The position numbers and the translations under genes are program-made. A stretch of DNA of 64,000 nucleotides. Origin: Macrostomum hystrix. Lineage: Eukaryota; Animalia; Platyhelminthes. The notes beneath the pieces were generated by a model, which saw nothing but the letters and a program-made list of their open reading frames with translations, ran no database searches and was not told the origin of the DNA. Below, in pieces: positions 1 to 64,000 of the stretch (its first letter is position 1; each line of letters begins with the position of its first letter). The stretch spans positions 3,100,001 through 3,164,000 of the forward strand of contig CATNEN010000001.1 in the NCBI GenBank assembly GCA_950097015.1. The letters are read 5' to 3'.

Positions 1-2508
1 GCCCGTACAATAGCGTAGCCTTTCTCTACTAATGCTTTTTCGGTGCTTAGTTTACATTCGCAGGCTTCGCTTAGGTGTATAGGCTCTTCAGCCCTGACTA
101 TTAGTGTCCAGTTGATGTCTGAATCGCTTGAAATCGAACCGTTTACCTGCGTCAAGTTGTCAGCCCAACCTTCAGCATAGCTGCCAGTTATGTGAATATC
201 TTCGTTGGTGATTTGCCTTACAATGTACTGCAAGAAATCTGCCATTGTCTGTTGAAGCATTGCTCTTTGTGCCGTGAAGCCAGCTGCGTTCAGCATGGCA
301 TGAATAGTCAAACTAAGAAGCCTGTCGTCCGTAGTTTCCCGCCTGCTGTAGTAATACAATAACGAATGTATAAATTAGTCACTGGGAGCTTGCAGCCCAT
401 TGTTTAAAGCTTCGGACTTCTGACCAAGAGTTTGGGAGTTTGCATCGCAGCCAAAAGGAATCAATTGTGCCTTTGGGCAAGAAACTTGATTCCCCGTGTG
501 CCTCAGCTCACCCAGCGTCAACATAGGCACCAGTATCAGCTAAGGGGAAGAGATTGTGAGTGCGGCGGCCTCCACAGTCCATGGATTGACTCTTTAGAGT
601 TAATTCTACATAGCCTAGTACAGAGGTTGTAGCCTAGTGGTTAGGGCGTCGAACTCACGACTTGAAGGTCGGAGGTTCGATTCCCGACTTCACTGAAACT
701 ATTTGTTTTCTTTTAGCAAGAAGCTTAACTCCGCATTGCTTCAGTTCACCCAGCTGTTAAATGGGTACCAGCATCAGCTGGGATAGTTGAAGGTGGGTGT
801 GGCGGGGGGGGTTTCACAAACTCGAAATTTCACAACGTCGAAAGAACCTTTCTTCATAAGCTCGAAACTTCATAAGCTCGAAACTTCATAAGCTCGAAAC
901 TTCACGACGTCGAAAACTAAAATAGCAGCTACCTTCATAGCAGCCATGAAATCTCTTGCTAAAGCTTTCGACGTTGCGAAGTTTCGAGCTTATGAAAAAA
1001 GGCTTTTCTGTGTTGTGAAATTTCGAGCTTGTGATAGCACCCCGGTGTGGCGTCCCCCCAGTCCATGGACTGAACAGCAATACGCAGCCTTCAGTCGCAG
1101 TCGCGCAATAGCTGTGGCTGTGCTGTCGGCTGCACATCTGACCCTATTGGGGCAGGTGTAATCAATTATTATTATTGGTATTACTATTATTATTATTACA
1201 TAAAAATTAGCATATGAGAGCCGTATAGCCGTACACAGCCTTTGAAAGCATCTCGTAATGGCTGTAAATTTGGCCCAATTAGGCTAGAAACGATTTCTAT
1301 TATTCCCTTTTATAGTCGGTGGTGAAGAAATGAACCTGCCTAAGATTATTGCTAAGTTATTAAATTCATAGCATACTTACCCAGGTAGACTGTAGAGGTT
1401 TGGGATACATCTTTCGACATAGGATTCGCTGCATGAAATAGAACGCATGAGCAAAATGCTTCAGTTTGAACATTTGTATCATTGACTATTATTAAAATTA
1501 GTTCGTCTTTCAACTATGGAGTAGAGAAATTTACCTGTCAAGAAGTCGCACAATTTGGTAGCGTCCAAATTTCTCTGCAAGCTGGAAACATGTGGCTCCT
1601 TCTTTGTCCTTTTTCTGGGCATCTGCTCCATTATGAAGCAACACTTTCGCTGCCCTGACATGGCCCGCAATGCAGGCCCTTGCGAGCGGTGTCCTGCCTT
1701 CATCATCAGTCGCGTCGATAAAAGAAGCTCGATCTTTCAGTAGGATCTCGATGAAGCTGTGCTGACCTGCATCAGCAGCCAGCATGAGTATGCTACCAGT
1801 TTCGTCAGGTTGATCGACGGATTCTATTTTCTGAACTAAAATCCGAGCCAATTCGACATCACCGTTCAAAATGGATCGCTTGAGGAGCTGCAGAGCGTCT
1901 GCGGGCTCTTCAATGCTAGAGACTGTCTTGAGTATCAATTCGTTGTTAGCTTCTCCAATTGAACTAAGTTGAATTAGACTGTTTGTGGCAAGACTATGGT
2001 TTGTTGGATCTCTTTTCAAAGTTGCGTCAATGGTCTTTGCACTAAAAGGCGAACTCTGTGAAGAACAGTCGATAGAAATTAGGCTTTCCTGTCTTGCTTT
2101 AAGAAGTTCCTCTATCACAACGTTCATATTTTCGTCCTGAATTTGTCCCTTGGGTGTCTTTGTGTCTGTTTGTTCATCTCTTTTGGCATGACTTTGTGTC
2201 ACTTTGCTTTGCAGAGGTTTGATTTCTGCACCGTTTGGATCGTCATTTCTGAGGCAAGTTGAATAAAGAATGTAAAAGTTAAAGAAAATCTCTGTAGCTT
2301 TTAGTTTTTCAATGTAAATTGCTGGGGAATGAATGGAATACGAGGAGACATTGCTTTCTGATGCGCCTTGTTTTGATGATTCAATTGGGATTAATGAATT
2401 GGAATCTTGCAAACGGTCTGTTGATTTTGTACCTGACCGACTCGCTTGTGATTCGTACAAGTATTCATTCGTTATTTTCCGTAAATTGCAACTTTTGATC
2501 GAAGACAT
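1..2508 (-). CDS. Paralogue C (partial, runs off the left edge): ankyrin + Mab-21/cGAS-like NTase protein without the 11-aa repeat; exons ~2508-1535 and 345-<1
   Basis: ORF 1531..2604 has ankyrin repeats (TPLARACIAGHVRAAKVLL) and ends at donor AG|GTAA (1535, phase 2). Acceptor TACAG|CAG at 345 continues in frame: ...HAMLNAAGFT...DIHITGSYAEGWADNLTQVNGSISSDSDINWTL, homologous to exon 2 of copies A and B. Start Met (2508) is uncertain. Confidence 0.8.
385..595 (+). mobile_element. Old, diverged copy of tRNA-derived CORE-like SINE (family A)
   Basis: Degenerate tRNA-like head followed by CCTTTGGGCAAGAAACTTGATTCCCCGTGTGCCTCAGCTCACCCAGC, which aligns by eye with the younger copy at 623-1195. Confidence 0.5.
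623..1195 (+). mobile_element. tRNA-derived SINE (family A) with CORE-like central domain and (ATT)n tail, interrupted by a MITE
   Basis: A box TAGCCTAGTGG, B box GGTTCGATTCC, central TTAGCAAGAAGCTTAACTCCGCATTGCTTCAGTTCACCCAGCTGTTAAATGGGTACC, ATT tail. Near-identical copies at 33.5, 40.1 and 54.3 kb. Confidence 0.85.
805..1043. mobile_element. MITE (239 bp) with ~32-bp TIRs and 9-bp TSD (Mutator- or Merlin-type)
   Basis: TSD GGTGTGGCG at 796-804 and 1044-1052. TIRs GGGGGGGTTTCACAAACTCGAAATTTCACAAC / GTTGTGAAATTTCGAGCTTGTGATAGCACCCC. The other SINE copies show the empty site. Confidence 0.85.
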
Positions 2509-3189
2509 TCTATTTTCAATTGCTTCTTTGACACCTATCCAATCAGAACTTTTATGTTTCACCGAAACGATTTCGCTGCAAGAGAAATGAATTAAAGGAA
2601 GCACGTTATTTTAGAATTTGCTACCTCGGTTTTATAAACTTCTGTTGCAAACCAAATTTTAACTTAAAAAAGTATTATTTTAACATTTTTAAGAAAAAAC
2701 GCAAAGCAAGAAGGATAAAGGAAGTAGACTCACTTTCATGGGGTCATTTCGTTGCGACTCAAAGTTTACTTAAATGATGATTTAGGTGATTATTTGTTTG
2801 ACAAGTTAATATGCTACTTGACGCGTCATGAGCAGTACAATAAAAGTTCCTTTTTCTAGCAAGCTTATGACTAGTTCGCGCGGGCTGCACTAACTGGCGT
2901 TTGTGTACGCTGCCCACCCCTGCCCCCCCCGCGGCTTCTCCCCATACGTGACTGTACAACATTCGTATGTACAGTGTACTTTACATGCAGGCACAAACCA
3001 AGCAGCCTGCGTACTGTAAAAGAAATTTAATCAACAAAATGTAAAATGTAAGTGTACAACTATCGTACAGCCGGAGTGTAAGTGGTAAGGTAGAAAAATT
3101 GCTTAGCAACCGCGAGAAAAATTAAGTACTGCAATTTTTAGGAATGCAGCGACACCCTACTATCCTACACCCTACACCATACAGCGACA

Positions 3190-4612
3190 CTGTGCTACCA
3201 CCCTAATGTCTGTGCTACCACCCTACTGTCTGTGCTACCACCCTACTGTCTGTGCTACCACCCTACTCTCTGTGCTACCACCCTACTCTCTGTGCTACCA
3301 CCCTACTGTCTCTGCTACCACCCTACTGTCTGTGCTACCACCCTACTCTCTGTGCTACCACCCTACTGTCTGTGCTACCACCCTACTGTCTCTGCTACCA
3401 CCCTACTGTTTCTGCTACCACCCTACTGTCTCTGCTACCACCCTACTGTCTCTGCTACCACCCTACTCTCTGCAACCACCCTACTATCTCTGCTACCACC
3501 CTACTGTCTCTGCTACCACCCTACTGTCTGTGCTTCCACCCTACTGTCTCTGCTACCACCCTAATGTCTGTGCTACCACCCTACTGTCTGTGCTACCACC
3601 CTACTGTCTCTGCTACCACCCTACTGTCTGTGCTACCACCCTACTGTCTCTGCTACCACCCTACTGTCTCTGCTACCACCCTACTGTCTCTGCTACCACC
3701 CTACTGTCTCTGCTACCACCCTACTCTCTGTGCTACCACCCTACTCTCTGCTACCACCCTACTATCTCTGCTACCACCCTACTGTCTCTGCTACCACCCT
3801 ACTCTCTGTGCTACCACCCTACTCTCTGTGCTACCACCCTACTCTCTGTGCTACCACCCTACTGTCTCTGCTACCACCCTACTGTCTGTGCTACCACCCT
3901 ACTGTCTCTGCTACCACCCTACTGTTTCTGCTACCACCCTACTGTCTCTGCTACCACCCTACTGTCTGTGCTACCACCCTACTCTCTGCTACCACCCTAC
4001 TATCTCTGCTACCACCCTACTGTCTCTGCTACCACCCTACTCTCTGTGCTACCACCCTACTATCTCTGCTACCACCCTACTGTCTGTGCTACCACCATAC
4101 TGTCTCTGCTACCACCCTACTGTGTCTGCTACCACCCTACTGTCTCTGCTACCACCCTACTGTTTCTGCTACCACCCTACTGTTTCTGCTACCACCCTAC
4201 TCTCTGTGCTACCACCCTACTATCTCTGCTACCACCCTACTGTCTCTGCTACCACCCTACTATCTCTGCTACCACCCTACTGTCTCTGCTACCACCCTAA
4301 TGTCTCTGCTACCACCCTACTGTCTCTGCTACCACCCTACTGTCTCTGCTACCACCCTACTGTATCTGCTTCCACCCTTCTCTTTCTGCTACCACCCTAC
4401 TGTCTGTGCTACCACGCTACTGTCTGTGCTTCCACCCTAATGTCTCTGCTACCACCCTACTGTCTCTGCTACCACCCTACTGTCTCTGCTACCACCCTAC
4501 TGTATCTGCTTCCACCCTTCTCTTTCTGCTACCACCCTACTGTCTGTGCTACCACGCTACTGTCTGTGCTTCCACCCTTCTCTTTCTGCTACCACCCTAC
4601 TTTCTCTGCTTC
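3190..4612. repeat. 20-bp minisatellite (CTACCACCCTACTGTCTCTG)n
   Basis: Direct tandem array of about 70 units, with occasional 18-bp variants. Confidence 0.97.
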
Positions 4613-5634
4613 CGCTGAAAATTTGCACCCTTGTAAAAGCACAGAATTCTGTGTACCACTAAATAAATTAATCCAAGCAGTTAAGGAACTGCTGTTGACA
4701 ATATTTTCGGATATGAAGCACGAAAACTTTAAGAGGACAAACCGAAAGTAGTTCGTGACGTATAATTTTACGAGTTATTTTTCAAAATAACAAGGAACAG
4801 TATTTATTTGATATTGTTTTTAAACACGAGTGACTTTTTTCACTAAATCAGTTTTTTATGGTTTGCATTTCATTCTCCTAATACTACGCAAAATACTTAG
4901 TTTTTACCTTTTGTTTTAACGCTTTACCTAAGGGACAAGGGTACAAATTGAATACAAAAAACAAGTGAGAAATACATGCAATTAGCATTGATTAAAAAAA
5001 AGCTCACAAATTTCAGTCCAGCACTATTTAATGCATTAGCTTGATAAAGTATTGTTGCTTCAAGAGTATCCGTCAAATTACAATATAATATGCGCACATT
5101 CATTTAAAATGGCTGGAAAACGATAAGCTTAAATATAATCATTTAGATACGTCTTTGACGTTAGTCTGAGTGACAGTATTTGGAAGCAACGCTTGTAAGT
5201 TCTTAAAATTTCCCCTTCCCTTAAAGCTAAATCTCACAACGGTAGAAACACCACGTGGAGCATTTTAATTGATTTTTTATCCGTTATCCGTTGGATAATT
5301 GATTTAATAGTCAATTATTCTATTAGTAAACCAAAAAGGATTTGCCATAGAGGTTTGTACGGAGCAATGTTAGTGGTCCTTGTCGACAGGGTCTCCTACA
5401 ATGATCGCTAAACATCTCATCGATGCTTTGAAGGTTCATTCATCGTCAAGGGCTGAAAATTTTGATCTATATAATGCACTCTCACGAAAATTGGTTTGGC
5501 TATCGTGAAAAAGGCAGTGGGTATGTGAAACACCCACGTGGTCGTTATTTACCCAGGGGGAGAGTAACTTTTTACTGTTATTGTAATTGTACTAACTCAT
5601 TTCGTCGCTTTCTGCAATCTGTTAGCTAGGCGTC

Positions 5635-8600
5635 TTACTCTTTCGGAAAGATGAGAGGCTTCTTCAATGTTGATTGGTAGCACGGTATTTGCTTATTGTC
5701 AGTCTCAACACTGACTGTAGAAGTCACCACAGGTAGCAGTTGAGTGAACTCGGGCGGAGCAGCACTGCCGTCATCGTAGGCTCCTAGAATCGACCTCTTC
5801 AGCGCCTGAATGAACACAGCGCCAGTCTGAATGTCTCTTTCAGACTTGTCCCCCTGAGTAACACTGTAGATATACAGCGAGTCCTCATTCAGGAGTGCAT
5901 TTTCTAGTCCGGGACATGCCGGCAGAATCATTTCGGCTGGGATGTGTCGACAAGCTTGAATAATGAAAACCTTCGGCTTGCCAAGGAGTGACGGATCCAA
6001 GCGAACTCTAGTAAACAACGTTTTCAGGCAAATTTTAGCAAGATCCGTTGAATACACAGAGTCAAATTCGCCGTGGGACATAATGCACAGTAGGAATGCT
6101 GCACATTCTTTATATTTGTCCCGTGTAAACTCGCCAGTCTCCGGAAGTCGGTGAAAAAAGTGTTCCGTCACATTTTCATACACTCTGTAGTCGAAGCCCA
6201 ATTTTTCCAAGCAGTCTGGCAAGCAGTCCTGGGCCGAGTCTCTCTCAGCTCCTAAGCGAGTCGGCTGTCGTCTGGGGTCATCAAAGTCTATGTTGTTAAT
6301 CACTATTGCTAAGCGAGTCAAACGATTGCCAACATCGTAGCGTATCTCTTGAGCGCCTTGCCCTCCATGAGCTGCACTGGAACCACCTTCATCGACTCCT
6401 GAACCGCCAGCTGAAGGCCCAGAAGATCCGCTGCGAGAATTTCCAGAACTATTGCCTCCAGCTGAACTGCCATGATCTTCTTGCGGCTCAGGAACGCTTT
6501 GGCTAGCAGATGTCTGATTGGCTAGCCTTCTGATGCTAAAAATAGAATGAAATTAGTAGATGACACTGCATAGTCTCATTAGAGAGTCAAGAGTGTTGCT
6601 AAAGGACGCAAATTTACACTGGAGTAGGGAGTCAAACCCCCGACCTTAAGGTCGTGAAGCGACGCTCGAACCAAAAGGCTACAAGAGGTAAATAGGAGAC
6701 GCGATTTTCAGTAAAGAGAGACAGACCTATAGACAGGCAATCTGGTCAGACAGTCATTCTGTCAGTCTGACAACAACAGTCCTGACACCAATGTTAATGT
6801 TGGGTAGGTTCACGGTCTCAATATTTTCTCTCCTAAATTTATTTTTGTGCTCACACTCACTACTCTTAACAATACAATTTTTACTCTCCCTAATTGCAAA
6901 TTCGTATTAACAAAGAATAATATTATATAGTATATTATATACTAGCGGCGTGAGCACACCATAACAAAAGTGTGTGATATTTAAACTCACCAATCTCTGA
7001 TGAAATCCGCGCACTCAAAATGCTTGCCGCATTCCGCCCACTGCAAGCAGGTGCGCCTGTACTCCCCGACAATTTCCCACTTCTGCAAGCTATCAATCTT
7101 CTTGCTCAGAACTCTCAGCACTTCCAGTTGGCCATTTCTAGCCGCCCAGATGAGCGGCGTATTGCCAAAGCGGTCAGCGTGGTCTGCGTTGCAGCCGGCA
7201 CGCAGCAAAACTTCAGCAACGCCTGCGAAGCCGCACTTTGACGCGTGAGTCAAAGCCGTGCAGAGCAGTCGATCCTACGAGGTAATGTTCACAAATATAA
7301 TTAAGTTACACTTGCTACGGAGTATTATGTCTTCGTAACTTCAAATGGGCGCTCTCTCAAAGCCAAGTTTTTTAACTTGAAATAAAAAAACGTTGAATTA
7401 CAAACGCTCGTATACAAGACTTCACAAACTCGAAATGTAATTAGACGTTGAGAACTTTCTGGTTCATGAAACTTTGACGATATGAAATTTCGGGCTTGTG
7501 AAACGTCCCTTTCAAATGAGTCCAAACTCACCTGAAGATTATAATCGGCGTTCATTTCAAGCAAAGCCACAGCCACGTCGACGTGTCCGCTCTGTGCCGC
7601 AAGCATCAACGGTGTCTGCTTCATGTTGTCAGGTCTGTTTACTTCGAGCGAAAGATTTTCAGTGGAAATATTTTCACAAATGACCTTCACAACTTTCAGG
7701 TGGCCTTGTAGGCTAGCCCAGGAGAGAGCTGACCTGCCAAGGACGTCACAAATGGTACTCGAATTCGGTTGCTTTTTCATCAGCTCTGCTACCAGGTCGG
7801 TTCTGTTTTTCTTGGCTGAGAGGATAAGTAGCGTCTCCTTCGCTGGTGGCAGCTGCTTGCATAGATCTCTTGAGATCTTCACATTACTCTCAAGCTCCTC
7901 ATTGGTCCATTGGTCTGGGTACCTGGGAAATTAATGAACATTTCAAGTGAAATTTTAGTGCAGTCGAGCTTAACTACAATCTTGAAGAGACAGGGTTCTG
8001 ATTACCGATTGACGTATTTTAGTAAACCGCAAGTTTTGGAAATACATCACTTACCTTTCTTTGGGTACAAATAAGAACTCGCTGGCAAAGATCTCTTTGA
8101 GTCTCTCTCTGAGCTGCTTAATTGTCTCGCGGTCTCTAGTGTCGTAAGCGAAGCGATTTTTATTCACGATGGCTTCCATTTTGGCTAAACAGAACTGTAC
8201 TTGCTTTCCAGAGTTGCTGTAGTGACACACTGTGGTCAGCTCTTCAAAGTCTGGGTCTTCTTGCAGCTGCTCAAACCACGAGTCGGTATCTTTAACTCTC
8301 AAGAGTTCTGCTTGGAGACTCCAAGATAGGCAGCAAAAGTTCACAAGAAGATAAAAGTCACCTGTAATAGACTTTCTGACAACAAGCAACTTCCTGGTGA
8401 ATTCAGGCATGAACGAAAAGTCTGAATGATTCCGATTCAATGGGAAACAAAATCTCCAAGCCCAGTCTGAGTTCACTGGACTTTCAAAAATTCTTTCCAT
8501 GAGCTTGATTTGGCGCGGCTCCCAACTTCTCATCACCCTGTGGTGAGAGAGTGGCCCGAGCACTTCTGTTGCCCTTGAATGGTTTCCGTTTTTCAAGTGC

Positions 8601-11600
8601 ACCAAAGCAGTCATACAGAGAATTGTGGTTCTGCTCCACGACTGGTTCTCAAAGTCGTTAAGGAATTTCAGTTCAGCATCCATGTTGTCTTTTGAGGTCC
8701 CCAACTTCTCGATGCAGTCAAAGACGGCTTGGAAAAGCTGGCCGCACTTGGAACTTGGCCGCACTGTGTCCAGGGCTAGAAGCGGAATCAGTGTGAATGG
8801 GTGAAAGTGAAAGCTTTTCACCTGGAGCGGTTGCAGTTCAAGTTTCAGCTTATTCGCCAGTATATCGACCAAATTTCTTCTGAGCTGCATGAGTCGGTCT
8901 CGAACTCGCGACTTCGTGTGCTGAAAGTCACCGCCGATGCCTGCGTTGCTGATGTACAGCTGGCAATCAGGCAACAAAAAGCTTGGCATACAAATGTCAG
9001 GGCTATCTTCGGAGTCAAGAAACTCGGCCATCTTGTCTAGCGACTGTTTTAGCAGCTGAACCAAATTCTCTGGCCTCCACACATTTTCATTCGTTAGTCC
9101 ATGGTCGTTGATAATAAAGAACAGCAAAGTTTTTGCGTGGTAGGTCTTGAGACCCGATGTAGCCACTTGACTTGACAGAATCTTTTTGAAAATGAACTTT
9201 ATCAATACGAAGAGCTGGCCTTGGCAGTCATTGAGCGATCTCATTATTTGCTTTTCTAAAAGGCTGGTGCTTAACCTGAGCTCTCTGTCATGGCTGGGTC
9301 TGGCTGCTCTGACCAAGTGCAGCTGCGGTATCTCCTCACCAGAGAGACCAGTTAGTTGGTGGCGCTGATTGGTCAGGTAGTTGCTGCAGCATTGAAAAGC
9401 CAAGCAGGCGCTCTCCGATGGTCTAGCACCGAGGGCGTCCAGTCGAAAAGCTGCCTCGCTTCCTGCAATGAGAATCAGGTTTCCTAAAAAAAATTCTAAA
9501 ATGGCAGCTTTTTGTAATTACGAGATATATCCCTACTCCATTGCAAAACATTCAAATAACAAACTAAAAGCTAAATACTTTTCAAAAACGGGGTGAGAAG
9601 CAGAGCAGTCTTGAGAGACAGCATCTCACAGAAAGGTTCCTGAGCTCGAATCCGCGTCGAGGCCACAGTCATTTTGGGCGCAGCCGCGGAGAGAAGGCTT
9701 GGGGGCTTGTCGTGCAATTCAAGGCACAGTTAGAGTGTAACTCTGCCTGACGATGGGAAAGTTAGGGCAGATGTACACACAAATGTGAGTGTGTGCTCAG
9801 GTGGCAGAAGAATGAGCAGAATCGACTCCTCGCTGACTGCAGGTCTATGCTGTCACCAAATGATTTTCAAGTGCCAACAGCCGTCCCGCAAATATGAATA
9901 TTTTTTTATTTTTTTATTACCTATCAAACAATCAACTTGGGCGTGACCCTCTTTAACTTCAAGCTTTTGAAGGCCAATTGCTGCACAGTTGCAGGAGCGA
10001 AGCAAGTGAATCGGCTTGCGATCCTGAGCGAATACAGTCCAGTCGATATTGGACTCTTCTGAAATATTTCCTTGCACTCTTTCCAGGCTGCAGCCCCAGC
10101 CTTCAGCGTAGCTACCAATCACGTGAATATCTTTCTTTGTTATACACCTTGAGAGCTGCTCTGTGAAGTCCGCCATCTTCAGGTGCAAGCTAATCCTTTT
10201 TTTGGTGAAGCCGGCCAGGTTTAACATCTTGTGTAGCTTTAAACTATCGGCTTCGTCATTTGACTGAGGGCTGAAAAGTTTAAAATTATAAACTAGTAGA
10301 AACCAGCGAAAGTACATTCAGTGTTTTTATTGTTACATTTACTAAGCTTATTGCAGCATAGGGGATGAGGGGCGGTGCGGTTAACGCGTCTGCCTCTCGC
10401 ACCACGGTCGCTGAGCCCGATTTCGCGGTGAGGCCGCATTAAATTTTTGCGCAGCCGCGGAGAGAAGGCTTGGGGGACTTGTCGTGCAATTTTACGCCCT
10501 TGATGGCAAATCTCCGAGGCACAGGGAAGTGTACACTGCCTGACGATGAGAAAGTCAGGGCAGACGTACACACCTGTGTGAGCGAATGTCTGCGCACGGT
10601 CCCACTGTGCGTGTTAGCTCAGGAGTCAGCGAAATGGGCACAATTGCCTTCTCGCTGACTGCAGGTCTAGTGTCACCAAATGATTTGCCATTGCCCGCAG
10701 TGCTGCTGCAATTGCTTACGCATTTCTCAAGAGATCAGTTAGGGCAGTGTTGCTCCTGAAGCTAAGACTTGATCTGAAATGGAATTTTACGAAAAATAAA
10801 GGTAATAAGAAACACATAAGGCATGATGCATGACCTTGGTTTCGCGTCTTACTGATCAATCAATCGCAGAATCTGAAATCTTCCGTGCATCTCCGCCAGT
10901 TGGACGCATGTGAGACCGTCTTTATCGATCTGTTGCGCGTTCGCTGCGTTGTCCAACAGCACTTTTGCCGCCCTCACGTGACCAGCGATGCAGGCCCTAG
11001 CAAGCGCTGCTCTGCCTTCATTGTCCACTTCGCTAACTGAGCACCTTTTTTGCAGGAGCAGCTCAATGAGACTGTGAGCACCGACATCAGCAGCCAGCAT
11101 CAGCGGTGTGTTGCCTGTTTCATCTCGATTGTCAATCATATCGATTTTCTGAAGCAACATTTCGGCTGCCCCGACATCGCCTTTTGTTATGGCGTACCTC
11201 AGAATTTGAAGCAAAGTTTCAGTTGCATTTGACCTAGAAATCTTTTCAATTAGATTTGGATGGCTAAGGAGTCTGATTCTATTACGCAGCTGAATAGTAC
11301 CGACAGCTAATTGTTGCTGCGCATTATCTGGTACTTGTTCTGACTCTTGCTGCGCATTATCTGGTACTTGTTCTGACTCTTGCTGCGCATTATCTGGTAC
11401 TTGTTCTGTCACTTGCTGCACATTATCTGGCACTTGTTCTGTCACTTGCTGCGCATTATCTGGTACTTGTTCTGACTCTTGCTGCGCATTATCTGGCACT
11501 TGTTCTGTCACTTGCTGCGCATTATCTGGTACTTGTTCTGTCACTTGCTGCGCATTATCTGGCACTTGTTCTGGCTCTTGCTGCTCATTATCTGGTACTT

Positions 11601-14600
11601 GTTCTGTCACTTGCTGCGCATTATCTGGTACTTGTTCTGACTCTTGCTGCGCATTATCTGGTACTTGTTCTGTCTCTTGCTGCGCATTATCTGGTACTTG
11701 TTCTGACTCTTGCTGCGCATTATCTGGTACTTGTTCTGTCTCTTGCTGCGCATTATCTGGCACTTGTTCTGGCTCTTGCTGCTCATTATCTGGTACTTGT
11801 TCTGTCACTTGCTGCGCATTATCTGGTACTTGTTCTGACTCTTGCTGCGCATTATCTGGCACTTGTTCTGTCACTTGCTGTGCATTATCTGGCACTTGTT
11901 CTGTCTCTTGCTGCGCATTATCTGGTACTTGTTCTGTCACTTGCTGCGCATTTTCTGGCACTTGTTCTGTCACTTGCTGCGCATTATCTGGCACTTGTTC
12001 TGTCACTTGCTGCTCATTATCTGGCACTTGCTCTGTCACTTGCTGCGCATTATCTGGTACTTGTTCTGTCACTTGCTGCGCATTTTCTGGTACTTGTTCT
12101 GTCACTTGCTGCGCATTATCTGGCTCTTGTTCTGTCACTTGCTGCGCATTATCTGGTACTTGTTCTGTCACTTGCTGCGCATTATCTGGCACTTGTTCTG
12201 TCACTTGCTGCGCATTTTCTGGTACTGGTTCTGACTCTTGCTGCGCATTATCTGGCTCTTGTTCTGTCACTTGCTGCGCATTATCTGGCTCTTGTTCTGT
12301 CACTTGCTGCTCATTATCTGGCACTTGTTCTGTCACTTGCTGCGCATTATCTGGCTCTTGTTCTGTCACTTGCTGCTCATTATCTGGCACTTGTTCTGTC
12401 ACTTGCTGCTCATTATCTGGCACTTGTTCTGTCACTTGCTGCTCATTATCTGGCACTTGTTCTGTCACTTGCTGCTCATTATCTGGCACTTGTTCTGTCA
12501 CTTGCTGCGCATTATCTGGCACTTGTTCTGTCACTTGCTGCTCATTATCTGGCACTTGTTCTGTCACTTGCTGCGCATTATCTGGCACTTGTTCTGTCAC
12601 TTGCTGCTCATTATCTGGCACTTGTTCTGTCACTTGCTGCTCATTATCTGGCACTTGTTCTGTCACTTGCTGCTCATTATCTGGTACTTGTTCTGACTCT
12701 TGCTGCTCATTATCTGGCACTTGTTCTGTCTCTTGCTGCTTATTATCTGGCACTTGTTCTGTCACTTGCTGTGCATTATCTGGCACTCTTTCTGTCACTT
12801 GCTGCGCATTATCTGGTACTTGTTCTGACTCTTTCTGCGGATTATCTGGCACTTGTTCTGTCTCTTGCTGCTCATTATCTGGTACTTGTTCTGTCACTTG
12901 CTGCTCATTATCTGGCACTTGTTCTGTCACTTGCTGCGCATTATCTGGCACTCTTTCTGTCACTTGCTGCGCATTATCTGGTACTTGTTCTGACTCTTTC
13001 TGCGGATTATCTGGCACTTGTTCTGTCTCTTGCTGCTCATTATCTGGTACTTGTTCTGTCACTTGCTGCTCATTATCTGGCACTTGTTCTGTCACTTGCT
13101 GCTCATTATCTGGTACTTGTTCTGTCACTTGCTGTGCATTATCTGGCACTCTTTCTGTCACTTGCTGCGCATTATCTGGTACTTGTTCTGTCACTTGCTG
13201 CGCATTATCTGGCACTTGTTCTGTCTCTTGCTGCGCATTATCTGGCACTTGTTCTGTCACTTGCTGCGCATTATCTGGCACTTGTTCTGTCACTTGCTGC
13301 GCATTTTCTGGTACTTGTTCTGTCACTTGCTGCGCATTATCTGGTACTTGTTCTGTCACTTGCTGTGTATTATCTGGCACTTGTTCTGTCACTTGCTGCG
13401 CATTATCTGGTACTTGTTCTGTCACTTGCTGCGCATTATCTGGTACTTGTTCTGACTCTTGCTGTGCATTATCTGGTACTTGTTCTGTCACTTGCTGCGC
13501 ATTATCTGGTACTTGTTCTGACTCTTGCTTCGCATTATCTGGCACTTGTTCTGTCACTTGCTGCGCATTATCTGGCACTTGTTCTGACTCTTGCTGCGCA
13601 TTATCTGGTACTTGTTCTGTCACTTGCTGCGCATTATCTGGCACTTGTTCTGTCACTTGCTGCGCATTATCTGGTACTTGTTCTGACTCTTGCTGCGCAT
13701 TATCTGGCACTTGTTCTGTCACTTGCTGCGCATTATCTGGTACTTGTTCTGACTCTTGCTGCTCATTATCTGGCACTTGTTCTGTCACTTGCTGCTCATT
13801 ATCTGGCTCTTGTTCTGTCACTTGCTGCTCATTATCTGGCACTTGTTCTGTCTCTTGCTGCGCATAATCTGGCACTTGTTCTGTCACTTGCTGCGCATTA
13901 TCTGGCACTTGTTCTGTCATTTGCTGCTCATTATCTGGCTCTTGTTCTGTCACTTGCTGCGCATTATCTGGCACTTGTTCTGTCACTTGCTGCTCATTAT
14001 CTGGCTCTTGTTCTGTCATTTGCTGCTCATTATCTGGCACTTGTTCTGTCACTTGCTGCGCATTATCTGGCACTTGTTCTGTCTCTTGCTGCGCATTGTC
14101 TGGCACTTGTTCTGTCACTTGCTGCGTATTATCTGGTACTTGTTCTGACTCTTGCTGCTCATTATCTGGCACTTGTTCTGTCACTTGCTGCTCATTATCT
14201 GGCTCTTGTTCTGTCACTTGCTGCTCATTATCTGGTACTTGTTCTGTCTCTTGCTGCGCATTATCTGGCACTTGTTCTGTCACTTGCTGCGCATTATCTG
14301 GCTCTTGTTCTGTCATTTGCTGCTCATTATCTGGCACTTGCTCTGTCACTTGCTGCGCATTATCTGGCACTTGTTCTGTCTCTTGCTGCGCATTATCTGG
14401 CACTTGTTCTGTCACTTGCTGCGCATTATCTGGTACTTGTTCTGACTCTTGCTGCTCATTATCTGGCACTTGTTCTGTCACTTGCTGCTCATTATCTGGC
14501 TCTTGTTCTGTCACTTGCTGCGCATTTTCTGGCACTTGTTCTGTCCCTTGCTGCTCATTATCTGGCACTTGTTCTGTCTCTTGCTGCGCATAATCTGGCA

Positions 14601-15351
14601 CTTGTTCTGTCACTTGCTGCGCATTATCTGGCTCTTGTTCTGTCATTTGCTGCTCATTATCTGGCACTTGTTCTGTCACTTGCTGCGCATAATCTGGCAC
14701 TTGTTCTGTCACTTGCTGCGCATTATCTGGCTCTTGTTCTGTCATTTGCTGCTCATTATCTGGCACTTGTTCTGTCTCTTGCTGCGCATTATCTGGCACT
14801 TGTTCTGTCTCTTGCTGCGCATTATCTGGCACTTGTTCTGTCACTTGCTGCGCATTATCTGGCACTTGTTCTGTCTCTTGCTGCGCATTATCTGTCACTT
14901 GTTCTGTCCCTTGCTGCGCATTATCTGGCACTTGTTCTGTCTCTTGCTGCGCATTATCTGGTACTTGTTCTGTCTCTTGCTGCGCATTATCTGTCACTTG
15001 TTCTGTCACTTGCTGCGCATTTTTTTCGGCATGACTTTGTGTCACTTTGCTTTGCAGAGGTTTGATTTCTGCACCGTTTGGATCGTCATTTCTGAGGCAA
15101 GTTAGATAAAGAATGTATAAGTTAAAGACAATATCTGTTGGTTTTAGTTTTTCAATGTAAATTGCTGGGGAATGAATGGAATACGAGGAGACATTGCTTT
15201 CTGATGCGCCTTGTTTTGATGATTCAATTGGGATTAATGAATTGGAATCTTGCAAACGGTCTGTTGATTTTGTACCTGACCGACTCGCTTGTGATTCGTA
15301 CAAGTATTCATTCGTTATTTTCCGTAAATTGCAACTTTTGATCGAAGACAT
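5635..15351 (-). CDS. Paralogue B: 11-aa repeat + ankyrin + Mab-21/cGAS-like NTase + ankyrin + caspase fusion (~2610 aa); exons 15351-10853, 10270-9921, 9462-8055, 7922-7532, 7274-6991, 6535-5635
   Basis: All five introns are GT-AG with matching phases (2,1,2,0,2). Exons total 7833 nt, divisible by 3. Motifs: ankyrin (GNTPLMLAA, QTPLMLAAQSGH, GNTPLIWAARNG); NTase (IGSYAEGWG...SNIDW); Mab-21 C-lobe (LRLSTSLLEK, LKTYHAKT, MPSFLLP); caspase (AIVINN, RLGAERD, IMSHGE, KPKVFIIQACRH). The 5' end and a possible extra small intron in exon 1 are uncertain. Confidence 0.85.
6593..6685 (-). mobile_element. 5' fragment of SINE family A in the last intron (duplicated at 20566-20658)
   Basis: Reverse complement matches the tRNA head through CCTTTAGCAA. 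Confidence 0.65.
7415..7510. mobile_element. Degraded relative of the 805-1043 MITE (duplicated at ~21388-21482)
   Basis: TTCACAAACTCGAAAT...TGAAATTTCGGGCTTGTGAAACGTCCC matches the MITE TIRs. Confidence 0.5.
9590..9870 (+). mobile_element. tRNA-derived SINE family B (duplicated at ~23569-23835)
   Basis: B-box-like GAGCTCGAATCC; shared blocks GCGCAGCCGCGGAGAGAAGGCTTGGGGG, CTGCCTGACGATG...AGGGCAGATGTACACAC and TGTCACCAAATGA with the copies at 10.4 and 54.6 kb. Confidence 0.7.
10361..10690 (+). mobile_element. tRNA-derived SINE family B with two strong internal hairpins (duplicated at ~24349-24675)
   Basis: tRNA-like head GGCGGTGCGGTTAACGCGTCTGCCTCTC...GAGCCCGATTTC; hairpins at 10529-10571 and 10624-10660. 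Confidence 0.7.
11312..15020 (-). repeat. Coding 33-bp tandem repeat, ~112 units of EQVPDN(A/E)QQ(VT/ES/ET)
   Basis: Uninterrupted within ORF 10849..15447. Confidence 0.95.
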
Positions 15352-16189
15352 TCTATTTTCAATTGCTTCTTTGACACCTATCCAATCAGAACTTTTCTGT
15401 TTCACCGAAACGATTTCGCTGCAAGAGAAATGAATTAAAGGAAACACGTTATTTTAGAATTTGCTACCTCGGTTTTATAAACTTCTGTTGCAAACCAAAT
15501 TTTAACTTAAAAAAGTATTATTTTAACATTTTTAAGAAAAAAACGCAAAGCAAGAAGGATAAAGGAAGTAGACTCACTTTCATGGGGTCATTTCGTTGCG
15601 ACTCAAAGTTTACTTAAATGATGATTTAGGTGATTATTTGTTTGACAAGTTAATATGCTACTTGACGCGTCATGAGCAGTACAATAAAAGTTCCTTTTTC
15701 TAGTAAGCTTATGACTAGTTCGCGCGGGCTGCACTAACTGGCGTTTGTGTACGCTGCCCACCCCTGCCCCCCCCCCCGCGGCTTCCCCCCACCCCCGGTG
15801 TTCGGGGTGGGCTGCGTGGCGGGGGGTTTTTATGCTCCGAGGTAGGCTCTATGGCCTCGCTGTTGCTTGGCAATTGAAATTGCGTGTGGGTAGGAGACAG
15901 ACAATGCTGAGGAATGTGTAGTATATGTAGCTTGTATCTTCTCATACGTGACTGTACAACATTCGTATGTACAGTGTACTTTACATGCAGGCACAAACCA
16001 AGCAGCCTGCGTACTGTAAAATAAATTTAATCAACAAAATGTAAAATGTAAGTGTACAACTATCGTACAGCCGAAGTGTAAGGGGTAAGGTAGAAAAATT
16101 GCTTAGCAACCGCGAGAAAAATTAAGTACTGCAATTTTTAGGAATGCAGCGACACCCTACTGTCCTACACCCTACACCCTACAGCGACA

Positions 16190-18590
16190 CTGTGCTACCA
16201 CCCTACTCTCTGTGCTACCACCCTACTCTCTGTGCTACCACCCTACTGTCTCTGCTACCACCCTACTCTCTGTGCTACCACCCTACTGTCTCTGCTACCA
16301 CCCTACTGTCTGTGCTACCACCCTACTGTCTCTGCTACCACCCTACTGTCTCTGCTACCACCCTACTGTCTCTGCTACCACCCTACTGTCTCTGCTACCA
16401 CCCTACTGTCTCTGCTACCACCCTACTCTCTGTGCTACCACCCTACTCTCTGTGCTACCACCCTACTGTCTCTGCTACCACCCTACTGTCTCTGCTACCA
16501 CCCTACTGTCTCTGCTACCACCCTACTGTCTCTGCTACCACCCTACTCTCTCTGCTACCACCCTACTGTCTGTGCTACCACCCTACTGTCTCTGCTACCA
16601 CCCTACTGTCTCTGCTACCACCCTACTGTCTCTGCTACCACCCTACTGTCTCTGCTACCACCCTACTCTCTGTGCTACCACCCTACCGTCTCTGCTACCA
16701 CCCTACTGTCTCTGCTACCACCCTACTGTCTGTGCTACCACCCTACCGTCTCTGCTACCACCCTACTGTCTCTGCTACCACCCTACTGTCTCTGCTACCA
16801 CCCTACTGTATCTGCTACCACCCTACCGTCTCTGCTACCACCCTACTGTCTGTGCTACCACCCTACTGTCTCTGCTACCACCCTACTGTCTGTGCTACCT
16901 ATAAATTAAATATAAGTGTACAACGATCGTACAGCCGGAGTGTAAGGGGTAAGGTAGAAAAATTGCTTAGCAACTTCGAGAAAAATTAAGTACTGCAATT
17001 TTTAGGAATGCAGCGACACCCTACTGTCCTACACCCTACACCCTACAGCGACACTGTGCTACCACCCTACTGTCTGTGCTACCACCCTACCGTCTCTGCT
17101 ACCGCCCTACCGTCTCTGCTACCACCCTACTGTCTCTGCTACCACCCTACTGTCTCTGCTACCACCCTACTGTATCTGCTACCACCCTACCGTCTCTGCT
17201 ACCACCCTACCGTCTCTGCTACCACCCTACTGTCTGTGCTACCACCCTACTGTCTCTGCTGCCACCCTACTGTTTCTGCTACCACCCTACTATCTCTGCT
17301 ACCACCCTACTGTCTCTGCTACCACCCTACTGTCTCTGCTACCACCCTACTGTATCTGCTACCACCCTACCGTCTCTGCTACCACCCTACCGTCTCTGCT
17401 ACCACCCTACTGTCTGTGCTACCACCCTACTGTCTCTGCTGCCACCCTACTGTTTCTGCTACCACCCTACTATCTCTGCTACCACCCTACTGTCTCTGCT
17501 ACCATCCTACTGTCCTACACCCTACACCCTACAGCGACACTGTGCTACCACCCTACTGTCTGTGCTACCACCCTACCGTCTCTGCTACCACCCTACCGTC
17601 TCTGCTACCCCCCTACTGTCTCTGTTACCGCCCTACCGTCTCTGCTACCACCCTACTGTCTCTGCTACCACCCTACTGTCTGTGCTACCACCCTACTGTC
17701 TCTGCTACCACCCTACTGTCTCTGCTACCACCCTACTGTCTCTGCTACCACCCTACTGTCTCTGCTAACACCCTACTGTCCTACACCCTACACCCTACAG
17801 CGACACTGTGCTACCACCCTACTGTCTGTGCTACCACCCTACCGTCTCTGCTACCACCCTACCGTCTCTGCTACCCCCCTACTGTCTCTGTTACCGCCCT
17901 ACCGTCTCTGCTACCACCCTACTGTCTCTGCTACCACCCTACTGTCTGTGCTACCACCCTACTGTCTCTGCTACCACCCTACTGTCTCTGCTACCACCCT
18001 ACTGTCTCTGCTACCACCCTACTGTATCTGCTACCACCCTACCGTCTCTGCTACCACCCTACTGTATCTGCTACCACCCTACCGTCTCTGCTACCACCCT
18101 ACTGTCTGTGCTACCACCCTACTGTCTCTGCTACCACCCTACTGTCTGTGCTACCATCCTACTCTCTGCTACCACCCTACTGTCTCTGCTACCACCCTAC
18201 TGTCTCTGCTACCACCCTACTGTCTCTGCTACCACCCTACTGTCTCTGCTACCACCCTAATGTCTCTGCTACCACCCTACTGTCTCTGCTACCACCCTAC
18301 TGTCTCTGCTACCACCCTACTGTCTCTGCTACCACCCTAATGTCTCTGCTACCACCCTACCGTCTCTGCTACCACCCTACTGTATCTGCTACCACCCTAC
18401 CGTCTCTGCTACCACCCTACTGTCTGTGCTACCACCCTACTGTCTCTGCTACCACCCTACTGTCTGTGCTACCATCCTACTCTCTGCTACCACCCTACTG
18501 TCTCTGCTACCACCCTACTGTCTCTGCTACCACCCTACTGTCTCTGCTACCACCCTACTGTCTCTGCTACCACCCTACCGTCTCTGCTTC
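16190..18590. repeat. 20-bp minisatellite (same unit as 3190-4612), expanded, with an internal re-duplication of its unique left flank (~16900-17050)
   Basis: Tandem array. The flank AAGTGTACAAC...GGAATGCAGCGACACC occurs at both ~16050 and ~16915. Confidence 0.95.
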
Positions 18591-19607
18591 CGCTGAAAAT
18601 TTGCACCCTTGTAAAAGCACAGAATTCTGTGTACTACTAAATAAATTAATCCAAGCAGTTTAGGAACTGCTGTTGACAATATTTTCGGATATGAAAACTT
18701 TAAGAGGACAAACCGAAAGTAGTTCGTGACGTATAATTTTACGAGTTATTTTTCAAAATAACAAGGAACAGTATTTATTTGATATTGTTTTTAAACACGA
18801 GTAACTTTTTTCACTAAATAAGTTTTTTTTGGTCTGCATATCATTCTCCTCATATTAAGCAAAATGCTTTAGTTTTTACCTTTTGTTTTAACGCTTTACC
18901 TAAGGCACAAGGGTACAAATTGAATTTTAAAAAACAAGTGAGAAATACATGCAATTAGCATTGATTAAAAAAAAGCTCACAAATTTCAGTCCAGCACTAT
19001 TTAATGCATTAGCTTGATAAAGTATTGTTGCTTCAAGAGTATCGGTCAAATTACAATATAATATGCGCACATTCATTTAAAATGGCTGGAAAACGATAAG
19101 CTAAAATATAATCATTTAGATACGTCTTTGACGTTAGTCTGAGTGACAGTATTTGGAAGCTACGCTTGTAAGTTCTTAAAATTTCCCCTTCCCTTAAAGC
19201 TAAATCTCACAACGGTAGAAACACCACGTGGAGCATTTTAATTGATTTTTTTTCCGTTATCCGTTGGATAATTGATTTAATAGTCAATTATTCTATTAGT
19301 AAACCAAAAAGGATTTGCCATAGAGGTTTGTACGGAGCAATGTTAGTGGTCCTTGTCGACAGGGTCTCCTACAATGATCGCTAAACATCTCATCGATGCT
19401 TTGAAGGTTCATTCATCGTCAAGGGCTGAAAACTTTGATCTATATAATGCACTCTCACGAAAATTGGTTTGGCTATCGTGAAAAAGGCAGTGGGTATGTG
19501 AAACACCCACGTGGTCGTTATTTACCCAGGGGGAGAGTAACTTTTTACTGTTATTGTAATTGTACTAACTCATTTCGTCGCTTTCTGCAATCTGTTAGCT
19601 AGGCGTC

Positions 19608-22600
19608 TTACTCTTTCGGAAAGATGAGAGGCTTCTTCAATGTTGATTGGTAGCACGGTATTTGCTTATTGTCAGTCTCTACACTGACTGTAGAAGTCAC
19701 CACAGGTAGCAGTTGAGTGAACTCGGGCGGAGCAGCACTGCCGTCATCGTAGGCTCCTAGAATCGACCTCTTCAGCGCCTGAATGAACACAGCGCCAGTC
19801 TGAATGTCTCTTTCAGACTTGTCACCCTGAGTAACACTGTAGATATACAGCGAGTCCTCATTCAGGAGTGCATTTTCTAGTCCGGGACATGCCGGCAGAA
19901 TCATTTCGGCTGGGATGTGTCGACAAGCTTGAATAATGAAAACCTTCGGCTTGCCAAGGAGTGACGGATCCAAGCGAACTCTAGTAAACAACGTTTTCAG
20001 GCAAATTTTAGCAAGATCCGTTGAATACACAGAGTCAAATTCGCCGTGGGACATAATGCACAGTAGGAATGCTGCACATTCTTTATATTTGTCCCGTGTA
20101 AACTCGCCAGTCTCCGGAAGTCGGTGAAAAAAGTGTTCCGTCACATTTTCATACACTCTGTAGTCGAAGCCCAATTTTTCCAAGCAGTCTGGCAAGCAGT
20201 CCTGGGCCGAGTCTCTCTCAGCTCCTAAGCGAGTCGGCTGTCGTCTGGGGTCATCAAAGTCTATGTTGTTAATCACTATTGCTAAGCGAGTCAAACGATT
20301 GCCAACATCGTAGCGTATCTCTTGAGCGCCTTGCCCTCCATGAGCTGCACTGGAACCACCTTCATCGACTCCTGAACCGCCAGCTGAAGGCCCAGAAGAT
20401 CCGCTGCGAGAATTTCCAGAACTATTGCCTCCAGCTGAACTGCCATGATCTTCTTGCGGCTCAGGAACGCTTTGGCTAGCAGATGTCTGATTGGCTAGCC
20501 TTCTGATGCTAAAAATAGAATGAAATTAGTAGATGACACTGCATAGTCTCATTAGAGAGTCAAGAGTGTTGCTAAAGGACGCAAATTTACACTGGAGTAG
20601 GGAATCAAACCCCCGACCTTAAGGTCGTGAAGCGACGCTCGAACCAAAAGGCTACAAGAGGTAAATAGGAGACGCGATTTTCAGTAAAGAGAGACAGACC
20701 TATAGACAGGCAATCTGGTCAGACAGTCATTCTGTCAGTCTGACAACAACAGTCCTGACACCAATGTTAATGTTGGGTAGGTTCACGGTCTCAATATTTT
20801 CTCTCCTAAATTTATTTTTGTGCTCACACTCACTACTCTTAACAATACAATTTTTACTCTCCCTAATGGCAAATTCTTATTAACAAATAATATTATTATA
20901 TAGTATATTATATACTAGCGGCGTGAGCACACCATAACAAAAGTGTGTGATATTTAAACTCACCAATCTCTGATGAAATCCGCGCACTCAAAATGCTTGC
21001 CGCATTCCGCCCACTGCAAGCAGGTGCGCCTGTACTCCCCGACAATTTCCCACTCCTGCAAGCTATCAATCTTCTTGCTCAGAACTCTCAGCACTTCCAG
21101 TTGGCCATTTCTAGCCGCCCAGATGAGCGGCGTATTGCCAAAGCGGTCAGCGTGGTCTGCGTTGCAGCCGGCACGCAGCAAAACTTCAGCAACGCCTGCG
21201 AAGCCGCATTTTGACGCGTGAGTCAAAGCCGTGCAGAGCAGTCGATCCTACGAGGTAATGTTCACAAATATAATTAAGTTACACTTGCTACGGAGTATTA
21301 CGTCTTCGTAACTTCAAATGGGCGCTCTCTCAAAGCCAAGTTTTTTAACTTGAAATAAAAAACGTTGAATTACAAACGCTGGTATACAAGACTTCACAAA
21401 CTCGAAATGTAATTAGACGTTGAGAACTTTCTGGTTCATGAAACTTTGACGATATGAAATTTCGGGCTTGTGAAACGTCCCTTTCAAATGAGTCCAAACT
21501 CACCTGAAGATTATAATCGGCGTTCATTTCAAGCAAAGCCACAGCCACGTCGACGTGTCCGCTCTGTGCCGCAAGCATCAACGGTGTCTGCTTCATGTTG
21601 TCAGGTCTGTTTACTTCGAGCGAAAGATTTTCAGTGGAAATATTTTCACAAATGACCTTCACAACTTTCAGGTGGCCTTGTAGGCTAGCCCAGGAGAGAG
21701 CTGACCTGCCAAGGACGTCACAAATGGTACTCGAATTCGGTTGCTTTTTCATCAGCTCTGCTACCAGGTCGGTTCTGTTTTTCTTGGCTGAGAGGATAAG
21801 TAGCGTCTCCTTCGCTGGTGGCAGCTGCTTGCATAGATCTCTTGAGATCTTCACATTACTCTCAAGCTCCTCATTGGTCCATTGGTCTGGGTACCTGGGA
21901 AATTAATAAACATTTCAAGTGAAATTTTAGTGCAGTCGAGCTTAACTACAATCTTGAAGAGACAGGGTTCTGATTACCGATTGACGTATTTTAGTAAACC
22001 GCAAGTTTTGGAAATACATCACTTACCTTTCTTTGGGTACAAATAAGAACTCGCTGGCAAAGATCTCTTTGAGTCTCTCTCTGAGCTGCTTAATTGTTTC
22101 GCGGTCTCTAGTGTCGTACGCGAAGCGATTTTTATTCACGATGGCTTCCATTTTGGCTAAACAGAACTGTACTTGCTTTCCAGAGTTGCTGTAGTGACAC
22201 ACTGTGGTCAGCTCTTCAAAGTCTGGGTCTTCTTGCAGCTGCTCAAACCACGAGTCGGTATCTTTAACTCTCAAGAGTTCTGCTTGGAGACTCCAAGATA
22301 GGCAGCAAAAGTTCACAAGAAGATAAAAGTCACCTGTAATAGACTTTCTGACAACAAGCAACTTCCTGGTGAATTCAGGCATGAACGAAAAGTCTGAATG
22401 ATTCCGATTCAATGGGAAACAAAATCTCCAAGCCCAGTCTGAGTTCACTGGACTTTCAAAAATTCTTTCCATGAGCTTGATTTGGCGCGGCTCCCAACTT
22501 CTCATCACCCTGTGGTGAGAGAGTGGCCCGAGCACTTCTGTTGCCCTTGAAAGGTTTCCGTTTTTCAAGTGCACCAAAGCAGTCATACAGAGAATTGTGG

Positions 22601-25600
22601 TTCTGCTCCACGACTGGTTCTCAAAGTCGTTAAGGAATTTCAGTTCAGCATCCATGTTGTCTTTTGAGGTCCCCAACTTCTCGATGCAGTCAAAGACGGC
22701 TTGGAAAAGCTGGCCGCACTTGGAACTTGGCCGCACTGTGTCCAGGGCTAGAAGCGGAATCAGTGTGAATGGGTGAAAGTGAAAGCTTTTCACCTGGAGC
22801 GGTTGCAGTTCAAGTTTCAGCTTATTCGCCAGTATATCGACCAAATTTCTTCTGAGCTGCATGAGTCGGTCTCGAACTCGCGACTTCGTGTGCTGAAAGT
22901 CACCGCCGATGCCTGCGTTGCTGAAGTACAGCTGGCAATCAGGCAACAAAAAGCTTGGCATACAAATGTCAGGGCTATCTTCGGAGTCAAGAAACTCGGC
23001 CATCTTGTCTAGCGACTGTTTTAGCAGCTGAACCAAATTCTCTGGCCTCCACACATTTTCATTCGTTAGTCCATGGTCGTTGATAATAAAGAACAGCAAA
23101 GTTTTTGCGTGGTAGGTCTTGAGACCCGATGTAGCCACTTGACTTGACAGAATCTTTTTGAAAATGAACTTTATCAATACGAAGAGCTGGCCTTGGCAGT
23201 CATTGAGCGATCTCATTATTTGCTTTTCTAAAAGGCTGGTGCTTAACCTGAGCTCTCTGTCATGGCTGGGTCTGGCTGCTCTGACCAAGTGCAGCTGCGG
23301 TATCTCCTCACCAGAGAGACCAGTTAGTTGGTGGCGCTGATTGGTCAGGTAGTTGCTGCAGCATTGAAAAGCCAAGCAGGCGCTCTCCGATGGTCTAGCA
23401 CCGAGGGCGTCCAGTCGAAAAGCTGCCTCGCTTCCTGCAATGAGAATCAGGTTTCCTAAAAATATTTCTAAAATGGCAGCTTTTTGTAGCTCGTAATTAC
23501 GAGATATATCCCTACTTTATTGCAAAACATTCAAATAACAAACTAAAAGCTAAATACTTTTCAAAAACGGGGTGAGAAGCAGAGCAGTCTTGAGAGACAG
23601 CATCTCACAGAAAGGTTCCTGAGCTCGAATCCGCGTCGAGGCCACAGTCATTTTGGGCGCAGCCGCGGAGAGAAGGCTTGGGGGCTTGTCGTGCAATTCA
23701 AGGCACAGTTAGAGTGTAACTCTGCCTGACGATGGGAAAGTTAGGGCAGATGTGAGTGTGTGCTCAGGTGACAGAAGAATGAGCAGAATCGACTCCTCGC
23801 TGACTGCAGGTTTATGCTGTCACCAAATGATTTTTAAGTGCCAACAGCCGTCCCGCAAATATGAATATTTTTTTTTATTACCTATCAAACAATCAACTTG
23901 GGCGTGACCCTCTTTAACTTCAAGCTTTTGAAGGCCAATTGCTGCACAGTTGCAGGAGCGAAGCAAGTGAATCGGCTTGCGATCCTGAGCGAATACAGTC
24001 CAGTCGATATTGGACTCTTCTGAAATATTTCCTTGCACTCTTTCCAGGCTGCAGCCCCAGCCTTCAGCGTAGCTACCAATCACGTGAATATCTTTCTTTG
24101 TTATACACCTTGAGAGCTGCTCTGTGAAGTCCGCCATCTTCAGGTGCAAGCTAATCCTTTTTTTGGTGAAGCCGGCCAGGTTTAACATCTTGTGTAGCTT
24201 TAAACTATCGGCTTCGTCATTTGACTGAGGGCTGAAAAGTTTAAAAGTATAAACTAGTAGAAACCAGCGAAAGTATATTCAGTGTTTTTATTATTAAATT
24301 TGGCACTTTCTGGCACTTTATTAAATTTACTAAGCTTATTGCAGCATAGGGGGTCAGGGGCGGTGCGGTTAACGCGTCTGCCTCTCGCACCACGGTCGCT
24401 GAGCCCGATTTCGCGGTGAGGCCGCATTAAATTTTTGCGCAGCCGCGGAGAGAAGGCTTGGGGGACTTGTCGTGCAATTATACGCCCTTGATGGCAAATC
24501 TCCGAGGCACAGGGAAGTGTACACTGCCTGACGATGAGAAAGTCAGGGCAGACGTACACACCTGTGTGAGCGAATGTCTGCGCACGGTACCACTGTGCGT
24601 GTTAGCTCAGGAGTCAGCGAAATGGGCACAATTGCCTTCTCGCTGACTGCAGGTCTAGTGTCACCAAATGATTTGCCACTGCCCGCAGTGCTGCTGCAAT
24701 TGCTTACGCATTTCTCAAGAGATCAGTTAGGGCAGTGTTGCTCCTGAAGCTAAGACTTGATCTGAAATGGAATTTTACGAAATTAATAAAGGCAATAAGA
24801 AACACATAAGGCATGATGCATGACCTTGGTTTCGCGTCTTACTGATCAATCAATCGCAGAATCTGAAATCTTCCGTGCATCTCCGCCAGTTGGACGCATG
24901 TGAGACCGTCTTTATCGATCTGTTGCGCGTTCGCTGCGTTGTCCAACAGCACTTTTGCTGCCCTCACGTGACCAGCGATGCAGGCCCTAGCAAGCGCTGC
25001 TCTGCCTTCATTGTCAACTTCGCTAACTGAGCACCTTTTTTGCAGGAGCAGCTCAATGAGACTGTGAGCACCGACATCAGCAGCCAGCATCAGCGGTGTG
25101 TTGCCTGTTTCATCTCGATTGTCAATCATATCGATTTTCTGAAGCAACATTTCGGCTGCCCCGACATCGCCTTTTGTTATGGCGTACCTCAGAATTTGAA
25201 GCAAAGTTTCAGTTGCATTTGACCTAGAAATCTTTTCAATTAGATTTGGATGGCTAAGGAGTCTGATTCTATTACGCAGCTGAATAGTACCGACAGCTAA
25301 TTGTTGCTGCGCATTATCTGGCACTTGTTCTGACTCTTGCTGCGCATTATCTGGTACTTGTTCTGACTCTTGCTGCGCATTATCTGGTACTTGTTCTGGC
25401 TCTTGCTGCGCATTATCTGGCACTTGTTCTGACTCTTGCTGCGCATTATCTGGCTCTTGTTCTGTCACTAGCTGCGCATTATCTGGCACTTGTTCTGACT
25501 CTTGCTGCGCATTATCTGGTACTTGTTCTGACTCTTGCTGCGCATTATCTGGCACTTGTTCTGACTCTTGCTGCGCATTATCTGGTACTTGTTCTGTCAC

Positions 25601-28600
25601 TTGCTGCGCATTATCTGGCACTTGTTCTGTCACTTGCTGCGCATTATCTGGTACTTGTTCTGTCACTTGCTGCTCATTATCTGGTACTTGTTCTGACTCT
25701 TGCTGCGCATTATCTGGTACTTGTTCTGTCACTTGCTGCGCATTATCTGGTACTTGTTCTGTCACTTGCTGCGCATTATCTGGCACTTGTTCTGACTCTT
25801 GCTGCGCATTATCTGGCACTTGTTCTGACTCTTGCTGCGCATTATCTGGCACTTGTTCTGTCACTAGCTGCGCATTATCTGGCACTTGTTCTGTCACTTG
25901 CTGCGCATTATCTGGCACTTGTTCTGACTCTTGCTGCGCATTATCTGGCACTTGTTCTGTCACTTGCTGCGCATTATCTGGCACTTGTTCTGTCACTTGC
26001 TGCGCATTATCTGGCTCTTGTTCTGTCACTTGCTGCGCATTATCTGGCACTTGTTCTGGCTCTTGCTGCGCATTATCTGGTACTTGTTCTGTCACTTGCT
26101 GCGCATTATCTGGCACTTGTTCTGTCACTTGCTGCGCATTATCTGGTACTTGTTCTGTCACTTGCTGCGCATTATCTGGCACTTGTTCTGTCACTTGCTG
26201 CGCATTATCTGGCACTTGTTCTGTCACTTGCTGCGCATTATCTGGCACTTGTTCTGTCACTTGCTGCGCATTATCTGGTACTTGTTCTGACTCTTGCTGA
26301 GCATTATCTGGTACTTGTTCTGTCACTTGCTGCGCATTATCTGGTACTTGTTCTGTCACTTGCTGAGCATTATCTGGCACTTGTTCTGTCACTTGCTGTG
26401 TATTATCTGGCACTTGTTCTGTCACTTTCTGCGCATTATCTGGTACTTGTTCTGTCACTTGTTGCTCATTATCTGGCACTTGTTCTGTCACTTGCTGCGC
26501 ATTATCTGGTACTTGTTCTTTCACTTGCTGCACATTATCTGGTACTTGTTCTGTCACTTGCTGCGCATTATCTGGTACTTGTTCTGTCACTTGCTGCGCA
26601 TTATCTGGCACTTGTTCTGACTCTTGCTGCGCATTATCTGGCACTTGTTCTGTCACTTGCTGCGCATTATCTGGCACTTGTTCTGTCACTTGCTGCGCAT
26701 TATCTGGTACTTGTTCTGTCACTTGCTGCGCATTATCTGGCACTTGATTTGTCACTTGCTGCACATTATCTGGTACTTGTTCTGTCACTTGCTGCGCATT
26801 ATCTGGCACTTGTTCTGACTCTTTCTGCGCATTATCTGGCACTTGTTCTGGCTCTTGCTGCGCATTATCTGGTACTTGTTCTGTCACTTGCTGAGCATTA
26901 TCTGGCACTTGTTCTGTCACTTGCTGTGTATTATCTGGCACTTGTTCTGTCACTTTCTGCGCATTATCTGGTACTTGTTCTGTCACTTGTTGCTCATTAT
27001 CTGGCACTTGTTCTGTCACTTGCTGCGCATTATCTGGTACTTGTTCTTTCACTTGCTGCACATTATCTGGTACTTGTTCTGTCACTTGCTGCGCATTATC
27101 TGGTACTTGTTCTGTCACTTGCTGCGCATTATCTGGCACTTGTTCTGACTCTTGCTGCGCATTATCTGGCACTTGTTCTGTCACTTGCTGCGCATTATCT
27201 GGCACTTGTTCTGTCACTTGCTGCGCATTATCTGGTACTTGTTCTGTCACTTGCTGCGCATTATCTGGCACTTGATTTGTCACTTGCTGCACATTATCTG
27301 GTACTTGTTCTGTCACTTGCTGCGCATTATCTGGCACTTGTTCTGACTCTTTCTGCGCATTATCTGGCACTTGTTCTGGCTCTTGCTGCGCATTATCTGG
27401 TACTTGTTCTGTCACTTGCTGAGCATTATCTGGCACTTGTTCTGTCACTTGCTGTGTATTATCTGGCACTTGTTCTGTCACTTTCTGCGCATTATCTGGT
27501 ACTTGTTCTGTCACTTGTTGCTCATTATCTGGCACTTGTTCTGTCACTTGCTGCGCATTATCTGGTACTTGTTCTTTCACTTGCTGCACATTATCTGGTA
27601 CTTGTTCTGTCACTTGTTGCTCATTATCTGGCACTTGTTCTGTCACTTGCTGCGCATTATCTGGTACTTGTTCTGTCACTTGCTGCGCATTATCTGGCAC
27701 TTGTTCTGACTCTTGCTGCGCATTATCTGGCACTTGTTCTGTCACTTGCTGCGCATTATCTGGCACTTGTTCTGTCACTTGCTGCGCATTATCTGGTACT
27801 TGTTCTGTCACTTGCTGCGCATTATCTGGCACTTGATTTGTCACTTGCTGCACATTATCTGGTACTTGTTCTGTCACTTGCTGCGCATTATCTGGCACTT
27901 GTTCTGGCTCTTGCTGCGCATTATCTGGTACTTGTTCTGTCATTTGCTGCGCATTATCTGGTACTTGTTCTTTCACTTGCTGCACATTATCTGGTACTTG
28001 TTCTGTCACTTGCTGCGCATTATCTGGTACTTGTTCTGTCACTTGCTGCGCATTATCTGGTACTTGTTCTGTCACTTGCTGAGCATTATCTGGTACTTGT
28101 TCTGTCACTTGCTGCGCATTATCTGGCACTTGTTCTGTCACTTGCTGCGCATTATCTGGTACTTGTTCTGTCACTTGCTGCGCATTATCTGGCACTTGTT
28201 CTGACTCTTGCTGCGCATTATCTGGTACTTGTTCTGTCACTTGCTGCGCATTATCTGGTACTTGTTCTGGCTCTTGCTGCGCATTATCTGGCACTTGTTC
28301 TGACTCTTGCTGCGCATTATCTGGTACTTGTTCTGTCACTTGCTGCACATTATCTGGCACTTGTTCTGCCACTTGCTGCGCATTATCTGGTACTTGTTCT
28401 GGCTCTTGCTGCGCATTATCTGGCACTTGTTCTGACTCTTGCTGCGCATTATCTGGCACTTGTTCTGTCACTTGCTGCGCATTATCTGGCACTTGTTCTG
28501 ACTCTTGCTGCGCATTATCTGGCACTTGTTCTGACTCTTGCTGCGCATTATCTGGCACTTTTCTTGTCAGTTTGTCTTCTGTGACTTGAGATCCTTTTTC

Positions 28601-28933
28601 GTGTTGCTTTTGCTCATCTTCTGGCTGGGTCTCATCAGGTAGCTGCTGCTGCTGCTCATTCTGTTTATCTACGCGTTGTATCTCTTCTCGTTGCTTTACG
28701 AGCTCTTTGTCACTTTTCAAAGGACTTTCTTTGCTTTTTAATTGCCGGCATCCTTGTCGGTCTTCAAATTGTGCAAGTACAATGTTTTCAAGGTCAATGC
28801 TGATGTAACTTTCTAATTCCAATAGTTGTTTTCTGTTGGTCTTGCATTCAACGGTGTTTGAGGGCGATTTCTCCACGCCCATGCCTTGGATCTCTAGAAA
28901 GTACATAAATAGATAGAGTACTTGTGACATCAT
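19608..28933 (-). CDS. Paralogue A: 11-aa repeat + ankyrin + Mab-21/cGAS-like NTase + ankyrin + caspase fusion (~2470 aa); exons ~28933-24843, 24231-23882, 23434-22027, 21894-21504, 21247-20964, 20508-19608
   Basis: Same splice sites and phases as copy B. Exons 2-6 differ by only a few substitutions (I/F, H/L, K/E). The N-terminus is unrelated to B and C. True start is uncertain (possible acceptor TTTCTAG near 28896, Met at 28882). Confidence 0.85.
25302..28560 (-). repeat. Coding 33-bp tandem repeat, ~99 units, with a 16-17-unit higher-order block
   Basis: Uninterrupted within ORF 24839..28933. Identical variant patterns recur at 528- and 561-bp spacing. Confidence 0.95.
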
Positions 28934-29139
28934 TTTTATATCATTTTCTTTCGGACTTAATTGTAGTATTGCTTAATTTATGATAGCAACAGTGTCAGTC
29001 ACATATTCAGCTTAAAATCGGATAGTACAAATCGATTTATAATGGGGAAGGACCTGTGGGAGCATTGGGACCATTTCAAATACCCACTGCTTACTTCCCG
29101 ATTGCTCCAAAATCAAAAGAATAATTTTTTTAACGTCCT

Positions 29140-29430
29140 TTTATACGGGTCTAAATTTTCCGCTCTTTACGATGAACTAACTTTAAAAGCCTGTCCGACG
29201 TCAGCATCGTCGAGAGAGTCAGCGATTCTTGTCGAAGATCCTGGTGACAAGGACCAACAGTAATATCCGATCGACATAATCAGCTTATGAAAGTTTGTGA
29301 GTTGGTACATATTATGCCTAAACTTGTGGTTTTTGCCTCCAGACACCCCCGACAAGAATCGTTGAATGTCTCGACGATGTCGATGTTTTGTGATTCGGGA
29401 AGTTTTTCATGGCGAACGGTTGAATATTTT
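29140..29430. mobile_element. Old foldback/MITE-like dispersed repeat (relatives at ~5360-5470, 19335-19445, 39560-39760)
   Basis: Inverted repeat CATCGTCGAGAGAGTCAGCGATTCTTGTCG / CGACAAGAATCGTTGAATGTCTCGACGATG. Motifs AATTTTCCGCTC and GTCGGGGGTGTCTG.GGCAAAAACCAC are shared with 39.6 kb. No TSD found. Confidence 0.5.
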
Positions 29431-30209
29431 GGGAGATACATAGAATAATACTTCTTTCCTAAACAGCAATATGAATCACTTACATGCAATAACCAAATGA
29501 GATTAAAGCTTCTTGTTGATGGTGGTGTAACTTAAGACAGAACTACTTTCGGTTGGTTAATCTACCGCAGATATCTTTTCAAGCTAAATTTGCGATAAGG
29601 CACATTTTGTGCTGTGGCAACGTCTTAAATATAATGCCTATTTCGATAAAGATAGTAGTGTACATTCTATCGAATACAACTAACAGGCTGAAATGTACAC
29701 ACACCCATTTGTTCGCAACCAAGGCTGTATAATCAGATTGTCAAAACAATGAAAATATGCATAGGTCTTTTGTGCATTGTTTTAGCAATGTACAATGCTA
29801 GAAATGTACTAGCTCCGACTATAGTTAAATAAAATTTGTTTAAATTAGCGACACAAGTAGTCACTCAAATAAAAAATGTTGCATTTACCAGTGCTATTGC
29901 TCAAACTAGTGATTTATTCGTCATGCCAAGACATCTCACTGTTAGAATCACATCAATCGTAAATATTATGCTGGCAATTGTCTCTTTGAATATCTGTCAA
30001 TTCAAAATTGAAGAAAAATGAGGAAAATTGAATAAGAGGCTCAGAAAACAATCTTTTAAAGTACGCCTTTTAATTTTCACGTTTGGATTCAATGCGTACT
30101 ACTGCTGAACTTAGAAATTAAGTAGTTTATGTGATTTAAGTAGATTTAATTTTTTGCTTTTCCTTAATCCACTTAACACGCAAAGTAAAGTAGTGGCGAG
30201 AAATATATT

Positions 30210-30595
30210 GAATCACTACCCTGGAATCACTACCCTAGAATCACTACCCTAGAATCACCATTCAAGAATCACTACCCTAGAATCACTACCTTATAATCAC
30301 TACCCTAGAATCAGCATTTAAGAATCACTACCCTAGAATCACTACCCTAGAATCAGCATTTAAGAATCACTACCATAGAATCACTACCCTAGAATCACTA
30401 CCCTAGAATCACTACCCTAGAATCAGCATTTAAGAATCACTAACATAGAATCACTACCCTAGAATCACTACCCTAGAATCACCAATTAAGAATCACTACC
30501 ATAGAATCCCTACCTTAGAATCACTACCTTAGAATCACTATTAAATAATCACTACCCTAGAATCACTACCCTAGAATCACTACCCTAGAATCAGC
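30210..30595. repeat. 14-bp minisatellite (GAATCACTACCCTA)n
   Basis: Direct tandem array. Confidence 0.95.
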
Positions 30596-31404
30596 AATGG
30601 CAATATTGAAGCGAATACATTTTACTTGGACCGCAGCTTTACAAAGTGGTTGAGCAGATAGTGACTCACTGTTGAATAGTCCAATACTGCTAGTGTTTTC
30701 ATATCATAAACTGAGTATGACTACTGTATAGTGTATGGCCTATGTCATCGCAGCCGTAGGTGCCAGCTAAAACTGAATTAAGTTCCATAATCAACCATAA
30801 CACAATATCCTATTTAACTACTGTTCACATTGAAATTCTCACTGTTTTGTATAGAGGGGTGTGGAGGAATTGAATTGTCTGCTGGTGAGAAAATAGACGA
30901 CTATATAAAAGGATGGACAATAAAACTTCATTAGCCAATATAGTAAGTGAATGCAATAAGATATATAGAAATACTATATATTGTTATGCTTATAAGAAGC
31001 TGAATAAAGTGTGAGAAATATTTTTTTTCAGCACGGGTGAATAGAAAAACAAGTCTTTTGAAACATTTTTTTTCTTGTCTTTTGTGAAGCTGCATGCATG
31101 GCTGCATCGATTGTAAATTTTACATGCTCAAACACAGGTGCAAAATATAGTGTTATTCCGATGCGTAGAATCAATTGGCATGTGAAACACTCTGAGTATC
31201 AAAGTCAGTCTTTAGTCTGCCAGCTATGCATAGGCAATAAAACTTGGCAACTTGAACAGAATTTTCCTATTTAAATCTGACTCACACTCATACGATCTGT
31301 TTAATGTGGCTAAATTGTGCAGTGTTAGTGTGGTTGTCAGGTATAAAATAAGCTAATTTAACTCGTACATTTCTGAGGCCGTTTATTTTTCGCTTAAATA
31401 TTGC

Positions 31405-32172
31405 ATGTCTCTCTCCTGTCGCATTCTCACCCCTGTCTCACCTCTCTCCTGTCTCATCTCTCCCCTGTCTCATCTCTATCCTGTCTCATCTCTCCCCTGT
31501 CTCATCTCTCCCCTGTCTCACCTCTCCCCTGTCTCATCTCTCCCCTGTCTCATCTCTCTCCTGTCTCATCTCTCCCGTGTCTCATCTCTCTCCTGTCTCA
31601 TCTCTAACGTGCCTCATCTCTCCCTTGTCTCATCTCTCCCGTGTCTCATCTCTCCCGTGTCTCATCTCTCCTGTTTCTCATCTCACCCGTGTCTCATCTC
31701 ACCCGTGTCTCATCTCACCCGTGTCTCATCTCACCCCTGTCTCATCTCTCCCGTATCTCATCTCACCCGTGTCTCATCTCTCCCGTGTCTCATCTCTCCC
31801 GTGTCTCATCTCTCCCGTGTCTCATCTCTCCTGTGTCTCATCTCTCCCGTTTCTCATCTCTCCCGTGTCGCATCTCTCCCTTGTCTCATCTCTCCCGTGT
31901 CTCATCTCTCCCCTGTCTCATCTCTCTCCTGTCTCATCTCTCCCGTGTCTCATCTCTCTCCTGTCTCATCTCTCCCCTGTCTCATCTCTCTCCTGTCTCA
32001 TCTCTCTCTCCCCTGTCTCATCTCTCCCCTGTCTCACCTTTCCCCTGTCTCACCTCTCCCCTGCCTCATCTCTCCATGGTCTCATCTCTCCCCTGCCTCA
32101 TCTCTCCCCTGTCTCATCTCTCCCCTGTCTCACCTCTCCCCTGCCTCATCTCTCCATGGTCTCATCTCTCCT
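31405..32172. repeat. 16-18-bp pyrimidine-rich minisatellite (TGTCTCATCTCTCCCC)n
   Basis: Direct tandem array. Confidence 0.95.
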
Positions 32173-33120
32173 TTATCTCCAAGAATGAAATTCTATCTAT
32201 TCGATACATATTTCTTACATTTTTCCTGCTGAAGCGGTAAGCACTATACAGATATTAAAGATTGTATAAATGTGCCAACTATACCCAGAGCTAGTTTGTT
32301 ATTAGCTGCTTTACTCCTAGGGACTGCATTTAGTCACAAAAGCAGTTAAAATTTGTCACCTTTTTCCTTCGCCACCATATACACCTGCTCAATGTTTTAT
32401 AGTCGCAATTGAGTCACATATCGCAGCTTCTCGAAGACATCAAACAAAAGCCGACAGTATTTTAATCCGTTTTTTTATTATTGCAGTTTCTCAATTGCTA
32501 TTCTGCCTTGGAAACTGTTTTAAAGACACTCGAAATGAGACCAAAAGAGTTTGAGACTGCCCATGCAGGGGGCGATAAAGTTGAATTAATTCAATTAATA
32601 AGTTGGTGCTCAAGTTAGTCTTCTTGGATAAAGCGCTGTTTGGGGTGTGAAATATTTCTTTAAAGAAATGTTTTTATTGAGACAGCCATTGCTTTGAGCT
32701 GCTGAGCTCAGTAAGTGAGGCGACAAGTTATAATGTGTCGTAAACTATGCTACTCGGTCATAAAGTTTTAAGCAGCTCTGATAAATATAGTCTCTAAGAC
32801 AAGACGCATCTTTAAAAAACTGAAGAGAACGTTTGCCTCACTGCCAGATAATCGTTTATTGATTTGTTATAAACCACAAAAGAGAAGCCTTTGCGAGGCC
32901 GGGCGCACACGCATCATTCTGATTGGCTTAAGTCTCCTATTGGTCAGGACTTGTTCCGCATTTGTGTTTCTTTGGGAGGCCAAGATACGCACACCTACCC
33001 CCCACCCGCTACTAAAACACTCCCAGAACGTTTCGGACCGCCTGTTTAAAATCGTTCATCGATTACACAACCAAAATTATTTCTACTGTCTTAAAGAATT
33101 TGGTTAAACTTCTCGAAAAA

Positions 33121-36100
33121 ATGGACATTGCTAAGATTCTAGACCTGTCGTCATCAACACCAGCAGCGCAAGTCGCTAGTCCGATTCGTGGAAATTCAAC
33201 ACCGACTGAAACAGCAGCAGCAGCGGTAGCAGCGTCGGCGGCGGCCCATTCGCCAATTTCCGTGTCAAACAGTCAGAAGCTTCAGCAGCTTCAGTGTCGC
33301 AGCGATCTCAGGTAAGAGATTAGTCTTTGACTCGATTTAAAAAACACTTTTTTGAGAGGAAAATGGGCCGAATGGCTTTTAGCATCGGAATCAAGGCCGG
33401 GGGTTCGATTCGATTCCAACGACAATCTGTGTTATTTAGTAAAACACTCAGCTCTGCATTGATTCCGTTTACCTGCAGTTCTTAAATGAGTCCATGTACG
33501 AGTACTGAACAGCAATAATTAATAATAATATAATAATTGATTACACCTGCCCCAATTGGGTCAGATGTGCAGCCGACAGCACAGCCGCAGCTAATGCGCG
33601 GCGCATCTGAAGGCTGCGTACAGCTGTTCAGTCCACGGACTGGGGGGACGCCACACCCACCTTCAACTATCCCAGCTGATGCTGGTACCCCTTTAACAGC
33701 TGGGTGAACTGAAGCAATGCAGAGTTAGATGTCTTGCTAAAGGACGCAAATTGTTCCAGTGGAGTCGGGAATCGAACCCCCGACCTTCAAGTCGTGAGTC
33801 CGACGCCCTAACCACTAGGCTACAACCTCTTTCGAATCCGAAAACTTTTTGAACAGCAACGTATACACTTCAATGTGTTTCATCAAATCTTGTTAATCCT
33901 TATACAGAAAAAGAATTTCATATTGAGTAAACAGGCAATCATTTTTACATTTTAATGCGCAATATACACAGATATAGAGCGCGAAGGCACTACATTCTGG
34001 CAGTGTTGCAGGTGTCTGTCTTAAAAACTCAAGAAGCCACGTATAGTATCGACACTCGTACAGCAAACTTTATTCTCAAACCAACCACCCCCACACACAA
34101 ACACTAAAAACTGCAATAGATGAGAATATTTTTGAATTGCTTACACAGCGCCCGTGATAAGCGACAACAGGGGAATACTGCGGGTGACAAGAGAGGCATG
34201 TCGCGGGGCAAACACATCATTAAATTCTTGTTTCTGTCGTTTTGCCCATCAAACTCTTTGTGAGCTGAATTGGATTGAGCTATATTGCGCCTCTGCTTGA
34301 CTGCGAGTCCTCTTCTTTGACTGTGGGATTGCAATCTGTAGCTATAGTTTTTTCCTTAGTTTTAACTAAATTGTGTGTGAGGATTATTTGCTATTAAATA
34401 ACTATTTTCACAAACTGCAGGCATTTTCAAGTGTAACGATAACGCAACAGGTTGGCTTTGTCTGCGGTCGAGTTACAACACCTTTTTAGATTAAAAAACA
34501 TCTTTAAAGAGCTTAAGTAAACTAACTTTCTGTTCAAATAAGCTATTCGGTAATAAGCGAAAACAATGTAAATGCAAATTGCCATGCCTCATTGACTTTT
34601 TGTATATTATATCTTTAGCAGGTAGATCAGGAATTAAAAACACATGCCCGCTATACTACACTCACCGATGAGTATGATGGGGTTACAAGAACAATACTTG
34701 ATGAATGGCACTTCAACGCTAAGTCAAGATAGAAAGAGCGATTCTCTCGTGTCCTAAGAGTTGACTCTTTATCTTCACTGTTATGCAATGGAAACAATGG
34801 CTTGTTGTAAGCTTCCAGGATCGTATCAGACAATCCAAAGTGTCTGTCTTAGTAAGGCATCGTGAAAAACTGGAGTATAAGATGATAGGATGCAAGAAAC
34901 GCGATGCTGTTAACATGACTGCAAGCATCGTTTTTTATACAAAAGCGAATACATATCAGCAAGGCGATGTTTATCCACTAGTTAATTTGTTTGCAGGCAG
35001 AGTCTAACGAAAAAAATCGATAACTTCCCTAGATTCCGAAATTGCCTGAATAATAAATTTCACTGAATTACGAAAATTTTTCTCAATTCCGAAACTTTCT
35101 TGAACTCCGAAACTTTTCTCAATTCCGAAACTTTCTTGAATTCCGAAACTTTTATGAATTCCGAAAACTTTTCTCAATTCCGAAACTTTCTTGAACTCCG
35201 AAACTTTTCTCAATTCCGAAACTTTCTTGAATTCCGAAACTTTTATGAATTCCGAAAACTTTTCTCAATTCCGAAACTTTCTTGAATTCCGAAACTTTCT
35301 TGAATTCCGAAACTTTTATGAATTCCGAAACTTTCTTGAATTCCGAAACGTTTCTCAATGCCGAAATTTGAGGAATTTGTGGCTTGAATTTCGAAATCGC
35401 TAAAAAACTTCCTAGAAACTTTTTAAATCTTTAAGTTGAAATTGCGACAGAGAATTTTGTGTTATTGAATTGCTTCCGAATTTGTTAATATGCAATCGTA
35501 AAGAGTCAAGCACCTCATCCTTCACATTGACCAGCGACTTGTCCATATCGCTGAGCCAAGCTCGATCGGATCTAGAAGCCGCGGTGCGCCACTGCGAGGA
35601 GCAGAATCGTCGACTGGAGCGACACGGTCGCGAGCTCGAATCCTTGCAGCAGGAGCGGCTGGCTCATGTGGAACAGCTTCGACAGCTTCACGTGGAAATC
35701 TCCGGTGTAAGATTGCAGTCTGTGTTTTCTAAATTTAATTTTCACCACCGATCTTGACACTCGGTTAATCTTGTCACTCGGTTAGTTTGTCACTCGGTTA
35801 GTCTTGTCACTCGGTTAGTTTGTCACTCGGTTAGTCTTGTCACTCGGTTAGTTTGTCACTCGGTTAGTCTTGTCACTCGGTTAGTTTTGTCACTCGGTTA
35901 GTTTGCCACTCGGTTAGTCTTGTCACTCGGTTAATGTTGTCACTCGGTTAGTTTTGTCACTCGGTTAATGTTGTCACTCGGTTAGTTTGTCACTCGGTTA
36001 GTTTTGTCACTCGGTTAGTTTTGTCACTCGGTTAGTCTTGTCACTCGGTTAGTTTTGTCACTATGTTAGTCTTGTCACTCGGTTAATGTTGTCACTCGGT

Positions 36101-39100
36101 TAATCTTCTCTCTGTTCCTTCGTTTCCAACGTTTCTATATTTTAGGATTTAAAATAATTAGAAAATTTTAGCATCTGTCGGCTACATTTCCACTACTTCT
36201 GTCTACCTTAGTTAGTATTTTGTGTTTTTCATGAAAAAAAGTTTTTGTTTTGTTGTGTAAGCTAGCGATTTTATCTGGCGAAGTTGCCACTTTTTAGTTG
36301 CATTCAGCCGCTGACACGTCTTCTTTAATGGGGCGGACATTCTGTTTTTGTTTTTTTTGCTAAGATTATGCAACAGAATCAGACACTTGAGATCCTTTAC
36401 GGCTGCGGCTGCTGCTGCTGCTGCTGCTGCCAATGTACCTAGGGCGATATTTATCTGGCACTGACACTCTTCCATGATATTTTGACCACAAGCTAGTTTT
36501 TTCTGACATGTTCCATTCTTTTGAAGACAGCTGACAACTGAAGTCTTCTTTCACTTTGGGATTTTTTGTTTTTTTTGTTATCTTCTTTTTCATATCGACA
36601 ATATCAGTGTTGTCCAGTCACGAGGCACAGAAACGACTGCGTGCATAATTCTGGGCCTGTTTTGGCTTGCATTTTCATTGAGTCCTAGTTTGCTTTCTCA
36701 ACAGTGGATCCTACTGTGGGAAGACAGTGGGATTGAGGGAGATGAGACAGTGGGATTGAGGGAGATGAGACTGTGGGGTTGAGGGAGATGAGACTGTGGG
36801 ATTGAGGGAGATGAGACTGTGGGGTTGAGGGAGATGAGACTGTGGGGTTGAGGGAGATGAGACAGTGGGATTGAGGGAGATGAGACTGTGGGGTTGAGGG
36901 AGATGAGACTGTGGGATTGAGGGAGATGAGACTGTGAGATTGAGGGAGATGAGACAGTGGGACTGAGGGAGATGAGACTGTGGGGTTGAGGGAGATGAGA
37001 CTGTGGGACTGAGGGAGATGAGACTGTGGGACTGAGGGAGATGAGACAGTGGGACTGAGGGAGATGAGACTGTGGGGTTGAGGGAGATGAGACTGTGGGA
37101 TTGAGGGAGATGAGACTGTGAGATTGAGGGAGATGAGACTGTGGGATTGAGGGAGATGAGACTGTCGGATTGAGGGAGATGAGACTGTGAGATTGAGGGA
37201 GATGAGACAGTGGGATTGAGGGAGATGAGACAGTGGGATTGAGGGAGATGAGACTGTGGGATTGAGGGAGATGAGACAGTGGGATTGAGGGAGATGAGAC
37301 TGTGGGATTGAGGGAGATGAGACTGTGGGATTGAGGGAGATGAGACTGTGGAGTTGAGGGAGATGAGACTGTGGGATTGAGGGAGATGAGACTGTGGGAT
37401 TGAGGGAGATGAGACTGTGGGATTGAGGGAGATGAGACTGTGGAGTTGAGAGAGATGAGACTGTGGGGTTGAGGGAGATGAGACTGTGGGACTGAGGGAG
37501 ATGAGACTGTGGGATTGAGGGAGATGAGACTGTGGGATTGAGGGAGATGAGACTGTGGGATTGAGGGAGATGAGACAGTGGGACTGAGGGAGATGAGACT
37601 GTGGGACTGAGGGAGATGAGACTGTGGGACTGAGGGAGATGAGACTGTGGGATTGAGGGAGATGAGACTGTGGGATTGAGGGAGATGAGACTGTGGGATT
37701 GAGGGAGATGAGACTGTGGAGTTGAGAGAGATGAGACTGTGGGGTTGAGGGAGATGAGACTGTGGGACTGAGGGAGATGAGACAGTGGGACTGAGGGAGA
37801 TGAGACTGTGGGGTTGAGGGAGATGAGACTGTGGGATTGAGGGAGATGAGACTGTGAGATTGAGGGAGATGAGACTGTGGGACTGAGAAAACAGGTTTGG
37901 GGAAGTGGAGAAAGTGGAATTGCAACATGGGATTGCAATGCAAATTATTTTGAATTAGACTTTGAACAGAAGAGAAGTGTCTCACCACCCACCCGTAAGC
38001 TACACCACCTGAGAACTAATTAAGCTGTGAATATTACCAAGAGATGTCTCCAAATGATGTGTCCATAAAACGAGTTCAAAACTTAACAAACAAAACTTGT
38101 AGAAGCCAGGTGATACGATTCCCATCTCATTTAGTTAGCTTTAATTAGGCTTTGAACTGCCAGGTATTCATGCGAAAGCTTTTGTGTAAACAGTCTTGCT
38201 CGTAGGACTTAAAGTTATTGACAGCTATGGCGATAGCGATTGGGTTTTGCTAACTTCTTAACTGAACAAACTGACGGATATTTCGTCATGAAGGAATTAA
38301 CTCGACTATCCAGTTTGCTTCAAAGCATATTCTACTCGTAAGCAGAAAATACTACTTTCCCGTAGCTACACTAGGCCCAATAAGTTCTTCCCATTGTGAA
38401 GTTAACGATTGTTTACAGAGGTTGAGAAATTGATGAAATAATTAGCCATCCTAGCTAGAATCATCTTCATCATTTTTATAACTGAAGGTTCTTTCTTCTA
38501 AAATCCACTTAACTCTCCATCCTTCACTAACTATCGTGACTTGCGTTCATCGTTTCTTTACCTAACCGGCGGACTGCAGTTTAAACTCTCAAGAGTTTGA
38601 TTGTTAATCAGGTGAAGCAATTTTTGTTATACTATTAAATATAGATTTGTCCAAGGTCAACAATAAGCTGGCCCCGATTTGTTTTAGAGAAGTTAAGCAG
38701 CCAGCAGTTAAGGACTTCTCAGCGAACGGGGTCAGGTGACCGAAATTGAGTTTGTCTTTAGAAGTGGCAGTCAACGTTTTTGGAAAAAGTGACTGATGAT
38801 CGAAGCGTGCTTTGGGCAATAAATGTGAGGTAAATCGATCTCGTGATGGCTGAGAATTGAGAGCATCGTCTTTCTCCAGTTTCAGCTCTCTCTCGTGACA
38901 CTGCGCACTGAACAGATTGACCATGGAAGAATTTGCAAACAGAAAGCTATTCAGAGAGAGATTTGCAGGGACTGGTCAAGTCTGGAGGGCAGGGCAATCG
39001 GGAAAGCATGGATCAAAGCTGGACAAATAAGGCATTCCTAAATCGGCCCTTTTTTCTCTCTATACTGCTGCACAAAGACCGTGCGGAATGGTATCATATG

Positions 39101-41407
39101 GGAACTGTGTCTGAAGACGGGACCACACACACACACACACACAAACACTTGGAGCTGCCGACTGACACTTCAATAATAAACATAATATAGGAAGTCTCAT
39201 AATGTCACACCAGCCAGTTTGATCCAATGCTGAATAACTTGAAATGAAATCGTTTTTTAGAACGCATCCCATCTATATTCCGCCACCCATGGAGCTGTAA
39301 CTTGGGGTGTCGGGACTTTCATCAAAGGTTTTGTCTGCAGTGACGAGTTTGCAATGGATCCTGGTGTCAGCTGTCAGTCTTCAAACATTGCAGTTGCACC
39401 ATGCATTGCAGTGCTGCACAGTTATGCTCGCATAATGATTTCAATCGAATAATTCTCACCAAACGTCGATACCTTTTTATTTTAATAACAGTAGAAAGAC
39501 CATGAGAGTGAATTTCAAATTCCCACATTTTTTCTGTCTCCCAAAATATTCAATTAATCGCCAGGAAAATGCGAAACACAGGCTAAAATTTTCCGCTCTA
39601 TTTGATGAAACAACTTCCAGAATCATAAAACATCGGCATAGTCGAGGTATTCAATGATTGTCGTCGGGGTGTCTGATGGCAAAAACCACCAATGTCGGCT
39701 TCTAATGTTGGCTATATTATATATTTTAAAGGGTGGAAAATTTTGATTCACGTTGACTTTCACGAAAACTGGTCATTCGGTTTGGGAGCTATCGTGCATT
39801 AGGCAGAGGGTATTTGAAATACCCGTTGTCTTTGTACTGTTAAATTTTTTGTCTTTCTTTTTTATTCTCGATCCAATGCACAGGCGTCGAACAGAAAGTC
39901 CTTCATTTTGCCCAATTTCTTCGTTGGCAGTTGGAATCGAACCTAAAACGCTCCGAGACTGAACAGTCGCGCGAGATGCAACGCCTTCGCTGCCTCATGG
40001 ATAGTTACGGACTGCTACTTTGCCAGGTAAATAGGCTCAGATCCAAATGCGGCCTCGAGCCACTCCAGGACTGGCGACACTCTGGTGGACTCAACGCAGA
40101 GTGAGTAAAATATAACTGATAATTTAATAATAGCAATAATTGACTATACACCTGTCCTAATTGGGTCACATGTGCAGTCGACAGCGCGGCGCATCTGAAG
40201 GCTGCGTACGGCTGTTCAGTCCATGGACTGGGGGGACGCCACACCCACCTTCAATTATCCCAGCTCATGCTGGTACCCATTTAACAGCTGGGTGAACTGA
40301 AGCAATGCGGAGTTTAAGTGTCTTGCTAAAGGACACAAATTGTTCCAGTGGAGTCGGGAATCGAACCCTCGACCTTAAAGTCGTGAGTCCAACGCTCTAT
40401 CCACCAGGCTAACAACATTATGGTATAGATTAATAATATTTTGCTCTAGAACTGTTATTGACAGTTTATTAATAAAAGTTAAATTGATTACTATCTGAAA
40501 CTAAATACATTACATGGGGGTGAGTAGACCGTATTGTGCTTGAGATCGAATCCTTGGGACGGATTTTGATGCTAGTCGTGAAATGAAGTCCCACTTATGT
40601 ATTTTTTTCCTGTACTTCACCACCAGACAATGAGAAAGCCATGGCGAAACGATGCTACCGGTACCCACATCCTCCGACAAATATTATTGTTAGCCTTACA
40701 CCAAACACCCTCGTAGGATCGCCAGCAAATGCCTCGTAGCGTCAGGTGGCAACCAGGTGACCACCGCCGCCGCGTTGGACTTCATGAGTCGTCACCTTTT
40801 CAATGCCGCGTGCTTTGGCGCTCCGTTTTTGCCCTTCGGTGGTAGCGGAACTTTTCTATCGCCACCAGCATCCGTGTATCATCAGCATCATCAGCATCAA
40901 AACCATCAGCACCAGCATCAGCAGCATCCGTCCTTGCCACCACCTCCGCCACCTCCGCCAATGTCCGCTGCAGCAGCCGCCGCAGCCGCCACCGTAGCCG
41001 CAGCCGCAGCCGCAGCTGCCGCCGCCACCTCATCCTCCTCTGGTGGCCTCAATCGACTCTATTCGCTGCCGCCACTTCAGCCTTCTGGACGGTCGCCCCA
41101 CTCTCTGACGCCTTGCAGTTCAATGCTGATGCACGAGCAGACAGCCATATCAACAACATCCTCTTCCTCTTCGTCTTCAATGACCGGAGGACACATCGGC
41201 GGAAGCAGCAGCAGCAATCGAGCGGCTGCTGTCTGCGCCGCAGCTGCTGCCGCGTTTCGTCAGCAGCCGCCGCCGATGAAAGCGTGCGCGTCCTGTCATC
41301 AACAGATCCATCGGAATGCGCCGATATGCCCGCTATGCAAGGCGAAGAGTCGATCTAAAAATCCTAAGAAGCAGAAGCGCAAGGCTGACGGCATGCTAAT
41401 CAACTAA
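33121..41407 (+). CDS. ZC4H2: Zinc finger C4H2 domain-containing protein; exons 33121-33311, 35535-35706, 39931-40100, 40717-41407
   Basis: C-terminal [39 protein letters not shown] is the ZC4H2 signature. Coiled coil [16 protein letters not shown] and [13 protein letters not shown] junctions are phase-consistent (2,0,2). Confidence 0.92.
33514..33831 (-). mobile_element. Full-length SINE family A
   Basis: Reverse complement of the uninterrupted family A consensus, with tRNA head and AT-rich tail. Confidence 0.88.
35070..35372. repeat. 18-19-bp minisatellite (TTCCGAAACTTTCTTGAA)n
   Basis: Tandem array in ZC4H2 intron 1. Confidence 0.9.
35752..36107. repeat. 17-18-bp minisatellite (TTGTCACTCGGTTAGTC/T)n
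   Basis: Tandem array starting ~45 bp after the exon 2 donor. Confidence 0.95.
36720..37886. repeat. 23-bp G-rich minisatellite (GAGACTGTGGGATTGAGGGAGAT)n
   Basis: Tandem array of about 50 units. Confidence 0.97.
40125..40415 (-). mobile_element. SINE family A
   Basis: Reverse-complement match to family A along its whole length. Confidence 0.85.
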
Positions 41408-42267
41408 ACTGCTGCTGCGCCTGCTGCTCCAGCGGACTTTAGCTGAAAAATATAGTGATTTTTAACACACGGTACAATCATTTACAAATGTAGGCTTCAT
41501 AAATTTTGACTTGTACAGGACAAAAAATTGCACTTTTTCTTTTAGGGGGGGGGAGATTTTAACCCATGTACGCAGTGATTTGAAGGTCTGAAGTTCGAAT
41601 TTAATCACACACTCTAGGTTAGTTGTAGAATTGATAAAAATATGTTGAGGCCTATTCTAACTACTTTAAGTAAACACTTAAAGTTCAGAATAACTTGGTG
41701 CCTCTATGATTGTATTTGCCTCTTTTAGCGCTAAATATTTTTAATTTCTTGAAATTAACCAACCATGCAGCATCACAATTTCATTTCACACTTGTAAATT
41801 AGTAAAAGATTTTTTTCACACTGACTTCTGTTCGTCCTTTTATTTCTTTCTAATTCTTATCGTTTACGAAAGTTCTGAATATGTGTATGTAAGTATATGA
41901 AATTATATTTCTTTAGATTTTGAAACTACGTATTTGAATTTATTATGAACGTTATAATCTTATATCTACGCGAAAAGTGTTTTATAACGTTTTGTTTCCT
42001 TCAATTTCTATTGGTATAAATATAGTTTATAGGCAATTAAAATACTGTTTACATGCAGTGCCTATAGATACGTATTCGTCATTAAAATCTTGTTGTTTTT
42101 CTGTAACAGCTGCATAAATAAAATAAATATTGCAACAAAAGATTATTTGTTAAAAGTAAAATAATGATCACAAAAATGCTCTAAAGCTTCTTACTTTTCA
42201 TCTTCACAACAAAATTTATTTGTCTATTTATTTGTTTTACAATTTGCTTGTGTATTGTGCATTGATA

Positions 42268-42530
42268 TGGGCTGTAGCCGTGTGGTTAGAGCGTCGGACT
42301 CACAACTTGAAGGTTTGGGAGAACTGTATGGCAAGAGAATTAGTGGCAGACGTATTGTCATCCACTCGGACAGTCAGGCGGCTCTTAAAGCACAACTCTG
42401 CAAACTCTGCAACTCGCGGACTGTGCTCCCGGCAGCTCAACCTCCTGGCTGGTGAAAACACCGTCAGACTTGTTTGGATTCCCGCGGTCACATAGGCTTC
42501 CGTGGACACGAGCTCGCAGCTAAGCTAAGG
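42268..42530 (+). mobile_element. SINE A tRNA head joined to a decayed non-LTR retrotransposon RNase H fragment
   Basis: GGGCTGTAGCCGTGTGGTTAGAGCGTCGGACTCACAACTTGAAGGT, then IVIHSDSQAALKA and, after a frameshift, VRLVWIP (RNase HI motifs). Confidence 0.6.
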
Positions 42531-43627
42531 ACTACTTACAGTCGTCCTTGATTCAAGCTTGGCTTCTGCTACTGCATGCAACTATAAAAGTTTTCGATCT
42601 TGCAATTATGTAAATTTTTGCGGTTCAAATTTCTGACAAAAAGCGCGTGCGGTTCAAATTTACATTTTGATTCATACGTAGAATAATTAAAACAGAAAAG
42701 GCAAAATTGCAGTAGACAAAGTCTTAACACCCAAAACAACCATCACACCCACGTGAATAATTCTCCCCCAGAAGGTGAACCCCGCGTGGCAACTAATATT
42801 TCAAAAGTTGGTTGAAAGTTTAAACGAATGCAGGAGCTAAATTTTGATTTAAATTAACTTTCTCAGAAACAAAATGATTAAGGTACTGGGCTCCAAGCTC
42901 CACATTCCATGTATTATTGTACCTGACCAGTAACATGTACGTGTGCACTGCCACATGAACGAGTACATTAGTCACGTAAAATTCATCAACACTGCCATTT
43001 GCATACTATGAATATCAATACTGTCTATGAATAATAGAGTATAAATAGTAAAAAGAAGAATCAAAAAAATGTTTTGAAATTTTTATTAAAATAAAAAAAG
43101 CTGCAATTTCTTTGTTTTAAACTATATAGTTTGTCAAGAGCAAATTTAAAATCAAAATTAGGTGACTCTAAATTCGACGTTTCACACGAACCGAAACGCA
43201 ACGATCTCCTTGATTGTTATCAGTGTAATACCTAGGCCTACCAACAGGGAAATTTAGCCCACGCAACTTTATGTCGTATTTATTTTTTTCAATAAAAACC
43301 CTGTGTGTATCCAATAACATGAACATTTTTATGCAACAATAAGTTGCATTGCATTATTGTGTTTTTACAACATACAGAGCCGCTTTTTTGCTATCAATCA
43401 TTAGTATTTGTATGTATATCAGTGTTGGAGGGCTCTTTCTTATTATTTAACTTCAGCAATATTTAACCAGTATAACACTTATAATTTTTTATATTTGAGT
43501 ATTTGTTAACTCTATGGTAGCATGTGACTGTCTAAGTGGTAAGAAACTTTTTCTACTTATTAATAGGCCTATGTATAAGTCATATATGTATATTTTACTT
43601 CGCACTGGTTATATTTGTGACACAGTC

Positions 43628-45044
43628 CAGTGGCGGCGCAGGACCTCCAGCTGGGGGGGTGGTGGTTGGGTGGTCACCCACAGAAAAAATTATAAAAAAA
43701 ATTATCATTAAAGTTGATCTAAGATCCTTAACTCTTCAATAATTAAAGGTAGTTGTTATTTGTCCGGTTAACCGGACAAATTGCCATTTGGTTATTTGTC
43801 CGGTTAACCGAGGTTGTAGGGGTTGTAGCGCTACCACGAGAACCTCTATCATTTGTAAGATAAAATAATTAACAAGCTGCAAAAGGACAGTCATTCAGAT
43901 TTGAAGTTTGTGTCTCGAATTATTTTCACTTATCAGCTAATTAAAAAAATTAAAACCTTTTCCAGAAATTCGGTTGTTTCAGGGACTAACTTAGTTCAAG
44001 GGTATAGTTTGGTCTTTGTGAGGTCAAGACTCAAGATGGCTATTAGCAGGGCAAGAGTGGTCTTTGGGAGGATTGTTGCTCCTGCTCATTGAAAGGGGAG
44101 AAATTAAGTTCTTGGGTGGTTAACCGGACAAATAACAACTACCATAATTAAATGTAATTATGTAAATACTTTCAAGCACATAGTAAAAATACTTTACAGA
44201 CAATAAAATACCTTCAGTCTTCAGATGACCCAATGATTGTCCTACAGGTTCCATCATATGATCTTCATGCCCTCAGTTGAGGCGGTTCCATGGGCCATGG
44301 CCACTCCCATTGAGCCTGACAAGTGCAGTCAATCTCTTGGACGGTTGGGCCAACAGATGATCAGGATCCAGGTTGACTTGATGGACAGAAATATTTCAGT
44401 TTTCAGCAACTGCGAGTGCAACATACTACTTGAACTAGAGTGCACCAAGGCGGGACTTCTTTTTGGCAAAAGGTATTGATGTTTTAGTCCAGAGCTTTGG
44501 CCTCTTCCTGCTCAATGGAAAGGATGGAGAGATCATCAAGCCAAGCTTGAGACATGGTTGACCGTAGGTAACTCTTGATGAGTTTCAGCTTTGAAAAGCT
44601 TCTTTCGCAGGATGCAACAGACACTGCCGAGGTCAAAAACAGCCATAACAGCACAATGAGGTTAGGCAGAACATCCTGTAGCTCCATCCTGAGAGCCCAT
44701 TGTAGCACTTCCTCTGCAGTGGACTTCTCATTGATCTCGCTAGGCACCAATCTTTGGAGTCGATGAACTTTGACCTCAAGGTCTTTAGAGATATCCTTGG
44801 GGAAGGTCTCTACAACTTTTTCCACCTCCTCTTCAATGTTTCTTTTTGTGAAGAGGATGTCAATGAGGCAGAAAATATCGCAGGTCAATTTGATGTAGTG
44901 ACCACATCAAATGGGGTGACCACACTTTTGAAAAAATATGGTAAAGTACCAATTTTTATAAGTGGGTGGTCACCCCTGAGGGTGGTGAAGGGTGGTCACC
45001 CAGGGGCAGCCCACCCCCCCGCCCACCCCCCTGCGCCGCCACTG
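43628..45044 (-). mobile_element. Internally deleted hAT DNA transposon
   Basis: TIR CAGTGGCGGCGCAGG / CCTGCGCCGCCACTG; 8-bp TSD ACACAGTC (43620-43627, 45045-45052); hAT C-terminal dimerisation domain remnant at 44484-44888 (SVASCERSFSKLKLIKSYLRSTMSQ). Confidence 0.93.
43748..44143. mobile_element. MITE (396 bp) nested in the hAT element, 9-bp TSD (Mutator- or Merlin-type)
   Basis: Perfect 26-bp TIR GGTAGTTGTTATTTGTCCGGTTAACC; TSD ATAATTAAA (43739-43747, 44144-44152). Confidence 0.9.
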
Positions 45045-46260
45045 ACACAGTCTTATTAATTTTCAGTCCCAATGCAGGGCTACCAATGAATTGGAGGGTA
45101 TCAGTTACCCACACACTCACTATAGAATTGCTCTATTAAATAAAGTAGAATTACTCTACTTTCTTCCTCACCCTGCACAGGTTTGTTTATCAAATGCACT
45201 CCTTTTATAGGTGATGCCTTTAACACACCCTTTACAGGCTTATGTACATTATTTTGGATCTGACCATTTTTGCTTACTGTTTAATACAAATTCTGTTGTC
45301 TAAGGTTATAGCTTTCCAGTTTTATAAAAGAACTAACAAGTTTTGGAAACTTTGTCTCTTTAGAACTTTTGAGTTTAGAACATTGAAAATGTTTATTCAC
45401 ACATCTGCAAGTTGGGTTTTCTACTACCAAAAATGCGAGTATATATAAAAGAGTGGAAGGGTGGTTTCTTGGTGCATTATAACAATCAATGCATTCAAAC
45501 AAAATATTAAATTTCTTCACTCATTCATGTAAATTGAAAAGGAAAATACAGTAGAGTTATTCACTTACTACAATAGGCTTCCCTTAACCTAATTTTTGAA
45601 TGGTGCAGTGAGAAAATTTGGCAAACACAAAGAGAAAGGCATAGACAAGGCAAAAGTGGAATTATATAGTATAAAACACAACACACAAAGACAAAACATC
45701 CTAAAGTTCACAATTAAAAGTTCATAAAAAGTCAAATGAAAATGTCCTTCAAAACTTGCAATCCTCTGGGATCGGCAGCTCGCGAGGCCATCCAATGTTG
45801 GAGGACCAGTGTGTCTTGATGTTAAGCATGACATGATTGAATTCATAGGGACTCATTGTTACTAAGTGTTTGGCGTACTGAATCGCTCTTCTCCAGGCTG
45901 CGATGGCACAGTCATTGCCAAACTCGTTCATCAGAAGGCAAAGCACTGGGCGAATCTTCTCCTTATGTGGGAACAGTCAATCCAACATGGCATAGGCAAT
46001 GGCCATCAGATAGCGCTTCACCAGTTGGACCATGCGCTTCAGGTGTTCTTGCCTTGGGGCACTTAGGATGCTCATAACTGCCAGGTAGTTGCCGCCTGGG
46101 CCGTCGTACGGTAGTTGATTGTCTTCTGGCTGCAGCGGCACCTGCAGCTGTTGCAGTGGCTGTTGCTGCTGTGGCTGCTGCTGCTGCTGCTGTTGTTATT
46201 GTTGTTGTTGTAGGGGCATGAGTTACTGAGTAAGCTACCAGCTCCGTCTCGCCAGTGCCA

Positions 46261-46292
<32 letters not shown>

Positions 46293-46703
46293 AAAGCTGG
46301 GCACATCAAGGGCTGAGTCCACTGCGTCGCCCTGGCTATTGGCAGTTGCTGCATCAGGGGTGGCGGCTGCTGCTGTAGCTGCCTCTGCTGTAGTGGTGGT
46401 CTTGTAGCTATTGGCCTATAAGCTGAAGTGATCTTCCGGCTTGTCTGAGCCTCCGGAATGGTGATGACAATGCTTGGTTTGTTGCTAACCAGATAGCAAG
46501 CAAGAGTAGCAGCTGGAACCATTACAGTCGCATCTGCTTGTACCTGCAGGATGCTTCCTCGCTTGGCTTGCTGCATTGGCACTGGTAGCCTTGACAATGT
46601 TTTGATGCCCTTCTTGGATAACTTCCTATTGGCTGCCCTGAAATTCCCTTAGATTATTGTTCTGAATTCCCTCACCCAATAACGTAATAGCATTTGCTTG
46701 CTT

Positions 46704-48160
46704 TCAAAACTGCATGTTTCCAAACCACGAAATCACTGTGGTTAACATTTTTAAATAATCATTGAATCTAATTGGGCGATTAACACATTTTCTTGTGTTA
46801 TAGGGATGCGGGGTTATCACTTCATTCTTGCTTGCTGGGTCTGATTCTTTCTCTGAGGTGTTAATGCTCTCATGGCTATCGCTCTCACTTTCGCTTGCAC
46901 CTTCCTCCTCTTCTTCATTGTTCGCATTATTGGACTGACTAGTTATGTCATCTATTTCAATTTCAGCTCCTAAGTCTAACAAACTTCCTCTCATCTCACT
47001 TCTGTCATTTCTATCTTGACATTGCCATGCCATTCTATCATCTTCCATTTCAGATTCAGAATGAAAGACTTCTTTGATCTCCTTCCTCTCCATCTGGCTT
47101 CCCTTAATCTTTTGTTCTGTCTTCTTTGACTGGCTTTTCTCCAGTTTGCTGGGCTGGCTTCCCTTAGTTATTTCCTCCTTGGTTGAATTTGGCACAGGAG
47201 TTAGATGGACCAGCAATATATTGCCTACTGGCTTGCCATTTTCTTTTTGCACTTTGAATACAATGTCTGAGAATTGCTTGATTACTCAATGAGCGGATCT
47301 CTTTTTACAGTGAAATTTGTGCCATTCTTTGCTATCTAGCTGAGGGTTATTAATTAATGCTAAAGATCCTATTAACACTTTTTTGGCAATCTACTCTTCT
47401 GTGCAAGTTCCTCTCTTTGGCTAGCTACTTTCTCTAATTTCTTCTTGATTTCTTCTAATTTCCCCTAATTCTTCTGCTATTCTGAGTCTTTTGGCATGAT
47501 TGGCAACATAGGATGGATAATTGGAATAGGACTTAAATTCTTTGATCTGATTGTCAATTGGCAATACAGCCTCTTCTAAACATCAGGAAATGGGTGCTGT
47601 AACCAGTGATCTTGTTCACACTTGTGCGCACGGCTACCAAAGCTGTTGGGATCATGAGGTCCCAATCTATGATCCTTTTCTACCAAGCAGGTAGTGATGG
47701 ATTTGATCTGCTTGCTGAATCTTTCGATCCAGACCATTGCTTTGAGCGTGATAAGGTGTTGTAAATGTGTTTGACATTATACAGATTGCAGAACACTTTA
47801 AATTGCTTACTGGTGAAAGTTTTTCCATTGTCTATATGAATCCAATGGCATTGGCCATACTCAGAAGACACTCTCTCCTGCAGTAACTTTATGACAGTAT
47901 CAGATTTTTGATTATGGACCAGGAAAGCGAAAGGATACTTGGTAGTGCTGTCTACCACAGTTAATACATACTGATGCCATTGCCTACTTTCCTTAGATAT
48001 GGGTCCAATTAAATCAATATGCAGACAATAAAATGGCTCATTGACAGGGAATGATTAAAAAGGTGCTTGAACATAATGACCTTTCTTGCTTTTAAGGCAA
48101 GGAATGCACTTAGCAATCAGTTCTTCTATGGCTATGACTAGTCCAGGTCTCCATATATAC
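46704..48160 (-). pseudogene. Decayed Gypsy/Ty3-type (or Ginger) integrase and C-terminal tail
   Basis: Fragments CIPC, PFYCLHIDLIGP, YVLTVVDSTTKY, IHIDNGKTFTSKQF, then PYNTR tail. Interrupted by stops and frameshifts. No LTRs found. Confidence 0.8.
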
Positions 48161-49869
48161 TAAAACATTATCAACAAATAAGAGTTGCCCTCATCCTTTC
48201 ACATTTTGGGCTGACCTGACACTAGCTGAGTTATGACCCACAATTTGGTGCTCAGTCATTTTGTCTGCTGCCTATTTTGAAAGAGGATGAGTACTGTAAG
48301 AACATATTATTCAAAAACTTTTCTTTAATACAGAATGAGTATTCATGATGCTAAATGTTTATATAATTAAAATACATATAATTTACATTTTATACCATAG
48401 TCTGGATCATGTTGGCTGCATGCCAGAAGAAAAATTGTGGAAAAATAGTTTGCATGCCAAGGATGCAGAGTTTTTTTCAAATTGCACACCAGTGCACACC
48501 AACGTGGTACATAAATATTTTGTACAAATATTTTGTATAAATAAGATGTAACACATTTTTCACTTTAAAGAGACAAACTGGCTTCCATTTTTGTATTTAA
48601 CGAAAAGCAATATCAAACAGAACAATTTATTTATGTATAGTATTTATAGTCAAATTTGCTAATCTTAATTTTTTTACAGATAACAGAACATTTTTTTGTC
48701 ATGCAAAGTCCATTAAATGATTGGTTGATATTTGTAATCTGTAATTGTACATACAGATACATGAAACACCTATTTGATCTCTTTTTAAATACAATGTACA
48801 ATTGCATGCTACACCATTGCCATGCATGCCTTGCATGCCAAAGTGTACGCCAACCCTTAAAATATATACCAATGCAACTATACATGCCAGCTGAAAACAA
48901 ATGCACGCCAGAAAATTCTGGTTTGTAACAGTCCAAAAATAACAGTTTGTTAAGAACTGACAATAGGAACAATATGAGCCCTTCAATTAAGGTATTTTGG
49001 ATTACCACATGCACATATTGTGTGGTGCAGACCCCCCCCAGTCCCCAGCCTAATTAGGGCCAATGACAAATAGGATTTAATAGAATTTGTGAAGACACAT
49101 CAGGATGCCTACAAGAAACTCTTAATTCTTTGGTATTTTGTGACTCAAGCCCTTCAGAAATTTCAATGCCAGGTATCTTTTTAATCCATGATTTATGAAG
49201 TGCATTATAAGGAAGTTGTGCCCAACAGTGAATTGTATACAATAAAAAGTAAACTGCATATCTTATTGCATTTCTCTGAGTTACATTTATCTATATTATT
49301 GTAATGCACATGATTTAGGAGATGCTTTTGATAAGTTTTTTATTTCTAGTTTAAAAAAAATAAATTTATAACTAAAGATCAGCTGAGCTCTTAAAGCCAT
49401 ATTGTAACATTAAATATAAAAACTACTGCCCTGGTCTCACTGTTGTCCATTGAGGTCCATTGTAATCCATTTCTGTGTTTATGCAGACTCCATATTTACT
49501 AACAATAAAGAAATTTCAACTGTATTTCAGCTAGTAAAGCTAATAAACTGACAAAACAGCCTTATAATATACTTGACAGCATCAGAAGTATGTTAAAATG
49601 AGTATTGCTAGTGGACACAAATCGTTTCCGTGTAATCTAGCCGCCTATTATCAATTCATGATTCCGATGCTCTAACCGCTAAGCTGCAACCACCTACCAT
49701 TGAATAACTGCTAACATGGCTAATAATATTGAAAACAAATGTCTTCAAGTATTATGACAAGTTTTGTTGTTGATAATAAATAAACCACTAACTTTAAAAA
49801 TGTTCTGAACTATTCCAGACAAGACATTTTACACTTCAAGCAGTGTTTTTATTCAACTAATTGTCAGCC

Positions 49870-52195
49870 ATGTCAATGAAGATGCAGCAGTCAGCTCTGC
49901 ACGCATCGGTGTCACCGCGAATTAAAATAGTTTTAGGCGAGAAGCCATCTGTAACGCATTGCAATCCGTTCTATTTAATGAGCAAAGAGGCGCCGCAGGA
50001 GGCTCCACTAACTGGAGCTTCGAATCTTATTAGGCATCACGATCTTGAACAGACTTACTCTATGTACTGTACTAGGCGATTGCGAGAAGAATTGTCTTGT
50101 TTTTTACCCGGACTACCTGGCCAGGTTGATACTAATGGGTGAGTTCGTTGATTGATGCAGAGGGATTGGGGTGACTCAATGGTCACCGAGCCTAATTAGT
50201 CTGTGAATTAAAGTTAACTAATCTGGTTGAATCAGAGTTTACTCTAAAAGGGAATCAAATTTTGCACATTTAAAAAAGTCATGTGACTCAACATTGACCA
50301 TCCCAAATGTGCCAGTGTGACTCAAAGGTGACCCATTTAAATGAGTCAGTGTGACTCAAAGTTGACTCATTTAAATGTGTCAGTGTGACTCAAAGTTGAA
50401 ATATTTGAAGGGTTCAGAGTAACTCAAATTGACATATTTGAAGGGTTCACAGTAACTCAAATTGACATATTTGAATGGGTCACAGTAACTCAAATTGACA
50501 TATTTGAAGGGTTCACAGTAACTCAAATTGACATATTTGAAGGGTTCACAGTAACTCAAAGTTGACATATTTGAATGGGTCACAGTAACTCAAATTGACA
50601 TATTTGAAGGGTTCACAGTAACTCAAATTGACATATTTGAAGGGTTCACAGTAACTCAAATTGACATATTTGAATGGGTCACAGTAACTCAAATTGACAT
50701 ATTTGAAGGGTTCACAGTAACTCAAATTGACATATTTGAATGGGTCACAGTAACTCAAATTGACATATTTGAAGGGTTCACAGTAGCTCAAATTGACATA
50801 TTTGAAGGGTTCACAGTAACTCAAAGTTGACATATTTGAATGGGTCACAGTAACTCAAATTGACATATTTGAATGGGTCACAGTAACTCAAATTGACATA
50901 TTTGAATGAGTCACAGTAACTCAAATTGACATATTTGAATGGGTCACAGTAACTCAAATTGACATATTTGAATGGGTCACAGTAACTCAAATTGACATAT
51001 TTGAATGGGTCACAGTAACTCAAATTGACATATTTGAATGGGTCACAGTAACTCAAATTGACATATTTGAATGAGTCACAGTAACTCAAATTGTCATATT
51101 TGAATGGGTCACAGTGACTCAAAGTTGACACATTTGAATGGGTCAGGTGACTCAAAGTTGACACATTTGAATGGGTCACAGTGACTCAAAGTTGACACAT
51201 TTGAATGGGTTACAGTGACTCAAAGTTGACACATTTGAATGGGTCACAGTGACTCAAAGTTGACACATTTGAATGGGTCACAGTGACTCAAAGTTGACAC
51301 ATTTGAATGGGTTACAGTGACTCAAAGTTGACACATTTGAATGGGTCACAGTGACTCAAAGTTGACACATTTGAATGGGTCACAGTTGACTCAAACTTGA
51401 CATATTTTAATGGGTTACAGTGACTCAAAGTTGACACATTTGAATGGGTCTGGTTGACCCAAAATTGAAGATTCAAATGTGTCAGCTTGGATTGTGGCAC
51501 CAAAGAGTAAGCCTCAGTAGATTCAAGTTGACGTCAATTGTGTTTTGTATTGAAAATGAAACTACGGCAAACACCCGAATCTAATCGTATTCAGCTCCGA
51601 CGATGGTTCTTCGCTTCTAGAGATGATCGAACGACCCCCAGTCACTGGCAAAGATCTGGCGCCTTTGTCAGCCAACGCATTGTCAGCTTTCCGTCTGCAC
51701 GAAGGCCCGGTTCCGCCGGAATTAGCTCAATTATTTAACAAGCCGCCAACACAAAATCAGCAGCAACAGCAGCAGCAGCAGTTGCTTCAGTCTGCCCAAC
51801 AGGTACAGCAATCTCAGCAGCAGCAGCAGGCGCCTGGTCGCACTAGGAAGCGCCGACACGAGGCTATGATCACCGACATGATTGGCAGCAGTTACGCCGA
51901 GTCGTCATCCTCGGCTGCCGAAGCTACAACCGGCACGTCGGCGCCAGTAGCTTCAGTGTCATCCACTGCGGCTCCGTCCATCAGTAGATTTGCTGCCGGC
52001 GTACCGCCGCTTCCACCGCCGCCTCCTCTGCCAACTTCATCTGTCGCGTCGACAATGCCAACAGCGGCTATGATTGGTGGCACGTCGGCTAGTGCAGCAG
52101 CCGCGTTGGCTGCCGCAAAATCTGATAAGGCCGAACGCAAAGCGGAGAGAAAGCGAAAGAAAGAGAAGAAACGAAAGACTAAAGAGAGAGTTTAA
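49870..52195 (+). CDS. MED19: Mediator of RNA polymerase II transcription subunit 19; exons 49870-50138, 51595-52195
   Basis: PFYLM...LTGASNLIRHHDLEQTY...LSCFLPGLPGQVD|...LEMIERPP...FRLHEGPVP and a Lys-rich tail. The phase-2 GT-AG junction is in frame. Confidence 0.92.
50310..51460. repeat. 33-34-bp minisatellite (GGGTCACAGTAACTCAAATTGACATATTTGAAT)n in the MED19 intron
   Basis: Tandem array with two sub-variant zones. Confidence 0.95.
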
Positions 52196-52304
52196 TAAGA
52201 GAACATTTTTCATTCGCAACAATGAAAACTTAGTTAAAAAATTGTAGACTGAATTTGGTGTCATAGAAGTTAAATCTAGTCATTAAGTCGATGTTAAACT
52301 TGGT

Positions 52305-53782
52305 TTATTGATGCCAGTTTAAACTTTAGGTCATTGATGCCAGTTTAAACTTTAGGTCATTGATGTCAGTTTAAACTTTAGGTCGTTGTTGCCAGTTTAA
52401 ACTTTAGGTCATTGATGCCAGTTTAAACTTTAGGTCATTGTTGCCAGTTTAAACTTTAGTTCCTTCATGCCAGTTTGAACTTTAAGTCATTGATGTCAGT
52501 TTAAACTTTAGGTCATTGATGCTAGTTTAAACTTTAGGTCATTGATGCTAGTTTAAACTTTAGGTCATTGATGCCAGTTTAAACTTTAGGTCGTTGATGC
52601 CAGTTTAAACTTTAGGTCATTGATGCCAGTTTAAACTTTAGGTCATTGATGCTAGTTTAAACTTTAGGTCATTGATGTCAGTTTAAACTTTAGGTCGTTG
52701 TTGCCAGTTTAAAATTTAGGTCATTGATGCCAGTTTAAACTTTAGGTCATTGTTGCCAGTTTAAACTTTAGTTCATTGATGCCAGTTTAAACTTTAAGTC
52801 ATTGATGTCAGTTTAAACTTTAGGTCATTAATGCTAGTTTAAACTTTAGGTCGTTGATGCTAGTTTAAACTTTAGGTCATTGATGCTAGTTTAAACTTTA
52901 GGTCATTGATGCTAGTTTAAACTTTAGGTCATTGATGCTAGTTTAAACTTTAGGTCATTGATGCCAGTTTAAACTTTAGGTCATTGATGCCAGTTTAAAC
53001 TTTAGGTCATTGATGCTAGTTTAAACTTTAGGTCATTGATGCCAGTTTAAACTTTAGGTCATTGATGCTAGTTTAAACTTTAGGTCATTGATGCCAGTTT
53101 AAACTTTAGGTCATTGATGCCAGTTTAAACTTTAAGTCATTGATGTCAGTTTAAACTTTAGGTCATTGATGCTAGTTTAAACTTTAGGTCATTGATGTCA
53201 GTTTAAACTTTAGGTCATTGATGCTAGTTTAAACTTTAGGTCGTTGATGCTAGTTTAAACTTTAGGTCATTGATGCCAGTTTAAACTTTAGGTCATTGAT
53301 GCTAGTTTAAACTTTAGGTCATTGATGCTAGTTTAAACTTTAGTTCATTGATGCCAGTTTAAACTTTAGGTCGTTGATGCCAGTTTAAACTTTAGGTCAT
53401 TGATGCCAGTTTAAACTTTAGGTCATTGATGCTAGTTTAAACTTTAGGTCATTGATGCTAGTTTAAACTTTAGGTCATTGATGCTAGTTTAAACTTTAGG
53501 TCATTGATGCCAGTTTAAACTTTAGGTCGTTGATGCCAGTTTAAACTTTAGGTCGTTGATGCCAGTTTAAACTTTAGGTCGTTGATGCCAGTTTAAACTT
53601 TAGGTCATTGATGCCAGTTTAAACTTTAGGTCATTGTTGCCAGTTTAAACTTTAGGTCGTTGATGCTAGTTTAAACTTTAGGTCGTTGATGCCAGTTTAA
53701 ACTTTAGGTCGTTGATGCCAGTTTAAACTTTAGGTCGTTGATGCTAGTTTAAACTTTAGGTCATTGATGCCAGTTTAAACTT
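52305..53782. repeat. 27-bp minisatellite (TTGATGCCAGTTTAAACTTTAGGTCA-type)n containing palindrome AGTTTAAACT
   Basis: Tandem array starting ~110 bp after the MED19 stop codon. Confidence 0.97.
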
Positions 53783-54257
53783 GGCATATATTACCTGGAG
53801 TTTATCATGTAATATGTCAGTGCATGAGCTAGGTCATTAAGACGTGTGGTCAGATTTTAGTCGAATCTATGCATCTGGTACCCATTGATTGTGTCTAGAA
53901 TGTTTTGTTCAGCCAGTACGAGCGTAATTGCTAATAAAAAACATTTTTCTGAAATATTTACCGACTTCTCGTATATATGCTATGTGCTTGTGAGTGATGA
54001 TTTAATAATGTGTGCATTCAGCTTGTTAATAATAATTTGTAAAAAAGTTCGTATTCATTTGCAATCATTAATTCTGTAAGTGGTTAATTTAATTTAACTG
54101 TTTAATTACCCCTTATGTTCTCGGACTTATAATCGAGAACTATTGAGTTCCAGTCTTTGCAAAAGAAGAACTTAAAGTTTGCACAGCTAAAAACAGGTTA
54201 CCAGCCATTACTGGTTAGCAGGGCTATAAGTTTTGGTTCGTACTATGCCTTCTACAG

Positions 54258-54556
54258 TAATAATAATAATAATAATACTTGATTACACCTGCCCCAATTA
54301 GGCCAGATGTGCAGCCGACAGCAACAGCCGCTGCTATTTCGCGGCGCACAGCTGTTCAGTCCATGGACTGGGGGGAAGCCACACCCACCCTTAATTAATC
54401 CAGTAATGCTGGTACCCATTCAACAGCTGGGTGAACTGAAGCACTGCAGAGTTAAGTGTCTTGCTAAAGGAAACAAATAGTTCCAGTGGAGTCGGGAATC
54501 GAACTCCTGACCTTCAAGTCGTGAGTCCGACGCTCTAACCACTAGGCTACAACCTC
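54258..54556 (-). mobile_element. SINE family A
   Basis: Reverse-complement match, including A/B boxes and (AAT)n tail. Confidence 0.85.
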
Positions 54557-54621
54557 CTAGGCTACAGCCCCCTACAGTCCACGGACGGAACAGCTGTACG
54601 CCGCGCAATGGCTATATAATT

Positions 54622-54860
54622 TGACACATCATTTGGTGACACTAGACCCGCAGACAGTAATGAGGCAATTCTGTCCATTTCGCTGACTCCCGAGCACACA
54701 CGCTAACACAGGTGTGTACATCTGCCCTGAATTTCTGTCATCAATGCAATGTCATCGTCAGGCAGTATACACTTTCACCGACAAGCCCCCAAACCCTTTC
54801 TCCGCGGCTGCGCCCCAAATGAATGAGGCCACGACCCGGAATCGAGCTCAGGGACTTATC
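54622..54860 (-). mobile_element. SINE family B
   Basis: Reverse complement shares GAGCTCGATTCC, GCGCAGCCGCGGAGA, CTGCCTGACGATG...CAGGGCAGATGTACACAC and GGTCTAGTGTCACCAAATGA. Confidence 0.7.
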
Positions 54861-55020
54861 AAAGTCGCAACGATTTGAATTTTTTTTCGCATATGTGTAC
54901 AGGAGACTTTCCAAATATTAAATATTTTCTTTTATTTCAGCCGCAGTGGATTTGGATAGTCGATCGCCCAGAAGTAGAAGAATCTACTAGATAAAATCTA
55001 CTGATTATTCAGTGAGAATA

Positions 55021-58000
55021 ATGATGAAATCGTCGCAGCAGCATAGCGCCGCTAGCGTCCCTAGCAACAATAGTTTGCGAGCCCGCAAAATCGATTCGAT
55101 GCGTCGCATGCTGAATTTGAATGCTCCTCTGGCCTCGGCGCCAAGAATCACCGCGACAGCGTCTGGCGGAGTCGGCGCGACTGACTCAGACGAGCCGCAG
55201 TGGAAGGTAGTTTTAGAAATTTGAATGCACTTTTAAATATTTTTTTATGACAGGTTGTTACTATGGCAATGCATAACTAAATAATTTACTCCCACTCCGG
55301 CCAAGAAAAATGTCGATCCCATAACAGAATTGTCACTCCCCTAACAGAATTGTCTCTCCCCTAACAGAATTGTCACTCCCATAACTGAATTGTCTCTCCC
55401 CTAACTGAAATGTCACTCCCCTAACTGAATTGTCTCTCCCCTAACTGAATTGTCTCTCCCCTAACTGAAATGTCTCTCCCCTAACTGAATTGTCACTCCC
55501 CTAACTGAATTGTCTCTCCCCTAACTGAATTGTCTCTCCCCTAACTGAATTGTCTCTCCCCTAACTGAAATGTCACTCCCCTAACTGAATTGTCTCTCCC
55601 CTAACTGAATTGTCACTCCCCTAACTGAATTGTCACTCCCCTAACTGAATTGTCTCTCCCCTAACTGAATTGTCACTCCCCTAACTGAATTGTCTCTCCC
55701 CTAACTGAATTGTCTCTCCCCTAACTGAATTGTCTCTCCCCTAACTGAATTGTCTCTCCCCTAACTGAATTGTCACTCCCCTAACTGAATTGTCTCTCCC
55801 CTAACTGAATTGTCACTCCCCTAACTGAATTGTCTCTCCCCTAACTGAAATGTCACTCCCCTAACTGAATTGTCTCTCCCCTAACTGAATTGTCTCTCCC
55901 CCAACTGAATTGTCTCTCCCCTAACTGAAATGTCTCTCCCCTAACTGAATTGTCTCTCCCCTAACTGAAATGTCACTCCCCTAACTGAATTGTCTCTCCC
56001 CTAACTGAATTGTCTCTCCCCTAACTGAAATGTCACTCCCCTAACTGAAATGTCACTCCCCTAACTGAATTGTCTCTCCCCTAACTGAATTGTCTCTCCC
56101 CTAACTGAAATGTCACTCCCCTAACTGAATTGTCTCTCCCCTAACTGAAATGTCACTCCCCTAACTGAATTGTCACTCCCCTAACTGAAATGTCTCTCCC
56201 CTAACTGAAATGTCACTCCCCTAACTGAATTGTCTCTCCCCTAACTGAAATGTCACTCCCCTAACTGAATTGTCACTCCCCTAACTGAAATGTCACTCCC
56301 CTAACTGAATTGTCTCTCCCCTAACTGAATTGTCTCTCCCCTAACTGAATTGTCTCTCCCCTAACTGAATTGTCTCTCCCCTAACTGAATTGTCTCTCCC
56401 CTAACTGAATTGTCTCTCCCCTAACTGAATTGTCTCTCCCCTAACTGAATTGTCTCTCCCCTAACTGAATTGTCTCTCCCCTAACTGAATTGTCACTCCC
56501 CTAACTGAAATGTCTCTCCCCTAACTGAAATGTCACTCCCCTAACTGAATTGTCTCTCCCCTAACTGAAATGTCACTCCCCTAACTGAATTGTCACTCCC
56601 CTAACTGAAATGTCACTCCCCTAACTGAATTGTCTCTCCCCTAACTGAATTGTCTCTCCCCTAACTGAATTGTCTCTCCCCTAACTGAATTGTCTCTCCC
56701 CTAACTGAATTGTCTCTCCCCTAACTGAATTGTCTCTCCCCTAACTGAATTGTCTCTCCCCTAACTGAATTGTCTCTCCCCTAACTGAATTGTCTCTCCC
56801 CTAACTGAATTGTCTCTCCCCTAACTGAATTGTCTCTCCCCTAACTGAATTGTCTCTCCCCTAACTGAATTGTCTCTCCCCTAACTGAAATGTCACTCCC
56901 CTAACTGAATTGTCACTCCCCTAACTGAAATGTCACTCCCCTAACTGAATTGTCTCTCCCCTAACTGAATTGTCTCTCCCCTAACTGAATTGTCTCTCCC
57001 CTAACTGAATTGTCTCTCCCCTAACTGAATTGTCTCTCCCCTAACTGAATTGTCTCTCCCCTAACTGAATTGTCTCTCCCCTAACTGAATTGTCTCTCCC
57101 CTAACTGAATTGTCTCTCCCCTAACTGAAATGTCACTCCCCTAACTGAATTGTCTCTCCCCTAACTGAATTGTCTCTCCCCTAACTGAATTGTCTCTCCC
57201 CTAACTGAATTGTCACTCCCCTAACTGAATTGTCACTCCCCTAACTGAAATGTCACTCCCCTAACTGAATTGTCTCTCCCCTAACTGAATTGTCACTCCC
57301 CTAACTGAATTGTCACTCCCCTAACTGAAATGTCACTCCCCTAACTGAATTGTCTCTCCCCTAACTGAATTGTCACTCCCCTAACTGAAATGTCTCTCCC
57401 CTAACTGAATTGTCACTCCCCTAACTGAATTGTCACTCCCCTAACTGAATTGTCTCTCCCCTAACTGAATTGTCTCCCCCCTAACTGAAATGTCTCTCCC
57501 CTAACTGAATTGTCACTCCCCTAACTGAATTGTCTCTCCCCTAACTGAAATGTCACTCCCCTAACTGAATTGTCTCTCCCCTAACTGAATTGTCACTCCC
57601 CTAACTGAATTGTCTCTCCCCTAACTGAAATGTCACTCCCCTAACTGAATTGTCTCCCCCCTAACTGAATTGTCTCTCCCCTAACTGAATTGTCACTCCC
57701 CTAACTGAATTGTCTCTCCCCTAACTGAAATGTCACTCCCCTAACTGAATTGTCTCCCCCCTAACTGAAATGTCACTCCCCTAACTGAATTGTCACTCCC
57801 CTAACTGAATTGTCTCTCCCCTAACTGAATTGTCTCTCCCCTAACTGAAATGTCACTCCCCTAACTGAATTGTCTCTCCCCTAACTGAATTGTCTCTCCC
57901 CTAACTGAATTGTCTCTCCCCTAACTGAAATGTCACTCCCCTAACTGAATTGTCACTCCCCTAACAGAATTGTCACTCAACTAGCTAAAATGTCACTCCC

Positions 58001-61000
58001 CTAACTTAAATATCAATCCCCTTAACTTAAAATGTCGCTCCCATTACTTAAATTTCACTTCCCTAACGAAATTGTCCCTCCCCTAACTGAATTGTCACTC
58101 CCTTAGTTTATTGTCACTCCCCTAACTAAATTGTCATTCCCCTTAGTTAATTGTCACTCCCCTTAGTTAATTGTCACTCCCCTTAGTTAATTGTCACTCC
58201 CCTTAGTTAATTGTCACTCCCCTTAGTTAATTGTCACTCCCCTTAGTTAATTGTCACTCCCCTTACTAAATTGTCACTCCCCTAACTGAATTGTCATTCC
58301 CCTAAATAAATTGTCACTCCCCTAACTGAAATGTCACTCCCCTAACTGAATTGTCTCTCCCCTAACTGAAATGTCACTCCCCTAACTGAATTGTCACTCC
58401 CTTAGTTTATTGTCACTCCCCTAACTAAATTGTCATTCCCCTTAGTTAATTGTCACTCCCCTTAGTTAATTGTCACTCCCCTTAGTTAATTGTCACTCCC
58501 CTTAGTTAATTGTCACTCCCCTTAGTTAATTGTCACTCCCCTAACTAAATTGTCACTCCCCTAACTGAATTGTCATTCCCCTAAATAAATTGTCACTCCC
58601 CTAACTGAAATGTCACTCCCCTAACTGAATTGTCACTCCCCTAACTGAAATGTCTCTCCCCTAACTGAATTGTCTCTCCCCTAACTGAAATGTCACTCCC
58701 CTAACTGAATTGTCTCTCCCCTAACTGAATTGTCTCTCCCCTAACTGAAATGTCACTCCCCTAACTGAATTGTCTCTCCCCTAACTGAAATGTCACTCCC
58801 CTAACTGAAATGTCACTCCCCTAACTGAAATGTCACTCCCCTAACTGAATTGTCTCTCCCCTAACTGAAATGTCTCTCCCCTAACTGAATTGTCTCTCCC
58901 CTAACTGAAATGTCTCTCCCCTAACTGAAATGTCACTCCCCTAACTGAATTGTCTCTCCCCTAACTGAATTGTCCCTCCCCTAACTGAATTGTCTCTCCC
59001 CTAACTGAAATGTCACTCCCCTAACTGAATTGTCTCTCCCCTAACTGAATTGTCTCTCCCCTAACTGAATTGTCTCTCCCCTAACTGAAATGTCACTCCC
59101 CTAACTGAATTGTCTCTCCCCTAACTGAAATGTCTCTCCCCTAACTGAAATGTCACTCCCCTAACTGAATTGTCTCTCCCCTAACTGAATTGTCCCTCCC
59201 CTAACTGAATTGTCTCTCCCCTAACTGAAATGTCACTCCCCTAACTGAATTGTCTCTCCCCTAACTGAATTGTCCCTCCCCTAACTGAATTGTCTCTCCC
59301 CTAACTGAAATGTCACTCCCCTAACTGAATTGTCTCTCCCCTAACTGAATTGTCTCTCCCCTAACTGAAATGTCACTCCCCTAACTGAATTGTCTCTCCC
59401 CTAACTGAATTGTCACTCCCCTAACTGAATTGTCTCTCCCCTAACTGAATTGTCTCTCCCCTAACTGAATTGTCACTCCCCTAACTGAATTGTCACTCCC
59501 CTAACTGAAATGTCACTCCCCTAACTGAATTGTCTCTCCCCTAACTGAATTGTCACTCCCCTAACTGAATTGTCTCTCCCCTAACTGAAATGTCTCTCCC
59601 CTAACTGAATTGTCTCTCCCCTAACTGAAATGTCACTCCCCTAACTGAATTGTCTCTCCCCTAACTGAATTGTCTCTCCCCTAACTGAATTGTCTCTCCC
59701 CTAACTGAAATGTCACTCCCCTAACTGAATTGTCACTCCCCTAACAGAATTGTCACTCAACTAGCTAAAATGTCACTCCCCTAACTTAAATGTCAATCCC
59801 CTTAACTTAAAATGTCGCTCCCATTACTTAAATTTCACTTCCCTAACGAAATTGTCCCTCCCCTAACTGAATTGTCACTCCCTTAGTTTATTGTCACTCC
59901 CCTAACTAAATTGTCATTCCCCTTAGTTAATTGTCACTCCCCTTAGTTAATTGTCACTCCCCTTAGTTAATTGTCACTCCCCTTAGTTAATTGTCACTCC
60001 CCTTAGTTAATTGTCACTCCCCTTACTAAATTGTCACTCCCCTAACTGAATTGTCATTCCCCTAAATAAATTGTCACTCCCCTAACTGAAATGTCACTCC
60101 CCTAACTGAATTGTCTCTCCCCTAACTGAAATGTCACTCCCCTAACTGAATTGTCACTCCCTTAGTTTATTGTCACTCCCCTAACTAAATTGTCATTCCC
60201 CTTAGTTAATTGTCACTCCCCTTAGTTAATTGTCACTCCCCTTAGTTAATTGTCACTCCCCTTAGTTAATTGTCACTCCCCTTAGTTAATTGTCACTCCC
60301 CTAACTAAATTGTCACTCCCCTAACTGAATTGTCATTCCCCTAAATAAATTGTCACTCCCCTAACTGAATTGTCTCTCCCCTAACTGAATTGTCACTCCC
60401 CTAACTGAAATGTCTCTCCCCTAACTGAATTGTCTCTCCCCTAACTGAAATGTCACTCCCCTAACTGAATTGTCTCTCCCCTAACTGAATTGTCTCTCCC
60501 CTAACTGAAATGTCACTCCCCTAACTGAATTGTCTCTCCCCTAACTGAAATGTCACTCCCCTAACTGAAATGTCACTCCCCTAACTGAAATGTCACTCCC
60601 CTAACTGAATTGTCACTCCCCTAACTGAATTGTCTCTCCCCTAACTGAATTGTCTCTCCCCTAACTGAATTGTCACTCCCCTAACTGAATTGTCACTCCC
60701 CTAACTGAATTGTCTCTCCCCTAACTGAATTGTCTCTCCCCTAACTGAAATGTCACTCCCCTAACTGAATTGTCACTCCCCTAACTAAATTGTCACTTCC
60801 GTAACCAAAATGCCACTCCGCTAACTAGAATATCACTCCCTCAAGTAAAATGTCACTCCCCAAACTGAATTGTCACTCCCCTAACTGAATTGTCACTCCC
60901 CTAACTAAATTTTCACTCCCCTGGCAGAATTGTCACTCCCCTAACTGAATTGTCACTCCCCTAACTGAATTGTCACTCCCCTAACTGAATTGTCACTCCC

Positions 61001-62177
61001 CTAACTAAATTTTCACTCCCCTGGCAGAATTGTCACTCCTTTTTTTAATTGGCTCTCCCCTAAATGAGTTGTTTCTCCCCTGTAAAAAAACATCACACTC
61101 CCTCACTAAAATGTCACTCCCTTAAAGAAATGGTACTTCCTCAGATATCACTGTCAGATTCGTAATGTCACTCATACCATTAAGTCACTCTCCACGGCAT
61201 CATATAGTAATTTCTGTAAGAAGGCTATAAAATAATAAAAGTCTTCCTAAAATCGCGATTCCTCCAGGTGCTAATCTACGACCGCAGCGGGCAGGACATG
61301 ATTTCGCCTTTGCTAACCGTGAAAGATCTACGCGATCTAGGCGTCACGCTGCACTTGCCGTTGCATTCGGATCGGGAACCGCTGTCAGATGTGGCCGCCG
61401 TCTATTTTATGAATCCGAGCGATGAAAATTTGCAACGTCTGGCTAGAGACCTGGCCGCTGGACTGTACGAATCCTATCATCTGAATTTTATATCACCTAT
61501 ATCTAGGCACAAACTGGAGGATTTAGCTCAGGTCAGTAATTCCAATACACTACATTGTGGAACGATTCCACATCGATAGCTTTCATTACTGTCCCGCTTT
61601 TCAAATTATCCTAACTTTTCTTATATTTCATATTTCAGATTTTAAATTATCCCACCTTTAAAAATATCTCAACACTTAAACTGTCCTAAATCTTAAAAAT
61701 GACCATATATCCCAAAATTATCCCTAACCGCAGGCTGCAATCAACGGCAACTCGGTCGGCCAAATCAGCCGAGTCGTTGATCAGTACTCAGATTTCATCT
61801 GTCTTGAAGAAGATCTATTCGTGTTGCGTCACCATTCTGCTGACAGTTTGTCCTACAAAGCTTTGAATCGGCCAGACAGTAGCGACGACGCGATGGAATC
61901 GATGCTGAACGAGATCGCTAGCGGCCTGTTCTCGGTGTGTGTCACTCTAGGCGCTGTGCCAGTGATTCGTTGTCCGGGTGGCAACGCGGCCGAAGCTGTA
62001 GCTGCTAAGCTGGATAAGAAGCTGCGCGACAATCTGCGAGACGCCAGGAACAGCTTGTTTACCGGCGGCGGCGATCCAACAGCATCGGCTCATTATTCGT
62101 TTCAGAGGCCGCTACTGTTGCTGCTAGATCGCAGTCTGGATTTGGCCACTATGCTCCATCATCCGTGGACTTATCAG
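55021..62177 (+). CDS. SCFD1: Sec1 family domain-containing protein 1 (Sly1), 5' partial; exons 55021-55206, 61268-61531, 61734-62177
   Basis: MRRMLNLN...EPQWK|VLIYDRSGQDMISPLLTVKDLRDLGVTLHL...VYF...FISPISR; VDQY; PVIRCP; FQRPLLLLLDRSLDLATMLHHPWTYQ. Phase-0 GT-AG junctions. Confidence 0.95.
55320..61040. repeat. 20-bp satellite (CTAACTGAATTGTCTCTCCC)n, ~5.7 kb, in SCFD1 intron 1
   Basis: About 285 tandem units. A variant block recurs at ~57960 and ~59740. Confidence 0.98.
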
Positions 62178-62200
62178 GTCTGGCTTGTGCGAAATTTTGC

Positions 62201-64000
62201 GTATAGTAGGTTCCTTCAGCTAGGTGTGGGTATAGTAGGTTCCTTCAGCTAGGTGTGGGTATAGTAGGTTCCTTCAGCTAGGTGTAGGTATAGTAGGTTG
62301 CTTCAGCTAGGTGTGGGTATAGTAGGTTGCTTCAGCTAGGTGTGGATATAGTAGGTTCCTTCAGCTAGGTGTAGGTATAGTAGGTTGCTTCAGCTAGGTG
62401 TGGGTATAGTAGGTTCCTTCAGCTAGGTGTAGGTATAGTAGGTTGCTTCAGCCAGGTGTGGGTATAGTAGGTTCCTTCAGCTAGGTGTGGGTATAGTAGG
62501 TTCCTTCAGCTAGGTGTAGGTATAGTAGGTTCCTTCAGCTAGGTGTGGGTATAGTAGGTTCCTTCAGCTAGGTGTGGGTATAGTAGGTTCCTTCAGCTAG
62601 GTGTGGGTATAGTAGGTTCCTTCAGCTAGGTGTGGGTATAGTAGGTTCCTTCAGCTAGGTGTGGGTATAGTAGGTTCCTTCAGCTAAGTGTGGGTATAGT
62701 AGGTTCCTTCAGCTAGGTGTAGGTATAGTAGGTTGCTTCAGCTAGGTGTGGGTATAGTAGGTTCCTTCAGCTAGGTGTGGGTATAGTAGGTTGCTTCAGC
62801 CAGGTGTGGGTATAGTAGGTTCCTTCAGCTAGGTGTGGGTATAGTAGGTTCCTTCAGCTAGGTGTAGGTATAGTAGGTTCCTTCAGCTAGGTGTAGGTAT
62901 AGTAGGTTCCTTCAGCTAGGTGTGGGTATAGTAGGTTCCTTCAGCTAGGTGTAGGTATAGTAGGTTGCTTCAGCCAGGTGTGGGTACAGTAGGTTGCTTC
63001 AGCCAGGTGTGGGTATAGTAGGTTCCTTCAGCTAGGTGTGGGTATAGTAGGTTGCTTCAGCCAGGTGTGGGTATAGTAGGTTCCTTCAGCTAGGTGTAGG
63101 TATAGTAGGTTGCTTCAGCTAGGTGTGGGTATAGTAGGTTGCTTCAGCCAGGTGTGGGTATAGTAGGTTCCTTCAGCTAGGTGTGGGTATAGTAGGTTCC
63201 TTCAGCTAGGTGTAGGTATAGTAGGTTCCTTCAGCTAGGTGTGGGTATAGTAGGTTCCTTCAGCTAGGTGTAGGTATAGTAGGTTCCTTCAGCTAGGTGT
63301 AGGTATAGTAGGTTCCTTCAGCTAGGTGTGGGTATAGTAGGTTCCTTCAGCTAAGTGTGGGTATAGTAGGTTCCTTCAGCTAGGTGTAGGTATAGTAGGT
63401 TCCTTCAGCTAGGTGTAGGTATAGTAGGTTCCTTCAGCTAGGTGTGGGTATAGTAGGTTCCTTCAGCTAGGTGTAGGTATAGTAGGTTGCTTCAGCCAGG
63501 TGTGGGTACAGTAGGTTGCTTCAGCCAGGTGTGGGTATAGTAGGTTCCTTCAGCTAGGTGTGGGTATAGTAGTTTGCTTCAGCCAGGTGTGGGTATAGTA
63601 GGTTCCTTCAGCTAGGTGTAGGTATAGTAGGTTGCTTCAGCCAGGTGTGGGTATAGTAGGTTCCTTCAGCTTGGTGTAGGTATAGTAGGTTGCTTCAGCT
63701 AGGTGTGGGTATAGTAGGTTCCTTCAGCTAGGTGTAGGTATAGTAGGTTGCTTCAGCCAGGTGTGGGTATAGTTGGTTCCTTCAGCTAGGTGTGGGTATA
63801 GTAGGTTCCTTCAGCTTGGTGTAGGTATAGTAGGTTGCTTCAGCTAGGTGTGGGTATAGTAGGTTCCTTCAGCTAGGTGTAGGTATAGTAGGTTGCTTCA
63901 GCTAGGTGTGGGTATAGTAGGTTCCTTCAGCTAGGTGTGGGTATAGTAGGTTGCTTCAGCTAGGTGTGGGTATAGTAGGTTCCTTCAGCTAGGTGTAGGT
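62201..64000. repeat. 29-bp minisatellite (TATAGTAGGTTCCTTCAGCTAGGTGTGGG)n, runs off the window
   Basis: Tandem array starting ~25 bp after the SCFD1 exon 3 donor. Confidence 0.97.

Follow-up and report, generated by a model that had tools for sequence, protein, structure and literature searches.

The minus strand of the 64,000-nucleotide stretch of the Macrostomum hystrix genome analyzed here (hereafter, the window) carries, in tandem, separate open reading frames for ankyrin repeats (ANK), a Mab-21-like domain and a caspase. The locus raises the question of whether these frames are the exons of one gene and, if so, how a protein that joins the fold of cGAS-like receptors (cGLRs) to a caspase would operate. 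To our knowledge, cGLRs signal only via diffusible nucleotides, and caspases are recruited via death-fold adaptors. The original prediction, made from the sequence of the window, held that the frames belong to a single gene in the order repeat, ANK, Mab-21/cGLR fold, ANK and caspase, and that a cGLR module controls the caspase directly, bypassing STING and adaptors, as an all-in-one innate immune sensor and executioner.

For copy 1, the first part of the question has a direct answer (Table 1). A single spliced contig of approximately 4 kb, with no mismatches to copy 1, is present separately in three public runs (X2, X3 and X4) and links the ANK exon, the nucleotidyltransferase (NTase)-like exons, the ANK exons, the caspase exon and the 3′ UTR in the blocks 5600-6535, 6991-7273, 7531-7919, 8052-9461, 9920-10270, 54 nt and 10853-11331. 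All of the stretches that it skips read CT..AC on the forward strand, that is, GT..AG on the gene strand, and with frames checked by hand on the sequence, copy 1 has six introns, all GT-AG and all in frame. Five junctions had been expected, an in-frame 54-nt microexon having been overlooked; the two proposed for verification, 8055/7922 and 6991/6535, are both exact in the spliced contigs. These contigs, which are assemblies of reads rather than single molecules, reach 170 nt past 5600, placing the end of the 3′ UTR at about 5430, and stop at the other end at 11331, 18 nt inside the 33-nt repeat; the runs carry no RNA label, their RNA nature being deduced from the spliced contigs. The fusion is one expressed gene, in which ANK to caspase lie on one spliced RNA (copy 1), the separate minus-strand frames are its exons, and the transcript encodes the domains in the predicted order.

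Table 1. Coordinates of the fusion genes in the window (position 1 is its first nucleotide).
Feature	Position	Strand	Remarks
Copy 1, whole gene	5635-15447	-	In tandem with copy 2
Copy 1 exon 1	10853-15447	-	ORF of 1532 aa; frame open from 15447, first ATG at 15351
Copy 1 exon 1, unique N-terminal part	15022-15447	-	
Copy 1 coding minisatellite, 33-nt unit, 112.4 copies	11314-15021	-	TRF: period 33, 92% matches, 0% indels
Copy 1 exon 1, unique stretch and ankyrin repeats	10853-11313	-	ANK Pfam matches in 10852-11400
Copy 1 exon 1, splice donor GT	10852-10851	-	
Copy 1 exon 2, 54-nt microexon	10720-10773	-	18 codons in frame; joints 10270 to 10720 and 10773 to 10853 in X2, X3 and X4
Copy 1 exon 3, N-lobe of NTase-like domain	9921-10270	-	Translation, family alignment, RNA contig
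G-S motif, copy 1 exon 3	10116-10111	-	Translation
Degenerate metal-binding motif N-I-D, copy 1 exon 3	10050-10042	-	D-I-D in unfused relatives
Copy 1 exon 4, rest of NTase core, Mab-21_C helical domain and further helical C-terminal region	8055-9462	-	
Copy 1 exon 5, ankyrin repeats	7532-7922	-	Ank_2 1.6e-22; RNA contig and joints
Copy 1 exon 6, ankyrin repeats	6991-7274	-	Ank_2 5.1e-11; RNA contig and joints
Copy 1 exon 7, linker and caspase	5635-6535	-	Gly/Ser-rich linker 6322-6534; caspase domain 5638-6321; stop 5637-5635
Catalytic His codon (SHG), copy 1	6075-6073	-	
Catalytic Cys codon (QACRH), copy 1	5952-5950	-	
Copy 2, whole gene	19608-28933	-	Exons, frames and splice sites all as in copy 1
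Copy 2 exon 1, different unique N-terminal part, repeat and ANK	24843-28933	-	ORF of 1364 aa; alignment to copy 1
Copy 2 33-nt repeat, 99 copies	25304-28569	-	TRF
Copy 2 exon 2	24708-24761	-	Frame and GT..AG introns as in copy 1
Copy 2 exon 3	23882-24231	-	As above
Copy 2 exon 4	22027-23434	-	As above
Copy 2 exon 5	21504-21894	-	As above
Copy 2 exon 6	20964-21247	-	As above
Copy 2 exon 7	19608-20508	-	As above
Paralogue 3, approximately 50% identical	1-2604	-	Rest to the left of the window; ORFs and genome search matches
Paralogue 3 exon 1, ANK, without repeat	1531-2604	-	

The expectation that the junctions are in frame in both copies was also borne out, as copy 2 is free of stops and keeps the six GT..AG pairs. 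Exons 3-7 of the two copies differ at 8 of 3321 coding nucleotides (three amino acid changes, no stops) and the introns at 24 of 1811 aligned nucleotides (1.3%), an exon conservation about five times that of the introns; in the 54-nt exon 2 and its flanks, the two copies do not differ. Repeat number (112 versus 99) and 5′ ends are unlike. In copy 1, the repeat frame is open throughout and continuous with the unique flanks on both sides, and its predicted product is an acidic, Gln-rich 11-aa unit (QQVTEQVPDNA-like) iterated over approximately 1235 aa, with a pI of 4.05. The NTase exon of paralogue 3 extends to window position ~359, and its remaining exons, the caspase exon among them, are located immediately to the left of the window (contig positions 3094837-3098225); a fourth fusion locus of the same architecture (L002) is found elsewhere on the same contig.

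Pfam and sequence searches of the window gene were run exon by exon, and the expected Pfam assignments emerged unevenly. ANK matches are clear, in three copy 1 exons, as is that of Peptidase_C14; Mab-21_C (PF20266) barely clears its cut-off in exon 4 (24.5-24.6 bits versus 24.1, a small margin), and exon 3 alone has no Pfam match. The Mab-21 NTase domain PF03281 was matched neither by exon 3 nor by the full M. lignano proteins at E-values up to 10. By sequence, exon 4 shares 44-51% identity with M. lignano proteins, and a profile of the family finds cGLR1 (2.7e-5) and cGAS (3e-4) in the PDB. Because the domain is split across exons in the window, the fold was tested on P0006, a contiguous M. 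lignano homologue from the fused clade that is approximately 50% identical to the window exons. Its predicted model (pLDDT 84, pTM 0.83) has human cGAS as the top Foldseek matches (1e-8, probability 1.0, ~390 columns) and aligns in VIA-align with Cv-cGLR1 at Z 19.2 (271 aligned residues, rmsd 3.7), with mouse cGAS and Sp-cGLR1 at 17.2 each, and with MB21D2, MAB21L1 and MiD49 at 16.8, 16.5 and 15.3, respectively. Fold searches with the full 1099-aa model of another fused protein, P0011, were dominated by caspase and ANK matches. As modeled on P0006, the middle domain has the cGAS/cGLR fold, with a bilobal NTase core and Mab-21_C, and its earlier assignment to Mab-21/cGLR agrees with this model and with the narrow Mab-21_C match.

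Fusions of cGLRs with ANK, TPR and death domains have been described, with ANK-cGLRs in M. lignano and corals, and the word “caspase” is absent from the searched portions of the supplement tables of that study (Li et al., 2023; PMC9980059). The window gene resembles ANK-cGLRs in having ANK N-terminal of the NTase and in its large lineage-specific expansion, and it resembles cGAS, Cv-cGLR1, Sp-cGLR1 and Tc-cGLR in its predicted bilobal NTase and Mab-21_C fold (Z 17-19, homologue model) and its G-S motif. Unlike known cGLRs, the window fusions have a broken DxD, a C-terminal caspase and an extra helical region after Mab-21_C.

The state of the metal-binding site bears most directly on what this domain could do. 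Active cGLRs combine G[S/G] with an intact [D/E]h[D/E]...[D/E] triad; in the window gene, with the triad mapped by motif position and predicted strand/secondary structure, the G-S motif is present and the dyad is degenerate. Copies 1 and 2 have NID in place of DxD, paralogue 3 (S-D-I-N) and L002 have DIN, and the fused M. lignano models have DMN (P0011, P0159) or DIN (P0171, P0017), such that an intact DxD is absent from all eight caspase-fused members found (four M. hystrix loci and four gene models of M. lignano). Unfused members, by contrast, keep DID in 58 of the 69 motif matches among the M. lignano-dominated matches and at every one of the 23 readable close loci of the M. hystrix genome. 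At the third metal position, where unfused relatives have a conserved Asp, copies 1 and 2 (RPSESAC) carry Glu, as does the clade-A model P0011, and L002 carries Thr. Exchange of Asp for Asn at one metal ligand usually abolishes NTase activity, which is no proof of loss, and nucleotide binding may persist after loss of chemistry, MAB21L1 and MiD51 being nucleotide binders. The middle domain of the caspase-fused members is probably not an enzyme; a pseudo-NTase sensor therefore fits this pattern better than a nucleotide-signaling cGLR, and the cGLR module of the original prediction is to be recast accordingly. The proposed bypass of STING may hold, in which case it would do so since no nucleotide is made at all. 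A search of the genome for STING gave one sub-threshold STING_LBD match (25.6 bits versus a cut-off of 27), in an ORF without a Pfam match.

The opposite end of the protein holds the caspase, and a conserved RYD|VGN just before that domain is a candidate self-cleavage site. Exon 7 of copy 1 matches Peptidase_C14 (PF00656) at 9.6e-30 over positions 1-232 of 233, has a short intersubunit linker, and ends its active-site motif in His (QACRH) instead of the Gly of QACRG. A PDB sequence search finds caspase-3/6/7 at 1e-17, and the Arg, Gln and Arg of the P1-Asp pocket, presumably corresponding to caspase-3 R64, Q161 and R207, are all aligned by phmmer to caspase-3a and caspase-6. In the P0011 model, the caspase part matches caspase-9, -3 and -8, Dronc and CED-3 at Z 19-20. 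The caspase is also predicted to homodimerize via its last (C-terminal) beta strand (residues 191-222 of 228), with a score of 0.53 versus 0.21 for the best control, runs that share at least 50% of contacts and a partner pLDDT of at least 76; among proteins of solved structure, the pass mark is reached by 21 of 30 homodimers and by none of 23 single chains, although the predictor may have been guided by the existing structures of caspase dimers. No CARD or DED was matched by Pfam in any window exon or in the fused M. lignano models P0011, P0017 and P0171, which, with the His and Cys present in SHG and QACRH, upholds the description of a caspase devoid of these recruitment domains. Judged by these residues, the exon encodes a canonical Asp-specific caspase that is catalytically equipped.

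The comparison with caspase-8, caspase-9, Dronc and CED-3 extends from fold, His/Cys dyad, P1 Asp pocket and predicted beta6 homodimer to the long non-catalytic N-terminal region, which could mediate clustering as in initiator caspases. Unlike theirs, the “pro-domain” of the window gene consists of a sensor-type fold and ANK, so that a single chain would unite sensor, adaptor and protease; the protease is also nearest to caspase-3/6/7 by sequence and lacks CARD/DED.

The fusions stand out against a large background. At least 146 NTase exon matches to the parent family occur in the 220-Mb genome, many in tandem clusters (at least 91 in another exon search), and caspase exons adjoin family NTase exons at only four loci. 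The nearest public relatives of the window gene are all from Macrostomum lignano, in which four gene models held by NCBI/UniProt, unnamed and uncharacterized, have the fused architecture (including PAA59752.1, PAA80948.1 and PAA93319.1). A search with the ANK and caspase half of P0011 matched mostly generic ankyrin proteins and added the M. lignano fusion P0171; it also returned P0249, an unrelated ANK-caspase protein. The fusions fall in two orthologous clades, each joining M. lignano and M. hystrix. Copy 1 and paralogue 3 differ at pN 0.21-0.36 and pS 0.6-0.86, with dS saturated and no dN/dS obtained for two exons. The caspase fusions are a small, conserved and apparently old subset, kept in a second species, of a very large family whose tandem clustering and fast divergence would suit a repertoire of innate-immune receptors; an immune function is suggested only by this family-level pattern. 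The earlier statement that no functional description was known agrees with the literature searched, where no description of a Mab-21/cGLR-caspase fusion was found (an absence that is no proof), while the architecture itself already existed in databases as the M. lignano models.

How might such a protein work? We give an even chance to the view that it is a lineage-specific flatworm single-chain protein whose dead cGAS-fold module triggers the tethered caspase by induced proximity, with no nucleotide signal. Having lost its nucleotidyltransferase chemistry, the cGAS-fold domain would act as a ligand-binding or oligomerizing receptor module, as the catalytically dead MiD49/51 are adaptors; ligand-driven clustering, aided by the ANK repeats, would bring together the caspase domains, each preceded in the chain by a flexible Gly/Ser linker; and these would dimerize via the beta6 interface customary for caspases and thereby be switched on, much as CARD/DED platforms activate initiator caspases. 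The resulting proteolysis would lead to cell death or signaling without second messenger, STING or adaptor. We infer this mechanism from the architecture, with ligand, oligomerization and protease activity all putative. A more specific version, which we hold to be plausible but somewhat short of even, is a single-chain sensor-executioner in which the dead cGLR fold senses a pathogen or danger ligand, clusters and switches on its own caspase, the arrangement dating from before the two species diverged and persisting in two orthologous lineages, with the NTase site lost in step with the fusion.

Precedents exist for parts of this scheme. MAB21L1, MB21D2 and MiD49/MiD51 have the same fold (Z 15.3-16.8, homologue model) with an incomplete catalytic site and have established or presumed functions as adaptors or receptors, not as enzymes; unlike the window gene, they have no protease or effector domain and no ANK flank, and their roles lie in mitochondrial fission and development. 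Bacterial conflict systems include NTase or NLR-like proteins with caspase-like or CHAT proteases, and CBASS and related sensor-protease systems follow a like logic, in which a death effector is coupled to a sensor of NTase fold; E. coli CdnC matches the homologue model distantly (Z 13.6). CBASS, however, uses separate proteins and a diffusible nucleotide, whereas the window gene has a covalent link, an NTase site that looks dead and an animal caspase.

An apoptotic initiator of development or homeostasis, a macrostomid “ANK caspase” whose ANK and Mab-21 fold would serve only as a recruitment pro-domain without pathogen sensing, is a reading that we consider unlikely. Parasitic flatworms have ANK-prodomain caspases, with DED caspases and FADD lost, and a M. 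lignano caspase with an unusual pro-domain is sister to them (Krasovec et al., 2024; PMC11463336). The ankyrin repeats of exons 5-6, immediately upstream of the caspase, recall these proteins, and MAB21L proteins have developmental roles (PMC9980059); nevertheless, platyhelminth ANK caspases are reported only from parasitic flatworms and without a Mab-21 domain (PMC11463336). Furthermore, a protein-atlas search and a caspase-exon search limited by length to stand-alone-sized proteins found only generic caspase-3/6/7/8-like relatives, at approximately 30% identity in the latter, and no kinship to the parasitic-flatworm ANK caspases, which the length window may hide. A Mab-21-fold family that is hugely expanded, tandem and fast-evolving is typical of immune receptors rather than core apoptosis genes, and the recent tandem duplication with variable repeat number also argues against this reading.

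It is quite improbable that the domain is an active cGLR that responds to nucleic acid by making a nucleotide signal, through which the fused caspase would be activated in cis or on neighboring molecules in place of STING. The fold and the G-S motif are kept, the site retains one of its two Asp and, in third place, an acidic Glu, and the unfused relatives appear catalytically intact. M. lignano ANK-cGLRs were among those listed and screened by Li et al. (2023; PMC9980059). Against this, one Asp of DxD is lost, at either position, in all fused members of two species, and Pfam finds no SAVED, STING or CARF nucleotide-sensor domain beside the caspase. We also know of no animal precedent for a cyclic-nucleotide-regulated caspase, which further weighs against such a scheme.

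Very improbable, likewise, is that the fusions are regulators or decoys, either baits that pair with active unfused relatives or guarded targets that free the caspase upon disturbance by a pathogen (integrated-decoy logic). A dead site where the rest of the family looks active, with many paralogues on hand for hetero-oligomers, would suit this logic; an inert decoy is nevertheless disfavored because purifying selection keeps all the catalytic and P1 residues of the caspase, which such a decoy would not need.

That neighboring ANK, Mab-21 and caspase genes were merely joined by transcript assembly, or haplotypes assembled as tandem copies, is scarcely credible: although the contigs are assemblies from runs without an RNA label and the exons of the two copies are nearly identical, every junction is an exact in-frame GT..AG, the domains follow one another without intergenic sequence, stop codon or a further start, the same contig recurs in three runs, the M. 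lignano models independently show the same order, as does the fourth locus, and the copies are unlike in introns, repeat number and 5′ ends.

A natural protein that covalently ties a cGLR fold to a caspase would be new, the more so as the sensor fold appears to have lost its chemistry in precisely the fused lineages. The function of the fusions is open to testing, as RNAi works in Macrostomum and the protein can be expressed. Flatworms, reported to be without most cGLRs, are in the Macrostomum lineage very rich in cGLR-like sequences. If the induced-proximity mechanism is true, the fused members would represent a new wiring of an innate-immune or cell-death switch in animals, a natural experiment on the passage from signaling enzyme to pure receptor, and a compact model of induced-proximity caspase activation.

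The ankyrin, Mab-21 and caspase reading frames that the original prediction assigned to one polypeptide are exons of a single minus-strand gene present in two tandem copies, as spliced contigs from public sequencing runs confirm for copy 1. When contigs of three runs from one study (X2, X3 and X4; about 45 Mb of contigs each) were aligned to 5600-11500, each run gave a single ~4 kb contig with zero mismatches to copy 1, in blocks at 5600-6535, 6991-7273, 7531-7919, 8052-9461, 9920-10270, 54 letters and 10853-11331; all skipped stretches read CT..AC on the plus strand, that is, GT..AG on the strand of the gene. Though the runs carry no RNA label, their content says that they are RNA, since the contigs are intron-less with canonical sense-strand splice sites, introns have almost no depth, and the share of sampled words present, 0.67, agrees with how much of the stretch we estimate to be exonic. 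Copy 1 is expressed, and because the contigs end 18 nt inside a 33-nt repeat, this repeat is transcribed as part of E1. All donors, acceptors and phases were inspected by hand (minus strand, 11000 to 5500), and junctions 8055/7922 and 6991/6535 match the contig joints exactly. The in-frame joining claimed earlier stands; the count of five junctions does not, as there are six introns and a microexon of 18 codons, in frame between the ANK and NTase exons, had been overlooked. The predicted exons of copy 2 are likewise all open, with six GT..AG pairs intact, and would join in frame.

Exons of the fusion gene and other features (window positions unless a locus is named)
Feature	Position	Strand	Content
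Copy 1	5635-15447	minus	multi-exon gene
Copy 2	19608-28933	minus	multi-exon gene
E1	?..10853	minus	N-terminal part, repeat, ANK
E2	10773-10720	minus	microexon, 54 nt
E3	10270-9921	minus	NTase N-lobe
E4	9462-8055	minus	NTase core, Mab-21_C, helical region
E5	7922-7532	minus	ANK
E6	7274-6991	minus	ANK
E7	6535-5635	minus	linker + caspase; UTR to about 5430
5' module, copy 1	15023-15791		upstream + first ~140 codons
5' module, paralogue 3	2181-2944		
Paralogue 3, first exon	1531-2604		
Paralogue 3, 3' ORF	L001 4831-5613	minus	last ANK exon + caspase domain
Intron 3 element	9540-9736		
Intron 2 element	10328-10721		related to intron 3 element
Minisatellite	3206-4751		
Minisatellite	16193-18588		20-nt unit x119
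Minisatellite	31405-32240		
Minisatellite	36685-37988		
Minisatellite	50546-51179		
ORF	44484-44888	minus	resembles C-terminal dimerisation region of hAT-type transposase (by eye)
ORF pair	61268-62252	plus	resembles Sec1/SLY1-family protein (by eye)
L002	G000:C1:9214001-9224000	plus	fourth fused locus
L004	G000:C2:9104529-9104996	minus	STING_LBD-like match

In self-comparison of the window, 5001-14578 and 18974-28568 are 96.5% identical. Across exons 3-7, 8 of 3321 coding nt differ (three amino-acid changes), exon 2 is identical, and 24 differences fall in the 1811 intron nt that align. The 33-nt unit of E1, repeated 112.4 times in copy 1 and 99 times in copy 2 with 0% indels, encodes an acidic, Gln-rich 11-aa repeat (about 1235 aa, pI 4.05). 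Copy 1 and paralogue 3, a third caspase-fused gene directly left of the window, have 5' modules of 97.9% identity; as the remainder shares only about 50% protein identity and the 5' end of copy 2 differs, sequence comparison suggests that promoter and first coding segment were recently exchanged or converted. Elsewhere, the elements in introns 3 and 2 of copy 1 match hundreds of contigs, with summed depths in the thousands and many loose ends, and look like a high-copy, transcribed interspersed repeat. The long minisatellites have strong strand skew and give long spurious ORFs in several frames.

Searched individually against Pfam, the exons gave a full-length Peptidase_C14 in E7 (9.6e-30), ankyrin repeats in the E1 tail, E5 and E6, and Mab-21_C in E4, barely above threshold (24.6 bits against 24.1); E3 had no Pfam match. 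The caspase exon aligned to caspase-3/6/7 (1e-17), was also caspase-3/7-like in a protein-atlas search, and retains SHG, QAC (as QACRH) and the P1-Asp-binding Arg, Gln and Arg. In paralogue 3 a single ORF holds both the last ANK exon and the caspase domain and lacks the Gly/Ser linker of copies 1 and 2, a junction that is either more compact or has lost an intron.

The strong relatives of E4 are all proteins of Macrostomum lignano, a free-living flatworm (44-51% identity). Among 269 collected proteins scanned, including the 158 relatives of E4 listed among 1.84 billion library representatives, a caspase is present in only four M. lignano gene models, which combine Mab-21_C, ANK and Peptidase_C14: PAA59752.1 (P0011, 1099 aa), PAA80948.1 (P0159, 1444 aa), PAA93319.1 (P0017, 2111 aa) and Mlig029339g1 (P0171, 1536 aa). 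Two other long M. lignano models join a Mab-21-like domain to WSC and RING (P0015) or to DSL/EGF repeats (P0041), and could be further fusions or chimeric models. In the window's own genome (220 Mb, 42 contigs, with the window at C1:3100001-3164000), at least 91 matches to the Mab-21 exon and at least 146 to the NTase exon were counted, often tandemly clustered. The caspase exon matched 19 times and adjoins the former at only four loci, namely copy 1, copy 2, paralogue 3 and L002, which lies 6 Mb away with the same exon order. Between its NTase and Mab-21 exons (~700-4850), L002 holds a minisatellite of ~4 kb, either intronic or coding, open in frame with the NTase exon, with a translated unit every ~29 aa by eye. 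STING_LBD had one genome match only, and that below threshold (L004, 25.6 bits against a cut-off of 27), in an ORF with no Pfam match.

As the window's middle domain is divided between E3 and E4, contiguous natural homologues were modelled, and the predicted Mab-21/cGLR assignment is borne out by the model of M. lignano P0006, a fused-clade fragment with ANK and NTase-like domain (pLDDT 84.1, pTM 0.83). This model matched human cGAS in Foldseek (1e-8, probability 1.0, about 390 columns) and, in VIA-align, Cv-cGLR1 (Z 19.2, 271 aligned residues, rmsd 3.7), mouse cGAS (17.2), Sp-cGLR1 (17.2), Tc-cGLR (16.9), MB21D2 (16.8), MAB21L1 (16.5), MiD49 (15.3) and CdnC (13.6). The family sequence profile likewise scored cGLR1 (2.7e-5) and cGAS (3e-4) better than MAB21L1 (0.16). 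In the model of the full fusion P0011 (pLDDT 78.7), the first ~570 residues form a confidently predicted domain, followed by seven ANK repeats (574-808), a Gly/Ser linker that is disordered (813-867) and a caspase resembling caspase-9, -3, -8, Dronc and CED-3 (Z 19-20).

A quick maximum-likelihood phylogeny of E4 yields two starred clades of fused members: P0011, P0159 and P0006 group with paralogue 3, copy 1 and copy 2, and P0017 with L002. Both are nested in a further starred clade that also holds unfused members. Each fused clade unites M. lignano with the window's genome, so the fusion, on this tree, predates the divergence of these species; one origin or two both fit. All exons compared between copy 1 and paralogue 3 show a pN of 0.21-0.36, with pS saturated at 0.6-0.86.

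At the catalytic site, family members share the consensus GS[YF]xEGWG ... DSDID, with DSDID on the second strand, and a conserved PAxD follows later in the sequence. Unfused members among the collected proteins, almost all from M. lignano, keep DID in 58 of 69 motif matches, as do all 23 readable loci among the 27 closest unfused ones in the window's genome. Copies 1 and 2 read S-N-I-D, paralogue 3 and L002 S-D-I-N, P0011 and P0159 D-M-N, and P0171 and P0017 D-I-N, so the dyad is broken in every caspase-fused member; the third acid position is Glu in copies 1, 2 and P0011 and Thr in L002. Since metal-ligand loss correlates with caspase fusion in both fused clades and both species, and the NTase-like domain itself is under purifying selection, the sequences point to a pseudo-enzyme retained because it binds or assembles.

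A single-chain sensor-protease is the best reading, one that we hold with about as much doubt as conviction. With ANK repeats on both sides, the dead cGAS-fold domain would bind a ligand or self-assemble; clustering would bring together caspase domains on a ~65-residue linker, which would dimerise and become active with no need of nucleotide, STING or adaptor. A homodimer prediction for the caspase domain passes, at 0.53 against 0.21 for the best control, although the predictor may have memorised caspase dimers that are already solved; its runs have at least 50% of contacts in common, with partner pLDDT of at least 76 and the interface on the final strand. Of 30 proteins solved as same-chain pairs 21 reached the mark, and of 23 solved as single chains none did. 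Directly before the caspase domain, this gene and P0011 share a conserved RYD|VGN, speculatively a candidate self-cleavage site. The rivals are an active cGLR signalling in cis, a non-immune initiator of the ANK-caspase type, a decoy or regulator, and an artefact; an immune role is suggested by a parent family that is very large, clustered and fast-evolving.

The components (cGLR/Mab-21 fold, ANK repeats and caspase) are each of a known kind. Li et al. (2023; PMC9980059) catalogued M. lignano ANK-cGLRs and screened part of that set; such ANK-cGLR fusions are already known (PMC9980059), as are flatworm ANK-caspases (PMC11463336). The gene described here has all three in the same chain. The original prediction knew of no functional description of this architecture, and our literature search found no paper on a cGLR/Mab-21-ANK-caspase single chain, but public databases already contain the combination, under no other names than 'hypothetical protein' or 'Caspase family p20 domain-containing protein'. 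Within the reach of these searches, the fusion is confined to one flatworm lineage. There the joining of sensor and caspase is genuine, conserved and expressed, with the surprise of a probable pseudo-enzyme, and its function is inferred.
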